Below, piece after piece: positions 1 through 64,000 of a stretch of DNA of 64,000 bases (its first letter is position 1; each line of letters starts with the position of its first letter). Source of the DNA: the human T2T-CHM13v2.0 reference genome, Homo sapiens. Under the pieces are notes generated by a model. It searched no databases and had not been told where the DNA came from. It was given only the letters and a program-made list of their open reading frames with translations. The stretch is from NCBI RefSeq assembly GCF_009914755.1, contig NC_060931.1, one strand, 5' to 3'. A program made the position numbers and the translations under genes.

Positions 1-46
1 TAGACCTCCTTTTCTCCATCTGTTCTCTATTTCTGAAACTTTGTTA

Positions 47-295
47 CAGCAATATCCAATAAACATGTAAGGAAAGACATTTATATAATTTTAAATTTTC
101 TTGTAGCCACATTTAAAAACTAAAAAGTAACCACTGAAAATAGTTCAAATACATTTAAATGTAACACATAAAAATAATTTAAATTTTATATAATTTTATA
201 TAAAATTTATTAAACATGTAGATAATATGAAATTTATTGAGACATTTTGCATTATTGTAATTTTTGTTATTAAGTTTTTGTGCATTTTACACTCT
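47..295 (+). mobile_element. MER33-like hAT-Charlie DNA transposon fragment
   Basis: CAGCAATATCCAATA...ATAATTTTAAATTTTCTTGTAGCCACATTTAAAAA resembles the recalled MER33 5' portion. Confidence 0.6.
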
Positions 296-651
296 CTGTA
301 TTTCCTCCCACCCCTCTTCTCTCCTTTTTCTCCTTTCCCTTCTCTTCCCTTCCTCCCCTCTGTCCCTTCCCTCCTTTCTTTATATATCATACATTCGTTT
401 GCCAATAATTATGTCATATTTTGTCTTGTTCATGGGTGCAATATTTCCTCAAATCTATCTTGGGTGAAACATTATTGTCACTTCCTATTCATGAATGAAG
501 CATGTGAGTGATTAGTACAGGTGATGGGTATGTCCCATGGAAAAGATGACCATCTGTTCCACATAAATATCATGCTGACAGGAGGTCTTCTCTTGAGCTG
601 CAGTAGAGGTGAAGAAGGCAGAGGTTTTGAAGTTGAGGATTTTAATCTGGA

Positions 652-678
652 GTGTGTGTGTGTGTGTGTGTGTGTGTG
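652..678. repeat. (TG)n microsatellite
   Basis: Direct read of an uninterrupted GT run. Confidence 0.95.
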
Positions 679-723
679 GTGTAGCTCTTGGACTATGAAT
701 TCCCTGGGAATGGAGAACATGTC

Positions 724-821
724 TCCTTTTCTCTTCCTTTCCTTTCCCTTCCCTTCCTTTCCTTTCCCTTCCCTTCCCTTCCCTTCCCTTCCCTTCCCTT
801 CCCTTCCCTTCCTTTTTTTTT
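724..821. repeat. (CCCTT)n/(CCTTT)n polypyrimidine tract, probably derived from the Alu tail
   Basis: Direct read; lies between the AluJ 3' end and a degenerate TSD (GAACATGTCTCCTTTTC ~714 vs GAACATGCCTTTTC ~1135). Confidence 0.9.
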
Positions 822-854
822 GGTGAGTGGGGGAGAGGGGTAGGGGTGGGGGTG

Positions 855-1131
855 GCAGTTTCTCCTCTGTCACCAAGGCTGGAGGGCAGTGGTGCAATCA
901 TAGCTCACTGTAGCCTAGACCTGTCAGGCTCAAGCAATCCTCCCACCTCAGCCTCCCGAGTAGCCAAGATTACAAGCATGTGCCACCATAGCCAGCTAAT
1001 TTTTAAAATTTTTAGTAGAGATGGAGTCTCACTGTGTTGCCAGAGCTGGTCTTGAACCCCTGGCCTCATGCAATCCTTTTGTCTTGGCTTCCCAGTGTTG
1101 GGATTACAGGCATAAGCCACTATGCCTGGCC
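855..1131 (-). mobile_element. AluJ
   Basis: Dimeric Alu in reverse; J-type motifs ATCATAGCTCACTGTAGCC and GCTCAAGCAATCCTCCCACC. Confidence 0.9.
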
Positions 1132-3046
1132 TGGGAACATGCCTTTTCTATTTTTTATTATATATTGTCCAGAGTTTTACAGTTTACTTGACAGTAGGAA
1201 TTCAATAGTTTGAAATAATGAGCAATTGCTTCTTTTTATTCTTCCTTACCACTTACTTTAGTTTTCTATCTTTTGATACTTGATTTTTGCTTTTCTGTAA
1301 TCTTTTTATTTGGAAGCTACATAATTCTAACAATAGTTACCTTTGTAAGTTAAAAAGTGTTGGATTTAAAACTATATGTCAAATATAAATGTGTGTATGT
1401 ATGTAGATAAATATATATACATATAAAATGTCCAATATAAAAGTGAATGTGTTGACTCCCTTCATAACACATTGTAAAACTGATTAATTTATATTATCTC
1501 CTTTCTCTTCCTTTTTACTTCTCTTTCATTGGCATATTTATGATCTTAGTCCCAGTCCACTATTAACAATTCACTATGACTATTATAGGTTTCTTTCAGG
1601 ATTTATAAAATATACATCTGTTTGTCCTCATTATGAATAATGTTATTGACCTTCTTTTACATTCAGATTTGATGCTTTCTGCCTGGTCTTTCTACAATTA
1701 AACCACTGAATTAGAGTTTTTAAAATTCTAATGCAGCTTTTGGTTCCTAGGATTTCTCATCTTCAAATGGGTGTGAAATGAAGAAAACATTAACACTCTA
1801 TTTCCTGATTTTTTGTTTGTTTAGGAAACTGTCTTCCAACTGGAATAAAAACTTAGGTGTGTGCACAGTTTTTCAGTCACATCTTTGTTTCCGAGACATT
1901 GTAGATCAACGTCCTGGCATCTAATGTTGCTTAGGAGAGGAGTCAGAGGCTGGCTCTATTTATTTTTCTTGCTGAATGATACGCAGGTTTGGCCCAGATA
2001 ATTAGGAAATTCCTTTATTTTTGAGTTTCTGTAAATCTACTGGGATATGCTTTAGCGCAAATTCCTGTTAATCATCTTTCCTTTGAATCTTACATCTCAA
2101 GGTCTTTTATTTCAGGAATTTTTCCCCATATTATATATTTGGAAACTTTTTCTTCCATGTGTTCTGCAAGAGCAATTTTCTTCCTTGTCTTCCCCAAGAG
2201 CAATCATCCATAAATTTGTTTTCATTGCCTTTTCTTCATGGTGTTGTTTTCTATGTAATCATTGCAATCTCTTTATCTTTTTATTCTGAATTTCGTGTGA
2301 TTTCCCCCACCCTCAAATGTTACCTTCTTATCACTGGATAGGCTTACTCTACTTTAATTCAGTTCTTTCCACTTTTTACAGGGTTTCAAATACTTTAAAG
2401 GTTTTAATTTCCTCTTCAGTTTCTTTCTTAGGTTTGTCAGCTACCTTTCCATTGTATTCTATTTTTGAATCTCTTGATATCTTGCATTAGTTTTGGTGTC
2501 TTTATCAGTTTGTTCACAGACTCTATGTTGTCTTTAAATTCCTTAGGAATACAGAGAATTTTTTCACATTTTCTTCTGTTTCCTTTGGATATATTTTCCA
2601 AAGAATTTTTCATCTATATTTCCTTATTTTATTACCTGTTTTGCTTATTGCCTTACACAAGTGAAAGCAATTCATTCCCAGGCTACTATTTGCCTCCAGA
2701 TTTTGAAAGAAACTTTTTCTGGACTAACCTCTTTGTTAATCTTATCATTTGAATTGTCTCCCTCAATCCTATCTCAGATTATTTTTTCTCTGTCTGGAGA
2801 ATCCATTAATTATCCTGGCCAAGGGAACTAAGAAGCTAACTACACTAGTATTTTGACATAATAAATAGATGACTAATGCATTATTACATATAAAGTTTTC
2901 TATTAAGACTTGTTAAGCTCAGACAAAACATATCCTTTCATTAAACCTTTTTCTACTATCCCACATCACAGTAATATTTTCCATTTTTGTATTCTTATGA
3001 AGCTTCCTGTTAACATGTGATGCTATGGTAAATATATACTACTGTT

Positions 3047-3367
<321 letters not shown>

Positions 3368-4504
3368 CTACTGTCATGTAATTTTCTCCTTAGTTTCTCT
3401 TGGGTCAGTCATGACTTTCCAGCTTCATGACAAGGAATAGTACCTTTTACTTCTGTTTCTTCTATGACTCCAGGCACATTATAGAGCATAATGTAAATAT
3501 ACAAGTAATGATTCTTGATTGGCTTATTGTCTTAACTATTCTTTTGGAAGGATAAGGTTCAACAATCTTTTTGATTCAAGCAATTAGATTGGAAGGGAAC
3601 AAATATGTTTAGAGCACCTACAATGTCCCAATAGTTCCTTATGTCCTAGTATTTGATGGGTACTATCAAACTCATTGCATATTTTTTATCCTTTGTTAAC
3701 TAAGTGTTGTTGACAACATTCTGTAGATTAAAATACTGGCCCAATGATGAATTACCTCCCAAGGTCTTGCAGCTAATAAAGGATGAAATTAATAATTAAG
3801 GACATCTTTTTAACTCCAAAGCCCATGCTTTCTTATTCAAGGTGCTGATATTCCTGCCATCATTATTTCCGTAAGATATGCTTTCCATAGCTTGAAAGTT
3901 ATTTCCTCAAAGTTTAGACCAGATGTACCCATGTTTTAGAATTTAGTAGTTTGAAATTTATATCTTGTATAATTAATCTGAAAAAGTTTCATAATTTTCT
4001 TTCCGCTTGATCCTGACACTCCTAAGATGTGGAACTGATACTCATTATCCAAAATGACTGCTAGGTCTACAGCCATCACTCATGTTAACAAGCAGAATGA
4101 TGGAGGAGGAGGGAAAGGTAGAACTTCATTGAAATCATGTAGCCACTTCTAGCTGTTGTTTAAAGCTGATTTTTTAGGGGTCCATAGGACCTTTAAGGAA
4201 TGGGCAGAGGAATCAGATGGCAATTTGGGTTGGCAGAAAATCTTATAAACATACTGCAGCCTAGGAGAACTGGAGCTAGATTGTGTGACTAGATCTTATT
4301 AACTACAGCAATCATCATCCTGTGGATTCAGAAGATATTAAAAGAAATGAAGAATAATTGACAATATTTTATGCTAAAATGCAAATTTGAAGAGATTATT
4401 ATGAAAGAATTGTGTGTAACAGGGTTCCCCTTCTCAGAAATATCTCTACCTTACTAAATGAGGGGACACCTTAACTTCAAGTTGATCTTTCATTTCATTC
4501 ATTC

Positions 4505-5325
4505 AACAATTTTAACAGCTTCATTAAGATATAATTCACCTACCATAGTATTCATCCATTTAAATTGTACAGTTCAGTGGTTTTTAGTATACAGTAGTTC
4601 CCCCTTATCTGCAAGGGATGCATTTCAAGACCCTTCAGTGGATGCCTGAAACTCTGGATAGTACTGAACCTTAACTATACTATGTTTTTTCCTATAGATA
4701 CAAACCTAGGATAAAGTTTAAAGTTTAATTTATAAATTAGGCACAGTAAGAGATTAACAACTACTTATAAAATAAAACAATTGTAACAACATGCTGTAAT
4801 AAAAAATATGTAAATGTGGTCTCTCTCTGTGCTGCTAAGTAACTATGGGTTGGGTAGCATAGACTGGGTGGGTGGGTGGTCCGGACAAAGGAATGATTCA
4901 CATTCCATGCAGGGTGAAGTGTGATACTTCACACTACTCAAGGTGGTGTTCAATTTAAAATTTATGAATTGTGTATTTCCAGAGATTTTCATTTAATATT
5001 TTCATACTGTAGTATACAGTGGGAGTACTATATTTACAGAGTTTCACTATCACCACCACAGTCTAATTTTTGAGTATTTTCATTATCACCAAATTCCCCA
5101 TATCCATTACCAGTCTCTCTCCATTCCTCACTGCTCCCCTACTCTCCCCTGCTACAGGCCTAGGCATCATTTATCATCTTTGGATCTCTATCGATTTGTT
5201 AATTATGGATATTTGACATTTATGGAGTCATACAATACAACTCTTTAGTGACTAGCTTCTTTCACTTAGCATAAAAATTTCAAGGTTCATCCGTATTGTA
5301 GCAGGGACCAATAATTCATTCAACA
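4505..5325 (-). mobile_element. L1M (L1MB-like) 3' UTR fragment, split by MER44
   Basis: GTTTTTAGTATA (to 4591) rejoins TTTACAGAGTT...CACCACCACAGTCTAATTT (from ~5033) as continuous L1M 3' sequence. Confidence 0.7.
4592..5030 (-). mobile_element. MER44 (Tigger7) non-autonomous DNA transposon
   Basis: TIR CAGTAGTTCCCCCTTATC, then CAGTGGATGCCTGAA; degenerate TIR GGGAGTACTA at the far end; TA target duplication. Confidence 0.85.
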
Positions 5326-6000
5326 ACTATTTTCGTGTGTGAGTTGTATACCAGGCTCTCTAACTAGGAATATAACTACAAATGGGGGAACATGATGCCT
5401 GTCCTCATACAGCTTGAAACCTAGTGAGGGAAGATTTTAAACAAATAGTCACATAATTACAGTTGACATAAAGCTATTATGAGAACCCATGCAAAGATAT
5501 CAAAGTAACTAGAGATGTCAAGGACTCTAGGTGAAAATCATATACAAATCCAGGTCTCACCTATGAGAAAGATTTGGCCAAAGAAAGAGACATCAACGTA
5601 TAATTATTGAGCTCCTGCTGTATATACTAAGCAAAATACAAGGTCAGAAACTAGAGAGATTAAGGTCAAGGTTATTCTATTGAAGCAGTTTATAACATAG
5701 TGAGGCATGAAAATAAATCAATACATGCTGGTAGTATTGTGATCAATTCTATAAAAGTGGTGTACTCGGTGATTAGGAAGTTGGAGGAAAGGCACCTGGC
5801 ATGGCTAGCGGACTAAGGTTTAGGGAAGTCTTCGTGTGAAACATGGTGCATCAGCTGAGTTCTAACAGACAAGAAGCTGCCCACTTGATGAATGATGAGA
5901 CGGCTGCTCCAAGCAAAAGAAGCAAAATCATCAGAGCCTTGAGAGGAGAGCAGGCTGCTTTTAGGAAGTGCATCCAGTAGCAGAGCTTCTAGAAAGTGCT
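5315..6000 (-). mobile_element. L2 fragments
   Basis: TTCATTCAACAACTATT and TATTGAGCTCCTGCTGT L2 3'-end motifs; heavily decayed. Confidence 0.5.
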
Positions 6001-7191
6001 ATGATTAATTCAGGGATCTGTAATGGGCTCTAATCTTCCATCTATTTTCCAACATCATACAGATTTGGATTATCTCCAGTCATGAGAGATGTAGCTTCAA
6101 ATCTTGAATGTGTTCATTTTATGCAAAACATCTTAATAAAAGCGTCAGTATTCTAAGAATGTAACTACCTCATCACATGAGATTGTTCTGCACTGGTGCG
6201 TGTTAAAATGAATCACTGTGTGTAGCACTTATTCCATATCCGGGAGATTACTCTGTAGATCCACATTTAGTTAGGCTGATTGAATTTGGTTCACATTATC
6301 CACATTATTGTGGACCTAATAATGGAAGTGTGTTTCATTCTTCACTGGCAAGGCATTCTAGTTATAACACTCTAGCCACAGCTCAAGAGATAGTTTTAAT
6401 AAAATATCCCATTTATAGTTTATAGAGGAAAAATAAAACACCCCTCTGGTATAAAGATTTAAGTTTACAGAAATTTAACTTGGTGACTGAAGGGATATTT
6501 TGTTGAGTTATGCCACCTAGATCTTTGAGAAAAAGGTTAGAGGTGAGAGAATTCAGGGCTGTTACTAGGAACTCTTGATCAGGCATTCAGCTTTCAGACA
6601 GCCTTAGCTGTCACAAAGAAGATCTAATCTGTTAGCTGAATAAGAAAACTCATGAGCCTCAGATTCAAATCAGGAATTTGTCTAGGGTGTACTTTGGCCC
6701 TAACTCTACTTCTGTGCTCTATTTCTAGAGCATAATATGGAGTGTGAATAATGGAACAGGTCTGGAAGCCAACTTTATATGATCAGCCCACTGAAACCCT
6801 CCTCACAGAAAACCCATTTAGCCTTTATGATTCAGAATATGTTGGAGGGAGAACAGGATCTGTTGCTATTGTTTTTAAGATCTCTGAAAAATTTGTCCTC
6901 CAACATCTCTCTTACACAATTATAGCATCCTAATGTATAAAATAATTCACTTAATTTTCACCTGAAAGTTTGGAGAAATCTATATGTCTCTGGACTGCAC
7001 TGCAGGTGCCCATCTTGTCTCTACTCTCATTCCAACCATTAACTCCTCCAGGAGTTTTCTACCATTTTTTTTGGTGTTTATTTTTTTTACCTGGTGCCTT
7101 AGGGAATAATGAAAAATGAATAATATTTAGCAGCAGGGATTGCTAAAATGTGTCTTCGTATATGTAAATACAGAAAAGGGATGGTACAGTG

Positions 7192-7315
7192 TTTGTTTAT
7201 TCAGTAAATGTTTCTTGAGCAGCTACTATGGGCAGGCTCTGTTTTAAGTTCTGGCAATCAGCAATGAACAAGAGAGAGAAAGTCATTAACCTCGTGGAAC
7301 ATGTGTCCTGGTGTT
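7192..7315 (-). mobile_element. L2 3' end
   Basis: TTTATTCAGTAAATGTTTCTTGAGCAGCTACTATGGGCAGGC...GCAATGAACAAG. Confidence 0.65.
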
Positions 7316-7500
7316 TAATTACAGTCTAGGAAGGGCACAAGATTGAGAAGAAACGCTCTGGCAAGGTGAGGCTCCTTTATATTTCTGGTCCTTGCTCTCT
7401 GGTATTTGTGTTCAGAACATGCAGAGGTTAGAGTGGTTGTATTTAGGTGACAGGAGCAGAAGAAGGCTTCTGTATAGGAAGTCATAAAAGGAACTTGACC

Positions 7501-8090
7501 CAAGATATGGAAACAACTGAAGTATGCATCAATAGATGAATAGATTTTTTTAAATGTGGTAAATATACATAATGGAATACTTCAGAAATAAAAAGACAAA
7601 ATCCTGTCATTTGTGGAAACATGCATTAACCTGGAAGATATTCTATTAAGTGAAATAAGCCAGGAACAGAGAAACAAATACCACATGGTCTCACTTTTAT
7701 GTAGGATCTAAAAAATCCTACATAAATCCTACATACTTCTGTAAGTATGTAGAGCATAAAATGGTGGTTTCCAGGGGCTGGGGGAAGGGCGTTGAATGAG
7801 GAAAGGGAGACATTGGTCAAAGGGTACAAAGTTTCAGATAGATAGGAATAAATTCTGGTGATATATTGCACACCATGGTTACTACAGTTAATATATTGCG
7901 TATTTCAAAACAGCTGAAAGAGGATTTCAAATGTTCTCATCACAAGAAAAGAATAAATATTTAAGGTGATGCATATGCCAATTACCCTGATTTGAATATT
8001 TTACAATGTTTACATCTTAAAACACTACATTGTACCCAACAGACAAATAAGCACAACACAATTATTTGTCAATTAAAATTATATATATTT
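7501..8090 (+). mobile_element. 5'-truncated L1MA 3' end
   Basis: AATCCTGTCATTTGTG...AAGTGAAATAAGCCAGG...GGTCAAAGGGTACAAAGTTTCAG; GAACTTGACC occurs on both flanks. Confidence 0.85.
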
Positions 8091-8420
8091 TAAAAGAGGA
8101 ATTTGAACTTGACCAGGAGACATTTCCATAGCAGACCCATGCTAATGAGTTGACTATTCCTTGTGTGAAATGTAATCTGACTTCCATCTAACATTACATG
8201 CTTACTTCAATTTTGCTATTCTTTAGCCTTGTCTAAAATCTCATCTTAAACCACTTATTCTTTTCTAGGTTTCTAATGAACTTATTGCCCTTCTCCTGTT
8301 AAAGTAGCTTGATCATTCCATGATCCTTGTCTCCAGGGATAGATAAAACTCAAAGTTTCTCTCTAAGGTATGTTTCAAAAGCTTAGATCCTGGGGAAAAA
8401 TAAAATCACTTACAACAAAG

Positions 8421-8533
8421 TTAGGCACAGTGGCACCTGTAGTCCCAGTTACTTTAGAGGCTGAGGCAGGAGGATCTCTTGAGCTCAGGAATTTGAGACC
8501 AGCCTGGGCAACACAGTGAGACATAATAAGTAG
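8421..8533 (+). mobile_element. FLAM-type Alu monomer
   Basis: Single Alu arm flanked by a perfect 22-bp TSD AATAAAATCACTTACAACAAAG (8399-8420; 8534-8555). Confidence 0.9.
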
Positions 8534-8963
8534 AATAAAATCACTTACAACAAAGGTAGCAAGATTGAGAGAGCTCAGTGAAAGCAACTGGAGCAGAGTC
8601 ATCAATTTCTCAAGACTAGCTATTCCCCCTGGATAAATCCTGGGGTGAAGAAATAACTCCCAGATAGGTTTTTGGGATCTAAGAAGATGATTATTTGAAT
8701 CTATTCTGAGGTAGAACTCCCACGTAAGATGGTAAGATGCTGGAAAACAAATGGCTGAATGATGCATCTGGGCAGAGGTAGTCTTAGGTAATCTCAGTTT
8801 CCCAAGAGCTAGCATATTGTCAAAGCAACAAAATGGTTACTCTGCAATTCAGATGGTGGAGGCATAATAGAGCTGTCAGACCCAAATGTGCCATGTGAAC
8901 AGAAATGAGCTTCATATCTGTGACAGCCTGTGTGGTCAGGTCTACAAAGCCCTGTAGTAATGA

Positions 8964-10499
8964 TGTCACGGGATCCTTGGGGTGTCACTTCACCAGCTGA
9001 AACCTCTGTGGCCGGAAGCACCTTCTGCCTGAGTATTGTTAGTGCTTGCCGGGTTCATTCCGCCCACTCAGCCCAGCAGACTCCACTTGGCTCATGCTCC
9101 TGGCCTGAATCCCACACCTGCCAAGGATAAGCCAGACATGGAGTGGTGAGGGGTGAGTGAGCGAGTGTGGGGTCCAGTAACTGTGCACAGCCAGGCATGT
9201 CACCTGCAGTGGAGTGGGCAGCTCCAGGCATTGGCACAGGTGCCATCTCTGCAAGGCTGTGGCTGGACTAGGTGTATTGCAAGCAGCTTCTACTGTGGGC
9301 ACCAGGGAATGCAGTGGCACCCGGGAGCTTGGAGATGTCAGGAACTGCAGAGCCCCAAAGAGGGTGGGCCACTACCCTGCCCTGGGGAGCCCCTAGATCT
9401 GGGATCTCTGAAAAGCTACAGCTCTTCTCTCCTTGTCACCTGCAATGTGGTGAGCAGGGGGCATGTTTCAGGCCTGTCTGTGTTACGGCTCTTTTAGTCT
9501 CGCCATTCAGTAGGTCCTGAGTTCTTGTTTCATGTCCAGGAAGAATTAGGTATGTGGACAACTAGAATAAGGCAGAGAGGAGATTCACTGAGCAACAGAA
9601 CAGCTCACAGGAGACCCAGAGTGGGTAGCTGCTTTCTGCAGGCAGATCCTCCCATTGAGTGTCCATCTCTCAATTCAGAGGAGACACAGAATGGGTAGCT
9701 TCTTTCCACAGGCAGGTCATCCTGAGGTCTCTCTGACTCTGGCTGAGTCCAGGGGTTTTATGGGCTTCAGAAGAAACAAAATGTGTGCTGATTGGTCCAT
9801 GGGTAGCCATGGGTACGCCCAGGAAAAGCATCCTAAGTTCTCACTTGGGGCCTGTGAACTCCACCCAGAACTGACAGCCCAGCCCCCATGCTTCAGGCTG
9901 TCCCTGGCTTCAAGGTGGAACTTCACTGGGGACCCACTTCTTTCTGCCCAGGAGCCTGTCTGCCTCCTGCCACCATCAATCATATCATCTGTGGCAACAA
10001 GGTTGTTCCTGCTGAGGGGCACCTGCAGGACTGCACTAAGCTGCCCTCAGCCCTACCTCAGGCTCCTTCCTGTGCTTGTTGGCAGCCACAGTCCACATGG
10101 GCTGAAATGGCAGAGGGCTGCTGTGACAGCATTGCCCCAAGCTTGTGCACACCCAGCTGGGTTGTGACAGCACCTGGGCTTGGCCTCAACTTTGCTCCAG
10201 AATTGGAGCCATTGCCAGGAGTGAGGAGAGGCCAGGCCCAGGAGCAGGAGCAGACATTTCTGAGCCTGCATGAGGAGCGGGGCTTCCTGGGTTCCCAAGA
10301 GCACAGGGATGCCTGGGTCCACAGCTGCAGCTGTGCCCAGGAGAGTGGGGATCCTACACTTTCAACTCAGAAGGGGGCTGGGCTCCTGCCTATTGCCAGC
10401 TCCTGCCAGATCCATGGAGTATTCATCCCCAGCTGCAATTCCCCTGCTGCAGCTGGCATCTTTACAGCAGCTGCTCCAGATGGGCCACCACTGCCATCA
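8964..10499 (-). mobile_element. MER52-family ERV1 solo LTR
   Basis: TG...CA termini (TGTCACGGGATCCTTGGGGTGTC ... CTGCCATCA), 4-bp TSD ATGA, GC-rich, 1.5 kb long. Confidence 0.85.
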
Positions 10500-10680
10500 A
10501 TGAGGGGTGCCTTAAGGGGTTCATGATGGGTCAGTTTATACTGACTGTCTGGTGTTGCTTCTCCCTGACAGACCCACTCTCTAATATACCCATAGAAGTT
10601 CTGATATCTGGTATTTACATAAACCTCCCATGGCAGAAACACATCTAAGGCTGAACAAAGGTCCTAAAGAGAAACAAATG

Positions 10681-10729
10681 GAAAGAAGGAAGGAAGGAAA
10701 GAAAGAGGAAAGGAAGGGAGGGAGGGAAG
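10681..10729. repeat. (GGAA)n/GA-rich low-complexity tract
   Basis: Direct read. Confidence 0.85.
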
Positions 10730-11017
10730 ATATTTTGTAGACTGAGATTCCTACTTGCTGTACTTGATTTAGTATTTCAGCCTTGTCTCAGTGAAGCTGG
10801 AGAACATTATGAAAAGGGTCTTGTGAATCAGCTTAAGAGTGTTTTAAAGCAGCCTAGCTCCTCCTCCTCCCCAGAGCAATAGTAGAGTGAGTCACTATTC
10901 ATAGAGAGGATGATTCATGAGGAATGTATGATGATTCTGGTGTAGATCACGTTTCTCATGTGGAGGACTTCCCTCTATCTCCAATGTGGTGGATCTGGCT
11001 TTTCATTAGAAAGGCGG

Positions 11018-11416
11018 TGGGTTAGTCCATTTTGCATTGCTATAAAGGAATATCTGAAGCTGGGTAATTTGTAGAGAAGAAGTTTATTTGGATTATGGTC
11101 CTGTAGACTGCATAAGAAGCATGGGGCTGGCATCTGCTTCTGATGAGGCCTCAGAAAGCTTCCAATCATGGGGGAAGGCAAAAGAGAACAGGTGTATCAC
11201 TTGGCAAGAGAAGAGTACCAGAGAGAGAGGGGAGGTGCCATGTCTTTAAATAATCAGCTCTCAAATGAACTCACTCATTACTGTGAGGACTGCACTAAGC
11301 CGTTCATGAGGGATCTGCCCCCATAATCCAAACACCTCCCACCAGGCCCCAACTCCAATATTGAGGATCACATTTCAACATGAGATTTGGAGAGGACAAA
11401 TATCCAAACTATATCA
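11018..11416 (-). mobile_element. MST-family MaLR solo LTR
   Basis: TTAGTCCATTTTGCATTGCTATAAAGGAATA...CAAACTATATCA; 5-bp flanks GGCGG/GGTAG are consistent with a CpG-decayed TSD. Confidence 0.88.
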
Positions 11417-13679
11417 GGTAGTGATTCTTTTTTTCTATGCAGTATCTCTGATAACTTTATAGTATTTGGATGTCATTGCATTCTACTGTGCCTTATTTCC
11501 TCCAGAGTCTTCCACTAGTCCCTTATTCCTTTCAAAAGAGAGTAATAGCACATATATGCATAAAAGTCACAAACTAAATTGAAACTACTTTCCACTTACA
11601 TTCAGTTTTCATGTATTTCACTACTTACTATAAACATATCCTTGGCATACTATAAAATATAGAATCGGGGTCCTGGGAGGTCGGGCTCCAAACTGTGGCC
11701 TTTAAATTGTTACTTCTTACTTTTTCTTTATCTTCCCAGTCAGTGTCTTAAATTAGAGTTCTTTTATTGGTAAAAATAAAGAAGACATTTCTTTACCATA
11801 GCCAAGGATATGGGGGTGGGAGGGCGGGTGTTGAGAAGCAGCAGTATAGAAAAATCTGTACTTTTAGTGTATATTGATACTGTTGAAATTACTTCTTAGA
11901 TTCCTGGCAAATACTGGGAATGCCTGTCTCAAAATAATGTGGTGATGAAATTTTATCCGTCTTTATTTTAGCTTAATTATATCTCTAAGCACCTCTCTGA
12001 GTTTTTTTTATTGTTCTCTGTTTTTGAGTTTTTAAGATCTGATAATGGTTAGTAAAGAAGAAATCTGAAAAAACACTAATGGTTCTCATTTAAAAGACAC
12101 AAAAAAGAACATGGGAAGCTGTTATTAAAATCTTTGTTCAATTGTTAAATGAAGTAGAAGGTTAAATAGAAAATCTGCTGGGTTTAAACTATTGGGAAGA
12201 TATGCATTTGTGGTGTCATTGAATAATTTTATCTTCACTTTTGAATTCTTTATTTTAAAATGTCTTTTTGAATAAGATATTTGGGCTGATAACACTGAGA
12301 CTAGAAGGAGAGGAAATAACTCTTCTATTTGTAATGTGGAAGAGAGAGCTGATGTTAGTTATCTGGGTTCATTGGTGATATGAATCCATATGGATTCATG
12401 GAGTTCTAAATAAGAAGCAGAAGGAAAATCCAGTGGGGGAATTATTCTGAAGTTTGTATTTCATTCCAGCCTCTAGGAAGTGAGGCTATAAAGTAGTTAG
12501 GGCAGGCTTTATGAGGAAAAGGTGGGCATGAGGTCTGCTTTACTAATTTGTATTATATTAAAGGAATATCTGTGTGCTCTGGCAATGAGTTCTATATTAT
12601 CTCTCAGTTTGGTATATTAATGTCACCCTACTTCATGCTCTGTGCCTCAGAGTGCTTCTCTGGAGGTTTCTGATACTATTGCAAAGAGGTGTCTCTGCTT
12701 CTGAATAGTTATTTGTCTTATTCTTTATGTCATAAGCCCCATACACAGTATCGCTGATTACAAAGGACTGGAGCAAGCCCTGCGAATGCCTGAATAGAAT
12801 TTTCTAATGGGTGAGAGGTTGAATCAACATTTCCCCTCTCAACTCAGAAAACAAGTGTGTAATGGATAGACAAATTAGCACCTTCCAGAAATGTGGTAAT
12901 AAAGAATGTAATAGAAGGAAAATAAGCTCAACTCTCAAGAAAGGTAATAAAAATAAAGAGAAAGCTAAATTTTCCTTATTTACTATGATAGAGCTGACCT
13001 TCTGTAATGTCAACATTAAAAAGGTTTAAAATGTCACTATTTTACTTGGATTTCTGATGTCAGCTCAAATTTTAATTCTAACATACATTTGCAATGCAAG
13101 TTTGAAACGAGCAATGTATATACCATTTCATTTTAATTAAGCCATCTTAGAATGATGGCACTAAATAAGCACCTGCTTTAAGACACAGGGTTGTGCCTAT
13201 TTCCTTCCGTTCCTATTCCTGCTCAAGACTGTCATTCTATGCTGCCTTTTGAGTTTCTAGCTATTTAAAGTAAAAGTTTTTATCAGGCTTGATGTCACTG
13301 TTGAACATTCATAGCCATATTTTGGCAAGGAAACCAGAGCCTGGCAGTCTTTTTCTATAATTTTATATAATGCAAGAGGGCTTAATGCCCCTATTATAGA
13401 ACTGATTCTATTATACTCTCCTTTCCAGAACTAATGGAGCACTTGACTTATTCATGTTAAAGAAAATGATTGAATATGAAAAGCTTCCAGACCCTGTTTC
13501 TTGCCAGGATTAAAACTGCTCTGCTCTTTATACTGACCAGAAAAGTCACCCCTTAATTAAGTTTATTGTGATTTTTCACCTGCCAGGAAGTCCTGTACAA
13601 TGCACATAAAAGCCCATTTGTTGGAAACTATTTTAGATCTCTCTTTAAAACCTTTGTTTGTTTTAAAATATACAATAGT

Positions 13680-13835
13680 GATAGCTAACATTTACTGAGT
13701 CCTTACAACATTACAAATACTCTTCCAGTTCTTTATATTACTTGATTAAAATCTCACAAAACCCTAAGAACTAGGTACTGTTATTATCACTATTTTATAG
13801 ACGAAGAAAGTAAGGTTTGAAGAATTTGAGTAGAT
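13680..13835 (-). mobile_element. MIR
   Basis: CTCACAAAACCCTAAGAACTAGGTACTGTTATTATCACTATTTTATAGACGAAGAAA core. Confidence 0.75.
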
Positions 13836-14711
13836 AATGGAGTAGAGATTTAAATATATACCTTCTGAGTTATTAATGACTCTGCTAAGCTCTTTTTTTC
13901 ACTTGGCTAAAAACCTAAAAAAGTGAATTAAGCTTGTAGATTTGGAAGGAATACATTTATTAAAAATTTACTGAGTGGCTAATGTTTGCAGCATAATTGT
14001 AGTAGCAAAGTAGGCTAGATACTAATGCAGGTAAAATATAGTTGCTTAGTTAAGTAAACTTTTCATCCAGCAAATTAGACAAGAAAGAGCTAAGCTAATT
14101 AAAATGTAAGGTAGTGGGTATTGTGCTATACTACAAGTACAAATTGAATAGCAGGCTCAGAAGTATAAATTTATAATTTTTCTTATAGCATCAGATAAAG
14201 CGTTATGGAAAAGGTGACAATCGAGCATGCCCTTGAAGATTTGTGGAAGGCTTGGACAAGTACAGTCATGGAGATGCAGTTTCAGGGTAGAGGAAAATGT
14301 ATGCGTCACAGAAAAGAAAGGCCAGGCTTGTTTCTAAATTGCTTATTTTAGTAAGGGAGGGAGACAGTTTGAAGTTTTCATAGCGTGAAGGTAGCATAGA
14401 ATCATATAATATTAGATTTGGATGAGTCTACAGAGATTGTTTCCTCTACAGAATTTTCAGTGATGTAGAAATCAAATCCCAAATAAATATTTTGCATCTA
14501 TTTTATTTGTATGAGTGCTTATTGCAGAAGGAAAGAAGGTTGCAAGAGAAACATTAACTTGAAAAAGGAAAATGACATTCATCTTATGGATGAAATAATT
14601 ATTTATAGATGAAATTTCATCTTATATAATAATTGAATGTTCAATTTGGGAATTTGCATTCCCGTGAAGAGCCAATGAAGTTTTTTCTTTAAGTATGCTT
14701 GGCAGTCTATG

Positions 14712-14900
14712 CTGGTCTCTGGACTCAGACCAGAATTTAAATTCTACTTCTCACCTCTAGCACTCACTAACTGTATGATTTGGGGCAAGTTCATTAATCT
14801 GTCGGCTAATGGTAAAACTATTTCCCTCAAAGATTTACTTGAATATAGCTTAGATATTGTACGTGAATTGTTTAGCTAATATGTGGCATGGAGTAAGGAT
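14712..14900 (+). mobile_element. MIR
   Basis: CTGGACTCAGAC...ACTAACTGTATGATTTGGGGCAAGTT. Confidence 0.65.
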
Positions 14901-14949
14901 ATCATTGTCACATTCAAGTTTTATATCCATGGCTTGATAAAATTGGGTT

Positions 14950-15890
14950 TTAGAATAATAACTGATGACAATGTAGGTCATATTTTTCAAGATGTAGAAA
15001 TTGGAAACAGGTTGGGAGACATTATAAAATACCAAGAAAGAGGTGAAAAGTTACTAAACGGGATAATTAAGAGAAGAAATGAGTCAGAACCCATAGAATG
15101 TGGCCACTGATTAGATATGGAGAGTTCATAAAGGAAGTGTAGACAATAACCCTGATCCTCAAAGCATGAATGACTAAGAGAATAGTGAAGACATTGCTTG
15201 ACACAGGGTGCAAGAGTCAAGACACAGGTTGGGAATGTGCTTGAGGAGTTTCAGATTGTACAATTTGTGGGAGGTCTTTTGAAGGTAGCTGGAAAGATTT
15301 AAAGATTAAGAGGGAATCTGGAATTAGAAAACAAGCCCAAGAGTAATCTGTGGAATTAAAAATCATATCTGTGAAAGGACGTTGTAGGAAGGTCTGCAAA
15401 ATAGAAAAGGATGAGGAAAGAGAAGATAGCAAAGAAGAGTGAAAATTGCAAAAAAGTTCATCAACTGAGTGTATAGCAAGGAAGTGATGACATGATTTCC
15501 ACAAAAAGGCACTGTTCAGTGTTCTGCTGCTGCAGAAAGGGAAAAACACTAGGAAGTGCCTACTGGATTTATATTGCTGACTTTTAGGATGGCAAATACT
15601 TTTTAAAAATATTGAGATTGAAGACAGTTTGTCTTAAATTGTGGAATGACCAGAAGAAGATTAGAAGCAGGATATAACCAACATTTTAGTTTCCACAGTT
15701 TAGTACAAAAGATGGCGTAATGAGGGCAAGTAGCATTCAGGTCAGGTTTATTTTTATACAGAATGTCTGAGTATTTATGAAGAATGGTCCACAGGTGAAA
15801 AATGAAGATACATAAAGATCCTCAGGGGAAGCTTTTTTGAACATGACATAGGGTAACATCAGGTGTAAAGTCTGAAGGATTTACTCTGAA
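14950..15890 (-). mobile_element. Decayed L2
   Basis: Purine-rich plus strand with L2-like motifs (CACTGATTAGATATGG, ACTGGATTT). Confidence 0.45.
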
Positions 15891-17201
15891 AAATAACAAG
15901 AATAGGGCGGGGCCAAGATGGCCGAGTAGAAGTGGGCGATCCGAGGCTCCCATCAAAAAGAACCATAACAGCATGCAAATCCTGCACCAGCAACTGAGGT
16001 ATCCAGGTTCTGTCATCAGAATTGACTAGGCTGCTGGTGTGACCCATAGAGAGGAAGGAAGAGCAGTGTGGTGAGGTGGCCCACCTGAGAGCCACGTGGG
16101 GCAGGAGCCAAGAGAGGTGGTGAGTGAGCATCCTACCCAGCCTAGGAAAACGTGCTTCTCCCACGGAACTGTACAACCCATGGATCAGAATATCCCACTT
16201 GTTAGCTCATGCCACTGGGGCCCACGTTCCCAACCACGAAGTGGTGCAGATTCTCTACAGCTGCTAAGCTAGAATCTGCTTAAGCCTGCCGAGTTCCCGG
16301 AGGGGAGGAGCAACTAGCACCACAGCTGTGGCTGCCTGCTGTCTAAGCAGCTTGAGCTCCCTGGGGAAGGAGTGACAGCCAACACTGGAACTGATATCTG
16401 CCTAAGACATTAAGCTTCCAGGACCGGGGAAGGGCGGCAGCCATCTCTATAGTTCCAGGTGGTGCTTTTTCCCTGCTGAAGCCAGGGAGGCTGGATGGCT
16501 TGGTCCCAAGAGGTATCACCCACAGCCCAACACACTGGCTGTGACAGACTGTGGACAGAGTGCCTCTTCAGGCCTGACCTTGATCCATTCCTCCTCACTG
16601 GGTGGGGCCTCCCTGCAGGAACTCTGACAACTCCAGCCAAGGGCTCAGGAACAGAACTCTGATCTCCCTGGGCCTGAGACCCTAGCGGGAGGGATGGCCA
16701 CAGTCTCCACAGACCAGCGAACTTAGTCTTTCCTCCTGCTAGTTCTGAGGAATCCAGGCAGCCCAGATGAGCGGGTTTCTCTCGGTGAAGCACATCCCCT
16801 CTACCAAGGGACAAAGTGCTTCGTTAAATGGGTCCTGCTCCCCGTGCCAACCAATTGGGTGAGAACCTCCAACAGTGGCTGTCAGACAGCCTAAACAGGA
16901 GCATTCCTACTGGCATCAGGCCAGTGCCCCTCGATGTCAGAGATCCCAGAGGAAAGAGCAGGTAACCATCTTTGCTGTTCTCCAGCCTCCTTGAGTGACA
17001 ACTCCACGTGCAGGAGTGAACCAGATGAACAGGGCCTGAAGTGAACCCCCAGCAAACCACAGCAGCCCTACAGAAGGGGGACCTGCCCACTGCAAGAAAA
17101 TCAAACAGAAAGCAACAACAACAGTATTAACAAAAAAAGTCACAGAAACCCCATCCAAGGGTCAGTAGCCCCAAAGATTGATACTAGACAAACTCATGAA
17201 G

Positions 17202-18340
17202 ATGAGAAAGAATCAACAACAACAACAACAAAAAATACTGAAAACCCAAAAGGCCAGAGTGCTTCCTCTCCAAATGATTGCAATGCCTCTCTCTCCAGCA
17301 AGGGTGCAGAACTGGACAGAGGACAAGATGGACAAATTGACATAAGTAGGCTTCAGAAGGTGGGAAATAACAAATTCTGCTGTGCTAAAGGAGCATGTTC
17401 TAACCCAATGCAAAGAAAGTAAGAACCTTGATAAAAGGTTACAGGACTGTTAACTAGAATAACCAGTATAGAGAGGAACATAAAGGACCTGATGGAGCTG
17501 AAAAACACAGCACTAGAACTTTGTGAAGCACACACAAATATCAATAGCTGAATCCACCAAGTGGGAGAAAGGATATCAGAGTTTGAAGACCATCTTGATA
17601 ATAAGATAATAAAGGCATGCAGACAAGATTAGAGAAAAAAGAATAAAAAGAAACAAACAAAACCTCCTAGAAACATGGGACTATGTAAAAAGACCGCACC
17701 TATGATTGACTGGAGTACTGAAAGAGACAGGAAGAATGTAACCAAGTTGGAAAACACACTTCAGGATATTATCCAGGGGGAACTTCCCCAATTTAGCAAG
17801 AAAGGCCAACATTTAAATTCAGGAAATACAGAGAACATCACTAAGATACTTCACGAGAAAATCAACCCTAAGAAACATAATCATCATATTCTCCAATGTC
17901 AAAATGAAGGAAGAAATGTTAAGGGCAACAAGAGAGGAAGGCCCGATCACCTACTCCTCGAGAGGAGCAACGCCAAGACCCATAATCATCAGATTTACTA
18001 AGGTTGAAATAAAAGAAAAAATGTTAAGGACAGCCAGAGGGAAAGGTTGGGTTACTCACAAAGGGAAGCCCATAGTGGCAGACCTCTCAGCAGAAATTCT
18101 ACAAGTCAGAAGAGACTGGGGGCCAATATTCAACATTCTTAAAGAAAAGAATTTTCAGTCCAGAGTTTTATATCCAGCCAAACTAAGCTTCATAAGTGAA
18201 GGAGAAATAGCATCCTTTCCGGACAAGCAAATGATGAGGGATTTTGTAACCCACCAGGCCTACCTTGCAAAAGCTCCTGAAGGAAGCACTAAATATGGAA
18301 AGGAAAAACTGGTACCAGCCACTGCAAAAACACACCAAAA
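17202..18340 (+). pseudogene. L1 ORF1 remnant (frameshifted)
   Basis: DLSAEILQVRRDWGPIFNILKEKNFQSRVLYPAKLSFISEGEI is the ORF1p C-terminal domain. Confidence 0.9.
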
Positions 18341-18405
18341 TATAAAGACCAATGACACAATGATGAAACTGCAACTAGTGTGCAAAATAACCAGATAGAA
18401 TCGTG

Positions 18406-20167
18406 ATGACAGGATCAAATTCACAAATAACGATATTAACCTTAAATGTAAATGGGCTAAATGCCCCAATTAAACAACACAGAATAGCAAATTGGATAGA
18501 GTCATGACCCATCAGTGTGCTGTATTCAGGAGACCCATCTCATGTGCAAAGACGCACATAGGTTCAAGGTAAAAGGATGAAGGAAAATTTACCAAGCAAA
18601 TGGAAAGCAAAAAAGAAAAAAGGCAGGGGTTGCAATCCTAGTCTCTGACAAAACAGACTTTAAACCAACAAAGATCAAAAAAGATGAAAAAGGGCATTAC
18701 ATAATGGTAAATAGATCAGTTCAACAAGAAGAGCTAACTATCCTAAATATACATGCACCCAACACAGGAGCATCCAGATTCATAAAGCAAGTTCTTAGAC
18801 ACCTACAAAGAGACTTAGATTCCCACACATTAATAGTAGGAGATTGTAGCATCCTACTGTCAATATTAGACAGATCAATGAGACAGAAAATTAACAAAGA
18901 TATTCAGGACTGAAACTCAGCTATGGATCAAGTGGACCTAATACACATCTACAGAACTCTTCACCCCAAATCAACAGAATATACATTCTTCTCAGTGCCA
19001 CATGACACTTATTCTAAAATCAACCATATAATTGGAAGTAAAAGACCCCTCAGCAAATGCAAAAGAACTGAAATTATAACAAACAGCCACTCAAACCACA
19101 GTGTAATCAAATTAGAACTCAAGATTAAGAAACTCACTCAAAACCACATGGAAATTGAACTACCTGCTCCTGAGAGACTCCTGGGTAAATAATGAAATTA
19201 AGGTAGGAATCAAGAAGTTCTTTGAAACAATTGAGAACAAAGAGACACTGTGCCAGAATCTCTGAGACACAGCTAAAACAGTGTTAAGAGGGAAATTTAT
19301 AGCACTAAATGCCCACATCAGAAAGCTAGAAAAATCTTAAATCGACACCCTGACATACAATTAAAAGAGCTAGAGAAGCAAGAGCAAACAAAACCCAAAG
19401 CTAGCAGAAGACAAGAACAACTAAGATCAGTAGAACTGAAGGAGGTAGAGACACAAAAAAACACTCGAAGTCAATGAATCCAGGAGACTATTTTTTGAAA
19501 AAATTAATAAAATAGACCATTAGCTAGATTAATAAAGGAGAGAGAATCAAATAGACACAGTAAAAAATGATAAAGGGGATATCACCACTGACCCCACAGA
19601 AATACAGACTATCAGTGAATACTATAAACAACTCTGTGCAAATAAAATAGAAAATCTAGAAGAAATGGATAAATTCCTGGACACATACATGCTCCCAAGA
19701 CTAAACCACGAAGAAGTCAAATTCCTAAATAGACCAGTAACAAATTCTGAAATTGAGGCAGTAATTAATAGCCTACCAACCAAAAAAAGCCCAGGACAAG
19801 ATGGATTCACAGCTGAATACTACCAGAGATACAAAGAAAAGCTGGTACCATTCCTTCTGAAGCTATTCCAAACAACTGAAAAGGAGGGACCCCTCCCTAA
19901 CTCATTTTATGAGTCTAGTATCATCCTGATACCAAAACCTGGCAGAGACACAACAAAAGAATAAAACTTCAGGCCAATATCTCTGATGAACATTGATGTA
20001 AAAATCCTCAGTATGATACTGGCAAACTGAATCCAGCAGCACATCAAAAAGTTTATCCACAATGAAGAAGTCAGTTTCATCCCTGACATGCAAGGCTGGT
20101 TCAACATATGAAAATCAATCAATGTAATTCATCACATAAACAGAACAAATGACAAAAACCACATGAT
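18406..20167 (+). pseudogene. L1 ORF2 remnant: endonuclease to start of RT, truncated at the chimeric junction
   Basis: [44 protein letters not shown]; multiple stops. Confidence 0.9.
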
Positions 20168-21285
20168 CTAAAATTCATATGGAACCAAAAAGAGCCCCCA
20201 TAGCCAAAGCAAGACTAATCAAAATGAACAAATCTGGAGGCATCACACTACCTGATTTCAAATTATACTGTAAGGCCGTAGTCACCAAAACAGTGTGGTA
20301 TTGGTATAAAAATAGGCACATAGACCAATGGAACAGAATGGAGAACCCAGAAATAAATAGAAATACTTACAGCCAACTAATCTTCAACAAAGCAAACAAA
20401 AACATAAAGTGGGGAAAGGACACTCTTCAACAAATGGTGCTGGAATGATTGGCTCGCTTCATGTAGGAGAATGAAACTGAATCCTCATCTCTCACCTTAT
20501 AGAAAAATCAACTCAGGATTGTTTAAGGACTTAAACCTAGGACCAGAAACTATAAAAATTCTAGAAGATAACATTGGAAAAACCCTTCTAGACTTTGGCT
20601 TAGGCAAGAATTTCATGACCAAGAACCCAAAAGCAAATGCAATAAAACAAAGATAAATAGCTGGGACCTAATTAAACTAAAGAGCTTTTGCATGGCAAAA
20701 GGAACAGTCAGCAGACTGAATGGACAACTCACAGAGTGGGAGAATATATCTTCACAATCTGTACATCTGACAAAGTACTAATATCCTGGATCTACAATGA
20801 ACTCAAATCAGCAAGGAAAAAAAAAAGTGGGCTAAGGACATGAATAGACAATTCTCAAAAGAAGATATACAAATGGCCAACAAACATATGAAAAAATGCT
20901 CAACATTACTAATGTTCAAGGAACTGCAAATCAAAACCACCATGTGACACCACCTTACTGCTGCAAGAATAGCCATAATCAAAAAATTAAAAAAAAAACA
21001 GTAGATGTTGGTGTAGATGCAGTGATCAGGGAACACTTCTACACTGCTGGTGCAAATGTAAACTAGTATAGCCACTATGGAAAACAGTGTGGAGATTCCT
21101 TAAAGAGCTAAAAGTAGAGCTACCATTTGATCCAGAAATCCCACCACTGGTTATCTACCCAGAGGAAAAGAAGTCATTATTCGAAAAAGATACTTGCACA
21201 CACGTTTATAGCAGCACAATTTACAATAGCAAAATCGTGGAGCCAACCCAAATGCCTATCAATCAACGAGTGGATAAACTGTGGT
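20168..21285 (+). mobile_element. L1PB-type ORF2 C-terminal segment embedded in the L1PA element
   Basis: CTAAAATTCATATGGAACC, AACATAAAGTGGGGAAAGGAC and TTCATGACCAAGAACCCAAAAGCAAATGC closely match the L1PB at 42680-43525, not the host. Confidence 0.8.
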
Positions 21286-21420
21286 GTGTGTGTATATATA
21301 TATATCTATATATATATATATATATATACACATATATATATATCTATATATATATATACACATATATATATATCTATATATATATATACACACATATATA
21401 TATATCTATCTATTTATATG
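21284..21420. repeat. Compound (TA)n microsatellite with a ~28-30 bp higher-order unit
   Basis: TATATATATATACACATATATATATATC repeated about three times. Confidence 0.95.
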
Positions 21421-21651
21421 CAGGTCTAATATTCATAATCTACAAGGAACTTAAATCTACAAGAAAAAAATTCCATCAAAAAGTGGGCAAAGGATATGAA
21501 CAGACACTTCTCAAAAGAAGACACTTACATGGCTAACAAACATACGAAAAAAAGCTCAACATCACTGATCACTACAGAAATGTAAATCAAAACCACAACG
21601 AGATACCATCTCATGCCGGTCAGGATGGTGATTATTAAAAAGTCAAGAAAC

Positions 21652-21930
21652 ATCCCAGCACTTTGGGAGGCCAAGGCAGGTGGATCACCTGAGGTCAGGA
21701 GTTCGAGACCAGCCTGGCCAACATGGTGAAACCCTGTCTCTACTAAAAATACAAAAATTAGCTGGGTGTGGTGGCTGGTGCCTGTAATCCCAGCTACTCA
21801 GGAGGCTGAGGCAGGAGAATTGTTTAACCCAGGAGACAGAGGTTGCAGTGAGCCAAAATCATGCCAGTGCACTCCAGCCTGGGTGACAAGAGCAAGACTC
21901 CATCTAAAAAAAGAAAGAAAGAAAGAAAAA
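21652..21930 (+). mobile_element. 5'-truncated AluS (Sq/Sx-like) inside the L1PA
   Basis: Starts at ATCCCAGCACTTTGGGAGG; GGATCACCTGAGGTCAGGAGTTCGAGACC; (AAAG)n tail. Confidence 0.9.
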
Positions 21931-23327
21931 AGCAACAATAGATACTGGCAAGGCTGTGGAGAAATAGGAATGCTTTTACACTGTTGGTGGGAATGTAAAT
22001 TCATTCAATCATTGTGGAAGACAGTGTGGCAATTCCTCAAGGATCTATAAGAAGAAGTACCGTTTGACCCAGCAATGGAATTGCTGGGTATATACTCAAA
22101 GGATTATAAATCATTTTACTGTAAAGACACATGCACCTGTATGTTTATTGCAGCACTATTTGCAATAGCAAAGACATGGAACCAACAAAAATGCCCATCA
22201 GTGACAGACTGGATAAAGAAAATGTGATCATAAAAAGAAACGAGATCATGTCCTTTGCCAGGGACATGGGTGAAGCTGGAAGCCATCATCCTCAGCAAAC
22301 TAACACAGGAACAGAAGACCAAACACCACATGTTCTCACTCATAAGTGGGAGTTGAATAATGGGAAAACATGGACACAGGGAGGGGAACAACACACACTG
22401 GGGCCAGTTGGGGGGTTTGGGGGCAAGGGGAAGGGAGAGCATTAGGACAAATAGCTGATCCATGTGGGGCTTTAAACCTAGATAATAGGATGATAGGTGC
22501 AGCAAACCACCATGGCACACATATACCTATGTAACAAACCTACACGTTCTGCACTTGTATCCCGGAAATTAAAAAAAATAAAAAATAAAAATAACAAGAA
22601 TACTTGGTCCTCTGACATAATAGAGAATGATAACATAATGGGCAGATACACAAATGAATTGAACTTGGTGGCAGGTAAGCTGAGCTAGTTAATACGGGAT
22701 GAATTCATTTTTCATCAAAAAAGAGATCAACCACTGGTGTGAAGAAGCAGATGTTGCATTCATGAGACAGCAACTCTATGTAAGAAAACAAACTAAGAAA
22801 GACTAATCAGTTATATTACAGTTGCATTTAATATAGAAGATACCATGAATTTTTAGAGCTGCCAATAGTTGCAGTGTGTGTGTATACACACATATATATA
22901 CATACACACTATAGATAATGTATATTAAGTACATACTATTTATTCTATAGATATAATTTTTTATTGCTTTGGATTAAAAGCTGAAGAATATAAAATGCTT
23001 GTTTTCAATGAAATGTAATTGATGAAGAAAATATGGTGGGATATAAAGAAAGAGAAGTTCCTGACCTCTAGGGAGAAGATTTGATATGGCCAACATGAAG
23101 TCTTGATATAGATGTGAAGAGTGTTAAGAAGTAGGAACAATCATGAAGCTAAAAGGAAATTTTAAAACAAGATATGGAGTGGCAGAGGTGGAAGCATTGT
23201 CCATTAACAGAGATAATTCTCAGCACTTGAGATTTAGAGAAAGAAGCATTTTGAACTATGGTGAGATAATTTGTAATGTGATGTATGAATATTTTTCATG
23301 AAGAACAGGACATAGGGGCAGTAAAGG

Positions 23328-24560
23328 TTTTTAAAGCTTTATTAAGATATAAATCATGTAACATACATGCCATTATTTAAAGTATGCAATTAAATTGTTA
23401 TTAGTATAGTCATAGGGCTGCATAACAATCATCACATGAATTTTAAACATTATTGCCCCTGCCCAAAAGAAATCCCTTAGCAGTCATTAGCAGTCACTGC
23501 TCTTCCTCTCTCCTTATCACCCCTTCCCATCTTTTCCCTACCAAGCCCTAAACAATTGCTAATCTAATTTCTGTCACTATATATTTGCTTATTCTGGAAT
23601 TTCATAGCAATCAAATCATACAGTATATATTCTTTTGTTGACTGTTGTCTTTTACTTACTGTAATGTTTTAAAGGTTCATCATGTTATAGCGTGTATCAT
23701 ACTTCATTCCTTTATGTTCCCATATTTTTTTGTGTGGATTGATCACATTCTTTATTCATCCATCAGATTATGGACATTTGGATTATTTCCACTTCATTTA
23801 CTATTATAAATAATGCTTCTATGACCATTCATTTACATTTTTGTGTGAATGCATTTTTCCATTCTCTTGAATGGGTATAAGCCTAGAAGTAGAATTTTTG
23901 GGCCACAGGTATCTGTATGTTTAACACTTTGAGCATCTGCTAACATGACTTACAAAGCAGACGCAACATTTTACTTTGCCCACAGCAGTGTATGAGGCTT
24001 CCAATTTCTTCACATCCTTGTCAACACTTCTTATTGTCTGTCATTTTGATTATAGCCATCTTAGTGGATGGGTGTGAAGTGCTATCTCATTGTGGTTTTG
24101 ATTGACTTAGTAGATAAACATCTTTGAATCTGTTCATTGGTCATTTGTATATCTTCTTTGGAGCAACATTGATTCAAATATTAATACTTTTCCAGTTTTT
24201 AAGATTGGTTATTTACCTTTTTATTATTGAATTATGGAAGTCCTTATTTACTTTGGATATATAAGTCCCCTATCAAAAATATATCTGCATGTATTTTCTC
24301 CCATTGTGTGGCCTGCTTTTTTACTTTCTTGATAGTATCATTTGCATAACAAAAGTTTTATTGTTAATAATGTTCCATCTATTTTATATTTTGTCATTTG
24401 TGTTTTATTGTCATACTTAAGAAATTATTGTACAACCCTAATTTAATTATATTTAATTAACCCTAATTAAATTTAAATAAAGGATTTAATTTTGATTGCT
24501 CTTTACATACTTAGCTCATATATAGGTGTATTATTTATTTTTAATTAATTTTTTAATATG
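23328..24560 (-). mobile_element. L1MB-like 3' fragment
   Basis: AGCTTTATTAAGATATAA 3' end; TTTTGATTATAGCCATCTTAGTGG...TATCTCATTGTGGTTTTGATT. Confidence 0.8.
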
Positions 24561-24577
24561 GTCAAATTTTTTGAGTA

Positions 24578-24996
24578 TAGACAATCACAGAATGGGAGAA
24601 AATATTTGAAAAATTATGTAATCTGACAACATACTTGCATCCTGAATATATAGAGACTCTTACAACTCAATGATTAAAAAAAAAAACAATTAAAAATGGA
24701 CAAAGTATATAAGCCAATATTTCAAGAAATACATAAAAAGATGCTCAAATCAATACCAATTTGGGAAATGTAAAGCATAAGATATCAATTCATAGCCAAT
24801 ATGATGGCTGTATCAACAAGATGGACAATAGTGTTTTGGTAAGTAATTAGATCCTTCGTATGCTCCAAGTAGGAATGTAAAATGCTGTAGCTTCTTGGAG
24901 AATAGTTGGACAGTTCTTCAGAAAGATAAACCTCTATTTACCAATGGCTCAGCCATTCTACTTCTAGGCATATATCCTAGAGAAATGAAAACATGT
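24578..24996 (+). mobile_element. L1M ORF2 C-terminal fragment
   Basis: CACAGAATGGGAGAAAATATTTG...ATATCCTAGAGAAATGAAAACATG. Confidence 0.75.
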
Positions 24997-25019
24997 TGTA
25001 GTGAAGGTTTATTAGTCTA

Positions 25020-25540
25020 TTTTCCTGGGGAAATGTAAAGGAAGAAGATTAGTTGGAAAAGCCACAACTACTGTAGCTGGTTTCCAAAAGTAACTGATGT
25101 TCACCATTTCCCTCCTACACTACTCACTCTGGATTGCCACCATCCTGAGAAAATACCGCTGCTGGTCTTGGTGACTTCCCTGGTGGTGACACCTTGAGGG
25201 GTCTGAATCTTTGGTTACCATGCCCTTCTTGGTCAGTGGTTACTGCACTTGTCATTTGCCTTCACAGTTAGACAGCGGAATACTGAAAACTAGACCCACA
25301 AAGCTTAGAGTTATGGAAAAGGGAAATACAAGTTTTGTGAGTAGATTACTGGGAAGTTAGTACAGCCACATCTACTTCTGCTCTTTGTTCCTGAACCTAT
25401 GCATGCTGCTTACTGGGGACACAGCACTGTATAACAATCATTGACTAAAGGTTTCTACTGTGTCTTGGAAGTTAGATTTCTATTCTCAAAGGATAAGTTC
25501 TCCAAACTTGTGCCTCAGCTACAACTTCATTGTGCAGTTT
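25020..25540 (-). mobile_element. Ancient ERVL-internal fragment (dUTPase/3' region)
   Basis: TGAGGGGTCTGAATCTTTGG...TTCACAGTTAGACAGCGGAATACT resembles the ERVL 3' region at 56650-56740 in this window. Confidence 0.45.
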
Positions 25541-25553
25541 CATTGTTGTATAA

Positions 25554-25784
25554 CAGCTTTTCTTAACCTCAGCACTATTGACATTTTGGTCTATATGTGT
25601 ATATATAGACCAAATATATATATATATATACAGATTTTGTTATGGGACTGTTCTGTGCATTGTAGAATGTTTATCAACATTTCTGGCCTTCACCCATTAG
25701 GTGCCAGTAGTATAACCAAAAGTATCTCCAAGCATTGCCAAATGTCCCCCAGAGGGGAAAACTGCCTGTGATCGAGAAGCACTG
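25554..25784 (+). mobile_element. MER20 (hAT-Charlie) with an internal TA tract
   Basis: CTTAACCTCAGCACTATTGACATTTTGG...CATTGCCAAATGTCCCC...GAGAAGCACTG. Confidence 0.85.
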
Positions 25785-26129
25785 ATGTAGAGTTTATAAT
25801 TACATCTAGCACTTTTACAAGCAGAAATTACTTACATGCACACACAGAGCTTCTCCTGACCTTACCAGCCTGTGGGTACAAATTGTATAATGTTAAGTTT
25901 CATAACCCAAATTTCAGTAAATTTTTAACCATCTACTCATGTAAGATCCAGACCTCTGTTTTAGACCTTATTAGTGCTTCATACTTTCTAGTTTAAGAAG
26001 GGGACAACTGTGATTGGTTGGGGGTCATATCATGAGTCCTAACCAGAGATGTCTGTCACTGCCAGGCTGAAGACTTTGTCAATGTATAGTTTCCAGGTTC
26101 TCTTTTTCAACTTCATTAACTGAGGTTGC

Positions 26130-26301
26130 AACTAGAGGAAGCTGGAGACTGCATTAGCCCAGATCACTGACTTGCCTGGAGAACCTGTCTAGACCCACTA
26201 CACATTTTCTGTGAGTGAGAAACATCCATTTGCTGGGTTAAACCACTGAACATTTATAGTTGTTATGATAGTTCCGTGTAACTTAACCTATCCTGATTAA
26301 T
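26130..26301 (+). mobile_element. MLT1-type MaLR LTR 3' fragment
   Basis: GTGAGTGAGAAA...TTAAACCACTGA...CCTATCCTGATTAAT. Confidence 0.55.
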
Positions 26302-27493
26302 GGAACCTTATTACTAAATCCCCACCATACATGCAGCTACTTTTTGATGTTCTATGTTATATTCACATGCTTTCAGAAACAAATCCAGTCTTTCACAGTA
26401 TGGTGTCTACTGGTACTGCTGTTACGTCTGGAAGATATCACCTTATCACCTGAGTAGTACACAGCAGACCCTGTCATGCCAGGTTTCCATTTTTTAACCT
26501 GATACTGCTCTTATGCATTTGGTCCTGCTTCTGCTTCTGCTTCTGCACTGCCAACAGGCCCTTGAGATACCAAAAGTATTCAGTGATAAAAATGGAGGAA
26601 ATTTCTTTGTCTTCCCTTTCCACTTTTCGTTAACCAAAACAATGAGCTCATAATCCTTTGTACCCACTTTGTCTTTTCCTCTCAGTTAGGAAAATTACTC
26701 TATCTTTCCTTCCATTATTTACCTGCAGCTCTTTGTGTCCCACAAGGACAAAATCATGAGGCAATAAGGCAACAACTTCTCAGTAATTATCCAGCCACAT
26801 TCCACAATGTTTCTATCTTGTAACAACTAGGATTTTACAGCCCGGTAAAGTTTGTCTGGCTCCATTTTCATTCAGATGAATTCCTGGCTGTCTGCCTTCA
26901 GTAATTCAGCAGATATATTCAGACATTTCTGAACTTCAACAGTAAATATTATTTAGGCTTAAGATGGTAGCTTTGAGCAGGTTTGATATAAAATTTTAGA
27001 GAAAAGCATAGGCATCATCTTAAGGCCAGAAATGCTAAAAGAACGTAATTAAGGAGTGTAGACAGATTCTATAAGACAAATATCTTTGTACAGTCATAGT
27101 GATGAAAAAATGGGGTGATCTAACAAGTTAGTGGATTTATATAAGGTATTTTCCAATTATATCAGATTTATAAAATACGTGAATGTAAGTTGGAAAAATT
27201 GATAAAGAAAATCTCAAAAAGCCACACATTTGTACACATATAGTTTTAGTCATGGGTCAGTGTCAGGAAGAAAAAATTTCAAAGTAAATGGTTTTCAAAT
27301 ATATCATATGGTGATTTTAAACTTATGTTTAGAAAAAGGGGAGGAACTATTATAATACAGGACAAACCCATTCCATGTGAGAAATGGTTACCTGGTAGGT
27401 GATAAGATCTTCCAAAAGGTGACAACTATAAGACTAGGAGCAGTTGCCCTCTCTTTTCCAGGTCAGGGAAGGTTCAATTCGATAGAGACTTAC

Positions 27494-27615
27494 TTGCAGG
27501 GAAAGCATAAGTGAGAATGCATTAAGCCACTTGTGACGAATACAGAAAGGAATATTGGCAGAAGAAATAAATGGTTGCCACAGAGGCAGTCTCCGCCATT
27601 CTTCACCAGAAGAAT
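27494..27615 (-). other. Candidate 122-bp internal exon (likely non-coding transcript)
   Basis: Minus strand: CCCTTCCTTTGTCTTTTCTTTTCAG| acceptor and CAA|GTAAGT donor in apparently non-repeat sequence. Confidence 0.4.
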
Positions 27616-29149
27616 CTGAAAAGAAAAGACAAAGGAAGGGATTTTACTAAGGATAAATGGTTTTCTTGAGACATCAGGAGGAGGTTCAATAGGGAACAGA
27701 AGGAGAGTGATGCAGACACTGCATGCTAAGCCATACTCTTTATTTTCTGTTTTGCCCAAAGTCAGAAGACAATGATTTTGCTCAAGGTTGGCGCTTCTTA
27801 TGTCTCTGCATGCATATTGGTATGTGTGTGGGTGTTCATTGTATTTAACCATTGTCTTCCATAATTTATTGTCAATTCCATGAGAGAAGGTACTATGTGA
27901 TTTTTTTCCACCTCCAAACTTAGATACAAGTCCTTGATATCTCAGAGGTGCTCAGAGAATATCTCAGCAAATGCATGAGTATTAGCCAGATGCTGGCTTA
28001 TAAACTCCAACTAGGAAATGCACATAACAGCTGCTTGAGAGGGCATAACTTCCAATGGAGAGAATGCACTTTTTGTCTGTTTCAGTCTTCTCTAGCAGAA
28101 AAAAAAAGGAAGATTAGAAAAATGTTGATTAATTCCAAATCATAGGAATCTGGATTAAAATGGCATCTGAGTTGAGGAGCCTGAAGGGGACTCTCTGAAC
28201 TGACTCTAATAGCAAAATATATAGAGAAGAAAGAAAATCTCACACCACTCACAGAAACTCAGAATGACAGTCAAGTTGTGGCTGCACAGCAGGAAGATTT
28301 ACCAGTAAATCCAAGATCATTAGGACCGGGTTGAAAAATTATAGTTGAAGATTCACTTGTGCTCTCCTGTTCAAAGCAGCAATCTCAATCATTGCTTGGA
28401 GGTTGCTAAATAATATACCTTTTTTTCTCTTTCTAATTGCTATCTCAGAATTACAGGGGCCGTAATTTTACTGGCCATAAATTTGATAGCTACTTGAATG
28501 TCTATTTTATAAAGTACAGACCTTCTGAAGTAGCTGAAAGATTTTTTCTGCCTTTCTCACGTCATTGTGCTTTAAGCACCTTTAAGAAATAGAACATCTA
28601 ATCTTCTAGAAAGAAACAATATTAGAGGTAAGGTACATAGGCTTCATTGCATACTGGGAAGATAAATCCTCTTACAGGTTAAAGAAAAAATGTTCCCAGA
28701 ACACATTGTATATGGTGGTTTGGTTTCATTGTAATATTCCATCTTTTGGGAGTTCCTGACAGCCAGACAGTGACCATTGTAGAGATTTTCTCCTTAGTCA
28801 AGTGGGCGAACACTGTATGAATGCCTGCTGGATGTTGAGCTATTTGCGAGTTGCAATTTGTCCTTCAGAAGTTTGTCTGAGAAGAGGGTCCAGCTACTGT
28901 ACAAGACAGATAATTAGTCATGTAACTGGAAAATTGTGAATCTGGACAAATCTTTTTTTATTTTAAGATATGTCTCAATAAAATCATATTAAACAGAAGA
29001 CATTTATAATACAGGGAGATAAAACACTGAAAACAATATATATTTGAGTCTGGGTAAAATTGTACAAAACAGTGTGTAGAATTGCTGATAAAATGCAACA
29101 CAATGTGGAATCCTTTCCTGTGCTCCCCCTACCCTTGCAAAAGACACTA

Positions 29150-30870
29150 AGTTAAACAAAAAGTAAACAGAATGTATGAAAAACTATAGAATAAAATGAA
29201 AAGGAAGTTGAGGTGAAATTATAAGAATTTCAAGAAAATTGTAACTACAATAGCAGAATCAGAATATTTATCAGAATAGGTAGTTAGGCACTGAACAAAT
29301 AAATTCATATATTATATAACAGAATTGACAAAGTTTTGAAAATAATTACAAAGGATGTGTAAGAAAATTTACACTAACAAAAGAAAATTGGATTTATGAT
29401 CCAATTATATATATTTTGAGGAACGAACTAACATAATAAAATCAATAACCAAAGATATAGTTAAATGTATTTTAGATTCTGAGAATAGAGAAAGAGGAAT
29501 AAAAATTATCAGGCAATATCAGTAAAAAGAAGACCTATAACTAGGCACATGCTACCAAATTTCTGAAATCTAAACATAAAGATAAAAAGCAATCCAAGCA
29601 CAGCAGATTGAAACTTTCCATGAAACAACAACAACATCAATTTTAAAATAACAGGTTTTATCACTGGAGGGTTGGGTTTGAGTGCTCCAATTCTTTTACT
29701 GTATTTATTTTTCCATGTTTTTTACTTTCCCACGTTTGTCATGTGTTACTTCTAAAGTAATGTAAAGTCACAATACAGTGCAATTGATATATATCATGCT
29801 GTATGTGTCAATGCTGAAACTGTGTATGTTTTGAGTAGCTATGTTTATCTCTTGTTGTACACCAAAATATTAATCATGACTATAATTTAGTAGTAAAATA
29901 TTTATGTTCATTTTTGTTTTTGTAAAGAATCATATAATTTTATTATCTAAAAAGAAAGCTTATTTTTTAAGTATGAAATGCCTCTCTTTACATAAAAATA
30001 TATTATGAATGATTATAAATGTAATTGAAAAAAAACAAAATCTTAGGAAAAGATGGAGACTATAAGTGTACTCTAGTCTTGGGAAATAACTTCTTAACCA
30101 AAACAAGACAACTGAAGCCATACAAAATATTTGTTTTTAATGTTTAAAAATGCAAATGGATATATTTGACTACATAAAATTATATTTTTGGTATCAAAAA
30201 TATCCTTAACAAAGTATATAGATAAATATTAGATATGAAAAATAGTTTCTAGCAAGATGACAAATATTTAATAGTAATAACATACAAAGAACCCTTATAA
30301 ATTGTCAAAAGTGACAAATAGCTCAATAGAAAAAAGTAAGTAAAGGGTATGATTATACAATTTATAAAATAACACATCTGAATATACAATAAACACATAA
30401 AAATGCTCAAATTCAGTTTTTCTCAGCAAAATACAATTTAAAGTAACAAGGAGTACCAGACTGGCAAATGTTTGAGAGAATGATAATACCTTTTTGCTAG
30501 CAGGATATAGGATAAATGATTTATCTTGTCATGTATTGCTAATATAAATGTAAATTTTAGCAGGATTTTCTAAGAGGAATTCAGCAGCATCCGTTAAAAT
30601 ATGAGACTTGGTTTAGCAATTCTATTGCTGGGTATATATGTAATTATAGTAAACATTTTTATATGTAATGACATTTAAACAAAGTGGCATTGTACACACT
30701 GGCAAAGGAAAAAACAAGAAAAGAAAAGAGCTAAATTCCCTCAATCAGGGAAAGGCTGAGTAAATTATGGTAAACCCAAATCAGAAATATCAGACAGCCA
30801 TTATGAATTAGTTAAAACAATGCTAGTTGACTGGGAGGAGTTTTATGATGATGGTTGAGAAAAGCAAGAA
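29150..30870 (+). mobile_element. Ancient L1M (L1ME-like) fragments
   Basis: A-rich; ATATTTGACTACATAAAA, AAACACATAAAAATGCTCAA and TTAGCAATTCTATTGCTGGGTATAT are ORF2 3' motifs. Confidence 0.6.
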
Positions 30871-31499
30871 GCAAAAGAAGGGAAAATGTGGTTTATATTT
30901 TGTAAAATCAACTGATAATATGATTTTCCTTATTTATATGCTTTTATTTTGCTCATACAATTATACACGGAAATGTGTGACATGGGTTACATGCAAACTG
31001 AGACAAAGATAACACAAAGGATAGAGAATGGCAAGAAAAATAGTAAGTCTTAAAATTCTAGGCATTGCTCCAAGTGCTGGAGATGCAAAGGTGAATCAAA
31101 CCTAGTCTTTCTCTTAAGAAACTTATAGCTCAGAGAGGGTAAGAGTTGGTCAGCAAAGTGTGTGGATCACAAGGCATATTCTGATAAAACATTTCTAATG
31201 TGAGATCAGCCACCCAGGAGAAGTGTGGGCAGGACATTTTAAAAGGAAGTCGAATGCAGCATCAGAAATTTCCCAGTATCTTGGGGGAAAATCGGTTAGC
31301 TAGCACTTTCCAGACAATGTGTATCCAGTAGGAGAGAGTAGTTGGAAGACAGCTCAGAGAGAGAAATAAGACTCAGTGTTTTAACAGGTGAACAAGCATG
31401 CTCATGTGAGTGAGGCTAATGAGTTGAGGATCAAGGTGAGATTTGTCCTGTTGTTGGCATAAATATCCTTTGGAGTAGGGATGGATAGGACTTAAAAGA

Positions 31500-33349
31500 T
31501 TGTTTAGCATGGTAGGGAGAAGACACTCCAACTTTAAAGTTCTTCAACAGGTCAAATTGGTTTACAGATTTAGAAAAATCAGGGAAGTTATTGAATACTG
31601 GATAGTACATATTACAATTCTAGCGTTATTTTTCAGGTATGCAAGGCTTACACAATTTTTTTTGCAGGGCCTCTGTCTATATAAACAATTTGATTAAAAT
31701 TACAAAATTTACAGGCCCATGGGTGGTACAGTGAGCTATCAAAAATGCACATACACCTTTGTGTATCGTCCTATCTGCCTCTGAGGATTCTTTGTAGTGA
31801 CCAGACACCATTGCTTCTTTTCCAAGTTCTGGAATGCTGTTTTCATGCTTCATATTGTTGAATGCATCATTCCTCACTAATTTCACATCTGTCACTGACA
31901 GAAAAAGGTAGGAATGCCATTCATATTCAAATTGGTTTGGCTGAATTATAAGAATTGTATGAAAACAATATGGATGTTCTTGCTTCTGCCATTCCCTAAT
32001 ACCATTTATATAATGCTGGATATATTGTTACAAATGATGCTGCATCTTCCATTGTGTAACCCATGATTGCTAGTTTCCAATGACTTACTCAAAGGTTGTT
32101 ACTATGATTAATTGTTCCTAATTACAAAGATAAATACTATCCAAAGTATGTAGGAAAATGTGAATAAGAATTCATTTTCTGGTCATGTTAACTTTGTGAT
32201 TTGAAGCATGAAATAACACATTTCCAACCATATCTTTTCTTCAACTTTCCAGCCTGTAATTGCTACATTCCTAGAATGTTGTCTATAGCCCTAACTTCCA
32301 CACACTGTCACTAGTAGGAAGAAAAGACAAGGACCCAGTGTTCAAAGCAAGAAGAATGACCTCATTCATATAAGGAATTCATGTAAAGAATCCCTCAAAT
32401 AGCGTGGCTTAAGCCTGACTCAGGAGAGCACCATATCACCACACTGATTAGACAGAGAGAAATCAATAAGAAGGGTACTTTGGCACTTCAGAGTAAGTTT
32501 CTCATAAGCCCTCTGAGGAATTAGGTGCCATATCCCTGAGAGATTGCCTAGAACATGGTGCCGAACTGGTAGAGGGTGTGGGTGGTCTCCCTGGGTACTG
32601 ATGGGGATGGTCCCAAGAGTAAATATTGGCTACTGCCATCCCTGTTTCCTTCAGATGCTGTAGGCATGAGGCAGAACTGAGACCAACAAAGAAGAGTGAA
32701 AGTCCATGCAGGGACCCACTCATGAGGCTCATACTCAAGAGCTGACAATACATCACTGGCAGCCCAAAGCCCTGAACGTGTTGTACCTTCTTCTTTGGGT
32801 AAAAGTGATCTAAAACAAGTGTGTCAGCATCATTCTGGTGGCCCCATCTCACACCATGCCATGAAAGAAACACCATACCAGCCAGCGAGCACAGATCACC
32901 CTTGTGGAACTGGGATCCAGCCATAGGGCCCCAGGAGGACTCCACTGGCCCCAGTCTTGGAGGTCATTACGGCATCTGGTCAATACCAAAAACTAGGTAG
33001 AGGGTCAAAGAATATCTGGAAGGGGAGAAAAAGGAGATTGCAGCTCACACAACTCCTGGTGTGGACTCATGGTACCCCACCTGGCAAGGACTACTAGCCT
33101 TAGCAGGTTCCAGTTACTTGAGTGGAACCAAGGAAATGTCAAGCTTGATGCTTCCAGTGATGGACACTGTCAATGGCCGAGGTCTGGGCTCTAAGTGTGC
33201 TGCCAAGAAAACACTGCTGTCCCTGGTTAGTCCAAGGCCCAGGAGAGTGCCTTAGAACATTTTCAGGAAGGCATTCCAAAATGTGTGGACATCTGAAGCA
33301 TGGGGTCTCAGAGCAGGGGGACCCTAGCCCAGGTCTAAGGATGATACTG
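31500..33349 (-). mobile_element. Zaphod/MER115-like hAT-Tip100 DNA transposon remnant
   Basis: Minus-strand terminus CAGTATCATCCTTAGACCTGGGC; GC-rich subterminal region; ORF 31677-31895 has MVSGHYK...AHCTTH...NFV, similar to the hAT 'MSG...CxxH' region. Confidence 0.55.
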
Positions 33350-33399
33350 AGAGAGACTGCTATTAGTTTATCCAAACCTATTTCCCTTATTTCAAGTCA

Positions 33400-33705
33400 G
33401 ACAGTCAAATCATATTTTCAAGGCTTCCTTGAAGTTGAGTTCTAGCTAGTAAAATGTGGACAGAAGTGATTTATGTCATTTTCCCAACCTAACTCATAAA
33501 CACTTCCTATATAACCTTCTCCTCTCTTTTCCCTTGCTTTATTGGAAGTATATCAATACACAGGGTAACCTGTCTATATACTAAAGATAGTCTTTCCACC
33601 CCAGAGTCCTTCCTCCTCACCACAGTTTGAGTAATGAATGCACTTCTATTGCCTTAGACCACTGAGATTTCAGGGCCTCGCTGTTATAGAAGATAAACTA
33701 ATACA
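33400..33705 (+). mobile_element. MLT1-type MaLR LTR
   Basis: AAAATGTGGACAGAAGTGAT...CCACTGAGATTTCAGGG...ACTAATACA. Confidence 0.65.
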
Positions 33706-33743
33706 TTAGAATTTTAAGACTGTATATTTCTGTCAGAATTCTT

Positions 33744-33908
33744 TTTTTCAGTTATGTTTATTTTTATTTTTCTTTATTTTTTTATTTCCATAGGACTTTG
33801 GGGAACAGGTGGTTACATGGGTAAGTTCTTTAGTGGTTATTTGTGAGACTTTGGTGCACCCATCACCCAAGCAGTTTACACTGAACCCAATTTGCAGTTT
33901 TTTATTTA
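33744..33908 (-). mobile_element. Severely 5'-truncated L1PB insertion (~165 bp)
   Basis: L1PB 3' end (TTGGTGCACCCATCACC); 13-bp TSD TGTCAGAATTCTT (33731-33743; 33909-33921). Confidence 0.88.
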
Positions 33909-34324
33909 TGTCAGAATTCTTAAAGCTATAATAAAAATATGGCATGTGAAATAATTTAGAAAAGAGAATTTTTGCCACTAAGGGCGAACATATGTTTGCT
34001 GAGCATTTTGCCCTAAAATTAGATGTAGATGATAACATCAATAACTTGGGACGTAAGAGAAATAACTTATGTTCCAGTTTATCTTAGTTTCAGCAAAGAA
34101 ATTGGCCATGTCTCTCACAGATCCCTTTAAGCTCTGTACTTAATATTATAAGGGTGATGTGTAATGGACTGTGTCAACCTGAAAGGAAATGTTAGTAAAA
34201 TTCCACAAAGCTCCATTATTCACAATATCTGATTCCTCATTTTCAGTAGTAGCTTAAAGATAGATGAGATCATTATCTAATGTATAGATGATGAGAACCA
34301 GAAAGAGATAATATGATATGCCAC

Positions 34325-34600
34325 AATCAGGATTCAAAATGATAGACTAAAAGATGGGCTGAAGCAAAGAAAATGAAATTTAGCAAAAATAAAAATAGGA
34401 CACTAAATTTAGTTTTAATGTAAATTACCTTTATAAGATAGATACAACTTATTTAAAAGGACAAAAATGAGGGCATTTCAGAAGGAAGTGGCATTTCTTC
34501 AAAATTCACAACTTGCCAGGTATACCACCAAAATGATTCTATAGTTGTTCCTAAGAACTGGCCCAGATAAAGAATAGAAGAACAGATATATCTGGAATCC
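34325..34600 (+). mobile_element. L3/CR1 fragment (continues ~35700-35990)
   Basis: GGATTCAAAATGAT...GATGGGCTGAAGCAAAGAAAATGAAATTT encodes IQND..WAE...MKF, the CR1 RT C-terminus. Confidence 0.6.
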
Positions 34601-34606
34601 TTACAA

Positions 34607-35301
34607 CAGTGCTTCTCAGTGGAGATGTTTTGAAAATTTATGGGTGTATTTTTTTAAATTGTCTTAATGCTTTTTGTACTGTGAGTATTACTGGCTAGCA
34701 ATGCTAAACATTGCACAAACTAGGACAAATTCCAGAGAACCCTTCTACAATATTTGTGAACTTGAAATGTCCTGAAGAATATTATTATAGGTAAAAATCG
34801 TTTATGATCATCTGAGTTTAGCATGTGACTTCATGCAACATAAAATCTTGAGGTATTTTTGCAAGATATTAATTTGTTGAATTTCCCAGGGATACAACTA
34901 TGTATGAAATGGTAGATTATACTTTAGGTTTTGTTTAGGACTTTACCAGGAGCTATTTATAATTTCAGAAAATTATGTTACTGCTATATCATTTACACCT
35001 TTATCGGCCTATGTTTGAGGTTGATGCATTAATGGACATTTTATGTATAAGTGTAATCATCTATTTTATTTACTATGCACACCATTGTACCCTTGTGCAA
35101 ACATTTATATATTGAAGTATGTGTTACATGTTACCTTTTAAAAACGTCTCGTTTATATTACATGTAGGATATTATATTGATTTTTTGAAGTTATTAGGTT
35201 GGGTAAATTTCTACTAATGCATCTTGAAGATAGTAAAGACAGCATAGCAAAATATTTATTATAAAAAGAGGTGTCATGTCACATAGATTTGAAAAATATT
35301 G
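34607..35301 (+). mobile_element. MER20B-like hAT-Charlie element
   Basis: CAGTGCTTCTCA ... TTGAAAAATATTG degenerate TIRs; GTTTTGAAAATTTTATGGG and ATGCTAAACAT motifs. Confidence 0.55.
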
Positions 35302-35459
35302 CCATAAATATCTGCATCTCGCTTACAAAATATTTAATTTCCTCTAGAATTTAGAATTCTAATAGACCTAGTGGCATGTGATATGATAATAAGGAACCCA
35401 GAATACAGGGCATTTAGAAAAATGACAGCTATCTGGGCATGAAGAGAATGAGAAAGAAA

Positions 35460-35697
35460 AATTTATTGAAGATATATTATAGACCAAATGCCACACTTAT
35501 TTACTGTCCTTAATTTGCATTACTTACTTTAATGTTCACAATAACCTGTTTAGGTAGATGTTATTTCCACATTTGAAACTGAGGAAACAGACTCAGAACA
35601 TTTAAATAACTATTGTAAAAGCAAAAACTGTTTTGTTGTGAATATAGAATTCAAACCCAACTTTATTTCACTTCAAAGCCCAATCTCTTAACCACTG
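35460..35697 (-). mobile_element. MIR
   Basis: TCACAATAACCTGTTTAGGTAG...TGAGGAAACAGACTCAGA...ATTCAAACCC. Confidence 0.75.
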
Positions 35698-38600
35698 TAG
35701 AAGAGAAGATTCACAGGAAAATCGCTGTCTTCAGTTACAAAAAGAGCTGATCTCCAAAAGGAATAGGTTTCACCTGGGCCATTCCAGAGGTTCTATAGCT
35801 CAGAATAAAGAAAAGTTGTTAAACACAGGTAGATTTTAGCTCATTTTAAATAACTATCTGAATTGGTTATCCCTCAACAGAATCGACTGCCCCAGGCAGG
35901 AGGTGCTGACCAAAAAGGATAATGACAACTAAAAACAGTATTGATTATCACTGAAAAAGGATTTTCTGCATTTGGGTGAGATATTTGGTCCAGATGTTAA
36001 CTCACTCATAACATTAACATTTAGTGACTTTTTCATTATTTAGTTGAATCTTTCACTTGGACTTCCCTTCCACACCACTCTGGCATGTGATCATGGAGCC
36101 ACTAGACTTATCACAATTCAAATAATGAGACACCTACTATTTCTTGAATATTCTTGTCTTTACTTAAAGTATGTAACTTTCCAATATTTTATTTGTCTTT
36201 GAATAAAAACTTAAATTCATTTTGAAGCAGTAGGAAAACATGTTTCCCCAAAGAGTTTATGTCATTACGAGACAGCACAAAGGATCAGATAGATTTTTCT
36301 TACATTGAACTTCTTTTTTCCATTTGTTGGGTTTTAAAATATTTAAAGCTGGTGATCATGTTTTTGTATAGTTTTTGATAGTGAACCATTGCTCATTTGA
36401 CCTGGCTTCCTATTTGTTGGCCAGCCTCTCTGGTGATACTTTAATTAAAAAACTTCTTTTATGGCATGGACACCAGAATGAAATGCAATTGTGCATACCA
36501 TCTTCATAGAGAGGCCAGTGAGCTAATTAGCTCGGTCAGTATCTTGCCAGTCTTTCAGGAAATCTAGGAAACCTAAGGGGTTAAAACTCTGAAGTATAAG
36601 AAAAAATCAATTACACCAAATCAAGTACACGATACTGACTGGTATGTTTGCAACCTCCTTGTGATGATGTTCCATGATTTTTTTTTGTCTAACACAGCTG
36701 CACAAGTCTTTGGCAGATGAAGATGAGCTTTTTCCCTAGGTGGATCAGAACATGAACTTAAAAAGGTCTTTTCAACTCCTGGGGGATCACCTAGAGTCAT
36801 GTCTTACAACTATAGTGCTAAAAGCAAATATAAGAAATACATTTTTGTTAAAAGAGTTAGTGATGGATTGCCATTAGGCTGCCTGGAACACTGGTCTGGA
36901 GACTTGACCCCAGCATCCTCAGATTGTATATTTCACAGCCTTGAACCTTGTTGACATTTTCTTGTTTGACTATTTACATGTTGCTTCTTGATTGCTTCCA
37001 CTGTGCTACATAATAACATGGAAAGGAATGTAAACTTCCTTTCAGTTAAACATAGATATAAGCCATATGAAGGACATTAAGCAGCACAGATCACTCATTT
37101 GGAAAATGAGTGAGAGATTAAGCAGTACATATCTCTCACTCTCGAGTTGTAGGCCATATATTCAGATTTAAAAAGTCACCAGCATCTTGAGTTCCTAACT
37201 TCTACGGCCACTCTAAAAATCAATGGAACATGCCATAATGTTCAGGGATAGTGGCTGTTCTCTGACAGAATTGGAAGCAATTATGCTTGTATAACTGAAT
37301 ATTTCTAGAACTTAATTATTTCAATAGTAATATATGATGGCCTAAGAAGATAAGATAATTGTAGAGGCTGTAGATACCTCTGATCATTTATTATATTCCC
37401 ATCATTCAAGGTCCAGTATGTTAAAATTGTTTGCCAAGGTCACACAACTAATTATTAATACAGATTGACTTAAAAATGACACCTACATACAGCTAGCCTG
37501 AATCTTCTTCCATAATTCCATATAATTATGAGATGCTAGAGTGCAGGATTCACATGCTAGTCTTTCTATGCTTTATATATCTAGCAGGATGCCTTAAACT
37601 CTAAAAGACTGTGATATGTATGTGTCGAATTGAATAGACATCACATACTTTCCCCTGACCTAAGCTTTGTCTTCCCAACGGGCCTCCCTTAACTTCACTC
37701 TGTTCTTTGGCTGTTTGTTCCCATGAGTAAAGTTAGCCTTATAGAAAGGCACTGTTAAAATCCCAACAGAGAGTACAATGAAGCCCTTGGAGGGATTCCT
37801 CTCATTATTATTATAACATGGATTTATTAGTCTTTTAGTTAATGGAGCACAATAAATGTTGCAAGATATATAAGCCTTGCTTGAAGACTAAAATACATTA
37901 TTATTTCTGACAGGCAGTTTAGGTCAAGGTGCATGCAGGCAGTAGAAGAGTGGACCATTTATAGAAACGGTTGGGGTTTAGGTGGGGTAATAAAATAATT
38001 TATGCACAAAATGAGATACTTTTTGAGATAAAAGGGTATGAACTAACAGGTATGAACTATACTGCCTCATAAAAGAGATATATTATCATGCCAGGCAGGT
38101 ATGAGGGGATCTCAGGCCCTTGACACTACATAAAGTTTGTGTCCCAAAGGCCGCCCTAGGGAAGTGACTCATGGTTCTGAGGGCTTGAAATGCTCAGAAA
38201 AACTGATTTAGGCAATGAAAAATTTACTTAATCCACAATCTTGCCCACTTTGGATTTTCAAAGCCAGATCTCTCTTGGAGGAAAAAAAAAAACAAAAAAA
38301 CAAAAAAAAAAAACAGGTACGCTAAATAGCATAGCACCATTTTGCTTGCGTCCATAAATATAAATATCAGAGCAAACTCTATTTGAGCTTCAACCTCCAA
38401 CCTACTTGCAAATGATGTCATTATGCAGACCTAGCTTTGGCACGAAGACTTAATTAGTATTCAGTCTGACAGAAAACCATTTCATTTAATTCCACTGGCT
38501 GAGATCCAACCAGCAGTATCTATATGACAGCATACGAAACAGGCACTTAGGGTAAAAGCAGGCTTGGCATTAGTATGCTGAGCAGTGACCTGGAACGGGA

Positions 38601-38989
38601 GCAGGGACAGAGCAAGTTTGGAAGGAGCAAAGAAGCAGAGGGAGCTGTCATTCCAGTTCAAAACCCCTCTGAGTTTGTGTTTTAGATACAAAGAATGAGG
38701 TTTATTTAATACAGATTCTTAAGCCCTGTTAGTCATGCTGTCTGACAAATTTAGGAACGTAGTCATGATTAACTTTTAACCTGAAAAAATTAAAAAAAAA
38801 TCCTCCCAGGAATTTACCTGGAATGAGAATCTGATCCCACATATTAAATGTCTTATGCAATATGAACCGAAAGCTGTATGCCGTTTTTTAAAAAACATGC
38901 TAATTCTATCTCCATGAGCTGAGTATTTTGATTGAGCTAAGAAATGCCTGTGAAAAGTACTTAATTGACTTAGAGATTACAATTAGCCA

Positions 38990-39425
38990 GTGATGACATT
39001 TAGTGCTCCAGATCCATTCTCCACTCTTCTCTTTCTCATTCTATGCTGAGAGAATGACCCGTACAGACTCCACAGGACTATATCCCTAGTCCTGTGGCTT
39101 CTGGTTGGATTTTCTCAATGGGAGACACCAAAAAGAGGTCTGGAGGCTATAGGGAAGAGTGACTGTGGGTTCCTTGTCTTCTACCAAGATCCACAGTTCC
39201 TCTTAGGTGGCACTTTCTATAGAGGACTCTCTCTGAGTTATTGCTCCTGTCCGTTATCTTTTTCAGGTCTTAGGGTAGCCCCCTGATCTCAGTAAGCCTG
39301 GGATGCTGCATCATTGCATTTTCCCCCACAAACCTTGACCGTGTCTTTGAAAATGGGCCTTTATTAATATCACTTTAAATTGTCTAGCTTTAGTTTGTCA
39401 TCTGTTTTCTGCTATAACTGACAAT
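38990..39425 (+). mobile_element. LTR33-like ERVL solo LTR
   Basis: CTCCAGATCCATTCTCCAC...TGGCTTCTGGTTGG...CAATGGGAGACACC...CATCTGTTTTCTGC. Confidence 0.65.
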
Positions 39426-39849
39426 TAAAACTTCTGACATTACTGGAAAGAAGTCAGAATCATCCACAGGAAGAAAACAAAATGTAAGCAGAGAAGGCCA
39501 GGAGACTGTTGCTTCACAGGAATGGAAAGCAGTAGAATTAATTGATGAGATTATGAATGGAAAGGAGGCTCAGATATCAGAGATTGGTTTGATAATTCAT
39601 CCTCTTGAAATGTGGTCAATAATGTTTCTATTATTTCTTCATTAGTAGAGTGCATGCTTTGATGATTGTTACATAAATGAGGACAAACTTATACTTTTTA
39701 AAAAATTATGATTATAGAGTTTATGGCCATAATAGTTTTTACTGGTCAATATGAGAAGCTTTCCATAATTGTCTCACTAACATCCTTTTCAAATTCTATA
39801 TCCCAGTGTTATCATCCTTATCTGAGGTTGATACTTCAGCCATCATACA

Positions 39850-41230
39850 AGGGAGGAAAGCAAGGCACAGACACAAGTGTGTAAATAGATGTGTTGTGAG
39901 AGCTTATGGAAATCCTCTTGATTTCTTCTGTCTTCTTGGTCAAAAGGAAGCAAGGTCATCAGCTGAACATAAATATTGGGGCAGGAGGGTTGGTGTTTGA
40001 GGAGAGGGTAACTTAGGAAATAGTTGTTTGTGGGGAAATGATGAAAGGTAGCTATGAAGGGCCTACCTGAGATTCGTGGGTGGCTATCAACTGAATATGA
40101 GACCAGCCAGCATGCCTGACTTTTCTCCAGCTACTTCTCATCTGCAGCATAGAAAAGCACTGGATTTTATCAATTAAATGGAAGCAAGAAAGCAACAAAA
40201 AATTTGAGGTGAATGCAATGAGGGATTTTAATTCGGACCATATTTTCTAAATTGTTTAGAGGAGGACGTAAAAATTGAGGAAAATAAAGGGCAGCAAAAG
40301 GAGGGCAAGATTCATGGATTATAGGAACTGATGGTGTTGAAGAATTGTAGAAGTTGAGGTACTAGATAGAAGAAACTAGAAAGATAGGAAGTGGTGGATA
40401 GGGAGTAGGGTACTTAAAAAGGAGATTTGAAAAGGGAGTTGTAGTTTTTGGTAATCATGGAGTATGGGATATGACCATGAAGTTATGGCTTTGGTGGAAT
40501 GGGAAATAAATTAATTTTAGATAATTAGGGAATTAGAAGTCTGGGTTTTGGAATAATCATCTATTGGAATTTTAAACTACTAATATTTGTTACAATATGT
40601 TGTAGAAAGTGACAGTCATTAGCTAAACTCTTCAAGGATAAGTATGAGTGACACTTCCAAGGTGATATGTGGTAATAACAAGGATGGGTGGTGGTGGTAT
40701 AGTTGAACAGCAGGAGATTCAACACTTGCTGATTTTTAGCCAGAGTAGAAAGACGATGGTTTATAACCAGCAAGGAGTACATAATCCCCATGGTAGGGAG
40801 GATGTGAAAGAGAAAACAACTGTTAATTTGTAGGACTTCCAGGAAAGTCAGGTTTTAGTACAGAAGGAAGTTGAAATGGAAATACCAAAGAAAGGTGAAG
40901 AATATTTGTATTTTGCCAATGGCTGACCATGAATTTCAAAGGAAAAAGTGCATGAGCTTTAGCAGTTGGCAAGAAATGGGAAATGGGGCATAAAGAGCTT
41001 CTACAGAATTAGAGTTGGGGGTTCAGAGGTAACCTGAGAGTTGTGGGTTTCTTATGGTGACAGGAAAAAAAAAACAGGTAAAATTAGGACAATGGATCTT
41101 AGTGCTGTTGGTCTCAAGCCTATTGGGGCTGGGTTCTGGGTTGGTGAAAAGGGAGGAGTAGGCATATTTTTAGTAGCATACAGAGTTTGGGATCACATTT
41201 TACCTGCCAGAGATGTGTGGAGGGTGGAGG
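39850..41230 (-). mobile_element. Decayed L2 internal region
   Basis: GAAGCAAGGTCATCAGCTGA motif and G/A-rich L2-like sequence. Confidence 0.5.
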
Positions 41231-41344
41231 ATGAGGTGGCAGTGGTCTTACATAGATTAATACACATGGGTATATTAAATGATAATCTAATAAATTGTCA
41301 TGAAAATATATTTAAAACAGTTAATCATCATCATCATCTTACCT

Positions 41345-41752
<408 letters not shown>

Positions 41753-42218
41753 TTATTATTACTTATTTTAATTGATAAGTAAAAATGTATAAGTTTATGA
41801 TACACGACAAGATGTTCTGACATATGTATACATTGTATTATGGCTAGATCAGGCTATTTAAGATATGCATTATTTCACATACTTAATATTTTTTGTGGTG
41901 AGAAGTCTTAATATATACTCTCTTACCAGCTTTCAAATATATGAAATATTGTTAACTATACTCATTATGATGCACAATAAATCACTTGAGCTTATTCTTG
42001 TCTAATTGAAATTTTGTGTTCTTTGACCAACAACTCTTTAATTATTCCACCTCCAGTCTACAGTAACCATCATTTAAGTCTCTGTTTCTATGAGTTAAAC
42101 TGTTTTAGATTCCACACATAAGTGAAATCATGTGGCATTTGTCTATCTTTGCCTGGCTTATTTCATTTACATAACGTCCTCCAGGTTCATCTATGTTTTC
42201 TCAAATGACAGCATTTTC

Positions 42219-42527
42219 TTTTTTTTTTTTTTTTTTTTTTGTTGTTGTTGTTGAGATGGAGTCTCGCTCTGTTGCCCAAGCTGGAGTGCAGTGGCACAAT
42301 CTTGGCAACCTCGGCCTCCCGGGTTCAAGCGTTTCTCCCGCCTCAGCCTCCCAAGTAACTGAGACTACAGGTGCATGCCACGAAGCCCGGCTAATTTTTT
42401 GTATTTTTAGTAGAGGTGGGTTTTCACCGTGTTACCCAGGATGGACTCAATCTCCTGACCTCGTGATTTGCCCGCCTCGGCCTCCCAAAGTGCTGAGATT
42501 GCAGGCGAGAGCCATCGCGCCCGGGCT
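42219..42527 (-). mobile_element. AluSc8/AluY-like element in the L1PB tail
   Basis: Minus strand CACGAGGTCAGGAGATTGAG...TAACACGGTGAAA; poly-T plus (GTT)n tail; CpGs retained. Confidence 0.88.
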
Positions 42528-45500
42528 GTTTTCAGTTTTTAATTTTTTTTTATATATTTTTTTTATTTTCATAGATTATTAGGGAACAGGTTGTGTTTAT
42601 TTTCATGAGTAAATTCTTGAGTGGTGATTTGTGAGATTTTGGTGCACCCATCACCTGAGCAGTATACAATGCACCCAATTTGATTTTTTGGTTATGGCCA
42701 TTCTTGCAGGAGTAAGGTGATCTCATTGTGGTTTTGATTTGCATTTCCCTGATCATTAGTGATGTTGAGCATTTTTTCATATGTCTGTTGGCCATTTGTA
42801 TATCTTCTTTTGATAATTTTCTATTCATGTCCTTAGCCCAATTTTTGATGGGATTGTTTTTTTGTTTTTTTTTTTTTTTTGCTGATTTGAGTTTGTTGTG
42901 GATTCTAGATATTAGTCCTTTGTCAGATCTATAGATTGTGAAGATTTTCTTCCACTCTGTGGGTTGTCTGTTTACTCTGCTGATTGTTCCTTTTGCCATG
43001 CAAAAGCTCTTTAGTTTAATTAGGTCCCAGGTATTTATCTTTGTTTTTATTGCATTTGTTTTTGGGTTCTTGCTCATGAAATACTCGCTTAAGCCAGTGT
43101 CTGGAAAGGTTTTTCTGATGTCATCTAGAAGTTTTACAGTTTCAGGTCTTAGGTTTAAGTCCTTAATCCATCTTGAGTGGATTTTTGTAGAAAGGTGAGT
43201 GATGAGGATCCAGTTTCATTCTCCTACATGTAGCTAGCCAATTATTCCAGCACCATTTGTTGAAAAGGGTGTCCTTTCCCCACTTTATGTTTTTGTTTGC
43301 TTTGTCAAAGATCAGTTGGCTCTAAGTATTTGGATTTATTTCTGGGTTCTTGATTCTGTCCCATTGGTCTATATGCCTATTTTTATACCAGTACCACACT
43401 GTTTTTGTGACCATGGCCTTATAGTATAGTTTGAAATCAGGTAGTGTTATACCTTCAGATTTGTTCTTTTTGCTAAGTCTTGCTTCAGCTATGCAGGCTC
43501 TTTTTTGGTTTCATATGAATTTTAGATCATGTGGTTTTTGTCATTGGTTCTGTTTATGTGATGAATTATGTTTATTGATTTGCATATGTTGAACCAGCCT
43601 TGCATCACAGGTATGAAACTGACTTGTTTGTGGTGAATACACTTTTTGATGTGCTGCTGGATTCAGTTTGCCAGTATCTTATTGAGGATTTTCACATCAA
43701 TATTCACCAGGCATATTGGCCTGAAGTTTTCTTCTTTTGTTGTGTCTCTGCCAAGTTTTGGTATCAGGATGATGCTGGCCTCATAAAATGAGTTAGGGAG
43801 GGGTCCCTCTTTTTCAATTGTTTGCAATAGTTTTGGAAGGAATGGTACCAGCTCCTCTTTGTATCTCTGGTAGAATTCAGCTGTGAATCTGTTGGGTCCT
43901 GGGCTTTTGTTGGTTGGTAGGCTATCAATTACTGCCTCAACTTCAGAACTTGTTGGCCTATTCAGGGATTTGACTTCTTCCTGGTTTAGTCTTGGGAGGG
44001 TGTATGTGTCCAGGGATTTATGCATTTCTTCTACATTTTCTAGTTTATTTGCATCGAGATGTTTATAATATTCTCTGGTAGTAGTTTGTATTTCTCTGGG
44101 GTCAGTGGTGATAGCCTCTTTATCATTTATTATTGAGTCTATTTGACTTTTATCTCTTTTCTTCTTTATTAGTCTAGCTAGTTATCTATTTTGCTAATTT
44201 TTTCAAAAAAAAAATCTCCTGGATTCATTGACTTTTTTGAGGGGTTTTTCATGTCTCTACCTCCTTCGGTTCTGTTCTGATCTTAGTTATTTCTTGTCTT
44301 CTGAGGCTAGCCTTTGGTTTTGTTTGCTCTTGCTTCTCTAGCTCTTTTAATTGTGATGTTAGGGTGTCAATTTGAGATCTTTCTAGCTTTCTGATGTGGG
44401 CATTTAGTGCTATAAATTTCCCTCTTAACACTGTTTTAGCTGTGTCCAGACATTCTGGTATGTTGTCTCTTTGTTCTCATTGGTTTCGAAGAATTTCTTG
44501 ATTTCTGAGTTAATTTCATTATTTACGCAGGAGCCACTCAGGAGCAGTTTGTTCAATTTTCATGTGGTTGTGTGGTTTTGAGTGAGTTTCTTAATCTTGA
44601 GCTCTAATTTGATTGCACTGTGGTCTGAGGAACTGTTTGTTATAATTTCAGATGTTTTTTGTATTTGCTGGGAAGTGTTTTACTTCCAATTATATGGTTG
44701 ATTTTAGAATAAGTGTCATGTGGCACTGAGAAGAATGTATATTCTGTAGATTTGGGGTGGAGAGTTCTGTAGATGTCTATTAGGACCACTTGATCCCAAG
44801 CTGAGTTTAAGTCCTGAATATCCTTGTTAATTTTCCATCTTGTTGATCTGTCTAATATTGAAAGTAGGGTGTTAAAGTCTCCCACTATTATTGTGTGGGA
44901 GTCTAAGTCTTTTTGTAGGTCTGTAAGAACTTGTTTTATGAATATGGATGCTCCCGTATTGGGTGTATATATATATTTAGGAGAGTAAGCTCTTCTTGTT
45001 GACCTGATCTGTTTATCATTATGTAATGCTCTTCTTTGTCTTTTTTGATCTTTGTTGCTTTAAAGTCTGTTTTGTCAGAGACTAGAGTTGCAACCCCTGC
45101 TAGTGTGTTGCCTCCAGATTTGATCTTTTGCTTAGTCTTGCTTTGGTTATGTGGGCTGTTTTTTGGTTCCATATAAATTTTAGGATTGTTTTTGCTAATT
45201 CTGTGAAAAATGATGATGGCGTTTGGATGGGAATTGCACTGAATTTATAGATTGCTTTTGGCAGTATGGTCATTTTCACAATATTAATTCTACTCATCCA
45301 TGAGCATGGGATGTGTTTCCCTTTGTTTGTGTCATCTGTGATTTCTTTCAGCAGTGTTTTATATTTTTCCTTGTAGAGGTCTTTCACGTCCTTGTATTTC
45401 TAAGTACTTTATTTCCAAGTACTTTATTTTGCTTGCAGCTATTGTAAAAGAGGTTGAGTTCCTGATTTGTTTCTCAGCTTGGTCACTGTTGGTGTATAGC

Positions 45501-48500
45501 AGAGCTACTGATTTGTATAATGATTTGTGATTTCATATCCGGAGGCTTTGCTGAATTCTTTTATCAGTTTTAGGAGCTTTCTGGAGGAGTCTTTAGGGTT
45601 TTCTAGGTAAACAATCATATCATCAGTAAGCAGTGACAGTTTGATTTCGTCTTTACTAATTTGTATGCCCTTTATTTCTTTCTTTTGTCTGATTGTTCTG
45701 GCTTGGACTTCCAGTACTAGGTTGAAGAGGAGTGGTGAGAGTGGGCATGCTTGTCTTGTTCTAGTTCTCAGAGGGAATGCTTTCACCTTTTCTCCATTCA
45801 ATATTATGTTGGCTGTGAGTTTTTCATAGATAGCTTTTATTACATTGAAGTATGTCCCTCATATGCCGATTTTGTTCAGAGTTTTAAGTATAAAGTGATG
45901 CTGGATTTTGTTGAATGCTTTTTCTGCATCTATAGAGATGATGTGATTTTTGTTTTTAATTCTGTTTATGTGATGTATCACATTTATTGACTTGCATATG
46001 TTAAACTATCCCTGCATCCCTGGTATGAAACCCACTTCATCATGATAGATTATCTTTTTGATACATTGTTGGATTTGGTTAGCTAGTATTTGGTTAAGAA
46101 TTTTAGCATCTATGTTCATCAGGGATTTTGGTCTGTAGTTTTCTTTTTTGGTTATGTCCTTTCCTGGTTTTGGTATTAGGGCGGTACTGGCTTCATAGAA
46201 TGATTTAGAAAGGGTTCCCTCTTACTCTTCTTGTGGAATAGTGTCAATAGGATTGGTACCAATTCTTCTTTGAATGTCTAGTAGAATTCTGCTGTGAATC
46301 CATCTGATCCTGGACTTTTTTTGTTGGTAACTATTTTATTACCATTTCACTCTTGCTGCTTATTATCGGTCTGTTCAGGGCATCTTATTCTTCCTGATTT
46401 AAGCTAGGAGGGTTGTATATTTTCAGTAATTTGTCCATCTCCTCTAGGTTATCTAGTTTGTGTGTGTAAAGGTGTTCATAGTAGACTTGAATGATCTTTT
46501 GTATTTCTGTGATGTCAGTTGTAATATTTCCTGTTTTGTTTCTAATTGAACTTATTTGGATTTTCTCTCTTCTTTTCTTGGTTAATCTTGCTAATGGTCC
46601 ATCAGTTTTATTTATCTTTTCAACAAAGCAGCTTTTCGTTTCATTTATCTTTTGTGTTTTTTGTTTGTTTGTTTCAATTTCATTTAGTTCTGCTCTGATC
46701 TCGGTTATTTCCTTCCTTCTGTTGGGTTTGGGTTTGGTTTATTCTTGTTTCTCTAGTTCCTGCAGGTCTGACCTTAGATTTTCTGTTTGTGCTCTTTCAG
46801 ACTTTTTGATGTAGGTGTTTAGGGCTATGAACTTTCTTCTTAGCACCACCTTTGCTGTACTCCAGAAGTTTTGATAGGTTCTGCCACTATTGTCATTCGG
46901 TTGGAATAATTTTTTAAATTTCCATCTTGATTTCATTTTTGACCCAATGATCATTCAGAAGCAGGTTATTTAATTTCCATGTATTTGCATTGTTTTGAAG
47001 ATTCCTTTTGGAGTTGATTTCCAGTTTTATTCCACTGTGGTCTGAGAGAGTGCTTGATAGAACTTCAATTTAATTTATTGAGGCTTGTTTTGTGGCTTAT
47101 CATATGGTCTATCTTGGGGAAAGTTTCATGTACTGTTGAATAGAATGTATATTATATGGTTGTTGGGTAGAATGTTCTGTATATACCTGTTAAGTCCATT
47201 TGTTCCAGGATGTAGGTTAGATTCGTTTTTTCTTTGTTGACTTTCTGTCTTGATGACCTGTCTAGTGCTGTCAGTGGAGTATTGATGCCCCTCACTATAT
47301 TGTATTCCTGTCTATCTCATTTCTTTGGTCTATTAGTAATTGCTATTTGTATTAGTATTTGTAAATTTGGGAGCGCCAGTGTTAGATGCATATATTTTTA
47401 GAATGTGATATTTTCCTGTTGGACAAGGCCTTTTATCATTATATAATGTCCCTCTTTGTCTTTTTTAACTGCTATTACTTTAAAGTTTGTTTTGTCTAAT
47501 AAAAGAATAGCTACTACTGTTTGCTTTTGATGTCCATTTGCATAGAATGTCTTTATCCACGCCTTTACCTTAAGTTTATGTGACTACTTATGTGTTAGGT
47601 GAGTCTCTTGAAGACAGCAGATGGTTGGTGAGGTCTTCTCCATTCTGCAATTCTGTATCTTTTAAGTGGAGCATTTAGACCATTTACATTTAACCATAGT
47701 ATTGAGATGTGAGGTACCATTCCATTCATCATGCTATTTGTTGCCTGTATACCTTGTTTTTTTTTTTTAATTGTATTTTTGTTTCATAGGTCCTGTGAGA
47801 TTTATGCTTTAAAGAGGTTCTGTTTTGATATGTTTCCAGGATTTATTTCAAGATTTAGAGCTCGTTTTAACAGTTCTTGTAGTGGTGGCTTGGAAGTGGC
47901 AAATTATCTCAGCATTTGTCTGAAAAAGACTATATCTTTCCTTCACTTACGAATCTTAGTTTCACTAGATACAACATTCTAGGCTGATAATTGTTTTGAA
48001 GAGGCTGAAGATAGGGCCCCAATTCCTTCTAGCTTGTAGGGTTTCTGCTAAAAAATCTGCGTTAATCCTACAGGTTTTCCTTTACAGGTTACCTGGTGCT
48101 TTTTTCTCACAGTTCTTAAGATTCTTTCCTCATCTTAACTTTAGATAACCTGATGACAATTTGCCTAGGTGATGATCTTCTTGCAATGAATTTCCCAGGT
48201 GTTCGTTGAGCTTCTTGTATTTGGATGTCTTGATCTCTAGCAAGGCTGGGGAAGTTTTCCTTGATTATTCCCCAAAATATGTTTTCCAACCTATTACATT
48301 TCTCTTCTTCCTCAGGAATGCCAATTATACTTAGGTTTGGTCATTTAACATAATCCCAGACTTCTTGGAGGCTTTGTTTATATTTTCTTACTCTTTTTTC
48401 TTTGTCTTTGTTGGATTGGGCTAATTCAAAAACCTTGTCTTTGAGCTCTGAAGTTCTTTCTTCTGCTTGTTTGATTCCATTGCTGAGACCTTCCAGAGCA

Positions 48501-50281
48501 TTTTGCAATTCTATAAATGTGTCCATTTCTTCCTGAAGTTTTGATTGTTTTTTATTCATGCTATCTATTTCATTGAATATTTCTCCCTTCACTTCTTGTA
48601 TTATTTTTTTGATTTCCTTAGGTAGGGCTTCACCTTTCACTGGTGCCTCCCTGATTAGCTTAATAACTAACCTTCTGAATTATTTTTCAGGTAAATCAGG
48701 GATTTCTTCTTGGTTTGGATCCATTGCTGGTGAGCTAGTGATTTTTTTGCAGATGTTAAAGAACCTTGTTTTGTCATATCACCAGAGTTGGTTTTCTGGT
48801 CTTATTTGGGTAGGCTCTGTCAGAGGGAAGGTCTAGGGCTCAAGGCTGTTGTTCAGATTCTTTTGTCCCATGGGGTGTTCCCTTGATGTAGTACCCTCCC
48901 TCTTTTTCTAGGGTTGTAGCTTCCTGAGAGCTGAGCAGTAGTGATTGTTATCTCCCTTCTGGATCTAGCCACCCAGCAAGTCTACCAGGCTCCAGGCTGG
49001 TACTGGCGGTTGTCTGCACAGAGTCCTGTGATATAAACCATGTGTGGGTCTCTCAGCTGTGGATAACAGCACCTGCTCTGGTAGAGGTGGTGGTGGGGCA
49101 GGGCGGGGGAGGGTGGGGGCGGTAAAATGGACTCTGAGAATCTTTGGCTTTGATCTCTTAATGTACTGTTTTTGTGGTGGTTGCTCTCCTGCCTGGAGGT
49201 GGTGCTTTCAAGAGAGCATCAGCTAGCATCAGCTGTGGTAGTATAAGGAGGAAGAGGTGGTGGATGAGGTCCTAGAACTCCCAGGAGTATATATCCTTTG
49301 TCTTCAGTTATCAGGGTGGGTAGGGGAGGACCATTAGGTGGGGGCAGGGCTGGGCGTGTCTGAGCTGACTCTCCTTGGGCGGGTCTTGCTGCAGCTACTG
49401 TGGGGGATGCTGGTGAGGTTCTCTAGGTCAATGGAGCTATGTTCCTAGGAGGATTATGGCTGCCTCTACTGTGTCATGTGGGTTGCCAGGGAAGTGAAGG
49501 AAAGCCAGCAGTCACAGGCCTCACCCAGCTCCCACACAACACAGGCCTCACCTAGCTCCCACACACCAAGCTCCTACCCAACTCCCACTCCCACCATCCC
49601 ACCCACCCCCGCAACAACAACAGCACCAAGTCTGTTTCCAGGCAGTGGGTGAGCAGGGCTGAGAACTTGCCCCAGGTACCTGCCTCCCAGCTGTGAAAGC
49701 AAGTAGGGAGTTTGTTCTTACCCTGCCTGTGGAATCTGCACACCAGATTCATGCCCTCCCCTGAGTTCTGGCCAGGAGAATTCTCAACTGGTTCAGATTG
49801 TTACAAAGTTCAGCTAGAGGTTTCCATCTCCCTGTGCCCTTCTCCCAGTGCCTCTGGGCACCATCCTCAAAAACCTCTGTGAGGCAGGGAAGAAATGGCT
49901 TTCTAGGGGACTCAGTGAGCCCACAGGGCTTTTCCCGCTGATTCCTCTACCCCTGTAATTCTCTCAGCTTTCTAAATTGACTCAGCTCCAAATAAGGTCA
50001 GAATCTTCTCTTGTAATCTAGACCTTCAGGTTCCCCAGTGGGGGTGTAAGTTTCAGGGTTGACAATCTTCCTTTCCCACTTCCACAGTTTGGGCACTCAA
50101 AGTATTTGGGGTGTCTCCCAAGTCCTGCAGGAGCAATCCGCTTCTTTCAGAAGGTCTGTGCATTCTCTCTATTCCTGCAGTTGTTCTGGAGCAAAAGTTC
50201 ATGATGTGGGCCTCCACACACTGCTCTGTCCATCTGAGTGGGAGCTGCAATCTAGTCCTGCCTCCTCTCTGCAATGACCCC
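42528..50281 (-). mobile_element. Full-length L1PB (L1PB1-like), with an L1PA-type insert and a 3' deletion
   Basis: Long 5'UTR (~48850-50281); ORF1 (QSLQEVWDYVK); ORF2 ([30 protein letters not shown]); degenerate TSD CAAATGACAGCATTTT (42202) / CAAATGACAACAATTT (50282). Confidence 0.9.
43526..45100 (-). mobile_element. L1PA8-type ORF2 segment inserted into the L1PB
   Basis: Homologous to 18623-20167; second endonuclease copy downstream of the host RT; flanked by an ~83-bp direct repeat of host sequence. Confidence 0.88.
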
Positions 50282-50329
50282 CAAATGACAACAATTTTTT
50301 TAAAGACTGAACAATAGTCCATTGGATGG

Positions 50330-50335
50330 AGAGAG

Positions 50336-50370
<35 letters not shown>

Positions 50371-50442
50371 TATGTATATACACACACACACATATATATA
50401 CATACATATATATACACACACACACATATATATATATATATA
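50330..50442. repeat. Compound (GA)(TA)(CA) microsatellite
   Basis: Direct read. Confidence 0.95.
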
Positions 50443-51246
50443 TGCACCACATTTTCTTTATTCATCCATTTATGGATGCATAGGTTAATTCTTTATTTTA
50501 GCTATTGTGAATAGTGTTGCAATAAATATTGGAATGCAGGTATTTCTTACATTCTAATTTCATATCTTTTGGATGTGTACCCAATTGTGGGACTGCTGGA
50601 TCATATGGTAATTCTATTTTTAATTTTTTAGAAAACTCCATACTGTTTTTCATAATGGCTGTCCTAGTTTACATTCCCACCAACAATGTACAAGGGATTT
50701 ATTTTCTCCACATTCTCACCACCACTTACGTTTTGTCTTTTTGATGATAGCCAGTTTAACGGGTGTGAAGTGATATCTCATTGAAGTTTTAATTTGCATT
50801 TCTTTGATGATTAGTGATGTTGAGCAGTTTTTTATATATCTGTTGGCCATTTAGCTATCTTTTTTAGATAAATGCCTATTTGGTTTCTTTTCCATTTTTA
50901 CCATTGAGTTTGAGTTTTTAAATATATTTTAGATACTAACATCTTACCTGATGTATGGCTTGCAAATACAATTTCTTATTCCGTAGGCTCTGTTTATTCC
51001 GTAGCCTATTCCGTAGGCTCTCTCTTTATTCAGGTGATTCCTGAAATAGAAACTAGAAAGAAGCTTTCTAGTTTGAAGTAATCCTATTTGTCTATTTTTG
51101 CTTTTGTTGCTGTGGTTTTGGAATCATATCCAAAATTTTTTTGCCCAGACTAATGATGTGAATGTTTTCCCTTATGTTTTCTCCTGGTAGTTTATCATTT
51201 TGATTTTTTTTGTTTGTTCGTTTTTTTGGTACATGTCGTGAAATGA

Positions 51247-51688
<442 letters not shown>

Positions 51689-52250
51689 TAAGTTCTCCAT
51701 TCTATTTCATTGGTCTGTGTGTCTGTTTTCACACCAGTACCAGGCTGTTTGGATATATAGCTTTGTAGTGTATTTTGAATACAAGTTATTGTGACGTCTC
51801 TGGCTTTGTTCTTTTTGTTCAAGATTGCTTTGGCTATTCAGGGTTTTTGGTGGTTCCATACAAATTTTAGAATATTTTAAAATTTATATAAAAAAGTTAT
51901 TTGAATTTTTATACAGATTGCATTAAATTACATAGGGTAGTATGCACATTGAAACAATATTAATCCTTTGAATCCACGAACATGAGATACCTTTCCATTT
52001 ATTTGTGTCTTCTTTATTTCATCAGTCTTTTATAGTTCTCAGTGTATAGGTCTTTCACATTCTGTTTAAATTTATTCCTAAGTGTTTTAATTATTTCTGT
52101 AGCTACTATAGATGGGATTGCTTTCTTGATTTCTTTCTTTGATAGTTCATTGTCAATGTACAAAAATGCTAGGTTTTTGTATGTTGACTTTGTATCCTGA
52201 AACTTTACTGAATTTATTAGTTTTAACAGGTTTTTGGTGGAGTCTCCAGG

Positions 52251-52420
52251 TTTTTTGTTTTTTGTTTTTTGGTGTTCTTTTGAGGGTCTTGTTCTGTTGC
52301 CAGGGTTGGACTGAAGTGGCACTGTTATAGATTACTGTAACCTTGAACTCCTGGGCTCCACTGATCTTTCATACTTGGCCTCCCAAAGCACTGGGATTAC
52401 AGGCATGAGCTCTTGTGCCC
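52251..52420 (-). mobile_element. FAM/FRAM-type Alu monomer
   Basis: Single long arm: CCTTGAACTCCTGGGCTC...CTCCCAAAGCACTGGGATTACAGGCATGAGC. Confidence 0.75.
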
Positions 52421-55400
52421 CCAGTGTTTCTTTTTTTAAATACATATATAAAAGATCAAGTTATCTGAAAACAGAGGAAATTTAAGTTCTTTCATTATGC
52501 TTTGAGTGGCTTTTATATTTTTTCTCTTGTCTAGTTGCCCTTCGTGAGGACTTCTAGCACTATGCTGAATAGACTGAGAATGCTTTTTTTAATTCCTGAT
52601 TGTACGTTAGAAGTGTTCAGCTTTTCAGTATTGAGTATAATGTTAAATGTGGCCTTGTTGTGTACAACTTTTATTGTTATATAAAGGTACATTCCTTCTA
52701 CTTTTAATTTGTTGAGAGTATGTATTATGAAAAAATGTTGAATTTTTTTGAATGCCTTTTCTGCATCGACTGGGATGATCATATAGGTTTTTTGTTGTTC
52801 TTTATTCTGCTAGTGTAGTGTGTCACATTTACTGTATTGAACCATTCTTGCATCTCAGTGATAAATCCCATTTAATGATGTTATACGATCATTTAAATGT
52901 GTTGTCGAATTCAGTCTGCTAGTATTTTCTTGAGAATTATTGCATCTATACTCACCCTGGCCATAGCCTGTAATTTTCTTTTCTTACAGTGCCCTTGTCT
53001 GGGTTTAGTCAAGAATAATACTGGCCTCATCAAATGAGTTTGGAACTATTTCCTACCCTTCAATTTTTCTGAAAGAGTGTAGGAAGCATTGATATTAGCT
53101 CTTTAAATATTTGATAGAATTCAGCTGTGAAGCCATCAGATCCTAAGCTTTTTTCTCTGATAGGAGACTTTTTTATTACTGTGTCAGCCTCCATATTAGT
53201 TATAGGGGTGCTCAGACTTTCGATACTTTTCTAATTCAATCTTAGTAGGTAGCATATGTCTAGGAATTTATCCATTTTTTTATTTTATGGTGTATAATTG
53301 TTCATAATAATCTCATGATCCTTTATATCTCTGTGGTATCGCTGGTAATGTCTCCTCTTTCATTTTTGATTTTATGTATTTGAGTCTTCTCTTATTTTCT
53401 TACTTCATATAGCTAAAGATATATTGATTTTATCTTTTACAAAACACTCTTTGTTTTATTGATCTTTTCTATTGTTTTTCCCAGTCTCTACTTTTATTTC
53501 TGCTCTCTGCTTAATTATTCCCTTTTTTATACTAACTTTGGGCTTAGTTCATTTTTCTTTATTTTCTTGTGGTGTAAAGTTAGGCTGTTCATTTGGGATA
53601 TTTCTTCTTTATAATGTAGCCATTTATTAATATAAACTTTACTCTGAGAATTGCCTCTGCTGTATCCCATAATTTTTAGTATGTTGTATTTCCATTTCTG
53701 TCTAGGGTATTTTTTAGCTTCTCCTTTAGTTTATTCTTTGTTCCATTGCATGTTCTACGATGCGCTATTTAATCTCCCCATATTTGTAAATTTTCTGACA
53801 TTATTTCTATAACTGATTTCTAGTTTCATACCATTGTGGTCAGAAAAGATACTCAATAAAATTTAAATCTTCTTAAATTTGTTAGTATTTGCTTTTTGAC
53901 TTAACATGTGATCTATCCTGGATAATGTACCATGTGTGCTTGAAAAGAATATGTGTTTTGATGTTGTTGGGTGGAATGTTCTGTATATGTCTGGTAGGTC
54001 CATTTGGTCTAAAGAACAGTTCAAGTCCAATGTTTCCCTATCGATTTTCTTCCTGAATGACTTGTCCATTTTTGAAAGTAGTATTGAAATCTCCTAATGT
54101 CATTACATTTATCTTTTCATATATATTAATATTTGCTTTATATATTTAGGTGCTCCAATATTAGATGCATATATATTTATAACTGTTATGACAATTATAA
54201 ATATAATTGATGAATTCATCTTCTTCATGAATTGATCCCTTTATCATTATATAATGACCTTATTTATTTCATTTTATAGTTATTGATTAAAGTCAGTTTT
54301 ATCTGATATAAGCATAGCTATCTTGTTCTCTTTTGATTTCCATTTCCATGGAATATCTTTTCCCATTTCATCACTTTTAGCCTGTGTGGTCTTAAAGGTG
54401 ATGTGAGCCATATAGACAACATATAGTTGTGTCTTATTTTTTAAATCTATTCAGCCATTTTATGTCTTTTGATTGGAGAACTTAATCCATTTACCTTCAG
54501 GGTAATTACTGATATATAAGGGCTCACTACTGCCATTTTGTTAATTGTTTTCTAGTTGTTTTGCAGTTCCTTTGTTCCTTTCTTTCAGTTTTCCTTTGTG
54601 GATTAGATGACTTTCTCTAGTAGTTTGCTTTGATGCCTTAAATTTTATATTTTGTAGCTCTACTTAGGTTTTTTTGTTATTACTTTTTATTACTTTGTTA
54701 TTACTATTTTGTTATTACTTTGTTATTACTATTAGGTTCACATAAAATAGTTTACCCTTACAGCAATCTATTTTAAGCTAGTAACAAGTTAGCTTTAATC
54801 ACACAAAATATTAGTTTGGTGCAACAATAATTGCAGTTTTTGCCATTAAAATTAACGGCAATTTTGCACCAACCTAATAATTCTACACTTTTACTCCATA
54901 TCACCTCACATTTTACGTTTTTGATGTCACAATTTACATTTTTTAATTGTGTCTTCCTTAACAATTTATTGTACCTATTATTTGAAATAATTTAGTCTTC
55001 TCATGTTTTTATTAAAGATATAAGTTACTTCCCACCGTTACATTACTAGAGTGTTCTGAATTTGGCTGTGTGTTTATTTTTGCCAGTGAGTTTTATACGT
55101 TCATGTTTTCTAGTTATGAATTAGCATCCTTTCCTTTCATCTTGAAGAGCTCCCTTTAGCATTTCTAGAAAGACAGATCTTGTGGTGATGAACTCTCTCA
55201 GCTTAGGTTTGTCTGGGGCAGATTTTCTCTCCTTTGCTTCTGAATTACAGATTTACTAGGTAAACTATTCTTGGTTGGTTGGGAAGTTTTGTCCTTCAGT
55301 ACATTAGCTCTATGTCCTCTAGTCCTGTAAGATTTCTGCTGGGAAGTCCACTGCTACCCGTCCTGGAAGTTATTGATATGTGATATGCTTATTTTGTATT

Positions 55401-55669
55401 GCTGTTTTCAGATTCCTTTTTAAAAAATTTTTTGACAGTTTACTTATGTCTTGATACATTCTTTTTAGATTGCATCTAATTGGAGACCTTTGATTTCCTT
55501 GTGCCTCGATATTTATATGTTTCCTCAGATTTGGACATTTCTTTTTTGCTATTTCTTTAAATAAGCTTTCTGGCTTTTTTCTTTCTTATTGTTCTTGATA
55601 TCCTATATTTCAAATATTTGCTCTTTAGATGTTGTCCCATAAATTTTGTTAGCATTCTTAGTAGCTTTC

Positions 55670-56197
55670 TGTATGTTTTACGGTTCTCTAGAGGACAGAA
55701 CTAATGGAATATATATATGTATGTATATATATATGTATATGTGTGTATATATGTATATATGTGTGTGTGTGTATATATATCTATATATATATGTGCGTGT
55801 ATATATATGTAAATGGGAGTTTGTCAAGTACTAACTCACATGATCACAAGGTCCCGCAGTAGGCCATCTGCAGGCTGAGGAGCAAGGAGAGCCGGTTCAA
55901 GTTCCAAAACTGAAGAACTTGGAGTCCAATGTTTGAGGCCAGGAAGCACCCAGCATGGGAGAAAGATGTAGGTTGGGATGCTAGGCCAGTCTCTCTTTTC
56001 ACATTTTTTTGCCTGCTTGTATTCTAGCCATGCTAGCAGCTGATTAGATTGTGCCCACCCAGATTAAGGGTGGGTCTGCATTTCCCAGCCAGACTCAGAT
56101 ATTAATCTCTTTTGCCTACACCCTCCCAGAAACACCAAGGATCAATACTTTGCATCCTTCAATCCAATCAAGTTGACACTCAGTATTAACCATCACA
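55670..56197 (-). mobile_element. MLT2A 3' LTR
   Basis: Direct repeat of 61715-62212; preceded on the minus strand by the PPT AAAGGGTGGACT. Confidence 0.92.
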
Positions 56198-56649
56198 AGT
56201 CCACCCTTTGTCAACTTGAACCATTATACATTCCCTGAGATCATACATAATTTTCAATAAAGACAGTGAGGTCATAATTACATCTAATGTAATACAACTA
56301 TCCTTTGTACAACTGGAAACGCATGAATCCCCAACCCACATACTATTACATAAAGTTAGCAATACTTAAATGCTGATGTGAAGTCAATAAATCTTATGTC
56401 ACATGATAAAAGAAAGGAAATAATAAAAATATTTTCTTAGTTCAAGTGTATACATGCACAAACGTGTTTAACAAAAGAAGGAGGAAATACTCATGACAAT
56501 TACAGTCCTCTTTTCTACAGGTGGTCTCGTGTTCGTAGCTGGTATTGATGACTACCTTCTTCTACTACCCATTCTGTATTCCCTTTGCCTTCAGCAAGCA
56601 CCTCTGCAGGTCGTGGGTTTTTTCCTGATGGAGTGACCCAAACCTTTGT

Positions 56650-57010
56650 TCCTGAAGGGTCTGGGTCATTTGTAGTCCTGCCTCAATTGGGCTGTTGTAG
56701 TTTCTCATTGACCTTAATCACAGGACATGGTAATAGTAAGAGATGCCCTAATGGATCTCCTGTATTCCATTCATATTCTTACTTACCTCTGTTGTGGAGT
56801 ACTAGACTGATTTCATCTTGATAGTCCAGGTCAGCCACCCCAGCCAACCCTATAACTTTCTTGTTACCCTGTTGGCTTCAAGGTAGGAGGACCCCAAAGT
56901 GTCCAGGTGGCAATCTTAACTTCCAGTTTAATGGAATCATTGTTGTGTCTCCTGGTGGCAGCATTTCTCCCTTTGGAACTATGGCCTCTAGGCTAGTGGA
57001 ACATAATGTC
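56650..57010 (-). pseudogene. ERVL dUTPase remnant
   Basis: Minus strand encodes VPKGEMLPPGDTTMIPLNWKLRLPPGHFG; located after integrase, as is typical of ERVL. Confidence 0.75.
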
Positions 57011-59900
57011 GCAGGAACAGGAAACTAAAATTTTGCTAGTGGATCACTCCGGGTGAGGGTAAGTGGTGCCACTTACACTTCCACCCCTTGATTCCTGGAC
57101 CCATGAATCCTAGCTATGGGAGAAACAGTACCATATATTAGATGCTGATTCAGAGCATACACAGCCTTCTGGAGAACTTTGCCCCAGCCCTGCAAAGTAT
57201 TGTCACCTAGTTGGCCTTGTAATTGTGACTTCAAAAGGCCATTTCACCGTTCTATCAATCCAGCTGCTTCAGGATGATGGGGAACATGGCAAGACCAGTG
57301 AATTCCATAAGCATGAGTCCACTGCTACACTTCTTTAGCTGTAAAGTGAGTGCCTTGGTCAGAGGCAATGCTGTGTGGAATACCATAACAGTGGATGAGA
57401 CATTCCATGAGTCCATTGGTGTAGTCTTGGCAGAAGCATTGCATCCAGGATAGGCAAACCCATATCCAGAGTAAGTGTAAGCGTCTTTGCCCTTTCCATG
57501 ATGGAAGAGGTCCAATATAATCAATCTGCCACCACGTAGCTGGCTGATCACCCGCAAGGAATGGTGCCATATCGAGGGCTCAGAGTTGGTCTCTGCTGCT
57601 GGCAAACTGGGCACTCAGCAGTGGTTGTCGCCAGGTCAGCCTTGGTGAGTGGAAGTCCATGTTGCTGAGCCCATGCGTAACCTCCATCCCTGCTACCAGG
57701 GCCACTTTGTTCATGGGCCCATTGGGCAATGACAGAGGTGGCTGGGGAAAGAGGCTGAGTGGTGTCCAGAGAACAGGTGATCCTATCCACTTGATTATTA
57801 AAATCCTTCTCTGCTGAGGTCACTCATTGGTGAGCACTCACATGCGATACAAATATCTTCAGTTTTTGACCACTCAGAGAGGTCCATCCACATACCTCTT
57901 CCCTAAATTTCTTTGTGACCAATTTTGCTATCATGCTTCTTCCAAGTCCCTGACCATCCAGCGAAACCAGTGGCTACAGTATATAATCACACATCTTGCC
58001 ATTTCTCCTTCCACGCAAAGTGCGCGACCAGGTGCACTGCTCAAAGTTCTGCTCACTGGGAAGAATTTCCTTCACTGCTGTCTTTGAGGTATGTCCTAGA
58101 AAGGGGCTGTAGTGCTGCAGCTGTCCACTTTCAGGTGGTGCCTGCATATCATGCAGAACCATCTGTGAACCAGGCCCTAGTATTCTCTTCCTCTGTCAAC
58201 TGATCATAGAGAACTCCCCATGAGGCCATTGGTGCAGGCTAGGGGAGAGAAGGCAGGGTGGCAGGAGTGGAGACCAATGGGTATTTGAGCCACTTCGTGA
58301 AACTTACTTGTGCCTTCAGGACCTGTTTGAGCCTGATCATGTATATACAACTTCCATTTGATGATGGAATGCTGCTGTGCACCACCCACTTTATGGCTAG
58401 ATGAGTCAGATAGCACTCAGTTCATGATAGGCAGTTGAGGTCTCATGGTGACTTGATGACCCATAGTCAAATGTTCAGTTTCTACCAAAGCCCAGTAACA
58501 GGCCAAGAGCTGTCTCTCAAAAGGAGAGTAGTTATCTGCAGAAGATGGGAGGGCCTTGCTCCAAAATCCTAGAGGCCTCCCCTGTGATTCACCTATGGGG
58601 GCCTGCCAAATGCTCCAAACAGCATCCCTATCTGCCACTGACACCTCAAGCACCATTGGATCTGCTGGGTCCATATGGCCCAAGTGGCAGAGCAGCTTGC
58701 ACAGAAGCCTGGGCCTGTTGTAGAGCCTTCTCCTGTTCTGGACCCCACTCACAACTGGCAACCTTTCAGGTCACTCAATTAATGGGCTGGAGTAATACAG
58801 CTAAATGAGAAATGCGTTGCCTCCAAAATCCAAATAGGCCCACTAGGCGTTATGCCCCTTTTTTGGTTGTAGGAGGGGCCAAATGGTGCAACTTATCTTT
58901 CACCTTAGAAGAACTATCTCAACAGGCTCCACACCACTGGACCCCTAGAAATTTTACTGAGGTAGAAGTTCCCTGAATTTTAGTTGGATTTATTTCCTAT
59001 CATCTGGCATGCAGATGTCTCACCAATAAGTCGAATGTGTTTGCTACTTCTTACTCATTGGATCCAATCAGCATAATGTCATCAATGTAATGGACTAGTG
59101 TGATATCTTGCAGAAGCAAAAAAGTAGTCAAGGTCCCTCCAAATAAGATTATGTCACAAAGCCAGAGAGTTGATATAGTCCTGAGGTAGTACAGTAAAGG
59201 TATATTGTGGCCTTGCCAGCTGAAGGCAAATGGCTTCTGATGGACCTTATGGACAGGAATGGAGAAAAAGGCATTTGCCAAGTCAATGGCTGCATACCAG
59301 GTACCAAGAGATGTGTTAATTTCCTCAAGAAATGAAACCACATCTGGTACAGCAGCTGCAATTGGAGTCACCACTTGGTTAAGTTTACAATAATCCACTG
59401 TCATTCTCCAAGATCCATCTGTCTTCTGCACAGGACAAATGGGAGAGTTGAATGGGGATGTGATGGGAATCACCACCCCTGCATCTTTCAAGTCCTTGAT
59501 GGTGGCAGCAATCTCTGCAATCCCTTCAGGAATGTGGTGTTGTTTTTGATTTACTATTTTTCTAGGTAAAGGCAGCTCTAATGGCTTCCATTTGGCCTTT
59601 CCCACCATAATAACCCTCACCCTACCAGTCAGGGCACCAATGTTGGGGTTCTGCCAGCTGCTAATTATGCCAATTATGCATTCTGGCGCTTGGAAAATGA
59701 CCACAGGATGAGTTTGGGAACCCTCTGGACCCACTGTAAGTCAGACCTGAGCTAAAACTCCATTAATTACCTGACCTTCATAAGCTCCTGCTTTAACTGG
59801 AGGACCACAATGATGTTTTGGGTCCCCTGGAATCAATGTCAGCTCAGATCCAGTGTCCAGTAGTCCCAGGAATGTCTGATCGTTTCCCTTTCCCCTGTGC
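57010..59900 (-). pseudogene. pol: ERVL pro-pol remnant (protease, RT, RNase H, integrase)
   Basis: LLDTGSEL protease site; SPFNSP..WRMTVDY..IDLANAFFSIP..HYIDDI RT; HEQSGPG..CPVC and WQIDYIGPLP..SDQGTHF integrase; frameshifted. Confidence 0.92.
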
Positions 59901-59999
59901 ACAGTTACCCTAGTAAAAGGCTAGAGGTCACCTTGAGGAAGGATGGGAGAAAGATTCACTGCATAAATTGTCAGTAATGTAGTGGGGTCTTTCTTCAAG

Positions 60000-61655
60000 G
60001 GGACCTGGCCTCCCCTTCACTCAAGGGATTCTGGGTCTGTAAACTGGCTCAAGTCTGGAAATTGAGGGGCCATGATTCTCTGTTTTTATAATTCAAATTA
60101 GTCTTTTGTTCATTTGACCTAGAAGTTTTCTGCTTGTATAAATTAAGTAGGAATGCAGATGGCTTCCTATCAATTTCACTTCTAGGAACACCGTGATTAA
60201 TTAGCCAATGCCAGAGCTCTACATGAGTCAGACTATTTTGATTGCTGCTTTGTCTCTGCCGTCCAGTACAGTACCTATGCCCACCTTGCCTTTGACAGTT
60301 GACTGCTGCCACCTGGCCCCTGCTACCTTAAGATCCAATTATTCCCATTGTATTTAAATTTTGTAGTGGAGTGGCTGTGGTTCCCACCATTATATCTGAC
60401 ATACAGAGAAGAGCAATTGTAGGGCTTTTCAAAGATGCAGGTGCTGACTTCACAAATCTATTTTGCGAGGCATTGATCAAGGGCATATCTTCTGGACCCT
60501 CCCAGCTTGGAGGAATAAGTCTAAAGTGACTAATCCACTCCTCCATTCCAATCTCCCTAAGCTTTTGGATCCCTTTCTCTACATTAAACCAAGGGAGATC
60601 AGGCATTCCCAGCTCATTCACGGTGGGCCATCTTTTAATCCATATTTCAACTAACCAAGAAAATAAACTATTAGAGCCTTGTATAACTCCCGAGCTGCAA
60701 CATTAAATGTAGAGTCCCTGCTTAGTGGGCCCAAATCAATAAATTCATCCTGATGCAACTCTGTGTTCCTTCCACCATTATCCCACACCCTTAACATCCA
60801 TTCCCATGCCTGTTCTCCAGATTTCTGTTTATATAAATTAGAAAACTCAAGCAGTTCTTTTCAAGAATAGTGCATCTCCTCATGGATCATACATGGGGGT
60901 GGCTCCTGAGAAGAATCAATGTTATCTTTCCTAGCAACTGCCTCAGGGGAGGCCATCACTGTTAGGCAGTGTAGGGTTTATCTCCTCAAAGGTGGAAAGG
61001 CTGAGGGCAGCATAGGTTGAGGAGGGGATGTTGTTGCTACTGGGGATGGGGAAGCCATCTCTTCTGACAAAGTTTCATCAGAGTTTACAAACTCAGCATC
61101 CCCAGATTCATTAGGGTCCTCCCACATGTCCCCATTCCAAGTTGCGGGTTCCCATTATTTTCCAATCAATGCACTCACTTTAACAGTAGATACCTGACGA
61201 GGCTGTGCATGCACCTTTGGTTGCAGGTCAGCCAGTCACATAAGACCTTGTTTCTGTTTTTCTACAATTTCAGCTCTTTCTCTACAGGAGATAAGACTCA
61301 CTCATGGCAATCTTAGAAAATTTGAGGCTCAGTATTGGCTTCTAGAGCTGGGAGATAGAATCCCTGAGTGCATCATTTTCTTTCATCACTTTGTTCACTG
61401 AATTTAGGAGCAACCAACCAACTTCATTTTGTTCTTGGTTCTCCACATACAGTCAAAGGTTCTATGTATAGAGTCACTAAACTCCTTGCCTCTTATGAGC
61501 AATGAATCAGGAGTGTGAAAGGCATTTGTTTTGCATAACTCTCTAAAGAGTTCACTCCAATGACTATCAGTGTTCTCCATACTATTAGAAGTAGAGTCCT
61601 TAGCATTTTATGGTCTAATCATATTAAGCATCCAACTCCAGAATCCCCAAAACCA
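60000..61655 (-). pseudogene. gag: ERVL gag remnant
   Basis: PDLPWFNVEKGIQKLREIGMEEWI and LWHWLINHGVPRSEID; contains stops and frameshifts. Confidence 0.85.
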
Positions 61656-61694
61656 ATGAAAGAACTCCTTCCTTAATATTCTGCTCCTCTAGAA

Positions 61695-61709
61695 CCACTC
61701 CTGGTACCA
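61695..61709 (-). promoter_or_regulatory. Primer-binding site (tRNA-Leu)
   Basis: TGGTACCAGGAGTGG a few bases inside the 5' LTR boundary. Confidence 0.85.
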
Positions 61710-61714
61710 AAATC

Positions 61715-61755
61715 TGTATTAGTCAGGGTTCTCTAGAGCGACAGAACTAATGACA

Positions 61756-61816
<61 letters not shown>

Positions 61817-62212
61817 CATGAGTTTATTAAGTATTAACTCATATGATCACAAGGTCCCACAATAGGCCATCTGCAGGTTGAGGAGCAAGGAGAGCAAATT
61901 CAAGGTCCAAAACTGAAGAACTTGGAGTCTGATGTTCAAGGGCAGGGAGCATCCAGCACAGGAGAAAGATGTAGGCTGGGAGGCTAGGCCACTCTCTCTT
62001 TTCACATGTTTTTCTTTGCTTGCTTATATTCTAGCCACGCTGGCAGCTGATTAGATTGTGCCCACTCAGATTAAGAGTGGGTCTGCCTTTCCCAGCCCAC
62101 TGGACTCAGATTTTAATCTCTTTTGGCAATACTCTCTCTCACACACACACCCAGGACGAATACTTTGTATCTTTCAATCCAATCAAGTTGACACTCAGTA
62201 TTAACCATCACA
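61715..62212 (-). mobile_element. MLT2A 5' LTR
   Basis: TGTATTAGTCAGGGTTCTCTAGAG...TTAACCATCACA; internal (TA)n(TG)n. Confidence 0.92.
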
Positions 62213-63714
62213 CTTTTCATTCTTTTTTTTCTTTTGATTGTACATGTTCCAGTAACCTGTCTTCAAGTTAACAGATTTTTTCTTTTGCCTGATCAATGCT
62301 GCTGTCAATACTCTATTGCATTTTAAATTTTATTCATTGTATATTTTTGGCCATAAAATTTATATTTAAAAATTATTTCTATCTCTCTGTTACATTGCTT
62401 GTTTTGGTTGTTTATTGTTTTCTGATTTTGTTAAACTGTTGCTCTGTATTTTCTTAAATAAAGTTTACTAAGTTTCCTTAGAACATTTCGAATTCTTTGT
62501 CTAGCAGTTTTTTTTTAATCTCCATTTCTTTTGGATAAGTTACTGTGAAATTATTGTGTTCTTTTGGTGGTGTTATATCTCCTCTGTTTTTCATGTTTCT
62601 TATTGCTTTATATTGATGTCTATACATTGATGGAGCTATCTCCTCTTCCAGATTGTACAGCTAGTTTTTCTGGAAGATCTTCCCCTACAGGGTTTGTGAG
62701 GGTGCTTCTGGATGAAGTGCAGTGGCTCTGATACGAGGGAGTTCAGCTCTGTAGTCTCTGTACAGCTTTGTCAGCCGAGATTGGTGTTGACAAAGATTGC
62801 AGGTATCCTCAGTGACGGCAATGGTTATTGAGGTCTTCAGAGCTGATGGCTGCTAAGATCCTCTCAATCTCTTTTTCTCCCACTGGAGATGTTTTAGCTA
62901 AGGGGATCACTCTTGGCCTGGGTCTGGCTTGCAGGCCAGTTCATGGTGATGGTGGTATTGCTGTCTGTTGAGTGGCACCCAGGCAGTGGCCACTTACCTG
63001 AGACCTGACACATTAGCATATGTAAAGGACTATAGTTTTGGGATTTGTGATGATAAGAGCACTGGTGCCCAGGACACAGGTACCTCTACTTCTGTTTTGG
63101 TACCAATATGTAAGCAGATGCTTGTGAAGCAGCTGGGGAGCTGAAAATAGAAACACAGGCTTGTACAGAGTTATAGCAGCTCGGGAGTCAGGGTGGGGTC
63201 ACTCTCTTTAGTGGCTGAGCTGAAGCTTGGGGTGCAGGTGCCTCCACTGCCATTTATTGGCAGAAGGAGGGGTGTGCCAATGTCTCCTTCTGTGGATTTC
63301 CTCAGCATGATGGGCTGTTCATTACCTCAGTAGAAAAAAATGCCACTGTCCTCTGCAGAGGAGGCCACTGGGAACCACAGTGGTTCCAGATTTGTGGGTA
63401 ATACCTGTAGCCTTCCCCCTTCTTCTTTGTTTCTAGCTGCCTCCTGGTGTCCTAGGTATGCTGGTCTCACTAGCATACCTAGTACTGGTCTCACTAGTGA
63501 TCCTTTATAAATGGATATTCTCCAGGTTATTTTTTTTGAGGCTTGGGGGAGGGGGAGGGTGGTCCACAGTGTTGCTGCAGCTTCTTTAATGAGCCCTTGA
63601 ACCCTTTTTTAACTACTTATGTTTATGGCTAGCTGTCTATGTTTGTCTTTTGGTGGGAGAATGTAGGCTGGTATATCTTACCATACCATCTTTGTGACAT
63701 CATATCTAAAGTTT

Positions 63715-63825
63715 TAAAAAATTGTTATAACTAAGATTTAAAGAGATTGAGTAATCTGTCTGAGATCTCACAGTGAGTGCTGAAGTAGAATTAAAACCTG
63801 GGCCATATAGTTCTCAAATCACTTT
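63715..63825 (-). mobile_element. MIR, second half
   Basis: AGAGATTGAGTAATCTGTCTGAGATCTCACAG...AGAATTAAAACCTGGG. Confidence 0.55.
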
Positions 63826-64000
63826 TTTTCTTTTAATATTAACTGCATCTTCGGTAATGCACACACCCATTGTCTATCTTTCTAATTGTCTCATGTGGAT
63901 TTTTTTCTTCTCAGATAGCAGATAAAAGTGTATACATAGAAGTGCAGGCTTTTCTATTGATGGATAATTTTCTGAGGTGATATTCTTAGGGAGAACTACA

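What the first reader, a model, noticed from the sequence alone, without database searches (positions are those of the whole stretch)
18623..45100. Two inverted L1s of different lineages share an identical chimeric junction (~2.4 kb inverted duplication)
Seen: the junction GACAAAAACCACATGAT|CTAAAATTCATATG, which fuses the L1PA RT start to L1PB post-RT sequence and skips the RT core, occurs at 20167/8 (+) and again at 43526/5 (-). Arms 18623-20990 and 45100-42680 are collinear in inverse orientation. They share stretches such as [44 protein letters not shown] and GGAGGTAGAGAC, but differ by roughly a tenth of bases by eye, so the event is old. Both parent L1s keep their outer TSDs, so the ~21.7 kb spacer has no net inversion. 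Inference: local sequence exchange, for example a staggered-break inversion that later reverted plus gene conversion, or replicative template switching. This could be a fossil of a toggling inversion.
Basis: partly seen in the sequence, partly recalled or inferred. Interest (0 to 1): 0.8.

Follow-up and report, generated by a model that had tools for sequence, protein, structure and literature searches.

The report
Neighbouring inverted L1s share copied mosaic
Two old L1 retrotransposons lying head to head 22 kb apart on human chromosome 7 carry the same 2.4-kb patchwork segment, most likely because a piece of one was copied into a break in the other about 25-50 million years ago; it is a neat fossil of DNA repair, not a new kind of element.

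Summary
The 31-base junction occurs exactly twice in the window. It occurs nowhere else in the 3.1-Gb assembly at up to 3 mismatches. The arms, 18623-20990 (+) and 45100-42682 (-), are collinear and 89.1% identical.

The junction is a true chimera of two L1 lineages. It joins ORF2p residue 595/596 to residue 845, out of frame.

Both host L1s are full length and keep their own target-site duplications. So the spacer shows no net inversion.

Arm A runs on without a break into its X flank on the left and its Y flank on the right. Arm B is broken at both ends: it follows an 83-bp repeat of post-junction sequence and replaces about 1.3 kb of its host.

The X halves are sisters on a tree (100/99). 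The Y halves form a star, but sisterhood is not rejected.

Best reading: a one-off local copy from the + locus into the - locus, joined with 0-4 bp of microhomology. It came soon after a Y-lineage patch entered the + L1.

A toggling inversion is neither needed nor supported. A mobilised recombinant subfamily is refuted. Interest is low to moderate.

The parts
15889..15904 (+). 5' target-site duplication of L1 'X' (AAAAATAACAAGAATA)
   Evidence: Exact 16-mer, repeated at 22587-22602.
15905..22586 (+). Full-length L1 'X' (L1PA-like; name recalled, not tested). Carries a foreign Y-lineage patch and an Alu.
   Evidence: Genome hits to 14800-17600 start at query 1089-1179, i.e. about 15,890-15,980. 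Lineage painting. Poly(A) and TSD.
18623..20990 (+). Arm A, the inferred donor copy. X part 18623-20167 (ORF2p 72-595); Y part 20168-20990 (ORF2p 845 to about 1125).
   Evidence: ORF2p residues. Its X part is continuous with its X flank on the left and its Y part with its Y flank on the right.
20151..20181 (+). Chimeric X|Y junction, copy 1. The joint lies between 20167 and 20168.
20168..21285 (+). Y-lineage patch inside X (ORF2p 845 to about 1223). It replaces about 1.35 kb of X and runs about 295 bp beyond the arm.
   Evidence: Painting: Y score exceeds X score in every window from 20100 to 21449. Y copies align through to 21278-21332. The X loss is computed from X_L005 and X_L010 coordinates.
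21293..21419 (.). (TA)n/(TG)n microsatellite that hides the 3' joint of the patch (Y to X).
   Evidence: Tandem Repeats Finder; sequence.
21422..22586 (+). Native 3' part of X. It restarts at about ORF2p residue 1048, so about 0.5 kb of L1 co-ordinates is present twice. An Alu lies at about 21647-21954.
22587..22602 (+). 3' target-site duplication of X.
42202..42210 (-). 3' target-site duplication of L1 'Y' (TGTCATTTG on the - strand). It lies beyond an Alu that sits in Y's tail.
   Evidence: The two flanks read on as one older L1.
42526..42681 (-). Native 3' terminal part of Y (about 135 bp) plus its poly(A).
   Evidence: 27 of 29 Y copies match window 42675-42526..
42682..45100 (-). Arm B, the inferred inserted copy. 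X part 45100-43526; Y part 43525-42682.
   Evidence: It is discontinuous with its host at both ends. Both end joints are unique in the genome.
43512..43542 (-). Chimeric X|Y junction, copy 2.
45101..45183 (-). Last 83 bp of native Y before the insert. This same L1 stretch is also present inside both arms, so it is a third copy.
   Evidence: 89% identity to 20168-20250. Three-way listing.
45101..50281 (-). Native 5' part of the full-length L1 'Y' (L1PB-like; name recalled). It includes its own RT core (45936-45184).
   Evidence: Painting. Genome hits to 47300-50300(-) start at query 19-36. In register across the junction position.
50282..50290 (-). 5' target-site duplication of Y.

Best explanation
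**Setting.** Two full-length L1s of different lineages inserted independently, tail to tail, about 20 kb apart.
- X is L1PA-like and occupies 15905-22586 on the + strand.
- Y is L1PB-like and occupies 50281 to about 42526 on the - strand.

**Step 1 (inferred).** After X had been resident for a while, a 1.35-kb stretch of it (ORF2p 597 to about 1047) was replaced. The replacement was 1.1 kb of Y-lineage sequence (ORF2p 845 to about 1223), placed out of register. This created the X|Y junction. The source of this patch is unresolved, and the neighbouring Y is not favoured as the donor.

**Step 2 (structure shown, mechanism inferred).** At about the same time, a break or gap opened in the neighbouring Y. 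It removed about 1.3 kb, from 84 bp after the junction-equivalent position to about 135 bp before Y's end.
- The gap was filled by copying 2.37 kb from the mosaic X 22 kb away, in L1-sense orientation and therefore inverted in the genome.
- Copying started at a 4-bp microhomology (CAAA) in an A-rich tract and ran back across the X|Y junction into X sequence.
- It was end-joined with 0-1 bp of microhomology.
- This is microhomology-mediated templated repair or template switching (MMBIR/FoSTeS-like, or one-ended strand invasion plus end joining). It is not in-register gene conversion.

**Outcome.** The result was a 2.4-kb inverted duplication. It has since decayed to 89% identity and has no evident function.
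For: **Locality**
- The junction 31-mer is found at 2 of 2 places in the assembly, both here, at up to 3 mismatches, with 0 control hits.
- The other two joints of arm B are each found once.

**True chimera**
- The 29 best X-lineage copies are 83-87% identical to the pre-junction part. They are only 70-77% identical to the post-junction part, in the 27 of 29 that reach it.
- The 29 best Y-lineage copies are 87-90% identical after the junction and 65-77% before it, in 24 of 29.

**Painting of the two loci**
- + locus: X, then Y, then X.
- - locus: Y, then X, then Y, then the Y 3' end.

**Direction A to B**
- Arm A's X part runs on into X, with ORF2 readable from residue 1.
- Arm A's Y part runs on for a further 295 bp of Y lineage.
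- Arm B starts abruptly after native Y's own copy of the first 83 post-junction bases.
- Arm B ends at a 527-571-bp jump to Y's 3' end.

**No net rearrangement**
- Both L1s keep their target-site duplications.

**Shared descent of the X halves**
- A and B are sisters at 100/99 support, with a stem of 0.018 and tips of 0.068 and 0.067.
- Among 1373 sites, 19 are shared-derived, against 66 private to A and 64 private to B.
- Three marker words that carry shared variants occur 71, 27 and 22 times in the genome. No place other than A and B holds two of them.

**Timing**
- The X and Y halves have the same A-B distance, 0.117 and 0.120.
- The Y halves share only 3 derived sites of 770. So the patch entered X shortly before it was copied.

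**Microhomologies**
- 1-2 bp at the X|Y junction, 0-1 bp at 45101|45100 and 4 bp at the jump to Y's 3' end.
Against: - **Y halves not sisters.** On their own tree the Y halves are not sisters, and B pairs weakly with an unrelated copy. The AU test does not reject sisterhood (p = 0.188), but it does not show it either.
- **Raw identity.** A-B identity (89%) is no higher than A against the best unrelated copies (87-90%).
- **Limited reference sample.** Reference copies are only the top 29 of 40 scored candidates, out of 19,496 and 13,214 found. They were chosen with arm A as the query. Closer relatives could therefore exist unseen.
- **Direction.** It rests on parsimony (two events rather than three) and on a modest divergence excess of native Y. 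That excess is 7.47 +/- 0.75% vs 5.3 +/- 0.8% from the column majority, and a tip length of 0.099 vs a reference median of 0.061. This is about 2 to 2.5 standard errors.
- **DNA or RNA template.** The sequence cannot separate them. Both arm ends abut A-rich tracts in the donor, at background rates of 4.8% and 7.9%. That would suit priming by the L1 reverse transcriptase.
- **Hidden joint.** The 3' joint of the patch in X is hidden by a microsatellite.
- **No outgroup.** No outgroup genome could be examined.
Confidence: 0.55

Rival explanations
1. RNA-templated version of the same transfer. A transcript of the mosaic full-length X was reverse transcribed at a break in the neighbouring Y. This would be an endonuclease-independent, NCLI-type L1 insertion: 5'- and 3'-truncated, without poly(A) or TSD, and with a target deletion.
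For: - Arm B has the four NCLI hallmarks listed by Sen et al. 2007 (PMC1920257, passages read). It is 3'-truncated at about ORF2p residue 1125 with no poly(A) of its own. It has no TSD. It carries a target deletion of about 1.3 kb. It has short microhomologies at its joints.
- The 3' end of the copied stretch lies in an A-rich tract, and the 5' end lies just after one.
- X is full length with its 5' end intact, so it could have been transcribed.
- The Y patch inside X has the same NCLI-like anatomy.
Against: - An RNA-borne insert could land anywhere in the genome. Landing 22 kb from its source, in the nearest L1 of the patch's own lineage, fits a DNA template found by proximity and homology better.
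- The A-tract adjacency was noticed after the fact, in an A-rich element.
- Nothing in the sequence marks an RNA stage: no splice and no tail.
Confidence: 0.18
2. Reverse order (B first). A 1.5-kb piece of X was first inserted into Y, flanked by the 83-bp duplication. The cause could be template switching during Y's own insertion or break repair. The + locus was then converted from the - locus through the new homology. A later 0.55-kb deletion trimmed Y.
For: - The 83-bp repeat flanking the X piece in Y looks like the overlap left by a template jump out of Y and back.
- The Y halves share almost no derived sites. That fits a transfer at the time Y arrived.
- Reverse-transcriptase template switching is an accepted source of L1 chimeras (PMC13174262, passages read).
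Against: - It needs three events instead of two.
- It requires arm B's Y half to be native Y. Yet native Y looks older than the arms: 7.47% vs 5.35%, a 3' terminal identity of 80.6% vs 87.2% between references, and a tip of 0.099 against a reference maximum of 0.080.
- If Y were that much older than the copy, about 18 shared-derived sites would be expected in the Y halves. Three are seen.
Confidence: 0.12
3. Fossil of a toggling inversion. A staggered-break inversion between X and Y duplicated 1545 bp of X and 83 bp of Y. Homologous exchange in the new inverted repeats then flipped the spacer back. A further conversion and a deletion gave today's structure.
For: - On paper, a staggered inversion followed by crossover within the duplicated X piece gives exactly Y[..+83] X[a..J] Y[J'..], which is the core of the - locus.
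- Staggered breaks with inverted duplications are documented for 17 of 29 Drosophila inversions (PMC1885836, abstract and passages read).
- At birth the arms would have been a perfect 2.4-kb inverted repeat, able to drive inversion.
Against: - After that toggle the + locus would be an intact X. A third event is needed to give it the junction, and a fourth for the deletion in Y.
- A single staggered inversion predicts swapped order of the two duplicated pieces, not an identical joint.
- Both L1s keep their own TSDs, so no net inversion exists.
- It also needs arm B's Y half to be native Y, which meets the same divergence objection as the B-first rival.
Confidence: 0.05
4. A trans-mobilised recombinant L1. 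Both arms would be independent retrotransposed copies of an internally deleted chimeric master.
For: The arms are no more alike than unrelated copies of the same lineages.
Against: - Only 2 junction copies exist in 3.1 Gb, and they lie 23 kb apart.
- The fusion lacks the RT core and is out of frame.
- Arm A is part of a full-length X with its own TSD and an X 3' end.
- Arm B has no tail or TSD of its own.
Confidence: 0.01

Closest known systems
Microhomology-mediated templated insertion / template switching (MMBIR, FoSTeS; Hastings 2009 and Lee 2007, recalled, not read here)
   Same: - The template lies nearby, 22 kb away.
- The copied stretch is inverted.
- The joints have 0-4 bp of microhomology.
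- Recipient sequence is lost at the site, and the donor is left unchanged.
   Different: - Those models were drawn from recent pathogenic rearrangements, whereas this is an event tens of millions of years old.
- Donor and recipient here are both L1s that share about 0.8 kb of partial homology, which may have guided the choice of template.
- A replicative origin cannot be tested.
Ectopic gene conversion between L1 elements (Tremblay et al. 2000, recalled; locus NCLI34 in Sen et al. 2007, PMC1920257, passage read)
   Same: - The transfer is non-reciprocal, from one L1 into another on the same chromosome.
- The result is a mosaic L1.
   Different: - Both tract ends are out of register with the host L1. 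One is shifted by about 2.4 kb and the other skips about 0.55 kb.
- The tract is longer than what it replaces.
- Classical conversion ends inside aligned homology.
Endonuclease-independent (non-classical) L1 insertion, NCLI (Sen et al. 2007, PMC1920257)
   Same: - Both the Y patch in X and arm B in Y are truncated at the 5' and 3' ends.
- Both lack a tail and a TSD.
- Both come with a target deletion of about 1.3 kb.
- An AT-rich simple repeat sits at one joint.
   Different: - An RNA intermediate is unproven.
- The donor of arm B is a specific neighbouring element, not a free L1 RNA.
Staggered-break inversions with inverted duplications (Ranz et al. 2007, PMC1885836)
   Same: Inverted duplicates lie at the two ends of a segment, and two pieces from the two break regions are duplicated.
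   Different: - There is no net inversion.
- The two pieces are in the same order with an identical joint at both ends, which that model does not predict.
Twin priming (Ostertag and Kazazian 2001, recalled; described in PMC13174262)
   Same: L1 sequence is present in both orientations.
   Different: - Twin priming gives adjacent, largely non-overlapping pieces inside one insertion with one TSD.
- Here the copies overlap fully, are 21.7 kb apart, and sit in two L1s that each have their own TSD.

Membership tests
Trans-mobilised recombinant L1 subfamily | The diagnostic junction is dispersed at many unlinked sites | tested here: not met
   2 of 2 genome matches are the two arms, at up to 3 mismatches, with 0 control hits.
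Trans-mobilised recombinant L1 subfamily | Each copy ends in its own poly(A) and is flanked by its own TSD | tested here: not met
   Arm B has neither. Arm A is internal to a full-length X.
Classical (in-register) ectopic gene conversion | Non-reciprocal replacement with the donor unchanged | tested here: inconclusive
   The donor-like copy is continuous and the recipient-like copy is interrupted. The pre-event states are not available.
Classical (in-register) ectopic gene conversion | Tract ends lie within aligned homology, with no length change | tested here: not met
   The left joint links Y at +83 to X at ORF2p residue 72. The right joint skips 527-571 bp. A 2.42-kb tract replaces about 1.3 kb.
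Microhomology-mediated templated insertion (MMBIR/FoSTeS-like) | The inserted stretch is a copy of a nearby template | tested here: met
   The template lies 21.7 kb away. The X halves are sisters at 100/99. The junction is shared and unique.
Microhomology-mediated templated insertion (MMBIR/FoSTeS-like) | Joints are blunt or have a few bases of microhomology | tested here: met
   0-1 bp at 45101|45100 and 4 bp (CAAA) at the right joint.
Microhomology-mediated templated insertion (MMBIR/FoSTeS-like) | Arises during replication or break-induced synthesis | not testable with these tools
   The sequence leaves no trace of this.
Endonuclease-independent L1 insertion (NCLI) | 3' truncation, no poly(A) and no TSD | tested here: met
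   Arm B ends at about ORF2p residue 1125 and joins Y's 3' end directly. The flanks are not duplicated.
Endonuclease-independent L1 insertion (NCLI) | An RNA intermediate copied by the L1 reverse transcriptase | not testable with these tools
   The only hint is that both arm ends lie at A-rich tracts.
Staggered-break inversion | The segment between the duplicates is inverted relative to the ancestor | tested here: not met
   Each L1 keeps both of its TSDs in place, so there is no net inversion. Past transient states are not testable.
Staggered-break inversion | The two duplicated pieces lie in swapped order at the two ends, with no shared joint | tested here: not met
   Order and joint are identical in both arms.
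Twin priming | Inverted and direct pieces are adjacent within one insertion and one TSD | tested here: not met
   The spacer is 21,691 bp and there are two separate TSD pairs.
Segmental duplication (usual cut-off of at least 1 kb and at least 90% identity; recalled) | At least 90% identity over at least 1 kb | tested here: not met
   89.1% over 2355 aligned bases, just below the cut-off.

The most novel reading that the evidence does not exclude
Both patches are products of L1's own reverse transcriptase acting as a repair enzyme close to home. First, a Y-lineage RNA patched a break in X. Then the transcript of the now-mosaic X, still near its own locus, patched a break in the neighbouring Y 22 kb away. 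Priming would have been on an internal A-tract. This would be a natural example of cis-proximal, RNA-templated break repair between neighbouring retrotransposons.
Probability: 0.15. Interest if true: 0.55.

Novelty: new member of a known kind. Interest (0 to 1): 0.3.

Why it matters
- **A fully resolved repair scar.** Donor, recipient, all four joints and a relative time-line can be read from a single genome. This shows that neighbouring inverted repeats can trade sequence by out-of-register templated repair, not only by in-register conversion or crossover.
- **Risk for L1 classification and dating.** Mosaic L1s can arise after insertion, so an 'L1PA/L1PB recombinant' need not reflect RNA-level recombination or a new subfamily.
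- **A possible driver of inversion at birth.** The event created a perfect 2.4-kb inverted repeat around 21.7 kb of DNA, which could have driven inversion polymorphism in early anthropoids. That is testable in other primates.
- **No functional consequence is evident.** No gene is annotated in the window.

Tried and rejected
- **Extended reference loci.** I used 3 short extensions instead. As a result the 3' part of X is painted against only 3-7 X copies.
- **Relatives of native Y.** The loci could not be cut out. Four 0.9-kb pieces showed only that native Y's relatives and the Y reference set are one lineage: 87-89% identity to the arms and 85-93% to the references.
- **Marker words.** The aim was to learn whether the shared X variants mark a sub-subfamily. 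Each word recurs 20-69 times elsewhere, but never two together. I compared the lists by eye.
- **Three copies of the 83-bp stretch.** Comparing them for shared variants gave none; the stretch is too short to be informative.
- **Step in A-B divergence along the arm.** A step would have revealed two events of different age. None was seen: 87-91% in all 15 windows.
- **Literature.** Searches were about mechanisms, not this locus. I cannot say whether the locus has been described.
- **Assembly artefact.** Rejected, because the arms differ at 256 aligned bases and 22 indels.
- **Subfamily names.** They could not be checked because no repeat library is held.

Full report
**1. Observation**

The 31-base junction is present exactly twice in the window, at 20151-20181 (+) and 43512-43542 (-). 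No shuffle produced a match.

Sixteen of the 22 inverted-repeat pairs in 17000-47000 are collinear pieces of one inverted duplication. BLAST joins them as 18623-20991 against 45100-42679.

A global alignment gives 2368 vs 2419 bp, with 2099 of 2355 aligned bases identical (89.1%) and 22 gap openings. K2P is 0.118, and all fifteen 300-column windows fall between 87 and 91%.

**2. The junction is a real fusion of two L1 lineages and removes the RT core**

Against solved human ORF2p structures, the last pre-junction residues align to 551-595. The post-junction reading frame aligns from residue 850, five codons after the joint. Residues about 597-844 are therefore missing. The two frames are offset by one base, so the pre-junction frame meets TAA two codons after M595.

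I fetched two sets of 29 genomic copies, each the best of only 40 scored candidates, out of 19,496 and 13,214 found.
- The 29 relatives of the pre-junction part ('X' lineage) are 83-87% identical to it. Their own post-junction regions are only 70-77% identical to the arm's, in the 27 of 29 that reach it.
- The 29 relatives of the post-junction part ('Y' lineage) are 87-90% identical to it. They are 65-77% identical before the junction, in 24 of 29.

From recall, X's 3' end looks L1PA-like and Y's looks L1PB-like. No repeat library was available to test the names.

**3. Anatomy of the two loci**

Window-by-window painting against the two reference sets, genome hits that mark the 5' ends and direct reading give the following.

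The + locus contains, in order:
- TSD AAAAATAACAAGAATA at 15889-15904;
- X sequence from its canonical 5' end to 20167;
- Y-lineage sequence at 20168 to about 21285;
- a (TA)n/(TG)n microsatellite at 21293-21419;
- X sequence again at 21422-22586, with an Alu at about 21647-21954;
- the same 16-mer TSD at 22587-22602.

The - locus, read on the - strand, contains:
- TSD core TGTCATTTG at 50290-50282;
- Y sequence from 50281 to 45101, including Y's own RT core;
- X sequence from 45100 to 43526;
- Y sequence from 43525 to 42682;
- Y's last ~135 bp and its poly(A), down to about 42526;
- an Alu;
- the TSD core again at 42210-42202.

Y's two flanks read on as a single older L1. Each L1 is therefore full length and sits in its original insertion site, and the 21,691-bp spacer has no net inversion.

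**4. Asymmetry: A is continuous, B is an insert**

At the left arm end, A's reading frame runs without a break from ORF2p residue 1 through residue 72, where the arm starts. X-lineage copies are continuous there too. At the right arm end, A continues for about 295 bp of further Y-lineage sequence.

In B, the arm begins directly after native Y's own copy of the first 83 post-junction bases, 45183-45101. That stretch is 89% identical to 20168-20250, so it exists three times in the window. B's right end jumps 527-571 bp, measured in 4 Y copies, to Y's 3' terminal piece across a 4-bp CAAA microhomology.

In Y co-ordinates, the 2.42-kb arm replaces about 1.27-1.33 kb. In X, the 1.1-kb Y patch replaces about 1.34-1.35 kb (coordinates).

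The joints are blunt or nearly so. Microhomology is 1-2 bp at the X|Y junction and 0-1 bp at 45101|45100.

All three joints that could be tested are unique to this locus in the 3.1-Gb assembly. The shared junction is found twice, and each of the two B-specific joints once, at up to 3 mismatches and with no control hits.

**5. Descent and timing**

In the X part, arms A and B are sisters with 100/99 support among 29 of 29 reference copies. The stem is 0.018 and the tips are 0.068 and 0.067.

I counted only columns where at least 85% of reference copies agree:

| Part | Sites | Shared-derived | Private to A | Private to B | Differing differently |
|---|---|---|---|---|---|
| X | 1373 | 19 | 66 | 64 | 5 |
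| Y | 770 | 3 | 36 | 37 | 2 |

The three shared sites in the Y part are all transitions that some reference copies also carry.

Three words that carry shared X variants occur 71 (control 14), 27 and 22 times in the genome. No place other than A and B holds two of them (lists compared by eye). The shared stem is therefore private to this pair.

The Y tree is a star. A and B are not sisters there, but holding them together is not rejected (AU p = 0.188).

My reading of the order of events is this.
- X had been resident for roughly a fifth of its age before the copy was made.
- The Y patch had been in X only briefly. The contrast of 3 of 770 against 19 of 1373 gives a one-sided binomial p of about 0.02 by my own arithmetic.
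- Both halves of the arm were duplicated at one time, since their K2P values are 0.117 and 0.120.

**6. Where did the Y patch come from?**

Native Y looks older than the arm's Y half.
- It differs from the column majority at 7.47 +/- 0.75% of 1219 sites (20 of 29 references usable). The arms differ at 5.30% and 5.35%, while the references' own rates are similar in both regions (3.8% vs 3.5-3.7%).
- Its tip on a tree is 0.099, against a reference median of 0.061 and a maximum of 0.080.
- Its 3' terminal piece is 80.6% identical to the references, against 87.2% among the references.

This is about 2 to 2.5 standard errors. It is suggestive that the neighbour was not the donor, and it argues against models in which arm B's Y half is native Y. 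It is not conclusive.

**7. Mechanism**

The most economical history has two events close in time.

First, a Y-lineage segment patched a gap in the resident X, out of register at both ends. This created the junction.

Second, a gap in the neighbouring Y was filled by copying 2.37 kb from the mosaic X.
- Copying started at a CAAA microhomology in an A-rich tract and ran back over the junction.
- It ended just after another A-rich tract.
- End joining left the 83-bp overlap.

This is microhomology-mediated templated repair or template switching. It is not in-register gene conversion, which fails on both tract ends.

Whether the template was DNA or RNA cannot be decided. Proximity and shared Y homology favour DNA. 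The NCLI-like anatomy (Sen et al. 2007, PMC1920257, passages read) and the A-tracts at both ends keep the RNA version alive. Those A-tracts have background frequencies of 4.8% and 7.9% and were noticed after the fact.

**8. Rivals**

- **B first.** This needs a third event, and it needs arm B's Y half to be native Y.
- **Toggling inversion.** On paper, a staggered inversion plus crossover in the duplicated X piece reproduces the core of the - locus. But it restores an intact X, so further events are required. A single staggered inversion (Ranz et al. 2007, PMC1885836, passages read) predicts swapped order rather than a shared joint.
- **Mobilised recombinant subfamily.** This is refuted for this assembly.
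- **Assembly artefact.** This is excluded by 256 substitutions and 22 indels between the arms.

**9. Limits**

- No outgroup genome was available, and no repeat library.
- The reference copies are a small, query-biased sample.
- The 3' part of X was painted against few copies.
- The 3' joint of the patch is hidden by a microsatellite.
- The literature searches were about mechanisms only.

**10. Verdict**

The direction and the templated-repair mechanism are moderately supported. The inversion-toggle idea is not supported.

This is a well-preserved single instance of a known class of event, with no evident function.

Noticed in passing
21293-21419; 50336-50480; 55709-55814: Similar (TA)n/(TG)n microsatellites occur three times. 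Two sit at the same L1 ORF2 position, the stretch coding WIKKMWYIY-like residues: one in the Y patch of X, the other in the older L1 next to Y. This suggests the L1 site is prone to microsatellite birth.
   Followed up: partly
50291-54497 and 41824-42201 (- strand): Y inserted into an older, more diverged L1. That L1's two halves flank Y and read on across Y's TSD.
   Followed up: partly
about 21647-21954, and the arm end at 20990 / 42682: The Alu in X's native 3' part sits at the same A-rich ORF2 tract (about residue 1125) where the copied arm ends. That tract seems to be a favoured site for breaks or priming.
   Followed up: partly
17847-17941 and 17952-18046: A 95-bp direct repeat at 75% identity lies inside X upstream of ORF2, probably within ORF1.
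   Followed up: no
33745-33910: An isolated L1 3'-end fragment is 78% identical to Y's 3' terminal piece. It lies about 90 bp from the RefSeq 'silencer' at 33454-33654.
   Followed up: no
42227-42524, 41456-41724, 21652-21931, 3043-3339, 51296-51599, 865-1166: Six Alu copies are 66-87% identical to one another. One lies in Y's poly(A) tail, between Y and its 3' TSD.
   Followed up: no
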